The notes under the pieces are model-generated. The model was not told the origin of the DNA. It ran no database searches and worked only from the letters and a program-made list of their open reading frames with translations. Below are positions 1-64,000 of a stretch of 64,000 nucleotides of DNA, in pieces (the stretch's first letter is position 1; every line of letters starts with the position of its first letter). The position numbers were made by a program, and so were the translations under genes. The DNA is from Vitrella brassicaformis CCMP3155 (lineage: Eukaryota; Protista; Chromerida). Location: assembly GCA_001179505.1 (NCBI GenBank), contig CDMY01000227.1, positions 372,001 through 436,000 of the forward strand, given 5' to 3'.

Positions 1-52
1 GCTGTCTGTGAATGGCTCTCCCTGTCTCTCTCTGTGTCTGTGTGGGGATCAG

Positions 53-1033
53 GTTGTTGCTGTAGCCTTCACGCTGGGCGGGCTCTATGCCTGTGCGGGC
101 TTGCTGCTGGTGTACCTGGCTGGCAACGACACTCACAGCCCGCCACTCGCCTACGACGACTGGTGGGAGGCCTGGGGCCTAGACTCCATCTCAGAGCCCC
201 AACTGGTGGCCTGCCTGTTCCTCAACCTGACCATCATGCTGCAGCTCTCGTTCCTCTCCTGCCGCAGCAAGACCTGGTGGTTCTGGTTCGACGGCAAGAC
301 CACCAAGGCGCCCTCGCTCATAGTGCTCATCCCACAGGTCGGCGCACTCGTCCTGGCGACCCTCCTCTCCGTCTACTGGCCGGCAGAGCTCGCACTCGGC
401 GGCGGCGCAACAATGGCGGGATGCGGGTGGGCTCACGCGGGAGTGGTCTGGCTCTACTCGGTCGTCGTGGTGCTCATCCTCGACGTCATCAAGGTGATCA
501 CCTACCAGATCTGGTGGGCCGCCACCGACAGCGAGACGCTCTTCTCCTCCCTGTGGCGGGACCCACATGCCGCCAAGAAGGAGGCTGAGAGAGAGGTGCG
601 TAAGCAGCGGCGACGGCTGGACAGCAAGCGGTTCACCAGCAAGGACTACATCCAGCGAAAGGTGGAGGACTGGGAGGAGGCCTCGCGGCAGGGCAGCTTT
701 GCGCCCTCTGAGTACTCGCGCCTCAGTCTCGCCATGGGCCCTCCGTCGGTCATGCGGTCGTCCTCTCGTCTGTCGACCGGTGCTGGTGCTGCTGGGGCAG
801 GTTTACGCGTGACGCCAGGTGGTCCAAGTGTGGCGGACGCACGGGTCCACAAGGTGCGTGGGGTGGGCAGAATGACAGACAGACGCATTGATTGATCTGG
901 ATGGATGGAGTGTCGTCGTATGGTTGTGTGTTGTGTGTGTCAGCTGGAGGCTCGTCTGTCGATGCTAGAGGAGAAAATGACCGAGCTGATTAGCCAGATG
1001 AAGGTCCTGGCAGCCGCATCCATGAGAGACTGA
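53..1033 (+). CDS. Plasma-membrane P-type (IIIA) H+-ATPase, last two exons (53-853, 944-1033); 5' part lies outside the window
   Basis: C-terminal TM helices with LFLNLTIMLQLSFLSCRSKTWW and CGWAHAGVVWLYSVV..LDVIK, resembling PMA/AHA TM8-10. AG acceptor at 51-52, GT donor at 854, final exon LEARLSMLEEKMTELISQMKVLAAASMRD*. Confidence 0.75.
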
Positions 1034-1106
1034 AGGAAAGACTCGGCCGATGAGTGTCTGAGTGGCCAGTGAGGGCGATCTGGGTGTGGGGGAGGGGGAG
1101 GGAGGG

Positions 1107-1406
1107 NNNNNNNNNNNNNNNNNNNNNNNNNNNNNNNNNNNNNNNNNNNNNNNNNNNNNNNNNNNNNNNNNNNNNNNNNNNNNNNNNNNNNNNNNNNNNN
1201 NNNNNNNNNNNNNNNNNNNNNNNNNNNNNNNNNNNNNNNNNNNNNNNNNNNNNNNNNNNNNNNNNNNNNNNNNNNNNNNNNNNNNNNNNNNNNNNNNNNN
1301 NNNNNNNNNNNNNNNNNNNNNNNNNNNNNNNNNNNNNNNNNNNNNNNNNNNNNNNNNNNNNNNNNNNNNNNNNNNNNNNNNNNNNNNNNNNNNNNNNNNN
1401 NNNNNN
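1107..1406. other. Assembly gap (300 N)
   Basis: N run flanked by G-rich tracts. Confidence 1.
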
Positions 1407-2327
1407 GGGAGGGAGGGGGGAGGGGGAGGAGTCTGTTGGTGGTGTAGATTAGCTAGCTGGCCGGACCGGACGACCAACTAGATAGAGCTTGTGTACGTAC
1501 CTGTGTGTGGTCGTAGTAGGGGGTGCTCCCGTAGCAAGCTTATCATATCAACCTACCTACGTGGCTAGCTTCCTACTGTTTCTGTTATGTCATTTGCCGT
1601 CAAGTGAGAAGCTCTGTAAGATGCGATCGATGCCTGTGATGCATGTGGGGTGCGTGGGGTGGGGTGCATGGCATGGGATGGGATGGGTAAGTGCGTTTTA
1701 TCGCATCGCATACAAACGTCACATCGTGTGGCCTGGATGGAGGCAGGCAGGGCTGCCATGCCATTTTTTCTCTTGAAATTTGTCCCATGTGTCTGTCGAT
1801 ATGTAGCAATTGACGTACGCCGGCGTACAGTGCACGTGAACTTTCTGTTTTCTTCCCCAACTCTCACACACAGATAGTTTTTTCGGGACCCACCTCTCTC
1901 TCTCTCTCTGAGTGTGTGTGTGTGTGTGTGCGTCTGATGCCCGAGTGTTGTGCCGTTTTGGCAGCCAGTGAGGTTTTCTGATATCTGGGGTTGTTTGCCT
2001 GCCTGCCTGGCTGGCTGGCTGGCTGCCTGGTGGATTGGTTTATTTCCTCAAGTCAGTGACTGAGTGAGTGAGCAGTGGAGACAGACGAACGTTATTCAGT
2101 GACACTGTGCTGTTTGCAAACACATCGCAAGTACTGAAGTAGCTGAAGGGCGACCCAGCTACGCGACGCCACGCTACGCTAGGCTAGGCTGCTGTGGCAT
2201 TCAGTGGACTGACTGTTTTCATGTGTGTGGACGGACGCCTGCTTGCAAGCAGGCACCTTTGAGGAATAATTCGCTCAAGCAAAAGTGTGTGTTGTCCCTC
2301 ACGGCCATCCATCTACCATCTGTCAAG

Positions 2328-3773
2328 TCAGCCCTCCCCCTCCCGCCCCTCACTCTCACTAGGACCCACATAGCCGTTGACCACACCATCGCCACCAACA
2401 CTACCACCACCACCACCACCAGCAGCGGGCGATTCTGGCGGACCGCTCTGACGATAGAGGGCCTCTCTCGCCTCCTGACATCACACACACCACACACACA
2501 GAGATACCGAGGCGGGGGAGGGTGAACGAATGGTGACTGTGTGTCTGTGTGTGTTGGTTGGCTTATCGATACGGACGTCTCTCATTCTCTGCAGGTAGGG
2601 CTGCCCCTGGTAGGTGAAGGGTACGCCATGCCTCTCCTCGAACTCCGTCAGCTCCCCCATCAGCACGTCGTCCAGCTCAGACAGTTGCCCGATGGTCTGC
2701 TCGATGTCCGCACCGTTGGTGGTGGCGGTGGCGGCGGCTGGTTCGTGAGGGTGGTCTGGGGGTGCGGCGACGAGTGTCTGGAGCCGCTGCTGCAGCTGCT
2801 GCCGCTGCTGCCGCTGGGTGATGCGGCGGAAGAGCGGTAGCCGGTTGGACAGCTGCCGACACTCCGACTCATAGACCTGCACACTCGCATGGCCAAAGGC
2901 GTGTGTGCGTGTGTGTGTGTGTGTGTGAGGAGAGGGGTGTGTGTGGGTGTGTGTGTGTGTGTCTCACGTTTTGGAGCTGAGGTGTGTAGGGCATGACGCG
3001 CTCGCAACGCAGCACGAAGTCCAATATCTCGTCGCCTGCAGTGCAGTGCAGTGCGCAGTGCAGTGCACACAATCCATCCATCCGTCCATCCATCCACAGC
3101 TGGCTGATGAAGCATCCATCCATCCATCCATCTCCCACTCACGCGAGTGTGCACGCTTACGTGGCACGTCGAGTGTCTCCCAGAGGCTCTGCAGCGTGGC
3201 CCTGAGCTCCGGCCATGTCGCTGACATGCTCCCACCCCCCACAGCAGCCCCACCTCTCGCCTCATGGGCAGACCTGCTCTCGGTCATCAGCTGCCGCCAC
3301 CATGAGAGAAGAAAAGGTCTGGGTGGGGTGTGTGTGAGTGTGTGTGTGTGTGTGTGGTGGCTACCTCTCGTTCGTCGTGCTGCCGCTGTTGGTGTATGTG
3401 TTGAGAGAGCCTCTCGACCTTGGCCGCACAGGCGTCCTCCATCTCACCCACGGCCTCATCATAGCTGCCAGATACACAGCCACCACAGACATACTTTCTT
3501 CCATGGCATGGACCACACACATACAGACAGACACAGGGATGACGCCCCTCTCTGTGTGTCAGCAGGGCAGGGGGCGGGGGCGGGGGGGATGTGGTGTGCT
3601 CACTGTTGCTGCGCTGCTTGCTGGTAGTCGATTCGCCACTTGGCGAGTGCCATCTTGAGTTTGCGGATCTTGGCGAGGAGTGCGTCCTTCTCCTCGCCCC
3701 ACAGCCGCTGCACTCGCTGCAGCTCGCTCTCATATGAGCGACACTGACACCACACACACAACCGTATACGCGC

Positions 3774-3810
<37 letters not shown>

Positions 3811-6426
3811 TGGATGGGTGCGTGAGTGTCGGTCGGGTACCTACCTACCTGTGCGTCATGGTGGTGTTTGATCTTGTGGAGTTCCTGCTCGTATCTGAGC
3901 CTGGTACCCTGCTCGAACGACTGCAGTGCGGTTAGCTGCTGCTGCGACAGCTGCTGCAGCTCCGTGACCCAACGGCGGTCCGTCTGCTCCGAGATGGCTG
4001 ACGCCTCGTCGAACTCTTGCTGCACTTACACACACACACACACATCCATGGGGTGGGAGGGGAAAGGGGGGATGGGTTACCTTGAGTTGCTGCAGCTGGT
4101 TGGTGTAGTGTTCCTCGAGCTGTGAGTCGATGCGCGTCGTGGCTTCGGTCTGCAGCCGGTCCCAGTCCTGCCGCAGACCCTCCAGCTCCTTCTCATACCT
4201 GCACACACGCGCATCGTGGAAGGAAGGATGCGCCAGTAGTCTGTAGCCAGCCTGCCCGACGCCTAGCTACTTGAAGCAGGTCTTCTGCTCCAGCTCGTAG
4301 AGGCTCTCAACATGCGCCTCCGCGCGACGACGCTCCGAGGCAGCCTACCACCCCACCCCACAGTGACCACACCATTAGCTAACACATACACACACAGCCA
4401 TGGACACACACCCAGACGGACCTTCTCGTCGAGAGTCTTGATCAGCTGCCCGAGCCTGTCGTTGGCGGCCCTGTCCTGCTCCTCCCTCATGGCCTCGATG
4501 TGCGCCGCACACCGCCGCTGCAGCTCCTGCTCGAAGTGCACCCGCTCGTAGTGCACGCGACGCACCTCCTCGCCCACTAAGGTTGCCTGCACCACCCAAG
4601 GGACCAGACCCATGGCACGTGTGTTGGGAGGGGAGGGTGTTGGAGGGATGCGGCGCCGGCTGGTGTGTGTGTTTGGTTGCCTGTTGTTGCGTTTGCTGCT
4701 CCATGTGTTTGATGAGTCTCTGTTTCTCCTCCTCGTGTGCCGCCTGAGTGGCGTCGAGCAGCTGACGGTACTTGGACAAGACCGACTGCTCCACGGACAG
4801 ATAATGCTGCACACAGATAGATAGACACAGACAGACAGACAGACCGACAGGCGGACAGGGAAACGCGCGAAGGGGTTGTGGGGCTGTGTGGTCCTGAGTC
4901 AGTCGTGTGTGTCATGTGTTGTATATGTGTGCGTGTACCTTACCTGGTCGATTTGCTGGAGCTTGTGCATGGCCAGCGTCTGCTCCTTCTCCCAAAGGGC
5001 CAGCTGCTCACGGTGGTGGGACGCAAGCAGCGCATCCACCTGAACACACATCTATTCTACTCGACACACCCGTATGGTATGTGCAGGTAGGTCAGATGGC
5101 TGACCTTTTCGGTGTAGGTCTGCACAGACCTGGCGAGGTCAGTGCTGTAGAGGCCCTCAGAGCGGCCCCACGTGTCGGCCAGCTTGGACAGGGCATCCTC
5201 CTGAGCGATGGATAGATAAACAGGATGCACCGGTGCGAAGCCAAGGAGCGGTACACACCTCCTGCTGCCTCCACTTCTGCTGGTGGGTGACCATGCGCTC
5301 GTCGAAGTCAGCCTCAATCCTCCACACACACACACACGCACACACATACACACGCCCACATGGACTCATCAAGACAAATGGACTCGGCATCCATGCCATG
5401 TGTGCGTCGGTCTTCTCACTGTTTGGCCTTCTCCCGTGCGTTGTGTTCGAGGGCCTCACTGAGCTGCAGAAACTCTTTCTTCAGCTCAGTCTGTAGCTGC
5501 ACGCCACCCACCCCACCCCACGCCATCACACCCACCCACACACACACACAGAGAGAGAGAGAGATGGGTGCCCACACCACAGACGGGAGGGTGGCTGCAT
5601 CACGCACAGCACAGCTACACACATACATACCCGCTGGTCTTTCTCCTGCAGTATCTTGGTTCGCTCCCGCTGCCACCTCTGCTTGAAGTCGACCTCCAGC
5701 CGATGGCGCGTGGAGCCTACACTCGCCTGCAGTGCAGTCCCAATGCACAGGGAGGGATGCTTCCTTCCGGGCAGATGTACTTGCCTTGCGCTCGTCCACC
5801 CACCCAGCCACCGACCTGTTGCTGCTGCACTTTGCCCTGGAGCTGCGACAGCTGACGGGACTCATCCAGCAACGCACTCTGAACAACGCACCAACAGAAC
5901 AAACCAATGCACACGCGCATCGCACCCCACCTCCCTCTCTTCGCACCTTGATGCCCTCCAGAGTGCCGCCCGCCTCCATCTCCCCCTCCCCCTCCCCACC
6001 CACAATTGGCCCATCCTCTGCCATAGGTGGTGGTGATGGCTGGATGCGTGTGCCACGGTGAGGTGATGGCGCCTTGGCCTTCGCAGCAGATGCAGCAGGC
6101 GGACTGAAACAAGGAACGAGGGAACACACATGAGCGCATGGATTTCTTCTGGCTTCCTTTGGTTCTGCTTACGGCGGCGGAAAGTCTACAGGGGCTCCCT
6201 CGCCCGTCAGCACAAAGGGCTCGCGCTCAGCACCGGCCATCTCACCCAGATCTGCCCTTCCCTTGTCCATCTGCTGCTGGCGCTGCCACGGGCCTCCCCT
6301 TTCGTCTACTGGCACTTCCGCTTGGCTGTCCGTATGCGAGCGGGGCAGGGACTCATCGCTGCGGTGGGGAGATGCAGCCGCAGATCTCTCCGTCTGGGCG
6401 CCCCTTCCATCATCTGAGGACCACAT
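2328..6426 (-). CDS. Multi-exon long coiled-coil protein with a C-terminal MAP65/ASE1/PRC1-like region
   Basis: ATG at 6426 (MWSSDDG), donor CCGCC|gtaagc at about 6171, many E/Q/R/L-rich coiled-coil exons. Spliced C-terminus ELRATLQSLWETLDVPRDEILDFVLRCERVMPYTPQLQNVYESECRQL...LSELDDVLMGELTEFEERHGVPFTYQGQPYLQRM resembles the PRC1/Ase1 spectrin region. Stop TGA at 2328-2330. Confidence 0.55.
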
Positions 6427-6543
6427 CCGCCGCCGGACTAAAGGCGATAGAGGGGATGCGCTCTGACTCGAGACTGGGGGCGCCCTAGGGGGCGGGCGCC
6501 TTTCCCTCCGACGAGTCTTATCGTGCTAGTGCTTAGCCTACCG

Positions 6544-6845
6544 ATGTCTCCAAAGTACGTGCTCATCGTCCTTGTTTGCCTGCTATCGTTGGCACTCTTT
6601 GCCTCCGGCCAGTCATACGCAGGCAACTACAAGTACGGGTACAAGAGACGACGACGCAGCCAGCGCCGGAGCAGCCAAAGGGGCAGAGGGGCGGGCCGGG
6701 GGAGCAAGACCCTGCGCGACAGGCTGAGGTACCGGCCCTATGAGAGCCCCAGCAGCCCCGACTTCGACTGGAGCTCGTATGCGTTCGGGAGGCCGGGTGG
6801 CCGGGGAGTGACCTTGTAAGCAGCGCCAAGGATGGACGAGGCAGC

Positions 6846-6880
<35 letters not shown>

Positions 6881-7247
6881 CACACTACTCACGGTCGCAT
6901 GCAGGCAAACTCTGCTCATGGTGTGTCTGTGTGTGTTTCTGTGTCTGTCTCCGCGTGTGTGTCTGCCTTCTTTTCAGTGGCGCAGGAGGGCGGTCTGCGC
7001 GCGTGGTAAGCGTTCTTCCGGCAGCTCAGCTCGCTGCACGCAGGCCGCGTTGGTCTCATTTTTTTGGTTTGTTGTATGTGTGCCCCCGTAGGCTGTTCCG
7101 GCCAACTGCGTGCCGAAGCACGGGCTTCTGTCCATTCGCAAGATCGCCGCCTCCTTCCGGGCCGACCCCAATGTGTACAGGAGAGAGCTCGACTGCCGGG
7201 GGGCGGCCAGCGGGACACGATACTACAACGCACCTGGCGGATTCTGA
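6544..7247 (+). CDS. Small secreted basic protein (about 150 aa, 3 exons), unknown function
   Basis: Signal peptide MSPKYVLIVLVCLLSLALFASG followed by an Arg-rich tract. Exons 6544-6815, 6978-7005 and 7092-7247 join in frame via TT|gtaag..cag|T and GTG|gtaag..tag|GCT. Last exon AVPANCVPKHGLLSIRKIAASFRADPNVYRRELDCRGAASGTRYYNAPGGF* has high GC3. Confidence 0.7.
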
Positions 7248-7990
7248 CACACGGACCGACCGACGGACTGACTGACAAACTGATGGAATGGACATGTTGG
7301 GTGTGTGAGACAGGGCGTTGTCGCTGTTCTGTCGTTTTCCTGTTTCCCTACAAACATGATGCAGACAGATGCCAGGCAGCCAGCCTTCAGACGGCCATAC
7401 GCTACGCCTGAGACACGTGAGAGAGTGCAAGCTTGGCTATCAGTCGGCCGGCGGGTGGTCGGCCTTTTTTTCAGTGTGTCGATGCATGGTGAGCCAGGCG
7501 GGCCTCAGAGACGCCATTCCTGCATTGATTGCCTGGATAAATGTCGCCGTTACTAACATGGGGTGGGGCGCGGGAGGAGACGGGAGGGGAATGAACGGGG
7601 AAGGGAGACAGCATGATAACAAGGAAAAGTGAATGGCTAACTTGATATTAACCTGAATGCACTATATCGTGTGTGTGCTGTACGGCACCTCTCATGCCGC
7701 CTCCCTTGCCTCATGCTGTGCCACATCTGCCTCGCAGCGACTGTAGCTGCGTGCGTCGTGTGGACAAGAAAGGCTTTTCTGAATGTGTCCTCCGTGCAAA
7801 GACCGACCAGTGCGTGTCACGCTTGCACCTTCTCTATGTCCGAAACACACACGTCATACACAAGATCCCATCACATGAGCAGAGCAGTCAAGGCACAATC
7901 AGTCCTTCACACTCGGCCCTTGCCTGCCTGCCTGCCTGCCTTGCGTCTCTGCTGGCCTGTATCTGCCTGCCTCATTCCCTTCGCGGCTCG

Positions 7991-8448
7991 CTAAGTGCCC
8001 GGATCCGGCGGCTTTGCCGATATGGACAAAGCGTGCACGCCTGCCTTGATCTCATCGTCGAGTATCTCATAGATGAGCCGGTGGCGCTTGATCATGGGCA
8101 CATTCGCAAATGCAGCGCTCTCCACCATCACTCTGCAATGCATCCATGGACACGCGGCGCACACACAGCACAGCACAGCATTCCAGAGGTGTCTGGAGAG
8201 CACTGCACTTCATGCTGTACTTGAAGTGTGTTTCTTGTTTCCTGTCAAGGCCTTTCATCGCCGCGTGGCCAGCATGGAGATGGCTCTGCAGCAGACACAA
8301 GCGCACACAATGAGTGCAATGCCTTCCGTTCATCTGCCCGGACCTCGTCGACGATCTCAAGCTTCGTTGGAGTCAATTTCTCCGTGAGCTTTCTCTCAAT
8401 CGCCTCATAAATGGGTCCCTTTGTCGCCATACTGCTGAAACGGCGCAT
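7991..8448 (-). CDS. bolA: BolA-family protein, probably mitochondrial (BOLA1-like)
   Basis: Spliced IERKLTEKLTPTKLEIVDESHLHAGHA...ETHFKVMVESAAFANVPMIKRHRLIYEIL..EIKAGVHALSI contains the BolA motifs. N-terminal MRRFSS resembles a mitochondrial presequence. Confidence 0.93.
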
Positions 8449-8517
8449 TCGCAGCGGCGATCCACCTGCAAGCTTAGCTCGCAGAGGAGGGAAAAGTGAA
8501 GAGGGGAAGAGAGCGTC

Positions 8518-9348
8518 ATGGCGATTAAGAAGACACGTCAGCGTGTCTACAAGAAAGTCCGGAGAACCCCGAAAAGTCTACACAGGTGAGATGCGTCACT
8601 GACTGTGACTGCAGCGTCATAAACTGCAACGTTCCATGCTTGCTGTCTACAGGAGGCGATTCGACGTCAAGAAGAGCATGCGAGACCCAACTATGGTCAG
8701 AAGAGAGGAAGATGAGACCTCGACAGACATGCTTCTTTTCCTCACTGGTCCGTTTGTTGCGTGCGCAGAAGAGCCTGTGGGATGATTCCAAGACGGTCAC
8801 GCAGAACCTCGCAGCCACCAGCGTGGCCGCCTTCGCTGAACAACTGCCGGAGAAGATCCCCAAATCAGTGCCAAAGAAGTAAGCACGAAGGAAAGGGGCG
8901 TTGAGGCGGGCGTCTGAATGCGTATTAGTAACTGACTTTCAGGCTGTCAGAGTGGGACGCTCCTATCGTCAAGAAGCTACACGAAAAGCACGGGGACGAC
9001 TACAAGGTGGGCCAGCCACTGAATACCCCCCCGCGCATGCATGGCTGCACCTCAATCGCCTCCGGTGTGTCTTTGTTGGTTGTGCAGGCGATGGAGCGCG
9101 ACATCAAGGTGAACGTGCTACAGTGGACTGCGGCAAACATCGAGAAAAGGGTGGCCAAATGGAAGAGAAACTACGTGTCGGGTCTGCCAAAAGGACCTGC
9201 CCAGAAGGATGACGGCAAGGGGCAGCTGGGGGGGCGTGCGGCCGAGAGTGACGTGCAGATGGCGGAAGGCGAGCCCAAGGAGGTGACCAGGGCTATGCGG
9301 AGAAGGGAGAACATGAAGCTGAGGAAGATGATACTGACAAGAAAGTGA
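8518..9348 (+). CDS. NOP16: Ribosome biogenesis protein Nop16
   Basis: Basic N-terminus (KKTRQRVYKKVRR), W(D)DSKTVTQNL, and KLHEKHGDDYK|AMERDIKVNVLQWTAANIEKR, matching the Nop16 HGDDYKAMARD..LN..Q.T signature. Confidence 0.85.
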
Positions 9349-9876
9349 ACATGCGCCTGTCGTAGGTTGATGGATGGATGGGTGGACGGATGGAAGGATG
9401 GATGTCGTGCGTTGAGTCATCCTTTCGTTGTTGATAGACTGCGTATGGTGATGATCATGATCTAGATTTAGACGACGGTTGCATGATTGTTGGACATTTG
9501 TTCGGTCATTACCCTTGAGTCCTTCCCTGTAGACAAAAAAAATTGCCCGCATCCACCCACCCATCATCATGTAAACTCTACAATCGCAGTGCGGCCGACG
9601 AAAAAGGGCACACATAGACCTCATGATGTCACTCACGTGCACCCACACCCACACGCACACCCGCACCCCAGCCCATCAACAGGTACATACATGGCTCACT
9701 CAGCCTATCGTCACTCATCGATGTCTGCATGCCATGCATCTATCTATGTGCGTACGCCTCCATCGATCGCTGCACGCCTCCGCACACACCGGACACTGAA
9801 AAAGAGGCGCAGACAGGACAGGCAGGGCTGCCTGTTTCTCTAGGAAAACTGATAAACACAGGGAACGTCATGGCAT

Positions 9877-12576
9877 TCACAGCTCGGATGTGGTGGTGGT
9901 GGTTGTGGCAGTGGTAGTTGTCTTGGCCTCCTCGAGGTTGACGGGGATGTGCCACTCGCTTTTGGATGGGTCCTGCGCACGATGGCACAACGGACAGTGC
10001 AGTGAGAGACATGGATGGATCGACGGCAGCCCGCTTCGTCACTGGCTTACCTCGTACACAGGTGTCTTGTGTCGCGAGCAGAGTTCCCTGAACTTCGCCA
10101 GCAGCCAGTCGTAGTCACTACGACGGGCACTGTCTGACGTCAGCAGCCGATTTACCGACTGCATGTACAGCAACAACAACAACAACGACATGACAACATA
10201 AGCAAGGCGACGTGGGTTGGGTTTGTTGACGCACCATCCGATCGACGAACGTCGGCGCCAGAGTGAGATGACTCACCTAAGAGCATAGACACAGAACACA
10301 CAGAACAGACACATTGTCAAGGTCGTCAGCTGTGTGTGTGTTTCGTTGAGTCGGTGGTCGCTCTCTCACTTTGGTTGGCTCATCTTTGTGGAGGTGAACA
10401 AAGTACATCATGCCCAGGTCGTTCCTGTACTCGTCATCCGTGGCGTAGTCATCCAGGAAGTCGCCAGCGCCGTAGATGATGGGCCTCGCCTTGTACAACT
10501 CGATCCCCTGAACTGCACACACACCAGACGGGCACACACCCAGACGGAATGCTCCGCACGGAGCATCAACACCTGCAGCCTCACTGTGGTGTGACGAATG
10601 TCCATGCACTATGTCGACACCGCCCTCGTCGATCAGCTTGTGGGCGATCCTGCAACGCAACACGATGGATGAACCGAACCATGTATGCATTCTTCGGCGG
10701 CTGACATACATGGTTTGCTGGTGTGAGGGGTGCCATCGGTAGTTGGGCCCCCAGTGGATGGACAGGACCGACAGCACCGTGTGGCCACTCCCACGCTCTC
10801 GCTCCAATTCACGCTTCAGGTCACGCTGATGCATAGAGAGAGACACAGACGCAACGCACAGGGCGGCTACGTCCATGCCATAGGTGCATCCATCCATCGC
10901 CCGACTAACCATCTTGTGTGCCAGTTGGGTGATCTGGCGCTCGTTTATGTCATCGACATCCAAGTAGTTGAGGCCCTTCCGATCCTCCGTGGCCGCCCAT
11001 GTGTCGAGGCCCTCTTTGTCTGCCCGACCTGTGCACAATCCATCCATTTACGTGTGCACGGCCGACCCATCCAGAATGTGTATATGTATGTGTGTGTATG
11101 TGTGTGCGCGTGTGTCTATGTGTGTTTACCGGCTCCGTGATCTGAGAATGAGAAGACGAGCAACGAGATGGGGTGGCCCTTCACCGGCACCTCGACGGGC
11201 CTGAAGGCCTGCACACAGCGGCAGGGAGACGCAGCCGTCGAATCATGCACACGCCTCGGTGTTTGTTGGTCAGATCAGAGATGCGCCGTACCTCGTTTGC
11301 ATCCTTGCCAACTCCAGCAAATTTTATGCCTGCATCAATCCATCCAATACACAGACAGAAACCAAAGCGGGCAGGGGGCACACTCAATGAATGGCCGCGG
11401 TGGAATGGCCCGATCGGCCCACCTGCCTCCCGCAGTGCCTTCATCGTTTCCTCCATGCCCTCATACTGACACACACGCACGCACGCACGCACACACACAC
11501 ACATATCATGACGACACTCTCTCTCGTGCGTGCCTGTGCGTGTGTGTGTGTGTGTGTGTGATCCGTGAATGCATGAGCACATACCCCATAGTCGAGGATA
11601 TGGTTGTTGGCCGACGATGCGTAGTCGCACCCAATGACCTTGAGCAAATCGATGTTCTGGGGGTGCATCCGATAGTGGAACACCTTCGACGGCCAGGGGG
11701 CTGACAACGGCATAAAGAGAGAGAGAGAGAGAGAGAGAGGGGATGTGTGTCCATCCATCCATCCATCGGTTGCTCACTGTCGCTTGTGGTGACGGATGTT
11801 TCTAGGTTGATGAGGCGGGCATCGGCCTCCTTGAACAGAGGAAGAGTCGTCCCCCACACCTGCCCAAAGTAGGCCGAAACATGCACCATTGATGCGTGTC
11901 TTGGCTGTTGGCGGTGTCAGTCGGCGGCTCACCCGCTCGAGCTTGTTGGTGTCACTAAGCCCCCTGACACCCAGCCCAGCCCTCAGATGATCACCAAGCG
12001 CACTGCACACGGCGCCCGACGAGCAAGAGACAAGGTGAGTGAGTGTGAGATGCGTCCCACATCATCGGTATGGCTGACTGGATTGGTGCACTGCGTCCCT
12101 CCCTCCCTCCCTCCCTCCCCGCTTACCTGATGGACCTGCCGTGCTCCACTTCGTTGGGTATGGGGTGCGGCAGCACCTGGTCAACTGTGTGATGTGATGC
12201 ACAGCAACGACAGCAAGAGGACAACACTCAATCTCCGTCAGCAGCCACTCACAAGACGAGTGCAGTGCATCCACATGGCTTACGCAGCCGGCCTGAACAA
12301 GCATAGCATGGAGAAGCAAACGAGTGAACGAGTGAACGGATTGATGGACACAGACGCGCGTGAACCTTCTCCTCCTGCTGCTGCCAGCACGCCTTCTGCC
12401 GCCCTCTCTGCCTGCCTGCCTCACTCACTCACTCACTCACCGGTCATGCAGTCTCCAACGAGCGCCAGCTGGACCACCTGGTTCCTGTTGGGCAGGTGCA
12501 GCTGTGCCGCCTGCAGCGTGCGATGCGTCGACGCCATCTCGTTGTCTCGCAACACACGGGAGGGTTGCTGGCCCAT
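9877..12576 (-). CDS. CapA/PgsA (PGA_cap) family metallophosphoesterase, many exons
   Basis: Ordered motifs ALVGDCMTG, INLETSVT, FHYRMHPQN, SANNHILDYG, SIHWGPNY, IVHGHSSHH.QGIE.Y..RPIIYGAGDFLDDY, YRNDLG. ATG at 12576 (MGQQPS), stop at 9877-9879. Confidence 0.9.
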
Positions 12577-13121
12577 AATCAGACTCCCAAACCAGGGAGA
12601 TAACCTGAATCAATCAACAGACAGACGGACACAGACAACATGACAAGCACAAAAGCGTGATGATTCATGCATGCGACAGGAAAGGAGACAACGAACCTTT
12701 ACCACGCGAGTCTCCTTCCTCTGCTGGGTGACCGGTCAGTCGCTGATGCGGCGATGAGAGCAGCTGAGCATACCACGATGGCCCAGCTTCGCGTGAGCTG
12801 CATGCATCGACACAATTCCACAGCACAATCACCCTACCGAGGACGAGCTGCTTCTGTTTCCTTCATTGATTACCATTTGCTGCGTTCTTCTCAGTCCGTT
12901 TGTTTCACGACTCGAGTCCTAAGACGTTGTGTCTCTGAATCGTTCTTCCTCACCGATTTCCTCCCCGCTCGCAGGATTTCTCCTTCGGGTGCCAAGACAG
13001 AGACCAACCCGTTGTTGGCCTGTGTCCAGCTGGCCCCGCCAGCCACCGACCCAGCTGCTTGACGATCCCGAGGTTCCTCAATCCGCGCGAGGCCTCCGTG
13101 TGGCGCTTGTGTGCCTAGGAG

Positions 13122-16100
13122 ATGAGCGAGGAGTACGAGAAGGCCCCGGCCGACCCTACACCACGGGAGGCCGTGTCAGGTTGTGGCCATGCGGCCGCTG
13201 TGCCTGGCCCTGCCCACTACTCGCTCGTCCACGCCGACGGGCGGAATTCCGAGATGGAGCAGCCCTCGTCGGTTGACAACAGCCCCTCCTACTTGCAGCG
13301 GGGAGAAGGTGAGACCCGGCCCGGCACAACACAGGCCAACAGGCAGCCAACCACACACGGGTCACTGTGATTTTGCAGGAGCATCTCCCGCCAAGGCGAG
13401 GGACGAGCGTCTGAGGGAGTCACTGGAGCAAGGTAGGGAGCACGCACGAGGCCACTCCTGGAGCTGTCTGACTCCTCCTTGCGTGTGTGTGGGTCCGTTT
13501 TGTGTGCAGGTTTGGGGGAGATGGTGAAGACATGCCCAGTGGGACCTCATGCATCATCTGCCGAGGGCGGCGATGCCGCCGAGAGCGATCCCGACGCACC
13601 ACAGCTGGTCAAGGAGCTCTCACAAGGTCACAGGAGACACACCACATGCAAGAAACAAACAGCCAGACGAAGGAAGGAGAACCGAACCGTGCGTGCTGTG
13701 TGTGTGTGTGTGTGTGGTTGGTTGGTTGCAGGCAGCAAGGTAGAGGTCAAGTGGCCCAATTCCGTGGAGGTGCACGTGGGCATCGTGCGTTCGGTGGCTA
13801 AGGTGGACGACGAGTGGACCGTGCGGGTCAACATCAGGGGCTACTCTACCGGCGATGGCTCCGCATTCGCCGTGCCCATCGAGTACGTCCGCACGGGCAG
13901 CGGATGGACCAGAGAACTGCTCAACAGTGACACAAGGTCAGTCAGTCAGTACAGTCGTGGAGTGAACGGGGAGGGAGGGAGATCAATGCACTTCCATGCA
14001 CGCGGCTTCGGCTGTCCTGCCCTCCTTTTCTCTCAGGCACTCCCGACCTCGTCGCGCCCCCCTGGCCCAGCCGCAGAGCTCGCCTTCCAGCCCCCAGAAG
14101 CGTCCCCCCACGCCGCAGAAGCGCCCCCGTGCCAGGCCGTCCAAGACAGGCTCGCCCCTTACTTTGTCCAAAGACAAGAGGGAATCGCACGCACTCAAAG
14201 CCAAGAAGACCGCACGCCGCACGCGGCCCCAATCAGAGGTCGGGACGCGGAGCGACACAGAGATGGGGGAGGCAGGGGGGCGGGAGGAGTCCGTCTGCTC
14301 GGAGGGCCTGGCGGGCAAGGCCGACTCACACGCAGCTGCTGCGGCGGCGGCTGCATCGGTGGCGGAAGTTGCTGTGCCTTCGTGGCCGTTGGCTGGCGAG
14401 CTGGTGTTGGCTGACACATTGCAGGAGCGGATCGCTCTGGCGCGTGCCAAGGCGGCTGCGATCGTTGGGAGTGACTTCGACGTGTCGCATCTCAGCCCGA
14501 CCGACGCACGCACCCTGGACAGGCTCAAACCGGGCATGAAGATCGAGGTACGGAAGACCCATGACACAGAAGGAGACACACGGAACCGTCAGAACCCTCA
14601 CTCACTGCCTGCTTCCGTCTGTCTGTTTGTTGTGTGTTGTTGTGTGTGTTGGTGTTCAGGTGATGCAGATCACCAAGAACGGTCCCGAGGAGGCGACGGC
14701 CGTGGGGTGGGGTCCTAAGGACGGCACCGTGTACGTGCGGTATCGCAAGCCCGGCTGGAGCACCCTCTTCATCACCCCCATCTCCGCAGTCCGCATAGGC
14801 AACGAGTGGAGCGAGTCCATCCGGCAGGAGGGCCGGGCCAGCCGCGCAAAACCCAAACCGCCCTTCCTCCCACAGACCCTCGACAGAACAGCCACAGCCC
14901 CACCCACCACCGAGCCAGAGCCGGCCAAGCGCAAGAAGCACCTGGAGGTGCCTGGGGGGCCGAGCAAGCGGCATAGGTCGGCGTTTGGCGTGTCGATGAG
15001 GCGGGAGAGGGAGAGGGGGGATGGGGAGGGTGACAGCATTGATGGAGGGGACGTGATGATGAACATGCCTAGCGAGAGGTTTCGCCAGGAGCTGTCGAGG
15101 GCGGTGCCTCAGATCTCCGTGTCGAGGCCGCCCACGCTGGACGAGTGGGAGATCGACCCGTCGATCCCGCACCCTAGTAAGTACGAATCCATGCATCCAT
15201 GCATTGTAGTTAAAGGGGACAGACACGTGACAGACAGGTCGATCGATGGATGCCTCACACACTTGCCTTGCCCGTCTTGTGTGCGTATGTTATGTGTGTG
15301 TGCAGACACGTTGCCTGTCGGCAGTCCGATTGAGCTCAAAGCGCCTCGGCAGGACATGCCGGAAGCGGCTGTAGTGGTAAGAGAAGGGCCTCGCACGACA
15401 CGACACGACACGACACGACAAGCATCACTCGCCTCAGTCAGCCACACCGCCATTGACTGCTCTGGCCTGCCTTTGGTCGTGGTGTGCATGGCATGACAGG
15501 TTGCAGTGGTGTTTGATGATAAGGCTGGAGAGTGGATCGTCAGATACAAACGACCCGACATGAGCTACATCGGCAGGTAGGTAACACACACACACACACA
15601 CACAGAGCAGACCTCACCATGCCTCCCACATGTATATATGCACGCCTATCTACTGCCCCTCATCGACTCAACTCAGAGCTCCACTTCGCAACGTGCGCCC
15701 CGGCCGTGGCTGGAGCCAGCAGCAGGGCACCACGGGCGTGCTGGGCCTGCCCAGCCGCAAGCTGCGCAGCCCCATCGCCATGGACGAGACCTCCATCGAC
15801 AAGGGCCTGCGGACGCTGCAGAACGGGTCCAAGCCGCTGCCGTACCATCTTATGTCCCGTGCCATCGACCACCTCGTCAAGGAGCGGCGATATCACCTGA
15901 CGAGGTCGAGTGTTATTGACTTCGAGGAGCGCGAGGACGCCGTGCTGAGCCGGCAGCGGCAGCGGGCCTTCGACAAGCGGCTCAAGTCGCTGCAGGACCG
16001 CATACGACAGGGCGACAGCAGCGTCAAAATCGGAGATCTCGTCAGGGAGGTCAGTGGGGGAAGAGGGGAGGGAGGCAATGGCATCGCATCAACCCACAGT

Positions 16101-16690
16101 CGGATCATGTCATGTCATGTCATGTGTTGTGCTTGTGGTTCGGGTGGGTGCAGATGCCTGGTGTGTTTCTGAGTGTGCGGTGGATGTGGCAAGACTCCGT
16201 CCTGCCAAAAAAGGAGATCGCCAAGGTGGGTGGGCGGGCTGCGGGCGACAGACAGGTACCGCACCTGTACATCTGTCCCTGTCCACTCTCTGTGTGTGTC
16301 ATCCAGGATCTTGATCGCTTGCGCAAGCTTGCTCGTGAGGGGCCGATGTCTCGACACCCATCCCCATCGCCAGCGCCGTCATCCGTCGCAGCAGCAGCAG
16401 CATCATCGGGTGGCGACATCGCGTCTCGTTTCAACGACATGATGATGTCAGTGCAGCAGCCGGGCAGTTCATCTGCCACGGCCGACGAGAGGGCGGCCGC
16501 CGAGCGGCTGGTGAGCCTGGTGCGGGAGAGGAACGACGAGATCTTACCAGTGGCAGAGCAGGACAGGAAGGACGACCGCTCAGATGAGCTCTCCGGCGTG
16601 TCGGGTGTGTCGGGTGAGGACGGCAGCGGCAGCAAGAAGCCCTCTGAAGGTGCGGCGTCGCCGCTGCAGATGCTGATGGACGACATCTGA
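13122..16690 (+). CDS. Large hypothetical protein with three Tudor/Agenet-like beta repeats, basic low-complexity linkers and a C-terminal helical region
   Basis: About 10 GC3-rich exons. Three modules end PIEYVRTGSGWT, PISAVRIGNEWS and PLRNVRPGRGWS. Stop after LQMLMDDI at 16690. Confidence 0.65.
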
Positions 16691-19464
16691 GTGAGCCCCT
16701 GGACAAGGAGTGTCTAAGGGAGGGGGGGTGGGTGCGTGTGTGGTCGCTTTTGAGAGGAGTGAACACATGCATGCTTGTCTGTCTGTATGTGCATCGTATC
16801 ATCGCTGATTTTTCCGGTGGATGGATCGGATTGCTTAAGAAAGAGAGGGGGGGGTCTTGTGGGGTGGCGTGGGTGACGAACGGGGCTGTCCGTCCGGCCG
16901 TCCGTCCGTCCGTGCGTACGACTCATTTGTGGGTGTATGGATGGTACGGATGGCACTCGTCGGCCAGCCTGAGCCTTCCTGCCGGCCGTCATATATATTG
17001 CTCCTTTCCCGTGCCGCCCATCCCTACCCCCACACACAGAGGCGCGATCGGCTCCATCCGCCATCCTTCACTGTCTGTCGTTTCTCATCCTGGTTAAGCA
17101 CATGGCCCTGGCCCACACACGTGAGCGAGGGGTGACTCCCTCCCTGGCTTTGCTGCCCCTTTTTCCCATTCTCATTATTCAGTTCTTGCTTAGACAGGCC
17201 TTGACGCATCTCATCTATCCATTCGTTCTCCCGACCGAAGCGGAGACTGTTTGTTGTTGATAGCACGGGCCGGGTGCTTCGATTGCTGCCTTGGTCGACC
17301 GATTGCTGGTGAGTGTTTGATTGCATTGCTGATGTGTGCGTGAATGGCGGTGGTGGTGGTGATTTAAACGGTGAGAGGGAGACTTGTCGTGTCATGTCGT
17401 GTCGTGTCATGATGCCTTTTTGGTGTGCAGTGAGTGCGGGGGTGCGTCGACTTATTATCTTTCTTGTCTATCCAACACAGGGAGAGAGGGAGGGAGGCCG
17501 CCCTCTCCCCCCCTCCCTTCCTCGTCTTCTTCCCTCATCTCATCATCTACAGGTGTCCATAAGGTGTGCATATCATCTATTCTTCTCTCGCTGTCTGTCT
17601 GTCTGCCCGCCTGCCTGCTTATTGGTGCTATGTGTTGTGCTGTGCTGTGCTGTGCTGTGTCGCTTTTCCCTTTCCGCCTTAACACATGAGTTCCTCCCTC
17701 CGACCTGGCGCGGGATGGGTGTGTGAGTTGTTGGCCGCGCGTGCCTCTCAACAGAGAATGCGCCTGCAGATCATATCCACACACATGCGGTGGTTGGTTG
17801 GTGCACCCACCCTCCATGCGCCCCCATTCTTCTTTCTTAGTCGGTGACAGACGCACACACTGACGTCCCTGTCTGTCTATGTCCTCTCTCTCCCCGTGCG
17901 TCTGTCTGACCATGTGTGTGCGTGTGGCTCGCGGTGATGGTCAGAGGTTCAGAGAGGACAAGGAAAGGATCGATCGATGGATGGATGGATGGATGGATGG
18001 CGCTCGTGGTGGAGCTGTCTGCCACGCCACGTGGCTGCCCTCCCTCCTGGTTACCCACCCACCCGATATGCATATCGATGCACCCCCCGGCGTAAACAAT
18101 GAGACAGACTGACTGACACTGACATCGGTGGCTGGGCTCTTTTTTCATCATCCATATGTGATTGTGTGTGAGTGTGGGTGTGAGCGTCGCGTAGTTATGT
18201 GTGCGTGCCGCGTGTCTGTCCACTAACCACATGGCTGGTCCTGCCCTGCCCTGCACGCAACAACACAACGCACTCACATATGCCTAGTGGAATCTATCTA
18301 TCTATTGCTTTTGCCTCGGTTTTGATCGGCTCCCCTCGATCTCCCGGCCCACCCATCCCCTCTTTCTCTCACTCACTGACTCCCGCACAGCAGGCAGGCA
18401 GACAGCCCCCGTCGACCCGCAAGTGGTGTGTTTGCGTGCGTCTGCACCTCGCTGTGCTTTTTGCCTTGCCGGCCTGCCTGAGTGATCGCACCCACCCCTG
18501 TCTGTCTGTATGCCATGCCTGCCTGTGGTACGATGCTGACTGAGGAGGACACAAACACGACGGAAGGACGACGGACAGACAGACAGACAGTCACCATGAA
18601 TGCGATTTGGGCATCTGTCTACTCATCTAGCTATCTCGCGCGTGACACACGTGCACACCACGAGAGCTGACAGAGTCAAAGTGTCCATCACACTGCAAAC
18701 ACATTGATGAGAGCAAGTCAATCAGCATGCCCCCCGCGCACACTTTAATTGAGCGGCCAGGGTGATGCTTCTGCCGTTGCTGGCCTTCTGTTCGGCAGAA
18801 CGGGGTCTCTTGGGTGCCTGCCGGTGTTCAAAACCAGGCAAGCCATTGCCAACAGCTTAAACTGGTCGTTTGCTTTCTGATTGGGGGAGAGTGAGTGGCC
18901 AAGCACGATCGGGCGATCGGATCGTATCATATATCGACAGGGTGCATTCAATTCATCCAATGTCTGTTTGTTGCACACTTGTCTGTTCTGTCTGTCTGTC
19001 TGTCTGTCTGTCCATCCATCCTTGGATGCATTCGCTTAAATTGTCACCCACCCATCCGCTGGCGAGGCGTGGCAGGTCTGGCCTGCCTGCATGCCTGCCT
19101 GCCTGCCTGCCTTGATGCCCTGCACCCACCCGCTGCAGCCAGCAGCCCTACTCCTCAAATCTCCCTAGTTAGTGCATCGAACTAAGCAAGCGGCACATAC
19201 CATGTATGGAAATACATATGTATGCTCATTCATGAGACATGCTGCACAGCCAGCTGCCAGCCAGCCAGCCAGCCAGCCAGACAGACAGACGGACGGACGA
19301 GCAGACCACACACACACACACACACACACAGATGCTCACGATTAGTCTCTGCAGCCACCCATGTAGTGATTGACTGTACAAACCGCCCGCCTATATGTAG
19401 CTATTCTCATTCTTCCTCCCTCCCTCCCTCTCTCCCCCTTTCTCTGTCTGTCTCTGTGTGCCAG

Positions 19465-21261
19465 CTATACATGCGCTGCCTCGCTGTGCCGGAGCTCATG
19501 GCGCTTGTGCCCAAATGCCTTCCACGGCTCCCTCTCGACCCACACAGATGATGCCACCCTGTCAGCACACACACACACACACACACATAGGCAGGCATCA
19601 CACACAGCAGGTGAGAATGCATGCATATTTATCGGCCGAGCCTCTGCCTTCCCCCCCGCCGACCGACCGACTTACTTATGGACAATGGCGTGTCTGGCGG
19701 CGAGTTTATGTCGGTCGTCGTCATAGCCGCCGCCGATGACGCAGGCCACCGGCACGTGTGCGTCCATGCACGTCTCGATGACAAATCGGTCCCTATCAGC
19801 CAGGCCCCTCTCGGATATCTGGAGCTCGCCTAGCTTGTCACCAGCCCACACATCCACGCCCGCATCGTAGAGGACCAGGTCGGGCCGCTCGGACGATAAC
19901 AACGAAGGCAACACACGGCGCAGCGTGTCGAGGAACTGCTCGTCGCCAGTGCCGGCCGCAAAGCTCACGTCGAGGTCGGACCTGATGGATGGATGGATGC
20001 ATGGCAACAAACACGGTGAGTGACAGAGTTGCATCGTGTGTGCATCCGCTGCTTACTTTTGTTTCCTGAATGGGAAGTTTTTCTCGCAGTGGAAGCTGAG
20101 AGTAAAGACGGACGGGTCGTTGGCGAAGAGGGCGGCGGTGCCGTCGCCCTGATGCACATCCAAATCGACGATCAGGATCTTACTGACGTTGCAACCACAC
20201 GAAGGCCGAATGAATGAATGAGTGAGCCGTGCAGGCAGGTATGTTTTTATGCCCTCGGATTTCTTCCTCACTCACTCACTCCCTTACTTGGCTCGTTTTT
20301 GCTGCTGGATGACCTTTGCCGCGACCGCAAGATCGTTGAAGATGGTGAACCCGCTCCCCCAATCCCAGTGCGCGTGATGCGTCCCACCTACACTCCCCAC
20401 ACACATATATGCGCATCTCATCCTACATGACATGTGTGTGTCATCTCCGTCTCTCCATTTCGCCTCACCTCCCAGATTGCATGCCAGCCCGAATTCCACC
20501 GCCAGCTGGGCAGTGAGGATCGTCCCAGACACCTCCAGCAGCGTCCGCCTCACCAGCGGGGGGCTCCAGGGAAACCCAATGCGGCGCAGCTTCATCGGGT
20601 CGAGCGTCCCCTCGATGAACGCCCCTACATACCCCGGCTCGTGAACCATCATAAGCCACGCCTCAGGCAGCTCCGGCGGGATGAAGAAGCAGTCCCTGGA
20701 CACCCCCTGCTGCTCTATGAGGTGCCGGTGAAGGGCCGCGAACTTCCACATCTTGAACCGGTGGACGGACGGCCATGAGGGGCAGGTGTACTCGGGGTGG
20801 TACACAAAGGGAGGATGCGGGTGGTCCACTGGGTGGCAGCCCGCAGCAAAGTCGAAAGGGGCACCTGTGCGGGGGAAGAAGCTCTCATGCTTCGGCCCGC
20901 TGCGATGAGTCGACAGCCTCCGGTGATGCTGTGGAAGGGGGGAAAGTGGACGACCTACAGCGGGCGGCACAGAGGGCAAAGGGTTCTGTCGCGTCAGCTC
21001 CTTCTTGAAAGGAGCTGTGGCGTCAGATGGCGGCCATGGGAGGACCGTGGGACCCACATCGCTGTCACGATAGAGCTGCGCCCGCGCCTCCAGTCTGTGT
21101 GTCTTCCTGTGGATGAGGGGCTGCAGGGGGATGAAAGACGTGCCGGCAGATATGGACGGCTTGGCGGCTGCAGCAGCATTGGGCAGGATGGGCAGGGCGG
21201 TGCTGAAGGCAATTCGTCCCACGAATCTGCACACCGCTCGAGGGAAGAGAGAGGCATCCAT
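19465..21261 (-). CDS. Zn-dependent histone deacetylase-family protein (class IV/bacterial AcuC-like) with a long N-terminal extension
   Basis: [50 protein letters not shown]. Last exon joined via CATAA|gtaag to [11 protein letters not shown]...AHV* (TAG at 19465-19467). Confidence 0.93.
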
Positions 21262-21357
21262 GATATATCTTTGAAGATCTTCAACGACCTCCGGGATGGG
21301 ATGCTTGTCCGGAGGTGTTGAAGATCTTCAATGCGTGAACAAGCTGCACAGTGCTAT

Positions 21358-21378
21358 AGGGTTTCAAACCCTGAACCC
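21358..21378. promoter_or_regulatory. Inverted telo-box-like pair AGGGTTT-C-AAACCCT(GAACCC) in the HDAC/pirin promoter
   Basis: Read directly from the sequence; lies about 10 bp from the AGCTAAGC core. Confidence 0.4.
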
Positions 21379-21441
21379 CGAAGCTAAGCCCGCAGAGCGC
21401 AGCCCGGAACCCTTAACTGACCGACCGAAGGGTCAGCCATC

Positions 21442-23581
21442 ATGCGGAAACGGGCAAGGAGAAGGCCGCCATTGGAATGTTGGAAGATCTGCATCTTTTC
21501 GGCATGTTTCATCCTCCAACGAGTGGAGATGCTGGTCCATCGGAGTGGGCCTTTCCGGGTGAGGCCGGTGCGTCCGCCGCGCCTGAAGGCTCATGCGCCT
21601 TGCATGGAGGCTGACCGAGTGGTGTCTGACCGTCGCTCTTTCGACGCGTTGCCTGCAATGAATGACGAGGGGTACAGGAGTGTACGGCGCATTGAGTCGG
21701 TCAACAAGATCCCTTTCTGGCCGACCTGTACAGACCCACACAGGGACACATACATGTGTATGAAATCAAAGAGCTACCGTGCTGTTTAGGGGCTGGCGGA
21801 GGCATTCGAGCGATGCTGCTGAATAACCGGGACGAGTGAGCAGATTGCACACACTCAAAGTGGTGGGTTGGGAGGTTGGGATGTGTGTGTGTGTGTCGTA
21901 TTGCTGTACAGGTGGGATCCTTTCCTCTTGCTTGCGCACCACAAGCACTCATTCAGCCCATGGGACCCACTGCGGCGGATCCAGAAGAGCATCATGCCCG
22001 AAGGTCAGACAGACAGACAGACAGATGCCGCTGCATTTCTGTGAGAGCAGCGAGAGGTCAGGTCTCTTCTCCCATCCCGTCAGGTTTCCCGATGCACGCG
22101 CATGGCGGAATCGAGACCGTCACTTACATGATTGAGGGTAGGCAACAGCTTGCTGTCATGTTATCCCCGTGCACACACGCCTCTCACTCTCTGCGTCGTG
22201 CAGGTGGTTTCCTGCACTGCGACTCGCACGATGCGACCCCATCAGCCTACAGGAAAGGCAGCGTCCAGTGGTCAGTGTCTGTCAGCCGACAGAATCATCA
22301 GACAAGCACACAGGAGATATATATCACATGGAGTGAGTGGTGTGATGCTCGTGTGTGTGATGTGATGGGTGCAGGATGGAGGCTGGGACGGGAATCTTGC
22401 ACCAGGAGATGTTCGAGACCTTCTCGAACCGCAATGCCGACATCGAGCTGTACCAGCTGTGGATCAACACACCCACTGACATGAAGATGCGCTCGTCATC
22501 GGTCACGGTCAGACAGAGAACGAACTAATTCCCTTATTTATGGGTCTGTCTGTCTGTCTGCCGTGTATGTGTGTGGTGTGCAGATGTTGGGCGATGAGTA
22601 CGGCCGCCCACTGCCTGTTGTGCGTCGAGAGAGCGGTGACGGCCGTGTGTGCCGCACCGAGGTGATTGCGGGCATTGTGGACGGCCAGTCGCCCGACTTC
22701 CGGACCAATCTGCCGGTGACCATCCTCAGATGCACCATGCAGCCTGGTCGGTCAGTGGGTCCATCTACACACATCCGGTGACCTGGGTGAGTGAATGTGT
22801 TGTGTTGCCCCTCGTCAGGTGCTGATTTCGAGCACACCTTGCCGTCGGCAGAGGACACAGCTGTCCTTTATGTGCGCAGGGGCACCATCCTGCTGGGCAG
22901 AGCAGACGCCGACAAACGGCCCACCAGACGGGTGGGCACACGTACACAGCACATGCAGGCACCAATCGCATGACAGCCACAGACAGAGACACATCAATGG
23001 CCTCTCTCTCTCTCTCTCTCTCTCATGTCAGTTCACCTACGGGTGGACTGACCTGTTCAACCAGGAGCCAAAGGAGAGGATGTCGGAGGACGCCACTGCG
23101 TCTGAGGGCGATTTAGTGGTGCTGGAGAGGGACGGCACCAAAGTGCGATTCACCAACACGTGCGTAACGCGGGAGCCACGGCCAAAGCACAGCACACAGG
23201 GAATGAGGACGGCTTGCTGTGCTGTGTGTTGTGTTGTGTCAGAGGGCCAGGTGAGGCCGATGTTCTGTTCCTGTCGGGCCCACCACTTCGCGAGCCCATC
23301 ATCCAGCCGTCGCCGTACGCCAACCAATACGACACACACCACACCATACAACAACGAGAGCATCAACCAAGGACGGTGTCTGTCTGTCTGTGTGCAGGGA
23401 CATTGTGTGCGGGTCGATGGACCAGGCGCGTGAGATGACCAGGCAAGCGGATGGAGACAAGGGCAGGCGCATGTCTGTGCGGATTGGCGAGATGGCCGTG
23501 TGTGTGTGTGTGTCTGTGTGCATCAGGCGGATTCGCGAGCTGTACCGGGAGTATTTTGGTAGTCAGGTCGCCGCGAAGTGA
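21442..23581 (+). CDS. Pirin-family bicupin protein with an N-terminal extension
   Basis: DPFLLLAHH, GFPMHAHGGIETVTY, GILHQEM (all four metal ligands present), LYQLWINTP, VLFLSGPPLREPI. Confidence 0.9.
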
Positions 23582-23999
23582 GCGAGGCCGTGTGGATGTA
23601 GTCCTAGTAGCTAGGCTGGTAAGTGCAGCAAAGATCATGTGGCAATCAATGTGACGGAACTACCTACCATGCAGCCAGTCAGCACAATGTGTAGGTATTG
23701 CCAGTAGCACTGTGGCGACTTCCATCTCGCTGTGTGAATGGCATTCGTTGAGTTGTCCGGCCGCAACACAGCGTGTCTCAACATGCGGGGCACTTGTACA
23801 GTTGGGTGTGCGATGCCATCGTTCTCGGGCTCGTGAGTGAGCTCGAGATCGAGGTAAGTCACACCCACCATGAATATCTCCCTGTGTGCACAAGACAAAA
23901 GTGCCCTTTGTCTGTGTGTTCAAGAAGACTCTTACCGGCCGGTGTGGCCGGTGTTGCCGCCTCCCTCCTGGTGTTGACCACGTCGACCCAGGCCCCCCC

Positions 24000-24299
24000 N
24001 NNNNNNNNNNNNNNNNNNNNNNNNNNNNNNNNNNNNNNNNNNNNNNNNNNNNNNNNNNNNNNNNNNNNNNNNNNNNNNNNNNNNNNNNNNNNNNNNNNNN
24101 NNNNNNNNNNNNNNNNNNNNNNNNNNNNNNNNNNNNNNNNNNNNNNNNNNNNNNNNNNNNNNNNNNNNNNNNNNNNNNNNNNNNNNNNNNNNNNNNNNNN
24201 NNNNNNNNNNNNNNNNNNNNNNNNNNNNNNNNNNNNNNNNNNNNNNNNNNNNNNNNNNNNNNNNNNNNNNNNNNNNNNNNNNNNNNNNNNNNNNNNNNN
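24000..24299. other. Assembly gap (300 N)
   Basis: N run flanked by poly-C. Confidence 1.
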
Positions 24300-26055
24300 C
24301 CCCCCCCCCCCTCCCCCCCCCCCGAAATCTCCCGCGAGCTCAAGCTCGCGACGGATGTAAATATCACGTCCCCCAGACGCCCAGCCGTCCAGTGAGGCAT
24401 TCTGAGGAGAAGATATGCTTGCAAGAGCCTCTTACCGGCCACCGGAGGGACTCGACGACAGAACGGCCAAGAACGCCCTTCCGGGATCATTCCTCATCAG
24501 ATCTGACCGAGGAGTCAGTACGTCATCACTATATTAGTTGAGACCGCCACCCGACCCACCTGAGCGCCATGATTGCCCACGCCTCTTCCGACCCACCAGC
24601 TTCTCCGGCTGGCCCTCCTGCTGAGCAACGCTTCCTGGCAGATCTCACCACTCATGGGCTCCTTCTGCCTGCTACCGCGGCCCTCACAGGGCTGCTGAAG
24701 TACGACCATCCCGCCCGCTGAGTGATCTCCTGCTCATCAAGTGAAGCCATCCCACTGCTGATCTCTCCTTCCCTCCCTCCCGGAGTGTGTTACCGAGACC
24801 TCCGCGGCTTCGTATGTCAGCGGGTGCTGGAATCCTCGCCACGGACACCGGTTCTCAGCCCTGAAGGTGGTCTTTGCAATTGTGCGAGCGGCCTTGATGA
24901 GACAGAACGTTCCGTTGGGTCCTGCTGCCACTCACACCACCACATCTAGTGGCGGGCAGCCACGTCGACCATCGTCCTTGTCGGCGTGGCTGGCCTCCCT
25001 TGGCGCATCGATATCGTCGCTGTGCCGCCGTTGCTCTCAGTGTATCCAGAAATTCGCTGGTAGGTGTGCCGCTCATTGAAACATCTGGGTGCGTCCATTC
25101 TCTGTGTGTCGGTCGTCAGGTAGGCCATCGGCGCCGGACCATTGGTCATGCCCCATCCCCTCCTTCCCCTCTGTGACCACACAGCCCCCCTCCTCTCACC
25201 CACCCCCTGCCGACACACAACTGCCCTCTCAGACAGGAGCAGTGGCAGCAGCAGCAGGCGGCCTTCGCGAGCAGCAGAGGGACAGTCAGGTGAGCCGTGG
25301 CGTGTCGAGTGAAGAGCCGCAGGGCGAGGACAGACTAGTCGAGGAGACCTCACCTGGTGAGAAAAACAAGAGAGCATGAGCCGTTCCCGGTCGATTGTGC
25401 CTTGAATGCTTGTGCCATGTTACAATTGGTTGATCGATCCATGCAGTGTATCGCCTGAGCCACCGGCGCCGTTGCCCACTCCTCTACATCCCAGGCGGGC
25501 CCCAATGCCACGACAGCTGCCGCAGCCACCCGAGGAAGAGTGAAGGGTCAGGTGCAGGCAGCGTTTGAATACTTACTTGTGTGTGTGCATACCTGCTTTG
25601 AATCCATACCTACCTCCGCACGTTATGGAGGGAGGGGCGTGAGGCGGCAGACGGCCACGCTCGTTTATGTATTGTGTGTGTGCGGGGGCAATTTTGTGAG
25701 TATCCTTAGTTCCGTGATTCGTTTCGTTACATGATGTCATGGTCATGTAATTAACCAGTCTGCCGCCGTATTCTCGCCAAGCCGCTCTTTGATTCTCTCG
25801 GTCGCTTCGTGAGAGAAAATGGCGGCCACACACACACACAGAGGTGATGTGTGTATTGATGGCTGTGTGTCTGTGTGCGTGTCTGCGTGTCCATGGAAGG
25901 AGGATTGATGCTGGGGCGCCGTGCCAATGAGGTCGACCTTGTTCATGTCACATTGTCTGTGGAAACAAAGTGGACACACAAAAAGGGTCTCAAGGAACCT
26001 CACACCATACTCATCCCCTCACACAAAGACAGAGAGAGACCAGATACGTCCTTTA

Positions 26056-27637
26056 TCACATGGCCGGCGGCCCAAATATAGGTGGCAGCGAGCAGTCCAC
26101 CACAGTGGGCCGCCGCTCCATGTCTCCCACACCACACGACCACCACAACCCGTGTGGCCACGCACCTGGATCACCCCCACGCCCGTAGCCACGCACCACC
26201 ACAGCCGGCGATCCATCAGCACCAGCCGGCAGCAACGCGTGCGGGCTCGCGTCCCTCCCCTCCCGCTCTTCTCGAAGGCGCCTTCGCGAATGTTGAGAGG
26301 TGGGCACTAGGTCGTGAGGCGACTGGTTAGCCATGTCGAGTGCTGGAGAAACGCGGAATGTCGGTGGTGCGGGGGGGATGTCGAAAAGGATGGGCCGCGA
26401 CGCTCTGGGGAGGGATGGTGGACGTGGGTGTGGGCGTGATGGTGGCAGTGTGGGCGATGGCGGGCATGGGAATCCGATTTGGTCGAGGGTCCATGCGGCC
26501 ATGTCTCGCTGGAGCTGCACATCCTCTGCCACATCCAGCTGCCACTGCAGAACGAAATGAAGGAAGGAGAGGTGGTCACAGCAGGTGTGTGAGCATATGG
26601 TCGGTCACCTGTGTGACGGTCCACCATATGCGGAACGCCCTCATCTTCTTCTTCAGCAGCTTCTGCCGCACCACCCCCACAATCCTCCGCACACCGAGCT
26701 GCGCATTCACCTCCCGGATGGCTCTCATGGCCGCCCTGTAGTGGTCCACCTCTGCCAACAAACACCCGACAAACACACCTTTCCGTGTCATGCCTCCCGC
26801 CCTCCCAATCCGCCCATCCCACACACACACACACCCTGCACAGCGTGATGCTGGGTCAATGCGACAGCTGGTGAGAGAATGAGGCGCATGAAGGGCATCA
26901 GGGCACGCCGCATGCACTGATGCAGCACACGCTGAACCTTCTCCACTGCAATCTTCTGCGAAGCCTGTCCAACAGACAGAATGAGCTCCTGCCATGATTG
27001 ATTGCCATGATGACGGACGGCAGATGCGGGCAGGTGTGTGTACCTACCAGCAAAGGCGCCCCTTTCTTGCGAACGCGCAGAAGGACAGGCCGAGAGAGGC
27101 GATTCCGCAGCTCATCGAGGCTGAGGCCTTGGGCCACGATGGCCAATCTAACGAGTCCCTCTTTTTTGACGCGCTCGCCGTACAGCCGCCACATTCTACA
27201 TCCACACACGAACACTCGATGTGTCTCATCCATCGCCTTGGCCCTTTCGTCTCTGTGTGTTCTGACCTGTGCATCCGTCCGACCCCTCCACCGATTCGAG
27301 CCCACTTGCGCCACTTTGAAGGCGACACAGCAGCAGGCCCCAGCACCCCGGCATCCCCGGCGCCCCTCTCAGCGGGCCAGCCATCGTCTTCGGCGACTCT
27401 TCTTGACGCCGCTATCGCCTCACTCCCACTTCCCTGGTCTTGCACGAGGGCTGAAGTGGTCCTTGCTTCGGCTTCACGACTATCGTCTTCTCTTGGCGGC
27501 TCGTCGATGGGCTCAGGTGGAACGTAGAAGGCACTCCAGTCTCCCCCTCCTTCATCTCCTTCATCTTCGCTCGGGGCTCTGGATACCTGACCTGAAGAGG
27601 CACGGGAGGAGGCTGCCCTTGACGGAATGGCCTCCAT
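26056..27637 (-). CDS. Hypothetical protein with acidic N-terminus, basic helical middle and Pro-rich C-terminus; 3' end uncertain
   Basis: ATG at 27637 (MEAIPSRAASS), GT-AG exons with high GC3, helical segments KWRKWARI, MWRLYGERVKKE and QKLLKKKMRAFRIWW. Confidence 0.5.
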
Positions 27638-27726
27638 CCGATTTCGTTATGCTTTATTCACAGCATCAACAGTGCGAAATTATGATCAGCCGTTTATGCT
27701 TCTGACAAGCTGCAGTTGGTGGCATC

Positions 27727-29457
27727 ATGATGTTCGCTCTTGTTCCCTCTTTCTTTGCTGCTGTCCTTCTCCTGTGGACGGCGGCTGCCCAAGCTCAGAC
27801 GGGAGATGACGCCCAGCAAGGTTCGTTGCCAGCCTGCAGCAGTGTGGTATGCGCTGTGCCGCGGCTGTCTGTCAATCAGCACACAGACAACAAACGCGCA
27901 CCTCTGCCTGTCTGTCATTTCGGAACGTTTTGGTGGGTGCGCGTGGGATGTGTCCGGGCCTTCAGGTGAAAGGGACCCCGCAGTGGTGGGCGACATCGGA
28001 GATGTCCAATTAAATGCTGCCATCAGCGCCGCCATCTCGCAGGTAAGTCACGAGAAGGCACGCACGTTTGTTTGTCTTGTGGTGTGGTTGATGCACGGGC
28101 TGGCTGGGTGGGGTTGTGCAGATAAGGGATGGTGAAGCGTTCTTGTCTGTGCTCGATGAGCACTTCCCGACGGCCACCAAGACGTTCCCCTCTTGTGAGG
28201 CCTCGGCGTCATACCCACCCGCAGCAGAGGCAGAGGGCACCTTTGCCGAGGTGAGTGTGTGTGTGTGTGTGTATGTGTGTGTGGATCACACTCGTCCATG
28301 TATCCATCCATCCATCCGCCCATCGGCCGGCGTGTCTGTCCTGCAGGTGTTGGAGGATGGTGTGCTGGTGTTTGGGCTGCCGGCCAATGCGACCACCATT
28401 CAGCAGTTCAACATAGAGGTCGACAACCTGATTGTGGACGCACTCAGCTCACACTATGGCGTCGACATATCGCCAAAATTCGTTATCGTGGGTCAGTACT
28501 GTCGTGGATAGCCACACACACGCAACAACCGCACACAAGCGTATGTGTGTGTGTCTGTGGCACAGACAACCTCGCTGACTTTTTCGTGCCATTCCGCGAG
28601 GCGATGAACGTCGGTGAGGCCGATGTGCTGACCTGGTTCACCGTCACCGAGCGGCGGGCCCACTCTGTCGACTACACCAGCTGTTCGCTCGTCAACTTCG
28701 TCAACGAGGTCGGCGTGTGGGTGCTCGACTCATCCGAGCTGGCGGGCACCAACCTGACGGCTAAACCTGACGCACTCGATGGGTTAGGGCGGGAGGGCGA
28801 GGATGTCGAGATGCAAAGGGGTGCAGGAGAATATGCGTGTGTTCCTCTCCGTGTGTGTGTAGAATGAAGGTCGGCGTGTGCGACAACTGCTTCTACATCT
28901 CTGACTTCACAAAGACGGCACCGGTGGGTCGGGAGCAACAGCACGCAGCAGTGGCGGGCATATGTGTGTGAGTGTGTGTGAGTGTGTGTGTGTGTGTGTG
29001 ACGGTCTGCGCATTGCATTTGTGGGGGTGGTGGTGTGCAGGGTGTGTTGCTGGAGGAGCATGCGGTCTTCGACATGGTGCCTGCCCTCAAGCAGGGCAAA
29101 GTCGACGGCGTCGCAACCATACTCGTGGGGAGGGAAGGGAAGGGGAGGGGAGGATGGCCAATAGACGCATGTGTCACCCGACCCGTCTGTGCGCTCCTGC
29201 ATGCCATGCAGGCTGGTGGTCCTGGGTTGGAGGAGTTCCTGACGACCGCCGGGCTCGTCAAGCTGGAGGGCTCATTCGTGGTACGCAGACAGGGCGGGTG
29301 GGTATGTGGTGGGGTGTGTGGGGGTGCGGATGTGGGGGACGGGACGGAAGGGATCCCTGCTGTGTGTGTGTGTGTGCAGCTGGGCAATGACACGAGGGCA
29401 GCAGCCACTCGCTATGCTGGGCCAGACGGGGCAGTTACTGGACAAGGCGGCCTGTGA
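27727..29457 (+). CDS. Secreted family-3 (amino-acid/PBPb-type) solute-binding protein
   Basis: Signal peptide MMFALVPSFFAAVLLLWTAAAQA, then DGVLVFG, EVDNLIVDALSSHYGV, FREAMNVGEADV..WFTVTERRAHSVDYT, MKVGVC, DMVPALKQGKVDGV, which follow the PBP2/SBP_bac_3 pattern in order. No TM helices before the stop at 29457. Confidence 0.7.
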
Positions 29458-30901
29458 CCACACACAACAAGCTCTGATCGTTGGGGAGTGTGGTGTCTTT
29501 GGATGGCTTAGAGAGAGATGGCCAAGCGTGGCCACGTCTTGGTGTTTTCCGTCCGTCGTGTGTCGCGCGAGTGCGTGGCCGTGTGTGGCCGTGTGTGGGG
29601 GGATGAATCGCCTCTAGACTGGACTCGTTCGCTTGCACCAGCAGCATTCAGTAACGAAGTCACTCAGTCGCACACACAGACACACACATGAGCGAAGCAC
29701 ATAAGGCGAGAGGAGAGGACATAGGCAGACTGTCAGGTAGGGAGGCATCCAGGCAGACGGGCAGACAGACACAGGGAGGGGCGAGGCAAGGACAGCAGGC
29801 AGACAGCTGATGCTCTGCTCGCTGGTGAGCTAATTTGTCTTGACAGGCACATACGGGCGGCAGCCAATCCACGCACGCACATATACACCCATCCATCCAT
29901 CCATCCATTCATTGATTCATTAAAACCACCCACCCACCACACGCCGTCATCGATTCAGTCCCGTTTCCAGGCACTGGCAGGTAGGCCGCATGGGTGCTCT
30001 GCTGTGCATCAGTTGGCCGGCAGTCAGTGTGAAGTGACATCTCCTCGGGAACACGCGATGGACACGTTCGGTTAGCCCCTCTTCTCTCAGAGGTTTGGCC
30101 GACCATGTCCCACCACGTGATGCAGATAATGTCACCCGCACCGCCAGCCACAGTGAGCCAATCCCACTTCAGTCAGGGCATATGACGTCTACTCATGGTA
30201 TCTCACTAGTTAGGTCGTCCCGCCTCCCTCGTCTCATTGCGCGTGGGGGGACTCGTTGGTGCTTCTGGCTGCTATTATCGGCGAGTGGACGCGCCTGCCT
30301 GCATTGCCTATGGCAGGCAGGGCAGAAGCACCCGACCGACCGCAGGACAAGACAAGACATACCCCGCTGGTATACAGACAGCTATGTGGAGAGATTCAGG
30401 CCCCTGCTGGGCACCACCCCACTCTTCATCCATCTATCCATCCATCCATCTGTCTGCTAGGCTAGGCTAGGCTGTGTTATGTATGGTACACTGCACACAC
30501 CGCATAGACTCTGTTGGACGCATGTGCATGGGTGTGGGGTGGTGAACCTCTCCGCCAGCAGTAGCAGCAGCAGCTGCAACGAGTAGGACGATGGGTGTGG
30601 GTGGAATGGGGGTCAAGGGGCAAAACGCCTACACCCATTGTGTGTGTGTGTATGTGTGTGTGTGTGTGTGTTGGGGAGAAAGATAGGCAGACAGGAGGCA
30701 GGCTAGGCAGAAAAATTAAAGGCGGGAAGGAGAGGGCGGGAGGGAGAGAGAGAGAGGGTGAGACAGACCAACACGCATCCATCCATCCATCCACGGCATG
30801 CACTAGGAGCTCATGAGTGCGATACACAACACAACCACCCGAACGCATCACACGCATAAACTCTGTATACCCATTGATTGATTGCATGCACCCACCTCTC
30901 C

Positions 30902-31201
30902 NNNNNNNNNNNNNNNNNNNNNNNNNNNNNNNNNNNNNNNNNNNNNNNNNNNNNNNNNNNNNNNNNNNNNNNNNNNNNNNNNNNNNNNNNNNNNNNNNNN
31001 NNNNNNNNNNNNNNNNNNNNNNNNNNNNNNNNNNNNNNNNNNNNNNNNNNNNNNNNNNNNNNNNNNNNNNNNNNNNNNNNNNNNNNNNNNNNNNNNNNNN
31101 NNNNNNNNNNNNNNNNNNNNNNNNNNNNNNNNNNNNNNNNNNNNNNNNNNNNNNNNNNNNNNNNNNNNNNNNNNNNNNNNNNNNNNNNNNNNNNNNNNNN
31201 N
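30902..31201. other. Assembly gap (300 N)
   Basis: N run flanked by C-rich tracts. Confidence 1.
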
Positions 31202-31420
31202 CCCCCCCATCATAGCTCATTCACCCACCCACACACAGGTCAACACCGACCCGCTCAGGTTGCTGTGTTTGGATTAAAAGAAACACACACGCACGCACGC
31301 AGAGAGACACCCACGCCCACACACATACACACACACACACACACATACACGCCCATCATTCTTGGATAAAAGCAAAACGGCCCCAGTGGCAGAGGTGTGT
31401 GTGGTGTGTGTGCATGGTGT

Positions 31421-32981
31421 TCATGCGCTGGCGGGCTCCTTGATGTCGAGCAGCTTGAGCTTCTCCTGCAGGAACGCGTCAGCCTGCTGCATGTCGCCTA
31501 CACCAACACACACACGTGTGTGTGTCTCTCTCTCTCCCTGTGTGTGTGTGTGTGTCTGTGTGTCTCACTCTTGAAGTCTTCAATATCGATGGTCTCCGCC
31601 AGGTGGTCCACGATACGCATCATCTCCTTCCAGAACCGAATCGCAATCTACACAGACCAACACACACACAGCACCACGACAGACACACATATGACATAAG
31701 GCCCCTGCCTGCTCGTGATCATTTCTCCCTCCCCTCCCTCTGTGTGTGCGTGTCGGTGTGTCAGTGCACCTGGAGGTCCTCGTAGGGCGCGAGGCAAGCC
31801 GGGAATGCCTTCTGCAGCGCCTCGCGGAAGGCGTCTCGCTGCTGAGAGGGAGTCGACGAAGGGTCGGGCGCCTTGTAGTCCTGATAGATGAACACACACA
31901 CGCCCCCGCCGTCAGCCGCATGACGCTAATCAAGCCTGTGTGTGTGTGTGTGTGTGGTTACGAGGAAGAATTTGACAGCGACTCCCATGCAGTTCCTGGG
32001 GAGCATGAAGGTGGGCAGCGGGGGGTTCTCCTTGACCGGGTTCATGTAGTCCTTCGGCAGGAACTTCTCCTTGGTCACATCCTGCACACACACACAGGGA
32101 CACACACACGGAGACACACACAGGGGCGGCCATCTCTGTGTGTGTAGTGGTGGTGAGTTGTGGGTTGCTGACCTTGAGGAGGATATGGGCGACGCAGGCC
32201 TCGACCATCTGCCTGAGTGTTCTCTTGAGGATCTTGACTATCGAGTGAAACGCCGCCAGGTCAAAGTCAACCTGGTAGACCCATCCCCCCATCCACACAC
32301 ACATCCATCCATCCATCCATGTGTGTGTGTGTGTGCGAGTGTGTTTGGCTGCGCAGCGTACGTCAGCATTCCACATGTCGTGGCTCTTGAGCTTCATCGG
32401 TATGAGCGACATGAGCCGCGACAGCAGCAGCGCCGACCGCTGGTTGGCGTTGGCCGCCTCGCTCTTGACATACTTGACGCCCTTCGGAAACGGCCTGACG
32501 TCACAAACAAAGGCAGCCAACCACACACACACACGCACCTCCCACGTGTGTGTGTGTTGGGGGTTGGGGAAGGGCTACCTGTCCAGTGGAGCCTCGAGTG
32601 GGTCGCCCGACAGGCAGCCGACCTTCATGAGCTCCAGGGCGAACAGGGCGTGCTCCTGGAACTCGCGCGGCGACTGAACCAACGCTGAACCGAAGACGGT
32701 CATCCCACCTGCACATCGGCCACAGACACCCACACACATCAACATCCACACATCACATCAGGGTGTGAGAGGGGAGGGGAGCCTTCCTTTGTGTGGTGTG
32801 GGGTGTGTGGGGGTGGCTGGCTGGCTGACCGTCTTCTCGTGTGAAGTATCCGACGTTTTCCAGGAGCATCAGCTGGACGAGGGCCAGCAGGGTGTCCTGG
32901 TTCGACGGCATCGTGGAACCGCTCTTGGCTGCACACAACACAAACATGCACCCAACGCAGTCCATTTCCATTCAGCCGTCG

Positions 32982-33016
<35 letters not shown>

Positions 33017-35165
33017 TGCGTGCTGTGGCAGGGGTCACTCCCTCTGGCTGGGTATCTCTCAGACCAGAGAGCCTGATGGCATCTGCCCGTTCTGGCTAGC
33101 TCTCTATGCGGTGGGCCGTCGACCCGTCACTCACTCAACAACGAACGTCTCAGTGAGGGGCCACTCATCAACAAACGGCCACCTGGTCGCTGTTCTGCCC
33201 CTCCCTCCCTCTGTGTGTATGTGTATGTGTGTGGAGGGGGCTAGGCTGCTCGTACACACATCTGAGGTTGCTGAAGAGTGTCGCGCCTGTTTCCGCCTGC
33301 TGGTGGTGCCAGGCGAGGCAGAAGCGGAGGTCGATGATGCCGCCGTCCTTCCTCTCCTTCTTCTGGCGCTCCTGCTCACCCTGCAGATCCTCGGCAGTGA
33401 ACACCCAACTGAACCCTGCACAACACACACACAGACGTGGAGAGGTGACTGGGAGGGAGGGAGGGAGGTGGAGGGGGGTGGGCTGCGTGCCTTCGTGGCA
33501 TTTGGGGGGTTCCGGCTCGTTAGCGCTTTCGGACTGGTTGCCACCGTTTTGGTTGCACGAGTATCGCGAGAAAGTGATGGCCCTCTCCTGGAAGGACTTG
33601 TGCAGCCGCATGGCCACCAGACCCAGCGCACGACCGCGGTACTCCTTCAAATCCTGCAGAGAGACAGAGAGACCAAGAGAGAGAGGAAGAGCAGCACGGG
33701 AGTGTGTTGGTTGGTTGGTTGGTCACTGACTGTCCCGGGGTGTGTGTGTGTGTGTGTGTGTGGTTCGTTACGCACATTGAGCAGGTCCCTGTACTCGTTG
33801 GAGTCGACCGTCGGATGCGAGAAATCGTACCACTCGCCCGTCGCCAACACCGTCGGGATCTTGCGCGATATCACACCTGTCCACACACACAAACAAACGC
33901 AGGGACGTCTTGTCATCTGAAGCTGAAGGAAGTGGCCCATCTCTCTCCTCTCCCTGCCTGTCACCTTTGGTGAGGAGGTAGTAGAGTGCGCTGGGCAGCT
34001 TGGAGCCGACGATTTTGCTGAAGTCGCTGGGCAGCATGACGGTCTGGTTCATGGCCGTGGAGGGGTGGGGCGGGCCGACCTCCCCGTCGAGCTGCATGAC
34101 CAGCGGGTACTGAATCAGCGCGCGGCACGTGCAGTAGCCGTCAACGTGGTCATTCTTCATCTCCTCGTTGGGGAAATGCTGCCCCACACACACACACACA
34201 CACACAGGGGCGGAGGGGCGGGTCAATGGTTGTTCACCTGGCTGCCCGGCTGGCTGGCTGGCTGACCGACCTGCATATAGCTGATGAGTGGGGCCTGCTT
34301 GATGAACTCGATGGCCGTCCCAAAGGTGAAGTGGGCCGTGCCTGCGTGGAACTGTGTCAGGTTGAGGTACGGGAAGGTCAGGCAGTACTCCGTCCCCGCC
34401 AGCAGACAGGCGTCCACAAACTGCTCCTTGTTGACGCTCCACGTCTGCAGCAGCCTCGACAGCTCCACCCAGTCGAAATGCTCGTTCTTCCAGTCGATCC
34501 CGATGACCACCTTGCTCACGCCGTAGAGCAGCAAGGCCGGCGGCCCAAACACGGCGTCGAAGTAGTTCTTGTCGACGAAGTAGGCGATCTGCGCGGTGGC
34601 GAAGTAGGGCGCCTGGATGCACTCGCAGTCCTTGGTCCGCAGGTAGTGGAACACGAACTGGGTGAAGTCGCTGTTGATGCGGCTGGTGGCCTGGGCGAAC
34701 CGCTGCTGCGCCTGGAACCGGTCGCCCTCGGTCAGCAGCTGCCAGGCGTCGTCCATCTGCTGGTGCAGCTGACTCGAAAACAGCTGGTGACTCCGGGGCT
34801 GCATGCCTGAACCACCACACAATCACATCATGTGCCTCAGCTCTGACTCTCGCCGTGCCTATGTCTCCCTCCCCTCCCCTCCTTGTGGCTGTCTGCCTGT
34901 CTGTCTGTCTGTCTGCCTGACCTTGGAAGATGAAGACCGGGCTGATGTTGTTCTTCTTGAACTGGTCCAGCTCCCTGTCGATGACGCCGTACATGGCCGG
35001 CGGCAGGCCCCCCAGGGCATCCGCAAACGGGTCTTTGAGGCCGCTGAGGGTCCTGGTCCAGTAGACGGCGTCGATGCCCACGCGGAACCCGTGTAGGTTC
35101 TCGAGGCTGTTCTGCATGACCAGCTTCTGGTCCTGCAAAAACGTCTGCAAGTGACGCACGCGCAT
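31421..35165 (-). CDS. MKT1: Mkt1 (XPG/PIN-like post-transcriptional regulator)
   Basis: MRVRHLQTFL..., GIDAVYW, DPFADALGGLP, PVFIFQG, QAPYFATAQIAY, FVDACLLAGTEYC. Terminal exon SDMQQADAFLQEKLKLLDIKEPASA* ends at 31421. Confidence 0.85.
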
Positions 35166-35686
35166 CTTTGGTTTGTTTCTTGCTCCCAAAGCTCCCTCCT
35201 GCTGCGTGAACGAACCTGCATGAGCAATTCAATCATCACACAAACCGGCACGGTACAGTGAGCGTGTGCCAGCTGTGGCGCGTTTGCTCCGTCCGTGCAC
35301 GTGTGTGTGTGTGTGGTCTTACGCTGTGCTTTGTTGTTTGTCAGATCAGTGTGCCGCCCGAGGAGCAGATCACAAGGAAACCTGCCAGTGCACTGTCTCG
35401 ACCGCAGTCTTCAGACGGTCAAGAGCACGGTGTCAGACGCCGGCTGGTTGAGGCGGCGGAAACCGACAGACAAGAAGCGATGAAGGGAAGGGTAGAGAGG
35501 GAGGGCAGGCAAGGATGCCGGCTGAAAATGGCACGCACACCGGAGATCTCTGCCCTGTGGCTGCTGGCCTTCCCGCTCCTCTCTCTCAGCTCGCCGCTGC
35601 GAGCTTGAAGCCAATCGCAGTCCAATTGGCTCAATAGGCAGAAAGAAGTGAGGAACAGCAGAGGCGGAGGGCCAGCGCCTTCTAGG

Positions 35687-37305
35687 ATGGACAGGCTTCC
35701 CCCCGAGCATTTGCAGGCGTCCCTCGGCTCCCTCAACGTGCCTGGGCTGCTCGTGGCGAGGGCGGTGTGCCAGGCGTGGCGCAGGTGCATAACACACACA
35801 TGACCGACCCAACACAAGCACGAAATGCCCCACACACACAGAATGAAGAGTGTTTTGTGTGTTTGCTGTGTGCCCTTTGGTGCGACTTCTCCAACAGGAG
35901 CGTGTGTGAGATTCTGAGGGTGAGCAACAAGCAAGCACGTCTTCAACGGGCCAACGGGCCGTCATCACCGCTGTCTTTTCCTTCCCTGCCTGCAGCAAGG
36001 TTTCGACGTCTCGTCAGCGGACACCACCACCAGCAGGACGAGCTTGCCAGGTAGGCACACACACACACAGAACACACACACGCACACACACACATGTGGT
36101 GCGCGTGTGTGTGGTGTTGGGCAGACGAGGGTCTCTTCCACCAGCTGGCCACCAGCTTCGGCACACGCAAGTGGTCCCTGGCCCGGATATCGCGCATCCT
36201 GCGGGTGTTCGACGCCAGCGGCCACGTGTCTGCCAGACTCACTAGTGACTCGGACTTCGTGGCCCTGCACCACCGGCTCTCCAGATGGGGCGCCGGCAGG
36301 GAGGCGCCCAATGCTGGTACGAACGCACGTGGGCAGGACGACACCATGTTTGTCACACGGTCGTGCAGAGGGGGTGTGTGTGGGGTGTGTGTGTGTGTGT
36401 GTGTGTGCAGATTTGGTTCACCTGTTCAACAAGGCCGGCCGTCGTCTGCACACGGTGACGCAGGACGATGCGCCCGTGTGGCTGGTGGTGGACCTGGGGC
36501 CCTTCCTGAGACTCACCCCCTCCGCATACTCACTCAGACACAACTCCAAGTAACCAACAAACAGACGAGTGTGAAGGCAGACTACCAGATCACTCACAAG
36601 TGACACGACACATATGACGCGTCGTCGATATGTCGATTCTTACCCTCTGTGCGCAATGTGGTTTGGTTTGGTGTAGGGGCTGTGCGCCACGCAATTGGGA
36701 TTTCTACGCCTCGGCGGATGGCGACCGGTGGACGCTGCTCAGACAGCACAGAGGCGACACCGCACTGCAACAGGTGAATGGGTGGGTGGGTGGGTCGACC
36801 AAACGGCCAGCCAATTCATTCATCATCCTTCCCGTCTTCTGACCTTGGCCTTTTCCAGGAGCCCGGCAGCGCGGCGCGTTGGTGCATCGACGACCCCTCC
36901 AGCTCGGCCTCCTCGCCACCATCCGCCCACTCACGCCGCACCCTGCCCCCATCATTCCTCCCATCTCTGCAGCTACCACCAACCACCACCACCACCATCA
37001 TGACCACCGGCAGCAGCAGCACCAGCTGCAGCACGAGTGCCAGCGCGTCCCCTTCCTCCCCGCCCCACCCGTCCCATCGCTCCTGGAACCCTCGGCCAGC
37101 CACCCACCAGCGGTGTGAGGGGTGGCTGGCCAGCGGGCGGGTGGGGCCTTCACGGGGCGTGGTGCGGCCGCATGTGGACGGTGTCCGTGAGGGGTACCGC
37201 TTTTTCTGTGTGTGCATGCCGCCCAGCGGCGACAGGGGGGAACGGACGGAGCTGCACGTCAGCGGAATGGAGCTCTTCGGCAGGCTGCAGATACTGGTCA
37301 GCTAG
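35687..37305 (+). CDS. F-box protein with a C-terminal HECTD1/discoidin (F5/8 type C, SUN-like) domain
   Basis: N-terminal DRLPPEHLQASLGSLNVPGLLVARAVCQAWR (F-box-like). C-terminal WLVVDLG...PSAYSLRH, PRNWDFYASADGDRWTLLRQHRGDTAL, PGSAARW, GYRFF, LHVSGMELFG. Confidence 0.7.
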
Positions 37306-38180
37306 ATGACAGACTGGCGGGCTGGCGAGCTGGTGTGATATGGATGGATGGATGGATGGGGGATGGACACAGACAGACGGACGTGAATGCGCTGTCGTGA
37401 AATTCTGTGTTTGTATAGCAGTGGTCGCGCCGCCCCATCTGCGTGCGCTTGTAGAGTACGGGTCAAGCTGTGTACCATACTTCCTGTCTGCCTGTCTGTC
37501 TGTCTGTCTTTGCTCTTACCTTACTGGGCTTCTCTTTTTGGCCTGACTGTATGAGCGATGCAGCCACCCCCTGTCAGTGGGGTTGACTTGACTTGACTTG
37601 GTGGTCCATCCGTCGCATCTCCCCCTCTCATGCCATGCTGTCTGGCGACGTTTGGGGGGAGGCAGCACACTCTGTCTCCCTGCATGCCATCCGTCACGAG
37701 GTGGACGAGGAAACGCCACCACAGGTGGCTGGCCAGAGAACACCTCTAGGGACGTCTAGGTATCTGCGGGAATTGATTGGGGACGGGTGTCCCCGGGTAA
37801 ATCGGGTTGTATCATTGTTTCTCTGCCCGTGGTGTGCCTCTCGTGTTTCGATGCGGCTCGCCAGGCTGGCCTGCTGTCGAGTCCACTCGGTCTGTGGGCC
37901 TGCCTTTCGTCCCGCTTCATCAACACGGGCACCTTGGGTGGGGTGGTGGTCGGGGCGCTGTCGTATGGCCAGCAGGGTTTATATAGACAGTCAAGTACGC
38001 AATGCTGAAAGCTGCATTGACTGGCGTAGCAGCAGTGTCTCTTTCTGTTTTGGTGTCGCCAAGCCACGAACGAATCTATACAGGTAGGAAGGCCAACCAT
38101 GCACAGCCAGCCAAACGACACAGAAAGGCCCGCATCTTCACACTCGCACCCCCTCCCCCACCCCATACACACGCACTCGG

Positions 38181-38791
38181 TCACATCCCGAACGGCCCTG
38201 GGGCCAGGTTGAGCACATAGGCCGCCATGAGGCCCACCACAGCCGCCCTGCAGCAGGCAAGGCAGTCGAGCGCACACACACACAGGCACACACAAGAGAC
38301 TCACCATGAGTGTGTGAGGGTGAAGACGAACAGGTCTGCACTGCACTTACCCGGCCGACAACCTGAGCCGACTTGTCTCGGCGTCGCACTGCTTCATGAG
38401 GCAAAATTGCCGGACGGCGGCCAACAGGGCACACCACGCAAACCCCTTGTACTAAAAGACGCACACACACACACATACACACGCACACATCATGATGCTG
38501 TCAATACGCCAGTGACAACTGTGAGCACACCTGGAAGTAGACCGCTGGGATGGCACAAAAAAAGGCAAGGAACGCCATGGCCTCACACTCGGCGTCGCCC
38601 TCGGGAGCACGGGGACGGTACTCACGCGCACGGGAGAGATCTCGCTGATCTGATGACAGACAGGATGAGCAACGACCACCATGCACAGAGCACAGGAAGT
38701 GGCAGCCATGGCGCCATTCAGGCGTGTGTGTGTTGGCTGCCATCTCCCCAGACTCACCGCTGAGCACTGCTGGTCCCTCCTTCTTCCTCAT
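38181..38791 (-). CDS. Asterix / PAT complex subunit (UPF0139, WDR83OS-like) small ER membrane protein
   Basis: Not in the ORF track as one piece. Four exons splice in frame to MRKKEGPAVLSDQRDLSRAREYRPRAPEGDAECEAMAFLAFFCAIPAVYFQYKGFAWCALLAAVRQFCLMKQCDAETSRLRLSAGAAVVGLMAAYVLNLAPGPFGM*, fitting the D.R...Y.P / K..AW pattern and size. Confidence 0.7.
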
Positions 38792-39084
38792 CTCCCCAGC
38801 GGTGACAAACACGATATTCTCGGGATGAAACGCAATGAATCGCTGATTGTGAGGCCTTTACAACACGCCTGCAAGATTTTGTGAGCGCGGGCGTCTGCGA
38901 GCTTAGCTTCGGAAAGTGTTAGGGTGTAGGGTTCTGGGTTTGCAGAAGGAGGAGGCTGCCAAGCAGGCAGGCGGCCAGACAAGGAAAAAGGTGGGTTGAT
39001 CTTAGCTCCGGAGCATGCTAGTCGTTGGCCCAGCTGGCTTCGAGACCAAGCCCTCGCTTCGCTTTGTATCTGCCGCTTCCAGGC

Positions 39085-41165
39085 ATGAGTGACCCGTCCC
39101 TCCTGAGCATGTCGACAACAACAGGCTCTTCCACTCGGCAGCCGTCCAACCCCATGACGTCGCCTGAGCCGTCAACAGCAGCAGTGCCGCACATGACCTC
39201 GGTGCACGAGATAGGCGCGAATTCGGTGAGTGTGCCGGGCATGGGGCTGGACACGGTGGAGGAGGAGAGCGTGGCGAGGGGGAGCATGTGGAACGTCCTG
39301 AGGAAGCTGGTGGCCTTCATGGGACCGGGATGGCTCGTTGCTATGGCGTACCTTGACCCAGGTAGGTGGGCACCCAGCCCCACACAACACACTCACACAC
39401 GATTCACGTGTGATGCTTGTCTTGTACGAGTCATGGTGCAGGGAACATTGAGGGCGACTTGCAGGTGGGTGCATTGCGACGTCCCGGGGACGTCTCGGCG
39501 GGGTACCGCCTCCTGTGGGTGCTCATGTGGTCGACAGCCGGAGGGCTGCTGCTGCAGTGCCTGGCCGTGAGGCTGGGCAACGTGACGGGCAAGGGCCTGG
39601 CCGAGTTGTGTCGGCTCGAGTACTCGCGACCCATGAGCATCCTCCTCTTCACCATGACGGAGATCGCCATCATCGGGGCCGACTTTCAGGCCGTCATCGG
39701 CAGTGCAGTGGCGCTCAAGCTGCTGTTCGACATCCCTTTGTGGACGGGCATGCTCCTCACCCTCATCGACACATTCACCTTCCTCTTCATCGGCTACTTC
39801 GGCGTCCAGCGGCTCGAGCTCCTGTTCGCCGCTCTCATTGGCCTCATGGCCGTCTGCTTCTGGACCAACCTCATCATCTCTCGCCCAGACGTCTTCTCCA
39901 TCTTCCGCGGGCTGGTGGTGCCGAGCGTGCCGAGGTCGCGAGACGGGATGCTGTCTGCGGTGGGGCTGCTGGGGTCGGTCATCATGCCGCACAACCTGTA
40001 CCTGCACTCGTCGCTGGTGCTGTCGCGGAGGGTTGAGCGGCATGAGCTGTCCAAGGTCAAGGAGGCTAACTTCTACTCGTGCACTGAGGCGGGCCTGTCG
40101 CTGGTGGCCTCGTTCCTCATCAACATTGCCGTCATCTGCGCATTCGCCAACTCCAAGATCAACCGATCTGGCGAAGAGGTCAGTCAGGGAGGGAGGGAGG
40201 GAGGCCGACAGACGAGAGCAGCCGTGAGCCGGCCAGCGACACATACGTGTTTTGTGTGTGTGTTTGGCAGCGGCTAGATCTGTACAACGCCCACGATGCC
40301 CTTGCTGATGCATTTGGGCAGGTAGGTAATCATGACGAGACAACGGCGACTCCAGATTCGATCGCGTGTGTCTGCGGGTGTATGCTGCAGGCGTCCGTGT
40401 ACATCTGGGCCATCGGTCTGCTGGCGGCCGGTCAGAGCGCCACCATGACGGGCACTTACGCCGGCCAGTTTGTCATATCGGGATTCTTCAACTTCCATAT
40501 GAAGCCATGGCTGCAGGTACGTCACCGGGCACTGGTGACGCACGCACAGACGTACACCTGTTGTCTGCTTTGTGTGTGTCTTCCTGTAGGTATTGATCAC
40601 CCGTCTGTTGAGTGTGTTGCCGTTGCTGGTCACGGTGGCTGTCCTGAAGATCGACGATCTGCTCAAGCTGGCGGCCTACCTGAATCTGCTGCAGGCCATC
40701 CAGCTGCCCTTCGCTCTGGTGCCCGTGCTCAAGTTCAACACGAGCCGCAAAGCGGTCGGTGCCCTTCGGCTGGGCTGGGGCGTGCGCACAATCACGATTG
40801 CCATCGGCCTGGCCACGATCGTGGGCAACTTTGCCACACTCATCCCGACATCAGGCGACGACACCCGCATCCTGACGGCAGCGGCGGTCATATATTCCCT
40901 GCTCGGCGTTGTCTATCTGTCGGTCATTGGGTACCTGGTGTGGCGACCCATGCAGGGCCACCACTGCCTTTATCGACGGCACTCTCTGCTGGACCCACTG
41001 GTGTTGCAGACCGTCGCACATCAGCCAGACATGGATGGCAGCAATGATGCTAATGGTGTCGAGATTAATGGGGATGAGGGGGGCAAGTCTGGAGGGTATC
41101 AGAGCAGCGACAGTAACGGGGGGAAGGTGCATCCAGGGTCTGCAGAGAGGACGTCAATAAGGTGA
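39085..41165 (+). CDS. NRAMP: NRAMP/SLC11 divalent metal transporter
   Basis: [69 protein letters not shown]. Confidence 0.97.
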
Positions 41166-41604
41166 TAATTGTATGATTGATGCGCGACTTTCATATTGAG
41201 TGTGTGCACCCACCCACCCAGAACACCCACAGTGTACCTTAGGCCGTCATCACATCTCTGTCTGGCTTCATGCGCACATGAATGGATGGATGGACGTATC
41301 AGTGTTGCAACGCCACTGACTGGGTGTGTCTCTCGGGTTCATGCGTGTGGCTCCCAGACAGCGAGTGATGTACGAAGCTTCACGCATGAATGACATCGTG
41401 TGAATGTTCACTGATCTAAAACCCGACGTCAAGCTGAACAACCTCTCATGTCAACGCATCGCATCAATCTGGATCAAACGAAACTCGACAGATATAAAAC
41501 GTAGGCAGCGATTGTCACATCCCACAGCGTCATCGCAGAGACACCACCCGCTACCCCACCCACCGGACCGACCAAACCCCTACCCTCCTTACCCGTACCC
41601 CCCT

Positions 41605-44600
41605 TTAGTGGCCCATGAGCACCTGCACGTCCCGGCAGGTGTCGCTGAGGCGCAGCCGGCCCAGCGTGCAGCGCAGGCCGTTCTCGACGGCCGTCTCGAT
41701 CAGGTGCTCTAGGAGGTCGTCCCCGGGCTGCAGCGGGTGGGTGGCGAGCAGGCCCGCCCCGATGTGGTGGAGCTCGCCGTTGGAGAAGTCGTACTGGGCG
41801 GGCTGGCTGGGCGCCTGCGCCCTTCTGGCAGCGGAGACCCGCAGGCCAAACAAGGCGCACCGCAACCCGATGCAGTCCCGGGGGTGGGCGTAGAGGTACG
41901 ACACCTTGCGGACGGCTTAGGCAAACTGAGCGCTGCACACACGACACATACACAGAGAGAGATGCCGTGACATGACGATAGTGACATTATCTCCCCATGT
42001 GTCTCCCTCCTCGTCAGTCTTACGGATGGCGGCAGGCTTGGATGACGGTCCGAATCCAGGCCTTGTACGCCGCATCCGCCCAGCTCCTGTCGATCTTGTC
42101 CCGAGATCGAAGCCGGCGCTGTGGCACTGTGAGGCCTCTCGTGTAGAGATTGATCCCCACTCCCCGTAAGGCTGCCGCCTGCGCGTTGTTGAGGAGGAAG
42201 AGCGCTTTCGGCAAGGCAAACCTTACGGGGATGAGGATGTCGGCGCCGTTCATCATGCGGATCCACAGCCCGCCCGCCGCCCGTCGCCACATGACCGCGC
42301 CCCTTGCGTTAAGCATGGGCTGGTCGGGCAGGCGGGCCAGCAGCAGGCGGGCGATGGGGACCGCTACGCAGCAGAACCACACGTAGAGCCGCACTCGTAC
42401 TGATGGACAAACAAACAGGGAACAGTGATGCATTCACTGGTTTTGACCGACATGTGTGTGAAGAGTGAGGTGGTTGAGGTCTCCTTACACTCTGGGCAGG
42501 GCTGCGGCGTCCACACGTAACATGTTGCGTTGATGAAGATCCACTCATAACTGACACAAACAGACGAAGGATTACCACACACATTAACACAACCAAGCTG
42601 TGGTCATCCTGTCCGCCATTGTGTTGCCTTCCTTCCAATCCGCGTTTATCCCCACAGAGTTGCTGCAGCGCCTTGAGGGCCCGGTTCGGCTTGTCGCCGA
42701 GGTGGTGGAAGTGCCCCCCTTCGCTTTCAGCGCGTAGTGAAGATAGATGGGAGCGTGTTTGAGGATCGACGGAGGGCTCAATACTGTGTCTTGCACCCTT
42801 GTTGACAACCGTTTTCATCACCACCACCGCCTCAGCACGGCCCTCATACACCGACATCAAACCCTGCACATCCAACAAACCAACCAACGCATATGTGCTG
42901 CTTTCGTCAATTGACTTTCTTACGTACCTGCGTGTGAAGTGTGCAGCTTGGAATTGTGAGTGCTGCGCTTCTTGGCGCCGTCCGCTCGCCCTCTCGCTCT
43001 TCCTCTCAGCCCGCAACAGCATCCACCATCTCACTCAACTGCACACATCCATCCATCCATCGATCCATCCATCAAAGTAGGACACACACCACATAAACAG
43101 CCAGTTTCCCCTTCATTGTGTGTGTGTGTGAATCACCTGTCTTGCCGTATTCGATGAGCTCAGCCACAGTGGGCCTGGTGGGCAGAGGTAGCTCTCGAAC
43201 TTCAGCGTCGGCACCACCACCACTCAGCACGACGCTCATACACTGACACCGAACGCTGTACACACCAACAAGTGCATCTTTGTGCCGCCAACAAGTGCAT
43301 CTTTCCATGTGTCTCTTGTTTGTACGCTCTCACCTGCAGGGGACTCAGTCACGGCAGTGGTCGTCGCGAAGGGGTTGAGGCGAGACGACACACTCGACAC
43401 CGACGCAAGCTGATGCGACAACGAAGCGGAACTCTCCCTGCACAATCATGATCACACACGAAGGAATGAATGGAAGCAGCCAATCGCTCATCATTGATCG
43501 ACTGATTCACTGATTTACTTGCGGTAGGGGCGGAACGTCGGCACAGAGAGAATGATGGGCTTCATGACGGCTGCACCACCACCAGCAGCAGCAGGGGACT
43601 CAGTCACGGCAGCCTGATCGTATACACACACACACAGGTCGCTGTGAATGCAATCTCTTTCAGTTCGCTTGCCTTGTGTGCTTCCTGCGAGGCGCCACTG
43701 CTGGCTGCTGCTGGTGTTGCAGAGGATGATCCGGGCGAGCAGTCCTCGCGGCCGCCCCAGCTCTCATCGTCGTCATCGGGATCATCATCCCACTCAAAAC
43801 CTAATATGATACAGACAGGCATGCATGATCATGAGGATTTCACGAGCTCACCGGGAAAGTATGGCTTGCAGCCCTGTGTTATCCCCAGGAGAAGGAGGAG
43901 CCTCTTGGCCTCGAAGTTGAACAGCCCGCAAAGCCCGCGCCGCTTCGACCACTTGCCATTCCGTAATTCGTTGCTGCACATGGGAATACACAGTCTCTCT
44001 GTCTGTTCTTTCCCTTCCTCACTTACTCCACACGCCTCAGGATTGATCGGAGCCAGATTGCGAACCTCTCGGCGCTCGTGAACATGCGACGCGCTTCCCA
44101 AATGTCTGTCCCGGCTTGGACTGCCGCCTCCTAACACACTCACACAAAACACACACACCGATGTATGTGTGAACGGGAGCGGCGTCTCTGTGTACTTCGG
44201 TATTGCCCCTTCGGTTGTTCTCATCGAAAGCATCACGGGCCAAACCTGACATGCACGAAGTGGACACATGCACGAAGTGTGACCGTCGCTTAGATGAGGG
44301 TGTGGATGAAGACCTTGTAGGCCGCGTCAGCCCTGCTGCGCTTGAGGGTTCGCCGAGACCAGCGGCGCCGCTGCTGGGCCGTGAGGCCGCGATCGCTGAC
44401 CCAAAGAGACAAAGGAGCACCCGCACACATGAACACAACCTTGCTGTCGTCATCCTGTCCGTCATTGTGTGTTGTCTTACTTCCAATTCGCGTTGTGCCC
44501 ACAGAGTTGCCGTGCAGCTGCAGGTAAGTACTGGACGACGAATTGTAGGTAGTACCATAGGTTGATTGCCACGTACTGCCAATCAAACACACAAACACAC

Positions 44601-45260
44601 CAAAAAATCTAACGAATGACGACGTTTGTGTTGATGCATTTTCATGGATGCATCAATGTGAGAATGCATGTGGTGCAATGATGCATTACTTACCTCGTTT
44701 GTGTGATGGTGGCGTGCACTGAAGTGCAGCAGGTTGGCATACACCTCACGATGGTCCGGGTAGACCATCCCCGCAACCGACCACACCCCAGCCACCAGGA
44801 CCGCGGCAGCATATTTGGGAAGAGCAGGCTTCGCCAGCGGCAGCGCTGCACGATCCGCTTGGCCTCTGCGGGAGGCGCATCGTGGCGGCCTGCTGTGGCT
44901 GATGGGCGGATGAGTTGAGGGGGCTTGGGCTGGTGGATGGGGATGGGCAGCCTTTGATAAGATTTCAGCGAAAGAGAGAAAGAGGGGATGGGCGAGGATG
45001 CAGGATTGTCGAGTGCTTGAGCAGCGAATGCGCAAGCAAACTCCTCCCACCAATATCGGCAGCATATTTGGGTGCAACAGCGCCCGTCACTGGGTGGTGG
45101 GTGACGTGGTGGGTGGGCGTCTGGATGGGGAAGGTCGGGTGATATCCGACTTGTTGTGCGGCATATAGGTGCCAGCCGCTGGCTGGAAAGTGAGAGAGGG
45201 CTGCACCAGTGCCAGAGGATGACGGTGATGCGGGGAAAAGGTCGCGGCCCAAAAGTGGGG
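41605..45260 (-). pseudogene. Degenerate, internally duplicated locus of an unknown protein family; probably pseudogene(s)
   Basis: GC3-rich exon fragments with in-frame TAA at 41917-41919 and 44290-44292. Paralogous segments 42030-42140 / 44290-44395 and 42585-42665 / 44428-44510. One copy has a 1-nt indel and a mutated donor. Confidence 0.5.
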
Positions 45261-45512
45261 GCTGCGAAAAAGCTGCCGTCTCAATTCTCGCCAGTCTCGT
45301 ATTTCTCGCCGGTGCCTTTGTCTTCTCACGCTCGGTTCATTCCGTCATGGAACTATCTCACATAGTGTTCCCATCCGTGACACAGAAATGTCTGTACATG
45401 CCCACAATTGAAAAAGCCGTCCGTTGACGGCGCAGTCACTCACTCCATGAGCAAACCATCTGCTTCTCACCTCCCCTCTCCTTCCCCACCCCCAGGGCCG
45501 CTCTAACCCCCC

Positions 45513-46530
45513 CTAGATGTGCAAGTAGGAGAAGGCCAGCGCCTCCATCCATGCGCCAAGGTTGTAGCTGCCCGCCGGCGCCAACGCGGCCGCACAAGAG
45601 AATGCGGCCGCGAAAAATGGCGTCAGTTCCCAACTGTCGCCGCCGCCACTACCTATCGTCAGGTACTGCCCTCCCCGCAGCAGTGACTCTAGGTGGAGCA
45701 GGCAGAAGACGAACAGCCCCAGGCCCAGCAGCAGCGACACGTAGTACGCGAAGGTGATGATGGAGATGCCGCGGCTGCCGACGTTGAACGTCTTGTAGAG
45801 GGTCGCCACGCGGGCAAGGGTCTCGAGTTGGAGAGCGCTGGACAGCAAGATCAGCGGCCAGAAGACGACGATCCAGTGCCATGACAGGGAGCTGTCGGCC
45901 TGTCGCCATACACAGCAGAAAGATCACACACATGTGTGACGGCAACACGTGTTGGTCCTACAGCCTCCCTCGCGCACCTTCATGCTGATCATGAAGATGG
46001 ACACAAACAGCACGGCTGCCGCGATGCCGGCCCTCAAGCTTTGCCCCGTCCGAATGATGATCGTCTTGAACACGGCAAGCAGCAGCAGCATTTCTATGGG
46101 TATGACCACCACATGGAACCGGGCCGTCGACACGTGGAGGGCTTTGCTGTACAGAATGGAGGTGGAGAGGCACAGGGCGACGGCCACCAGGAGGCTCTGC
46201 AGGTTGGCGAACATCGATCGCCACATGCTGCAGATCTCCGTCTGGATGGCGAAGTAGATGCCGACGGCGAGAGAGGCTGCGGTGAGGATGAGCACCTCGA
46301 GCGAGAACAGCAGCAGAGGGAGGACGACGTGCTGGGGCAACACTGATGGATAGATCTGCACAACACAACACGCACAGGACAGCACACACACACATGGGAG
46401 GCTTGTTCCCGCGCGAAATATCGTCCCCCTTCAAGTTGTCACCCACCTGGTTGACGTATAGGAAGAGCATCACGAGGCTGGCGCCAAGATGGGCATACAG
46501 TGCGGTGCCGACAACCCACAGGTACACCAT
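45513..46530 (-). CDS. Polytopic membrane protein, TMEM185/Fragile-X-F-like
   Basis: Three exons with about 8 hydrophobic helices. DSSLSWHWIVVFWPL resembles the TMEM185 W..VF.P motif. Confidence 0.55.
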
Positions 46531-47015
46531 TCGCAAGCTGGAATGAGTGATGTAGAATGTCTCCAGCTGCTTCGCCAGCTTCTCTTGCCGCTTCAGACGC
46601 TGTATGCGGGCTGTGCGGACCGGACACGCATTGAGGCAGGAAGAGCAGCATCAGCGACTGCGACAGCATTCATGTGTGTGTTGTCCACACGTACCTTCGA
46701 GGCTCTTTGAGGTCGTGATTGGAAGGTATTGCCTCTGCTTCATTGTCGACAGACCACCCATGGATGCTGCGGCTCCTCAACAGAAACTGCGCTACACGGG
46801 CACCAGACGCACCGATAGGTCTTCTGTAATCATGTCGCTTCAACTGGTTCTGTACTGCAGATCTTGAAGCAGGGCAACGAGTGCAGAAGGGGAGGGGCGT
46901 GCGCCTTTGGTGGTGACGATTAAGGGTAAGATTGTCCGTGTGTCCTAATTTTTTGAGCTCGCCCAGAGAGAAGTAAGGCCTCCGCTGCCTCCTCCCTGAG
47001 CATCTTTTGGTGCAG

Positions 47016-48848
47016 ATGAGGCTTTTCGCATCTTTTCTGCCTCACTTTTTCATCTCCGCAATGGTGCTCCTCTGCCGCACGTCGGCCTTCCAGATCTCGA
47101 GAGCGATACGTGCTATGAAGGGGCCGCAAGGCGGCCGGCCCTCACCATGGAAGATGCAGTCATCGACAACAGACAAATATCGCCAAGATCCACCGAAGCC
47201 CAGGAAGGTGCGTGGCCACGCAGCTAGTCAGCACGATGAAGGGACGACAGCTGATCTGATCTGATCATCTTTGCAAGGATGCATCCATAATGCATGCGCT
47301 GTGTTCGCCAGTTTGCCATCCGTCCCGACAAGGCCCTCGACATCGCAACGGCATCAGCAGGCCTGGTGTTCCGCCTTGGGTCGGGCGCTTTGGTCAACGG
47401 TTATCGCGTGTCCTTCGAGAAGGCCGACACTGACACTCCAAAGGACGCGCCACAGACGCGAGCGCCGAGCGGCCTTGACGAGGATGAGTACACCTTCGTG
47501 ACAGTGGCTGGGCGGAAGACGGTAGGTAGACCTCTAACTGCAATCACGTGAAGAAAGCTACAGTCGCAATTTCCCAACCTCTAATCATCACTTAGGTGGA
47601 GACCAACAGGCTTGGGAAGCGGCCTGCCGTCCCGCTAGAGCTCTATGAGTTCGAGGGATGCCCATTCTGCCGAAAGGTGAGCGACGAGAGAGGAGAAGGG
47701 GGAGGGGCCGGAGGGCGACATTCCCTGTGTGTGTCTTGACTGTCGTGTGACGGTCAGGTTCGTGAGGCTGTCAGCATCCTTGGTAAGGCCGGACGGACAC
47801 AAGAGGAGACGAATGTGATGATCATCGACCACTTTCCCTCTCTCCCTCTCTCTCTGCGTGTGTCTGTCTGTCTGTCTCCCTGCAGACCTGGACGTGCTGT
47901 TTTACCCGTGCCCCAAGGACGGCAAGGTGTATCGGCCACGGCTAGTGGCCCGCGCGGGAAAGAGCCAGTTCCCATACCTTGTCGATCCCAACGAGAAACT
48001 GGAGATGTACGAGTCTGACGGTAAGGAAGCGCCAAGGAGGGGAGGGATATATGGAAGGGGCCGAGTCTGTTGCACAAAGCAAGCTGCTGTCCCACATGTG
48101 TGTTTGTGCGGTGCGCGTGTGTTCGGTTCAGACATCATTCAGTATTTGTTCGACACGTATTCTGACGGCAAGGTGCCCCTCTTCCTGCGGCTCGGCCCCT
48201 TCACCACCATCACCTGTGGGCTCGGGCTGGCACCGCGACTCGGGAAGGGATCGAGATACATACCGGTATGCGTGTGGCCAGCCAGCTGGATGGATGGATG
48301 GATGGACAACATATGTCCTCCTCTGTCGCATTTGTGTCTGTGTGTGTGTGGTTTCAGAGCAAGAGCCCACGGGAGCCGCTCATTCTATGGGGTTATGAGG
48401 GATCGCCATTTGTCAAGATCGTGCGAGAGGTGCTTTCATCCCGCGAGCTGCCGCACCTGATGAAATTCTGTGCGAGGGGCAGCCCCAAACGATCGGTAAG
48501 GTTTGTGAGGCCCCTGCCTGTGTGAGTGTGCGTGGAATGGATTTGTGTGTCTGTCTGCCTGCAGGCTCTGCTCAAGAAGACCGGCACGTTCCAGGTGCCG
48601 TATCTAGAAGACCCCAACACAGGTGTCAAGATGTTCGAGTCAGCCGAGGTATGTGGGCGTGCCGTGCGGGAGTGTCTGTCGGCCGGAGATGGGAATGATT
48701 GCGTTGCGTGAATGTGGTGTGGTTCTCTCTCTTGGGCTTCATTCAGATCGTCAATTATCTGAATGACGAGTACGGCGTGTCGAGCGACGAGCAGCAGCCT
48801 GTGGGCACCAGCAGCATGACCACCACCACATCAGCAGATGACAGATAG
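47016..48848 (+). CDS. Plastid-targeted tandem GST-N/thioredoxin-fold (glutaredoxin-like) protein
   Basis: Bipartite leader MRLFASFLPHFFISAMVLLCRTSA|FQISR. Two Trx-like domains: LELYEFEGCPFCRKVRE...QFPYLVDPN...MYESDDII.YL and LWGYEGSPFVKIVRE...QVPYLEDPNTGVKMFESAEIVNYL. Confidence 0.88.
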
Positions 48849-49654
48849 ATAGAACCAAATACATGACGCATGGTGAATAAATGGCAGCCAACGACTTCAG
48901 CTGTCTGTCTAACTGTCCTGTGAGCTGGCAAAGCCAACCTCTAGCGTGCGTGCGGAGCGAGGGAGGGAGGGACTTAGCGAGTGATGGGGCGGGGTGGGCT
49001 GCTCTGGGGTGCCCAGACGAATTGATGGATGGATGGGCGCATGGAGCTTGGCGGCTCGTAGGTTTTGGCTTGTGTCTGTACAGCATCATGCCCAAATACT
49101 TGTGTGTGTGGGGTGAGGATGTGGGTGTCTGCAAATGAAGTCCATCCGGTGCATGTGGTAGGCCGCAATAGCGGCTAATAAATAATGCGTGTGTGATCGG
49201 AGAAGCCACAGACTCAGACAGACAGAGAGGCATTAATTCTTTTTCGGTTTGCGACGGACAGACTGACGGTATGCATTGACAGAAAGGTGACCCACGCATG
49301 CTATCAATGATCCTTCAGTCAGTCGTTCGCATATATAAAGCTCAAGCATCCTTACAAGAGAGCTAGCTAGCCAAGCCGGGGGCAACACAGGAAGCGAAGC
49401 TCGTTATGTACACACAGATGTAAGTCGGAAAGCGGTAGAATGAGAGGCGACGCAGAGGGGGGAGGGAGAGGGAGGGACACAGACAGACACGCACACTCAG
49501 ACTCATTTTCGCAGAGAGCCACGCATCAAGTGTGCGAGAGAGAGTTCACTCATCGTCACATCAGCCCATACACACCGAAAAACCTACGTCGTCATGGCCT
49601 AGCCACACACCATCTATCGCATCCCCTCACCCTCCCTCCCTCTCCCTCTCTCCC

Positions 49655-50074
49655 TCACTGCTCCTTCTTGTCCTCCCCCTCCCCCTCCCTCGTGTCGGCG
49701 TCCCCGCCCTCCTGCACCGCCGCCCGGATGGGCATCTCCTCCAGGTAGGCCAGATAGCAGTACACGGCCAGCACCATCTGCACCGCCAGCACAGCCGCCG
49801 CCCCGGCGTAGGTCAGCCGGGCGTTGGTGCGCACCTCCACCCACCCCTGGCTCATGATGTACAGGGCGGCGTAGAAGACGCCCACGGGGATCAGGAAGAG
49901 CACGATGGACGTCAGCCAGAAGCGCAGGCTGACGTCGCGGTTGTCGGGGTTGAGCAGGAGCTGCGCGAAGGAGTACTTGACCCGAGGCTGCTCCTTGCCG
50001 GGTGGCGCCTTGGCTGCCGTGCTGCCCTCCTTGTCGGGGCTGTCCGTGGCTGCCGCAGATGCTGAACTCGCCAT
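49655..50074 (-). CDS. VMA21: V-ATPase assembly factor VMA21-like, single exon
   Basis: 139 aa, two TM helices (IVLFLIPVGVFY; YAGAAAVLAVQMVLAVYCYLAYLEE), C-terminal KKEQ ER-retrieval motif. Confidence 0.8.
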   Translation of the reverse strand: MASSASAAATDSPDKEGSTAAKAPPGKEQPRVKYSFAQLLLNPDNRDVSLRFWLTSIVLFLIPVGVFYAALYIMSQGWVEVRTNARLTYAGAAAVLAVQMVLAVYCYLAYLEEMPIRAAVQEGGDADTREGEGEDKKEQ

Positions 50075-50269
50075 GGTCGAACGAGATCTTCCTTGACGCA
50101 GCCTTCAGCTCGCACCGACAGCCTAGGGTAGCTCTGAAACCGCTGCTGCGACAGCCGTTCGCTACAGGAACTGTTGAAGGACGGCGCTCCTCCAACAACT
50201 TGATCTGCATCCGCCCTGAAGGTCCTTCCGTCAGATCTGCCATCTGCCTCATCAGCATCGTCACGCGAC

Positions 50270-51067
50270 ATGACGACTGAAGTGGTGAAGCTCAACGTGG
50301 GCGGCAAGACGTTCGAGGTGGCCAAGAGCACGCTGATGAAGCACCCTGACGCCATGCTGGCCAAGCTCGTCGATGAGAAATGGACGCCCAACCAGAGCGA
50401 GGCCCTCTTTGTCGATGCCGATGGCGACTTGTTCGCCTACGTGCTGCAGTACTACCGCAGGGGCACGCCTGTGAGCGTGCCGCATCACGATGGCGTTACA
50501 AAGGACCAGGTGGGATCACGCATCACTGCAAATATCATGCTCGAACACCTGAGGCACTCACCGACTGACATCTGTGTGTGTGTGTCGTGTGTGTGTGCAT
50601 CACTTTATCAGCTCAAGAAGGAGTTCGACTACTTTGGTATTCCGCTGAGCGACGACATGATTGCCGTGGAACTGGCACCCTCATTCGCCGACCTCAATCG
50701 TGCCCGCGATAGATGCCTTGTTCAGGCACTCGAGGGGCTCGACAACCAAGCTGCAGCATTGTCGAGCGAGAGGACGACTTACATGTCGTTGAGAATTGCG
50801 AGGCAGGTCCTCTCCCGCCTTATCGACAAGACCGAGGCCTATTGGCGTCAACCGTCGGCTCACGCACAGCATGGACAGACCGAGGTGCGGCTGCAACCCG
50901 AGTTCGCCGATGCAAACAAAGCCTTGCAAGCTGAGCTACGAGGGTACAGCAAGGAGAGAATGTTGGAAGTTGCTGGCAACGTCAAGACGATCCTGGAGGA
51001 CCTGGGCTTTACCGTGGTGGTGTGCGAGACAGGCCACAACCTCGGTAACCTCACGCTGACTTACTGA
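50270..51067 (+). CDS. BTB/POZ (KCTD, K+ channel tetramerisation-type) domain protein
   Basis: VVKLNVGGKTFEVAKSTLMKHPDAMLAKL, FVDADGDLFAYVLQYYR, KKEFDYFGI. One in-frame intron at about 50509-50610. Confidence 0.9.
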   Translation: MTTEVVKLNVGGKTFEVAKSTLMKHPDAMLAKLVDEKWTPNQSEALFVDADGDLFAYVLQYYRRGTPVSVPHHDGVTKDQVGSRITANIMLEHLRHSPTDICVCVSCVCASLYQLKKEFDYFGIPLSDDMIAVELAPSFADLNRARDRCLVQALEGLDNQAAALSSERTTYMSLRIARQVLSRLIDKTEAYWRQPSAHAQHGQTEVRLQPEFADANKALQAELRGYSKERMLEVAGNVKTILEDLGFTVVVCETGHNLGNLTLTY

Positions 51068-51341
51068 GTGCGCGTGGAGGTGCCTTTTTTCTTGGCCCTT
51101 GCCTTCAATGTGCTGTGAAGGCTATTGGCATCAAAGCGTGGATTGGAGATGTGCGACTTCACGCTCACTTACTGAAGAGAGATGAGTCAGAGTAATGTGG
51201 ATGCGTGAAGGTGTCCTTCTTTTGTTGTTTTTCTTTTTCGCCTGTGCCTTCGATGTGCTGTGAGAGGTGCGTGGCGGAGCTGAGACTCAGCTTCTGAGGG
51301 GACATGAGAGGGGGGGGGGGGGCTCTCAGCTGCAAGCGGGG

Positions 51342-51641
51342 NNNNNNNNNNNNNNNNNNNNNNNNNNNNNNNNNNNNNNNNNNNNNNNNNNNNNNNNNNN
51401 NNNNNNNNNNNNNNNNNNNNNNNNNNNNNNNNNNNNNNNNNNNNNNNNNNNNNNNNNNNNNNNNNNNNNNNNNNNNNNNNNNNNNNNNNNNNNNNNNNNN
51501 NNNNNNNNNNNNNNNNNNNNNNNNNNNNNNNNNNNNNNNNNNNNNNNNNNNNNNNNNNNNNNNNNNNNNNNNNNNNNNNNNNNNNNNNNNNNNNNNNNNN
51601 NNNNNNNNNNNNNNNNNNNNNNNNNNNNNNNNNNNNNNNNN
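51342..51641. other. Assembly gap (300 N); flanks share 16 bp
   Basis: tcagctgcaagcgggg appears immediately on both sides. Confidence 1.
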
Positions 51642-51889
51642 TCAGCTGCAAGCGGGGTGGGTTGTCCTTCCATTCTTCTCTGTGTGCGATGGATGGATCG
51701 ATGGATGGATGTCCACGTGTGGGTATGGTCTGCTTGCAGTAGGATATGCGTTTTGTGTTGTGTGCGTAAACGCTTTCAACAGGGGGGCGCGTGTCTGTGC
51801 GCGTGTTTGTGTGGACGTGCAAACGAGAGTCGTCAACACTGGCTTTTTTTGTCATGGGACAGAGACATTCAACGAGTCAACTGTCACGT

Positions 51890-53176
51890 TCATTTGCTCG
51901 CAGCATCCCTTCCCCCCTCACGCAGCCATCCCTCAACTTTCATAGCCAGAGCCCTCCCACACAACAGCGCACTCTCACAGCTGCCCAAAGGCTCCCCACA
52001 GAAATCGCCACCAACCCCCAAGCCAATACACCCATCCCACAAACACCCATCTCCCCGCGCCTCCTCAGGCCCCTCAACAGCAAACGCCGCCCCCCACTGC
52101 TGCAGCTGACACATGACGGGGGCAGGCAGCTCAGCCGACGGCATCACCCTCCGCAGCACCCCTTCTGTCCGCTCCCGCAGCGTCCCTGCCAGCTCTTCTG
52201 GTGGCTTGTATTCCTTCCCAGGCACACTTGTGGGCGGCGCAAGGTGCGTGAACTGGTTGGCATAGCCACGGGTACAGTGGGCCACGAGGCAGAGCAGCCC
52301 CTGCTGGCGGGGAAGGATGACGATCTTGGACAGAATGGGGTCGTTCTCAACCATCAGGCAGTCGAATGGGACGGCGGCCTCCGTGGGATACGCCAGCATG
52401 AGGGTCTGCGTCTTGTCGCTCCTCACTTTGGCCATTGCATTCACCAGACGATCAACGTCAGAAGGGACACCTTCCTTGCGCAGCGAGGCGCCGAGCCGCC
52501 GCAGCGATGGGTCAAGGTCGAATGACAGCCCGCGCTCCTCACCAGTAGCAACACTCGTCAGCAGAACCACACCAAAGCCCGCATACACACCGTCCTCGTC
52601 GTCACGCAGCGAGAATTCCCTCTTTGCGGGGTCGTAGGTGATCTCGACGAGTGTCTTCGAGTAGGTCTGAGTGATCCGCGGGTTTGAGCTAAGCATTGCC
52701 TCACACCAGCTGTTCATATGTGGGCTGCCGACGTATTGCGGGCCTTCATCAGGGGCATCCCTCATCTCGCCGCTGGATGCGTCGAGCACCATCCTCCTGC
52801 CTTCATAGCGCCCCAGCCCCAGCTGTCGCTCCACCATTCTCTCCAGCACCTCGGTTGCCTCATCACACTGAGCCGCAAAGAACGGCGTGCCGTGGTTGAA
52901 GGAAACCCCAGGGAGTGAGCGGCTGAAGCGCGTCGCTGTGCGGCCTCCTGGGCCCCTGCCGCAGTCGAATACGCTGATTGAAACGTCCTGCAGTCGGCTT
53001 AAGTGGAAGGCGGCAGATGAGCCACAGACTCCAGAGCCGACGATGCAGATCTTGACGCCGCTGAGTGCGGCAGGTTGAGTCATCTTCTTCTTGGCTGGTG
53101 CGAGTGAGGGGAGGCGCACGCTGCTGTTGCGGAGGATGGACAGCAAGGGAGTTGCGAGAAACAGGGCGAGGGACAT
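51890..53176 (-). CDS. Renalase-like NAD(P)H/FAD-dependent oxidoreductase, intronless
   Basis: ICIVGSGVCG (GxGxxG), FDCGRGPGGRTATR, FNHGTPFF, QQWGAA, LGVGGDF, ESALLCGRALA. The start may instead be MTQP at 53083. Confidence 0.85.
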   Translation of the reverse strand: MSLALFLATPLLSILRNSSVRLPSLAPAKKKMTQPAALSGVKICIVGSGVCGSSAAFHLSRLQDVSISVFDCGRGPGGRTATRFSRSLPGVSFNHGTPFFAAQCDEATEVLERMVERQLGLGRYEGRRMVLDASSGEMRDAPDEGPQYVGSPHMNSWCEAMLSSNPRITQTYSKTLVEITYDPAKREFSLRDDEDGVYAGFGVVLLTSVATGEERGLSFDLDPSLRRLGASLRKEGVPSDVDRLVNAMAKVRSDKTQTLMLAYPTEAAVPFDCLMVENDPILSKIVILPRQQGLLCLVAHCTRGYANQFTHLAPPTSVPGKEYKPPEELAGTLRERTEGVLRRVMPSAELPAPVMCQLQQWGAAFAVEGPEEARGDGCLWDGCIGLGVGGDFCGEPLGSCESALLCGRALAMKVEGWLREGGRDAASK

Positions 53177-53182
53177 CCACCG

Positions 53183-54656
53183 ATGGATGAGTCAGCAACT
53201 GCAAGCGAGTCCACGGTGACTCGCTTGCGAGTCAGCAACTGCTGGGCGTATAAGACACCCTCAAGCGAGAGGGGGCAAGGTCCCCGTGAGGTTGAGAAAT
53301 CGTTGGCCGGCGTTGCGAGCTCAGAGAAGGGGAGAGAAGGGAAAGAGGCAGAGGACGTCGAACGCGCCCCAGCCTCAAGGTTTCCAGCCTCAAGGATGGC
53401 GTCATCGTTATCGCTGGAGGCGAAGCTGAAGCGCTTCAGCCTCTACTCCTCCCTCATGGACAGATATCTCGGCAGCCAGGCGTCCCACGACCAATGCGAC
53501 AGCACCGACCGCCATCTAGCGGGCGGCACCACCGCCCTCGACCAGGTCACCACCGTCCTCACCTTCCAGCGCTCCATCTCGGACAGCAAAGTCGCACGCC
53601 ACGCCCTTGCCGGCTCTGCATGCAGCGACCTGGTCGTCAGCGGCCTCTCGCGCTCCTTCTCGGTGGCGTCGACGAGCGGCAGCCCAAACTCGGTCGTCTC
53701 ATCCGGCAAGGGCGGCCGATCGGTGGTGTCCTTCTCTGAGGGCAAGGGCGCATCGCCCAATGCTGCGATGACGATGATGGACGTGTGCCGCAGCGGGAGC
53801 AGTCCCAGCATGGGGGAGGGGTCGGGAGGAGAGGGAGGAAGAGGGGCAGGGGGAGGGGCAGGGGCGGCAGGTGGTGGTGTGGGTGGGGAGGGGATAACGA
53901 TTGAGAGGGCGCGGACGTTCAGTGGGTTTGACAAGATGGCGGTGAATGAGAAGGCAACCAAGGCGCTCAAGGAGTCGCTCGGCATCCTCGTCCAAGCAGG
54001 TGTGTGTGGCGAGCACACAGGGGGGAGCAAGGATGTCCACATTGGAGGATTCTGTATTTGTGTGTGTGTGTGTCAGCGGCGGGTTCGAAGGCCATTTCTG
54101 CGACCGACCTGAGGTCACTTGAAGTGACGCCAGACACACCCGAACGCACACCCTCTGCATCATCCAAGTAAGGCAAGCCAGGAGAGTCACCCAGGCCGAC
54201 AATGAATGAGTGGATTCACACCCACCCTGTTCGTTGGTCCGTTCGTCCCCTCTTCTCCCTCCCGCTCACAGATTTGATAAGAAGGACAGCCAAGACACCT
54301 CCCCCACCCCCAAAGACACCTTTCCCACCCAGGCCAAACGTACCATCATCATCCACGAGGACGGCAGCGCACAAGACACCTCTCACCAGCACCAACCACC
54401 GTCGCAGCACCAGCAGCACCCCCACCCCCACCCCCACCAGCACCACGGCAGTCCATTCCCGGATGGTCCCAGCCCCTCCAAGACACGCACCGGTCGGCCC
54501 CCCTTCAGGACACGACCTTACGGCCACCACCCTCATGGGCACATGGGACGTGGCGGGGGCTACGGTGTGCCGCATCACCACCACCACCACCACCATGAGG
54601 ATGCAGACGGCGGAGGCAGGGGGTCGTTCCGCATGAAAAAATACAGGCGCGGGTGA
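53183..54656 (+). CDS. Hypothetical Ser/Gly-rich protein with a His-rich basic C-terminus; true start uncertain (possibly MASSL at about 53396)
   Basis: GC3-rich open frame, introns at about 54000-54076 and 54167-54270, stop after RGSFRMKKYRRG. Confidence 0.55.
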
Positions 54657-56482
54657 GTGGCGGATGGAGCCTGGGAGAGGGGGAGGGGGGCGTGCTGTAT
54701 ACATGTGTGTGTGTGTGTGTGTGTGTCTGTGTGTGTGGTTTGCCGTTTGTTGTGTGATTTCTGTTCAGAAAGAATTACATCCGTGACGACCCCATGAGTT
54801 GATCGATGGTATGTGTGTGTAGTGGTGGGTCAGTCGGTCGGTGGCTGCGTGTGGCTGAATGGTTGCGTGCGTAAGGGGTCGTTTCGTTGAAGTGTCGATA
54901 ATATACGTTACCTTTCTGTCTGCCTGCCTCCCACTTGCGATGTACACATACACACGGTTGCGGTGATGCAGCGAGCATATCTACGCCCTCATTTGCACGT
55001 TGTCAGTTTCAAACCGGTTTTGACGTGTTCAGCCACTCGGATGCCTTCGTATGTGGGTGTGGGTGTGGGTGGTACTTTCCTTTTTCTTAACATGGCCTCG
55101 GTGTCGGTGTCAGTGTCGGTGTGTTCTGTCGCCTTTTTCTCCCGATTGAATGAAGGCCTCACTGACGTACCTGCCTGCATAATGCTGCTGGATGGAGGGA
55201 TGGCTGCTGATTTGAAGGCCAATGGGTATCTGTGTGTGTGGGTGGGTGTGCATGTGTGTGTGGATGAGAGTGTACGTTCATTTTTTCCCCAGAGGTGGCT
55301 GTGCTGTGCTGCGATGACTAACTGGAGTGAGAGTGAGAGTGCGGCTGGTGCTATTTGTCTCTCTCTGGGTGCGTGTGGCTGGCTGGCTGGGTGTGCGCAT
55401 GACAATGATTTCAAGGACACGTGGCGGTTTAACAGTGGTGGCTGGACGCACACACACACCACCACAGACACACTCGACTTGGCCAACCTGATGGATGGAC
55501 ACATCGCACGAGCAGTGAGTGTGCCTGTTTTTGGCACCGACCGTTTTCCATTCACTATCGCAACCTGGCTGAGCTGATTGACCCCCTGACTGGTAGGGTA
55601 GGCAGAGGCGGCCGACAAACAAACCTGCAGTGTAGACAGAGCTACCCGCAGAACTGATGGCCTCACTGACTGTGTTGCATGCGCTGGCCCGTTTGTTTGT
55701 GTCGCGAAGGGAGGAAGGCGTAGAGTCAGTCAAAGCAGGAAAGCTGGCAGGCACAGAACGGGACGCGCGTGTGGGCGACTACCTGGCGATAGCTGTTTGC
55801 ACGAAGATCGTTCGTACGGTGTACTTTACGGCTTGTTCGGCTTAATTCTCTCAGCCACGTCGGCTGCACACGTCGGTCGGCTGGTGGCTCTCGATGTAGA
55901 CGGAGGGTGTTGACGCATCCTCTGTTCGCATAAGACCACTCCTGCCGACGTGTGCGGCTGATGTGGAAGGGACGGTAGCCGACTACTCACTCACTCCAGA
56001 GACTGACGACTGCCTGCCTACCTGTACCTGCCTTGCGCACCCGTACACAAAACAAATGTCTGCCTCTCTCTTACGTGAGGGGCGCGTGGATGATTTCGGA
56101 CTTTTTGCGTCATTCATTCAGCCCTTGTTTGTGGGTGCGTCTGTGTGTGAGTGATGGCATGAATGGCTGGCTGCCTCGAAGGGGCGGAGGGAGTGGAGTA
56201 CGTGTGTGGGCTGGGGTGTCTGTCGTAGGTCGGTTTCCTAGGCTAAGCTGGGTAGGGGGATGTGTGTTGCCTTGTGTTGCGTTGCCTTGTGTTGTGTTGG
56301 ATGGACGGCCCGTGGAGTGACCGTGTACAAGTACGTGTGCAGTGACCACAGACAACGCAGGATCGATCCACCCGATATATATATAAAGGTGTGTAATGAA
56401 TGCCCCCTTCTCCCCCAATAAAAATGATGTGAAGCCGCTAACACAGAATAGCAACCGATCCACACGAGAGAGAGCATCCTTG

Positions 56483-59400
56483 TCAGTTGCCCAGCTTGAG
56501 CTGCGTGTCTGCCTCTACAATGGTCTGCAGCTCCCGCGATGACCGCCGCCCATTACTCAGCCGCGAGCTGCTTTTCCGCCACGACCGACGCCGCCGCCCA
56601 CCGCCTGGCTCAACCATCTCCAGCTCACGCACCTTCTCAACCACCTCCTGCAGACACACACACACACACACACACGTGGACGTGTCTCTGTCGATCTGTC
56701 TGTCTGTCTGTGTGTGTGTGCGTCTCTCTCAGTGTCTCGGGCCGACGCACCTTGAGTTTGCCGGCGTCGATGGTGGAGAGGTCGGTCCTGACGGGGAAGT
56801 GCCAGTCGGACGGCGTCTGTCTCAGCGCCCCTATCCTCTCGCCCTCCTTGTGCAGCGCCCACGTCATGGCCATGCGGTCATAGCCAGCCGTCAGGATGCA
56901 ATTGGCATTGGCCACCACCTCGAGGCTCGTGATGGCGTCCGTGTGGGCCTTCCAGCTCCGCACTCTGGCCACCACCGGCCCCTGGCAGAGCGTCTCGAGC
57001 GACCGGCGTGAAGAGGTGGACACGGCGGCTGCTGCGGCCTTGACGGACATCTCGCTGTGCTCCCTGGCGTCCTCGTAGATGACCCTGTGGGGGTACCAGT
57101 CCCTCTTCACCTCCAATGGCACTATGCCGTCGTACCTGTGTGATGTGACCCAGAGGCGACACGAGGCGACACGACACCCCACATTCATTCATGGAGACGG
57201 ACGGCCATCGGTCTGTCTGGCTGTGTGTGTGTGTGTGCCGCTAACTCACCGGAAGAGCCTGCCAATGTCCCACACGCGAATGAACCCCTCCTCGTCTCCA
57301 GTGAAAAGCAGCATGCGCAGACCAGAGGGCACCTCACGCACCACAGGAAATGGGCGCCCCTTGCTGTGTGCCAGCGCCCCCCGCCGCTGTCCCCCGTCCG
57401 CCGACGCAGGCGTCTGCAGCAGCGAGCTCTTGCCAACCGGGGATGTGACGAACGTGCTCTTCCTGGGCGCCCGAGAGCTGTGCGAGTTGATCGACGACGT
57501 CATGACCCGCGACTTCTTTTTGTCTGCCCCTGACACCCTCGTCCGCGATCGGCCCTTCCTCAGCGACGTCGTCCTCTTGCCCCCGGGGGCCGCCTCATCC
57601 CCTCCGCTCACGTCAGCGCCATCTGTCGCATGGGCGTCGGCGAGCCTCACAACTGACCCGTGAGGGCCTTCGTGTGCATTGGCTGCTGTCAGCTCGCCAG
57701 CGGCGTGTGAGCTGTGGATGGTGGCCTGGGATGAGTCTGACTGTCGCGTGTGTGTGGCGGCGGACGGGTGTGCGGGGTCGGCTGCGTCTTGCGGGGCCGA
57801 GGGGGGCTGGTAGAAGAAGTCCATGCACTGAATCGGCACCGCTGACTCAAGACTCTGCACACACTCATTCACATAAATGTAGGGGACACGCAGCTTTCTC
57901 TTCCTTTCTCTCTTTTTTTCTCTTGTGACTTACGTGAAGATTGAGGAATCTGGTGAGGAGCACGGTGCCGTTTCTGGCCTGCCTGGCCTCATTGTCGAGG
58001 ACCCTCTCTGCGAGGGGGTGTGGGGGGATGAGCCAGAGGAACACCTGCCCCAGCTGGTCGGCAGAACACAGCAGGGGAAAGGGCTCCAGTATGCGCAGGC
58101 ACGTCGGCTCGGCCTGCAACAAGAGAGCCGATTCACTGTCGAGTGGGCGTTGTGCTGTCAATCAGTGGGTGGGTGCGTGAGTGGTTTGGCTGCCTGGTGT
58201 CCGAAGAGCTCAGCGACTCTCTTCATCTTTTCGTAGCTCCAGACGACCACGATGCGGTCGGTGGATCCGGTGGCGATGAGACCCAGCCGCCGCGAGTAGG
58301 CGCAGCACGTGATGTCTCCCGCATGCGCGTTCGCTATCCGACGCCACACCTGCACACAGACAGACACCCACACCTAGATTATCTACCCGTCTTGTGGCCT
58401 GGCCTAGATAGATGATCGTGTGTGTGTGTTGTCTCACTTTTGGCGTGGCGAGTGATCCCTCTGATCCCTCGTCATGGACCACCAGCGACTTGTCCCATGA
58501 CACGCTCAGCAGACAGCGGTCGCCGGGGCAGTATACAAGACCGCTCACCTCAGCCCTGATATGATGAAGAGACAGACAGACATGCCCAGACACATTCAGA
58601 CACGAACGAGCGTGAGACAACGGAACTCACATTGACTGACCTGTGTTTGGTGAGTGTCCTGAGGTAGTAGCCCGTCGATGCGTTGTAGACGGCGATATTG
58701 CCCGCATGGTCAGACACAAACAGCTGACGACAATACGCATGCAATGCAATGCAATGCAATGCAGCACACACAGAACAGAACAGACGCACACTTTCGCATG
58801 GCATGGATGCCACTAGCCTCACTGCCACACAGCCCACCTTCCTGCCTCTGTCGTCGATGCAGAAGTCGGTGATCTCGTGGCCGCCCTTGTGCTGGATCGA
58901 GTGCTTCAGCTCGCCCGTCGACGCGTCCCATATTCTCACGTGGTTCCCACCCGCCGTCATGAAAATCCGCAGCTTCGCGTTGTACAGCGCCTGTGAGACA
59001 AGCAAGACACACAAACCGACAGACAGACACGTGTTGTTGGGGTGGCAGCAACTGCAGTAACTGCAGTGGAGGTCGGTTAGGTTACTTACTTTGATGAGTG
59101 GATGGTCGTCGCTTTCCTCTGGCACGCCGGTGCGCTCAAAGTCGAAGGCGAGGAGCTTGCGGCCCGCGCAGACGATGCGTTTGTGCTTCAGCACTGCAGC
59201 GACGGACCTGAGCTGCGGCATTTCGTCGACAAATATGGTTTGCAGGCACGAGTAGTTGGTGAGGTCCCATGTCTTGATGCAGCCATCGGTGTCTGCCGAC
59301 ACAACCTGACCTGCACACACAGAACAGACACACAGAGAGAGACAGAGACACGGGAAGAGACACAGAGAGAGAGAGAAGCGTGTGTGTGCGAATGAATGAT

Positions 59401-59573
59401 CAAACTAGTCGCTTACCTACCTGTGCCGGGTCCGAGTGACTCGATTTTGATGATGGGTGCGAGGTGTCCCTTGATGGTGTGGATGGCCTTGCCCACGTAG
59501 GGATTCCAGATGAACAGCTGGTAGTCAAACCCACCCGTGATCAACAGCTGGATGGATAAATCACATCCATTAC

Positions 59574-59604
<31 letters not shown>

Positions 59605-61659
59605 GGGAGGGAGGGAGGGAGGGAGGAGTCACTGCTCATCGGTTGATCGCCCCTCTCCTCTCCTTTCTCTTGCTTGCTGACCTTGTTTGCAGGCGAGAAG
59701 CACATTGTCCTGACGCCCCTTTCATGGCCCTCGAGCTTTCGCTTCAGCTCGCCCGTCGCCGCATCCCATATGTAAACCTGCACACAAGCCAAGCCGGCAG
59801 ACATCCCATCCCAAGCAGGCAGGCAGGCGGGCGGCTGCGCCCCTCCATCCATCTTCGCTACGTACGTGACGTGCGCACCAATTTGTCCATGGCGCACGAG
59901 GCGAGCTGTTCGAAGGAGGGCAGCTCGAGGAGGTCGACCACTATGTCGAGGTGCTGCCGGATCTGACGCCAGCTGATGAACTTGTGCCACAATTCCATCA
60001 CACCAACCGCACTCCTCCTAACTCACCAACACACAGACACACAGAAACATCTGGATTGCGGATTCATGTGTGTGGCGGTGTGTCTCCGCTTACTCGTTTG
60101 CGTGTGTGGTTGGCGAGTCTTCGTATGGGTTGGCGATCGCTCGGATGTCCCAGGCAAAGATGGAGCCCTCGTGGTCGCCGCTGAACAAAGTCTCACACGA
60201 CTGAAGAAGGCCACACAACACACCACACACCATCACAGAGAGACATCTCACTCACCGGATGCTTTCACTGACCGAACCGACCGTGGAGCAGCAGAGCGCC
60301 AGTTGAGAGGTGCGTGCCTTGAATGTCTTGATGACTTTGTAGTCGTTGTCTGTGTCGTAGAAGGTCAAAGAGAGGTCGTTGCACGACGTCACCAGCAGGC
60401 TGTACTTGGCGATGAACGCCACTGCCAGCAATCCCGCTTTCTGGTCTCGCAGCTCCTTCTTGGGAGTCAGCTCGGGCGTGAACAGACGCAGGTACCTGCC
60501 AGACACACGCATGTGTGCATGTGTGTGTGTCTGATGTAGGTCTTCTCAGGCGCCTTTTCCTTTTCTCACCAACCGTGATCCCTGTTCAAAGAAGGCGAGC
60601 ATATCGAAGCCATTGCCGCAGAAGTAGTACACCCGCTCGATATGCGCCGCGTGTGGCGTGTCGTCCTGGTGGTGGCTCTTGAGCAGCCGTATGGCGCTGA
60701 ACTCCTTCATGACGTCCTGCCCCTTCCCACGGTCGACAATAAACCCCGTCAGCTCCTCCCACGACATGGTCTTGCCACCGTCGATGTCAATTAGCTCAAA
60801 CAGATCCATCAGACGAGCCGTCACGTGCAAGTCGACATCCTCCTCAAGGATCTCGTCCTCGATCTCCTCTTCATCGATCTCGCTCATGGCGCATTGCCCG
60901 TCCGGCAGCACGCCCGAGGCGCTGCCGTCTTGCTGGAGTGGTTGGGGGGCGGCTGGTGGGGGGGAGGGGAGGCCGGATTGGGGCTGAGTTGGCTGCAGCT
61001 GCAGCTGTCGAGGGTTGCTGACCTCTTGTTTCTGCCGCCTGTTGCGGGCGGCCGCTTCGCGAAGCTCATCGAGGAAGCCCGTCCAATCCATGTACTTCTT
61101 CATTATGTACCTGAGAGAGAAACAGACGCCACGGCACTCTTGGGTATGTATCTGTTTTCGTTCCCGTGGCTTTTGGCCATTCGTTCATTCGGGGCTCACA
61201 CACTCACTCACACGAATTCGTCGATGGCGACATTGTTATTGCGGTTGAGGAACTCCTCCTTGATCATGGTGATCCTGTCCTGGTCCACCCGCGCCAGTAT
61301 CTCCAGCTGGTCACCGCCCTTGTGCGGCCCCTCCCCCTCCTCCCCTCCCGGCAACGCACCCGCCCCACCAGAGCCCACCTCGACAAGAGCGCCGTGGGCC
61401 TCCTCGAGTGGCCCTTTCTTGCCGTGGGCCCCGCCCTCGCTGCGCTTCGGGTCGGGGAAGAGGGGATGCTGTCCGTCCTCATCGACTTCGGTGAGAAACG
61501 CACACTCGGAGAATTTCTGAGGCCAAGAGGAGGAGGAGAAAAATGCCTGTCTGTCTGTCTGCCTGTCTGTCCGCTGACCTCGAGCAGCACTTGCCACGTG
61601 GTTGTCTTGGGTTTGTCTTCCAGGATATCCGTGGCCAGCGATTGGGCGGTGGGCGCCAT
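56483..61659 (-). CDS. EF-hand + WD40-repeat protein (WDR49/EFCAB8/CFAP337-like, probably ciliary)
   Basis: EF loop LFELIDIDGGKTMSWEELTGFI. Many WD repeats (LEGHERGV, GHLAPIIKI, IKTWD, AHAGDITCC, AHTDAITSL, GFIRVWD). About 20 exons. Confidence 0.8.
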
Positions 61660-61831
61660 GGAAGGCGCGAGGGACAACGCCTTCATCTCAAGAGGTCAGT
61701 TGAACAATCGCCATGCCCTCAGAAAACTCATTGCAGATGGGGTGCGGGCTTGCTGGGCACGTCAGAGTGTGTCCCCTGGCTTGCATAAGGCAGCAGGCAC
61801 CTTTTTTCTCTTTCCCTTGCCGATCCATATC

Positions 61832-61846
61832 GCGAGCTAAGCTCGC
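61832..61846. promoter_or_regulatory. Palindrome GCGAGCT-A-AGCTCGC in a divergent promoter (candidate TF site)
   Basis: Perfect 7-bp arms. Related copies at 8471-8482, 38897-38908, 21382-21389, 6531-6537 and 24333-24350; half-sites at 35588, 35599, 46956, 50107 and 53315. Confidence 0.5.
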
Positions 61847-61945
61847 TGCGGTGAGGAGGAGAGAAACGCACACGGTGGCTTAAGGCGGCAATACGAACGG
61901 CCGCGTTGCCCTGATTGGTCCGCCTTTGATTCTCTCATAGATCTG

Positions 61946-63547
61946 ATGGAAGCGTCGAGTCGTTGGTACGAGGCGTACGAGGAGTCCACCGACTGGCTGA
62001 CCCATCAGACGGTCACCCTCTTCCATCCCCAGCTCGTCCACATCTCGCCCCGCCCAACAGAGACCTGGCCCCTCGTACCTCTGCGCCACGCCTTTCTCAT
62101 CGCACTCGCCTACATCGCATGGGCGGTGTTCGGCGTTTTGCTCAAGGTCAGCCGCAGGAGGCATGGCGATAAGGGAGCCGGGGAGAGTGAGGAGAAAGAT
62201 GGCGAGTATGCGGCGACGGGCGGCGACGGGCTGGGGCGGAAATTCGCGCGTGAGCCGCTGCTGCTGTTGCAGGCGGTGTATGACGTTGTCCAGGTGAGAA
62301 CGACGGGATGCAATGCGTCCACAGATCTGTCGGCTTGTGTGTGTGTGTGTGTGTGGCACAGGTAGGTTTGTGCAGCGTGATGCTGTTTCAGACCATCGAT
62401 GTGTGCTGGCGGGAGGGATACAAATTCTACCAAAACCCGTTCAGGACTCACGGAGCCGGTCAGCACGCCACAGAGAGAGAAGGAGCGAGGGAAGCACACA
62501 CAGCCACACTCGCACGCACACCTACCTCTGTGTCTGTGTGTGCTGTCTGTCTGGGCGCAGGGTTGGCGCCTGTCCTCTGGCTCTTCTACGTGTAAGTAAG
62601 CGTGCATTCATTGAGTGAGTGCATCGACCCGCCCATGGGCTCTCTTCTCACCGCCCACTGTCCTTCCCTCCCTTCTCCTTTTGTTGCTTTCATGGTGCCT
62701 GCCTGCCTGCAGGTCCAAGGTGGTAGATTTCTTTGACACGGTGTTCATAGTGGTGCGCGGCAAGTGGCGGCAGCTGAGCTTCATCCACGTCTACCACCAC
62801 CTGATGACATTCGTCGTCTACTGGATCAGCGTGCAAACCGCATACGACTCGGACATCTACCTAACCATCGCTGCCAAGTCAGTCAGTCAGTCCGTCTGTC
62901 AGTTAGCCAGTCTGTCTGCCACGCACCCACCCACCGATCGACAGACAGACAGACAGACAGGGAGAGAGGGATGGGGGCATGGGATGCTTATGGTATGGTG
63001 TGGTGTGGTGTGCAGTTCGTTTGTGCACGTGGTCATGTATTTCTACTACCTCATGCGCACCCTCGATGTGCCCGTCCCCCGAGTCATCAAGAAAAACATC
63101 ACCAACCTGCAAATACTGCAGGTCAGTGAGTCGAGTCGACCGCTGAGCTGACACTTCGGCCGTCGACACGCACACGCACACGCTGTCATCTCGCCCTCTG
63201 TGTGAACCGGTCGGTGTGCTATCTGTCTATCTGTCGTCGATATATCAGTTCATCATGATGGAGGTGCAGGGGTTCTCGATGCTGGTCTTCGGCACGCCTT
63301 TCCCCATCCGCGTGTGCCTCCTCTACTGCAGCTACGTCGGCACACTCCTGGTCCTCTTCGTGGACTTTGCCGTCCGCACATATGGTAGGTAGGTACGGCC
63401 AGCCGAGCCGCCCCGCGCCCAGCCAGCCAGACAGACAGCCACGGAGTGCATTCATTCATCAGACAGACAGACAGACTGGCATAGATGGACGTACGTTTGT
63501 TTCCATCAGGTCCCCGAAAGCCGAAAAAGATCGACAAGGCCGAGTGA
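61946..63547 (+). CDS. ELO/GNS1/SUR4 fatty-acid elongase
   Basis: SKVVDFFDTVFIV, FIHVYHH (HxxHH), NSFVHVVMYFYY, ITNLQILQF, Lys-rich tail PRKPKKIDKAE*. Confidence 0.95.
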
Positions 63548-64000
63548 GGTGCTGTGCTGCCTACCTGTTGCTCGTGACGTGACGTGACGTGCTTAGGGGG
63601 AGAGGAACACCGAGAGCCGGGGGAGGGAGGGATGGAGGGAGAGGAGATTTAAGTGAGGGTGGATGGGATGGCATGCAGGGTCGGTAGGTCGTGGCATGTG
63701 CCGTGGATTGGATGTATGCCATGCCGTGTATGTCATGTCGATGGATGGGCCTCAAGCCAGTCTATAAATATGTATTTGTAGTGGCCGGGCCGGGCGCTCA
63801 CCATTGCATTGCATTGCACGCGGATGTCTATCTGATCTGCCTTAGCGTCACTGACAGATGATGTGATGAGGGCAGGGCAGGGCTCTCACGATATATAAAC
63901 ATACAGACTCAGCCTCTATTTCGCTGTCTTGGTTTTGTCCCTGATTGGATCCTGTGTGTCTTTTCCCCCTCTGATTTTGCTCCGCTCCCGCCCCCTTTTT

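What the first reader, a model, noticed from the sequence alone, without database searches (positions are those of the whole stretch)
53..63547. Strict strand alternation: the whole window is built from head-to-head gene pairs
Order of the intact genes: ATPase+, coiled-coil-, secreted+, BolA-, Nop16+, CapA-, Tudor-like+, HDAC-, pirin+, hypothetical-, SBP+, Mkt1-, F-box+, Asterix-, NRAMP+, TMEM185-, GST+, VMA21-, BTB+, renalase-, hypothetical+, WD40-, ELO+. That is 22 of 22 adjacencies switching strand; the only break is the degenerate 41.6-45.3 kb locus. Random orientation would give about 2^-22. Divergent start-to-start gaps are short (117, 69, 545, 180, 89, 521, 293, 485, 195, 6 and 286 bp), while convergent 3' intervals are mostly 0.5-2.8 kb. 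This suggests a genome organised as bidirectional-promoter units. I do not know whether this is already reported for the lineage.
Basis: partly seen in the sequence, partly recalled or inferred. Interest (0 to 1): 0.8.

Follow-up and report, generated by a model that had tools for sequence, protein, structure and literature searches.

The report
Alternating head-to-head gene pairs, Vitrella
In this 64-kb piece of the alga Vitrella brassicaformis, 24 genes switch strand at 22 of 23 junctions, forming back-to-back pairs on short promoter spacers; this is a real and extreme case of a weaker orientation bias that the genome paper mentioned in one sentence without data.

Summary
The window is Vitrella brassicaformis scaffold C227:372001-436000. 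It carries 24 protein-coding loci, and 22 of 23 neighbour junctions switch strand (binomial p = 2.9e-6).

- **Evidence:** spliced RNA contigs, two annotated proteins, Pfam hits on single exons and my own gene finder show that each strand block is one gene.
- **The one break:** it is a recent duplicate of a gene 72 kb upstream, split by an insert and apparently silent.
- **Spacing:** divergent ATG-to-ATG spacers have a median of 273 bp. Convergent intervals have a median of 875 bp and are 3' UTR where RNA covers them.
- **Assembly gaps:** all four N gaps sit at G/C homopolymers in convergent intervals.
- **Promoter word:** ten of eleven divergent spacers carry AGCTCGCA, and RNA 5' ends lie just downstream of it. 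Other agents of this scan had already found this word on other DNA of the genome.
- **Not a strict rule:** the adjacent, unselected 200 kb gives roughly 65-80% switching, with real same-strand neighbours.
- **Prior report:** Woo et al. 2015 stated the head-to-head excess, "data not shown".

This is a new quantitative variant of a known kind of organisation.

The parts
1..1033 (+). 3' part of a P-type ATPase gene. The CDS starts about 3 kb upstream of the window; the stop is at 1033.
   Evidence: Own gene model with 10 exons and coding score 300. Upstream exons hit E1-E2_ATPase, Hydrolase and Hydrolase_3.
2328..6270 (-).
   Evidence: Own model with 18 exons and coding score 174. No Pfam hit.
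6544..7247 (+).
   Evidence: RNA contig L026 is spliced here with a + strand GT-AG intron at 6816-6977, and its ORF ends at 7247.
7991..8448 (-). BolA gene (103 aa).
   Evidence: Pfam BolA, E = 3.8e-13. L026 shows a 103-aa ORF with two introns on the - strand.
8518..9348 (+). Nop16 gene (181 aa).
   Evidence: L026 shows a 181-aa ORF carrying PF09420, with four + strand introns. Pfam on a single exon, E = 4e-4.
9877..12576 (-). CapA / PGA_cap gene (439 aa).
   Evidence: L026 shows a 439-aa ORF carrying PF09587; of its 17 joints 15 are - strand GT-AG and 2 unresolved. Three exons hit PGA_cap in colinear order.
13122..16690 (+). Its 3' UTR reaches at least 17969-17997.
   Evidence: L026 and L028 carry a single 855-aa ORF with ten + strand GT-AG introns. 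No Pfam hit.
19465..21261 (-). Histone deacetylase gene.
   Evidence: Pfam Hist_deacetyl, E = 2.6e-17, on exon 19678-19980. Own model score 67.
21813..23581 (+). Pirin gene.
   Evidence: Pfam Pirin, E = 1e-4. Own model with 10-11 exons and score 62-65.
26056..27637 (-). 426-aa gene without known family (P0002), 5 exons.
   Evidence: P0002 maps at 98-100% identity to 27637-27266, 27197-27048, 26964-26830, 26752-26609 and 26553-26059.
27727..29457 (+).
   Evidence: Own model scores 65; the ATG at 27727 is taken from the ORF list. No Pfam hit.
31421..35165 (-). Mkt1/XPG-like gene, 14 exons.
   Evidence: Pfam XPG_N and XPG_I, both about E = 7.5e-7. Own model score 262.
36094..37305 (+). Its transcript starts before 35600, has two introns ahead of the ATG taken here, and its 3' UTR runs to about 38.2 kb.
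   Evidence: Five + strand GT..AG joints seen in four runs. The longest ORF of the RNA-defined exons is 301 aa, 36094-37305.
38181..38791 (-). Asterix-like gene, 4 exons.
   Evidence: Two CT..AC joints are listed and a third intron follows from the contig pieces, matching the model. Pfam ASTER gives only E = 0.06.
39085..41165 (+). NRAMP gene.
   Evidence: Pfam Nramp, E = 1e-68. Four + strand GT..AG joints.
41543..45077 (-). The only break in the alternation. It is a duplicate of the gene at C227:341302-342990, split by a 1.7-kb repeat-derived insert (42670-44395) that is flanked by a 120-bp direct repeat.
   Evidence: 93% identity (41543-42665) and 77% identity (44396-45038) to the upstream copy; the insert matches C336 and C1057. 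RNA-like runs hold only about 0.4 of the words of 35500-45400, which the neighbouring transcripts alone explain. There is no promoter word in the spacer 45078-45512.
45513..46530 (-).
   Evidence: Own model with 3 exons and score 61-62. The family name is not confirmed.
47007..48848 (+). GST gene (369 aa, 9 exons).
   Evidence: Spliced contigs L034-L036 carry a 351-369-aa ORF with GST_N families.
49655..50074 (-). VMA21 gene, one exon.
   Evidence: Pfam VMA21, E = 1.9e-13. It lies on the same RNA contigs as GST+.
50270..51067 (+). BTB gene.
   Evidence: Pfam BTB_2, E = 2.9e-14. The stretch 51068-51945 has no coding signal in any frame.
51890..53176 (-). Renalase-like NAD(P)-binding gene, one exon, 428 aa.
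   Evidence: The exact product lies on contigs L001-L004 and carries PF13450.
53396..54802 (+). 369-aa gene found only in Vitrella in this search (P0001).
   Evidence: The annotated Vitrella protein maps to 53396-53998 and 54270-54653; the weaker match at 54073-54234 (65% identity) leaves the middle exon unresolved. It starts at ATG 53396.
56483..61686 (-). One long WD40 gene, about 17 exons.
   Evidence: The three pieces of my first parse are joined by in-frame canonical introns read by eye, and they merge in the stricter parse. WD40-type hits lie in two of them and a WD-like 'IRVWD' stretch in the third.
61946..63547 (+). ELO fatty-acid elongase gene.
   Evidence: Pfam ELO, E = 2.4e-14.
8467..8483 (.). 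Back-to-back pair of the promoter word (TGCAAGCT T AGCTCGCA) in the 69-bp BolA-/Nop16+ spacer.
38896..38903 (-). Promoter word AGCTCGCA pointing to Asterix-. The RNA 5' end is at 38892; the NRAMP+ 5' ends are at 38938-38984.
53314..53321 (-). Promoter word pointing to renalase-. The RNA contig 5' ends are at 53305 and 53317.
50107..50114 (+). Promoter word in the VMA21-/BTB+ spacer, pointing to BTB+.
35588..35605 (.). Face-to-face pair of the word in the Mkt1-/F-box+ spacer.
51342..51641 (.). Spurious N gap at a poly-G run. The flanks overlap by 16 nt.
   Evidence: Contig L033 bridges it.

Best explanation
The window is a very compact stretch of the Vitrella nuclear genome. Its genes are laid out as divergent pairs that start from short promoter spacers (69-928 bp between start codons) and end tail-to-tail in longer intervals.

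**Shown.**
- The gene order and the strands.
- One gene per strand block in the stretches covered by RNA or by annotated proteins.
- Transcript contigs that run unbroken across divergent and convergent junctions.
- An oriented 8-mer, AGCTCGCA, concentrated in divergent spacers, with RNA 5' ends 0-10 nt downstream of it.

**Inferred.**
- Each spacer holds two closely apposed core promoters, sometimes as an inverted pair of the word, which fire in opposite directions.
- In a genome where about 87% of the sequence is transcribed (by the published genome statistics), this layout is favoured. It lets a promoter region serve two genes and keeps a promoter away from a terminator, which limits transcriptional interference.
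- New insertions, such as the duplicate at 41.5-45.1 kb, break the pattern.

The window is an extreme run within a general but not strict bias. I estimate that about 65-80% of junctions switch strand in the neighbouring 200 kb.
For: - **Count:** 22 of 23 junctions switch, p = 2.9e-6.
- **RNA:** spliced contigs with strand-matching GT-AG introns.
- **Proteins:** one annotated protein (P0001) and one database protein (P0002) map to the claimed strands.
- **Pfam:** single exons hit the expected families.
- **Spacing:** divergent median 273 bp against convergent median 875 bp, p = 0.0013.
- **Promoter word in 264 kb:** 21 of 26 exact copies lie in divergent gaps, which are 11.7% of the sequence (p = 1.6e-11), and none lie in convergent gaps.
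- **Promoter word in the window:** 10 of 11 spacers carry it.
- **Whole genome:** 69 back-to-back and 39 face-to-face exact inverted pairs, against 0 for the reversed control patterns.
- **Flank:** 41 of 55 junctions switch (p = 2e-4) in the parse that merged the window's split genes correctly.
- **Literature:** Woo et al. 2015 report the head-to-head excess and a median intergenic distance of 92 bp. Their genome table gives 9.16 Mb of intergenic DNA out of 72.7 Mb.
Against: - **The flank estimate is soft.** It depends on how same-strand pieces are merged. It is 41/76 = 0.54 in the over-splitting parse, 0.67 after merging pieces less than 250 nt apart, and 0.75 in the strict parse.
- **Real same-strand neighbours exist in the flank**.
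- **The contigs carry no strand information.** A contig across two genes does not prove overlapping transcripts.
- **Direct pairs of the word (130 loci) are as common as inverted ones**. So the inverted pairs do not by themselves prove two-way firing.
- **Not measured:** co-expression and chromatin.
- **My coding model can misjudge the strand.** It scored one real exon (36859-37305) higher on the wrong strand, so weak genes supported only by that model are less certain.
Confidence: 0.75

Rival explanations
1. Chance. Orientation in Vitrella is random and this window is a lucky run picked out after the fact.
For: The window was chosen because it looked striking. My most fragmented parse of the flank gives 41/76 = 0.54.
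Against: Random orientation gives p = 2.9e-6 per window, or about 0.003 such windows among roughly 1136 in the genome. The fragmented parse demonstrably over-splits: 15 of its 35 same-strand junctions are less than 250 nt apart, and four of its five same-strand calls in the window were false. The promoter word is confined to divergent gaps. Woo et al. report the bias.
Confidence: 0.04
2. Reading artefact. The reader took each same-strand run of ORFs for one gene, which produces alternation by construction. Several blocks would then really hold tandem genes.
For: A reader without tools cannot separate tandem genes from exons. My own first parse split the Tudor-like and WD40 blocks. This caveat does apply to the more than 100 similar unchecked notes on other windows.
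Against: In this window the blocks are single genes. There is an 855-aa single ORF on spliced RNA. CapA, Nop16, BolA and GST are single ORFs on RNA. P0001 and P0002 each span their block. The WD40 pieces are joined by in-frame canonical introns. The ORFs of 152 and 182 aa in the UTRs have no coding signal.
Confidence: 0.06
3. Strict rule. Alternation is obligatory across the Vitrella genome, and apparent exceptions are only pseudogenes or gene-model errors.
For: The one break in the window is a disrupted, apparently silent duplicate. At least one 'tandem' gap in the flank (-49570 to -45373) hides + strand coding signal behind an inverted pair of the word. Many other windows were noted as near-perfect.
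Against: The flank holds same-strand neighbours from unrelated families with short gaps and no opposite-strand candidate between them. Examples are the tRNA synthetase and its neighbour (383 bp apart) and LMWPc followed by BTB (477 bp apart).
Confidence: 0.07

Closest known systems
Head-to-head excess in chromerid genomes (Woo et al. 2015, eLife 4:e06974, PMC4501334)
   Same: Same organism and same phenomenon. Closely spaced (<1000 bp) neighbours are head-to-head more often than chance, and the median intergenic distance is 92 bp.
   Different: It is stated in one sentence with 'data not shown'. It gives no switch rate, no mention of runs of 20 or more alternating genes, nothing on the tail-to-tail complement and no promoter motif.
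Bidirectional-promoter gene pairs of mammals, yeast and plants (general knowledge; Woo and Li 2011 as cited)
   Same: Two genes on opposite strands start less than 1 kb apart from one promoter region.
   Different: In those genomes such pairs are a minority of genes (roughly a tenth in human, from my own knowledge). Here every expressed gene of a 64-kb stretch is in such a pair, and the spacers are as short as 69 bp between start codons.
Unidirectional gene arrays of dinoflagellates and kinetoplastids (Shoguchi et al. 2013 as cited; Amoebophrya, PMC7789003)
   Same: A strong, genome-scale, non-random gene orientation in related alveolates.
   Different: The sign is opposite. Those genomes change orientation 0.15-2.3 times per 10 genes, whereas this window changes about 9.6 times per 10 junctions.

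Membership tests
Bidirectional-promoter (head-to-head) gene pair | Two genes on opposite strands with their 5' ends facing each other. | tested here: met
   There are 11 such pairs inside the window. Strands come from splice-site direction on RNA contigs, annotated proteins and Pfam.
Bidirectional-promoter (head-to-head) gene pair | Start sites less than 1 kb apart. | tested here: met
   ATG-to-ATG distance is 69-928 bp in all 11 pairs. Contig 5' ends are about 50-90 bp apart for Asterix-/NRAMP+. True start sites were not mapped for the other pairs.
Bidirectional-promoter (head-to-head) gene pair | A shared regulatory element or a single nucleosome-free region. | tested here: inconclusive
   AGCTCGCA is present in 10 of 11 spacers, and three spacers hold closely spaced inverted pairs (two back-to-back, one face-to-face). 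Chromatin was not testable.
Bidirectional-promoter (head-to-head) gene pair | Correlated expression of the partners. | not testable with these tools
   Only contigs were available, and their depth cannot rank genes.
   The flank of 200 kb gives 41 switches in 55-76 junctions, with Pfam-distinct tandem neighbours.
Unidirectional or polycistronic gene arrays | Long runs of co-oriented genes. | tested here: not met
   The longest same-strand run in the window is 2 genes. In the flank it is at most 4-5 model pieces.

The most novel reading that the evidence does not exclude
Vitrella may have one of the highest neighbour strand-switch rates of any eukaryote (at least 75-85% genome-wide). The layout would be built from back-to-back core promoters defined by an oriented, start-site-proximal word AGCTCGCA, and kept by selection, so that mostly recent insertions and duplicates break it. 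That would make it a natural model for how genome compaction and promoter two-way firing shape gene order.
Probability: 0.3. Interest if true: 0.7.

Novelty: new variant of a known kind. Interest (0 to 1): 0.5.

Why it matters
Gene orientation is close to random in most eukaryotes (from my own knowledge). It is strongly one-directional in the related dinoflagellates. A free-living relative of apicomplexans in which most genes sit in divergent pairs on spacers of 70-900 bp would be a clean system for several questions. Does two-way firing of promoters drive gene order? How do neighbouring genes avoid interference when transcripts abut or overlap? What defines a core promoter in this lineage? 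For annotation, it also warns that runs of alternating 'genes' read from raw sequence can be an artefact of merging same-strand ORFs, and must be checked with RNA.

Tried and rejected
- **More genome sequence.** Only 200 kb of flank could be analysed.
- **Official annotation.** It is withheld: the look-up of encoding contigs leaves out records of this genome, and look-ups of P0001 and P0002 found nothing.
- **Failed look-ups.** The ORFs 26579-26995, 6544-6816, 24949-25377 and 54219-54704 had no exact product on record.
- **Metagenome scan.** A scan for an exon of the 426-aa gene found nothing. A word search on that exon also found nothing, because the real protein is longer than the length limit. 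The representative search then found it.
- **Keto skew.** G+T minus A+C marks 3' UTR direction, but it is too noisy inside genes and in 24.3-26.0 kb to decide anything.
- **The '6-bp' spacer.** The 309-aa ORF from ATG 53183 occurs only on an unspliced contig, and the annotated start is 53396.
- **Possible extra genes, rejected.** The ORF 36816-37217 (-) is the antisense shadow of the last F-box exon. The ORFs of 152 and 182 aa in 3' UTRs and the 110-aa ORF at 51613-51945 have negative coding scores in all frames.
- **Chimeric contigs.** RNA contigs joining 38961 and 40185 to 17.4-17.6 kb are most likely assembly chimeras (the cause, perhaps a shared short repeat, was not checked).
- **Papers.** No paper gives an orientation table for Vitrella, and none holds the promoter word.
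- **Spliced models.** They were searched exon by exon, by reference. In one search the RNA-defined exons were joined inside a script only to find where the frame opens and closes, and nothing of the joined sequence was printed or saved.

Full report
**Where the window comes from.** The window is G000:C227:372001-436000. The assembly has 72,700,666 bases in 1064 contigs. These are exactly the figures given for Vitrella brassicaformis CCMP3155 by Woo et al. 2015 (PMC4501334). G+C is about 58%. Genes have many short GT-AG introns.

**The N gaps, tested first.** The four runs of 300 N are at 1107-1406, 24000-24299, 30902-31201 and 51342-51641. Each is flanked by a G-rich, poly-C or poly-G run. All four lie inside convergent, non-coding intervals of the gene map below. 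For 51342-51641 the two flanks overlap by 16 nt, and the unspliced contig L033 reads straight across. That gap is therefore spurious. No reading frame crosses any gap. The stretch 51068-51945 has negative coding scores in all six frames.

**How the gene map was built.** No annotation of this genome is served, so I used four independent lines.
- **A self-trained gene finder.** It uses a three-periodic Markov coding model (GC at codon position 3 is about 80%), learned splice-site and start-site matrices, and a separate parse for each strand. I ran it on 264 kb: the window plus 200 kb upstream.
- **Pfam on single exons, by reference**.
- **Spliced RNA contigs.** One source was Logan contigs of four runs laid on 35600-41599. 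The other was contigs fished with the look-up of encoding contigs. For that I used intron-less ORFs, including meaningless ORFs inside 3' UTRs that a gene caller had nevertheless called.
- **Two proteins from the protein databases**, mapped back by tblastn: P0001, named as an annotated Vitrella protein, and P0002, found in the unnamed representative library.

Spliced models were searched exon by exon.

**Result for the window.** There are 24 loci, in this order:
- ATPase+ (to 1033)
- coiled-coil- (2328-6270)
- secreted+ (6544-7247)
- BolA- (7991-8448)
- Nop16+ (8518-9348)
- CapA- (9877-12576)
- Tudor-like+ (13122-16690)
- HDAC- (19465-21261)
- pirin+ (21813-23581)
- a 426-aa gene- (26056-27637)
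- SBP+ (27727-29457)
- Mkt1- (31421-35165)
- F-box+ (36094-37305)
- Asterix- (38181-38791)
- NRAMP+ (39085-41165)
- a disrupted duplicate- (41543-45077)
- TMEM185- (45513-46530)
- GST+ (47007-48848)
- VMA21- (49655-50074)
- BTB+ (50270-51067)
- renalase-like- (51890-53176)
- a 369-aa gene found only in Vitrella+ (53396-54802)
- WD40- (56483-61686)
- ELO+ (61946-63547)

Twenty-two of 23 junctions switch strand (binomial p = 2.9e-6).

**Is each strand block one gene?** This was the critical risk, because merging same-strand ORFs produces alternation by construction. My first parse did split two blocks. The evidence for single genes is as follows.
- The 8235-nt spliced contig L026 covers 6501-17969 without a break. 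It carries the Tudor-like gene as a single 855-aa ORF, CapA as 439 aa, Nop16 as 181 aa and BolA as 103 aa. Of its 34 joints, 31 resolve as GT-AG on the strand of their gene; three could not be resolved.
- The three WD40 pieces are joined by in-frame canonical introns and merge in the stricter parse. Two pieces give WD40-type Pfam hits and the third shows a WD-like 'IRVWD' stretch.
- P0002 shows that the weak 'hypothetical-' gene is a five-exon, 426-aa gene starting at 27637.
- P0001 confirms the + strand of the gene after the renalase-like gene. Its start is ATG 53396, so the spacer is 219 bp, not 6 bp.

**Possible extra genes were rejected.**
- The ORF 36816-37217 (-) is the antisense shadow of the last F-box exon. 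That exon is defined by the + strand intron 36774-36858.
- The ORFs of 152 and 182 aa in the 3' UTRs at 17.5 and 49 kb, and the 110-aa ORF at 51613-51945, have no coding signal.

Not covered by RNA here, and therefore resting on coding potential alone: 23.6-26.0, 29.5-31.4 and 54.8-56.5 kb.

**The one break.** The 'degenerate' locus is a duplicate of a gene 72 kb upstream (C227:341302-342990).
- Identity is 93% over 41543-42665 and 77% over 44396-45038.
- The two parts are separated by a 1.7-kb insert. The insert is flanked by a 120-bp direct repeat and has copies on other scaffolds.
- The stretch 41240-41546, just after the NRAMP stop, is an inverted duplicate from the same source region. RNA contigs of the NRAMP 3' UTR run on into the source copy.
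- RNA-like runs hold only about 0.4 of the words of 35500-45400, which the neighbouring transcripts alone account for.
- The spacer next to the duplicate has no promoter word.

I infer that a recent, probably silent insertion into a formerly convergent NRAMP+/TMEM185- interval made the break.

**Spacing.** Divergent ATG-to-ATG spacers are 69-928 bp (median 273). Convergent stop-to-stop intervals are 439-2774 bp (median 875; Mann-Whitney p = 0.0013). Where RNA is available, the convergent intervals are continuous 3' UTR.
- The Tudor-like 3' UTR reaches at least 17969-17997, and contig L031 runs to 18656.
- F-box+ and Asterix- share one contig.
- GST+ and VMA21- share one contig.

**Promoter evidence.** I compared k-mers in divergent and convergent gaps across the 264 kb.
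- AGCTCGCA (TGCGAGCT on the other strand) came out at 16 copies against 0.
- Of all 26 exact copies, 21 lie in divergent gaps, which are 11.7% of the sequence (p = 1.6e-11). Three lie in same-strand gaps next to a 5' end. None lies in a convergent gap.
- In the window, 10 of 11 divergent spacers hold a copy with at most one mismatch.
- RNA contig 5' ends lie 0-10 nt downstream of the word in its own orientation. For Asterix- the end is at 38892 and the word at 38896-38903. For renalase- the ends are at 53305 and 53317 and the word at 53314-53321.
- The 5' ends of the Asterix- and NRAMP+ contigs are about 50-90 bp apart.
- Genome-wide there are 69 back-to-back and 39 face-to-face exact inverted pairs within 4 nt, against 0 for the reversed control patterns. 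There are also 130 direct pairs. So the word clusters in all arrangements.
- After my own analysis I found that other readers and agents of this scan had already described the same word on other windows.

**Is it genome-wide?** The 200-kb flank was not selected by anyone.
- The number of strand switches there is 41 in every parse.
- The number of junctions is 76 in the over-splitting parse (rate 0.54), 61 after merging same-strand pieces less than 250 nt apart (0.67, which gives 310 genes per Mb, the published average), and 55 in the strict parse (0.75, p = 2e-4).
- The strict parse merged the window's split genes correctly, but it missed the small genes BolA and Asterix. So it still underestimates switching.
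- At least one 'tandem' gap in the flank hides + strand coding signal behind an inverted pair of the word.
- On the other hand, Pfam shows real same-strand neighbours from unrelated families.
- The share of exact word copies lying in divergent rather than same-strand gaps is 16 of 20 in the flank. This gives an independent estimate of about 0.8 (95% interval 0.56-0.94).

My estimate for the flank is 0.65-0.8. At such rates a window with 22 of 23 switches is expected a few to a few dozen times in this genome. The window is an extreme of a real bias, not proof of a strict rule.

More than 100 unchecked first-reader notes describe the same pattern on other windows. They are leads only, and they carry the block-merging caveat.

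**What is known.** Woo et al. 2015 state that closely spaced genes in both chromerids are head-to-head more often than chance ('data not shown'). They also give a median intergenic distance of 92 bp for Vitrella. Their table gives only 9.16 Mb of intergenic DNA. I found no orientation table and no paper holding the promoter word. Related dinoflagellates show the opposite, one-directional layout.

**Verdict.** This is a new quantitative variant of a known kind, of moderate interest.

Noticed in passing
window 8467-8483, 35588-35605, 38896-38903, 50107-50114, 53314-53321; genome-wide: The oriented word AGCTCGCA lies almost only in divergent spacers. RNA 5' ends lie 0-10 nt downstream of it. Exact inverted pairs occur at 108 loci and direct pairs at 130 loci in the genome, against 0-1 for the reversed controls. 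Other agents of this scan had already described it on other windows.
   Followed up: partly
divergent spacers of C227:172001-436000: The palindrome AGATCT (extended forms AAGATCT, AGAGATCT, AGATCTGC) occurs 27 times in divergent gaps and 2 times in convergent gaps. It may be a second promoter-region word.
   Followed up: no
window 1107-1406, 24000-24299, 30902-31201, 51342-51641: All four assembly gaps sit at G-rich, poly-C or poly-G runs in 3' intervals. The last is spurious, because its flanks overlap by 16 nt.
   Followed up: yes
window 41240-45077 and C227:341302-345045: A recent segmental duplicate: the gene body is 93% and 77% identical to its source, there is a 1.7-kb insert with copies on C336 and C1057, and an inverted 0.3-kb piece now follows the NRAMP stop. 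RNA contigs of the NRAMP 3' UTR continue into the source copy.
   Followed up: partly
window 6501-17969 (L026): One spliced 8.2-kb RNA contig runs through six genes on alternating strands. Neighbouring transcripts therefore abut or overlap at both divergent and convergent junctions.
   Followed up: partly
window 35600-36093: The F-box+ transcript has two introns (35785-35897, 35920-35995) upstream of the longest ORF's start codon (36094). An upstream ATG at 35687 opens a 162-aa ORF in another frame.
   Followed up: partly
window 36859-37305: In this real + strand coding exon the antisense frame scores higher than the sense frame in my coding model. This is a warning for strand calls based on composition alone.
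   Followed up: no
window 17448-17650 with 38961 and 40185: RNA contigs in four runs join the NRAMP region to the Tudor-like 3' UTR. These are most likely assembly chimeras; the cause (perhaps a shared short repeat) was not checked.
   Followed up: no
flank, window coordinates -49570 to -45373: A 4.2-kb 'tandem' gap holds + strand coding segments (scores 10-17) downstream of an inverted pair of the promoter word. This is probably a gene that my finder missed.
   Followed up: no
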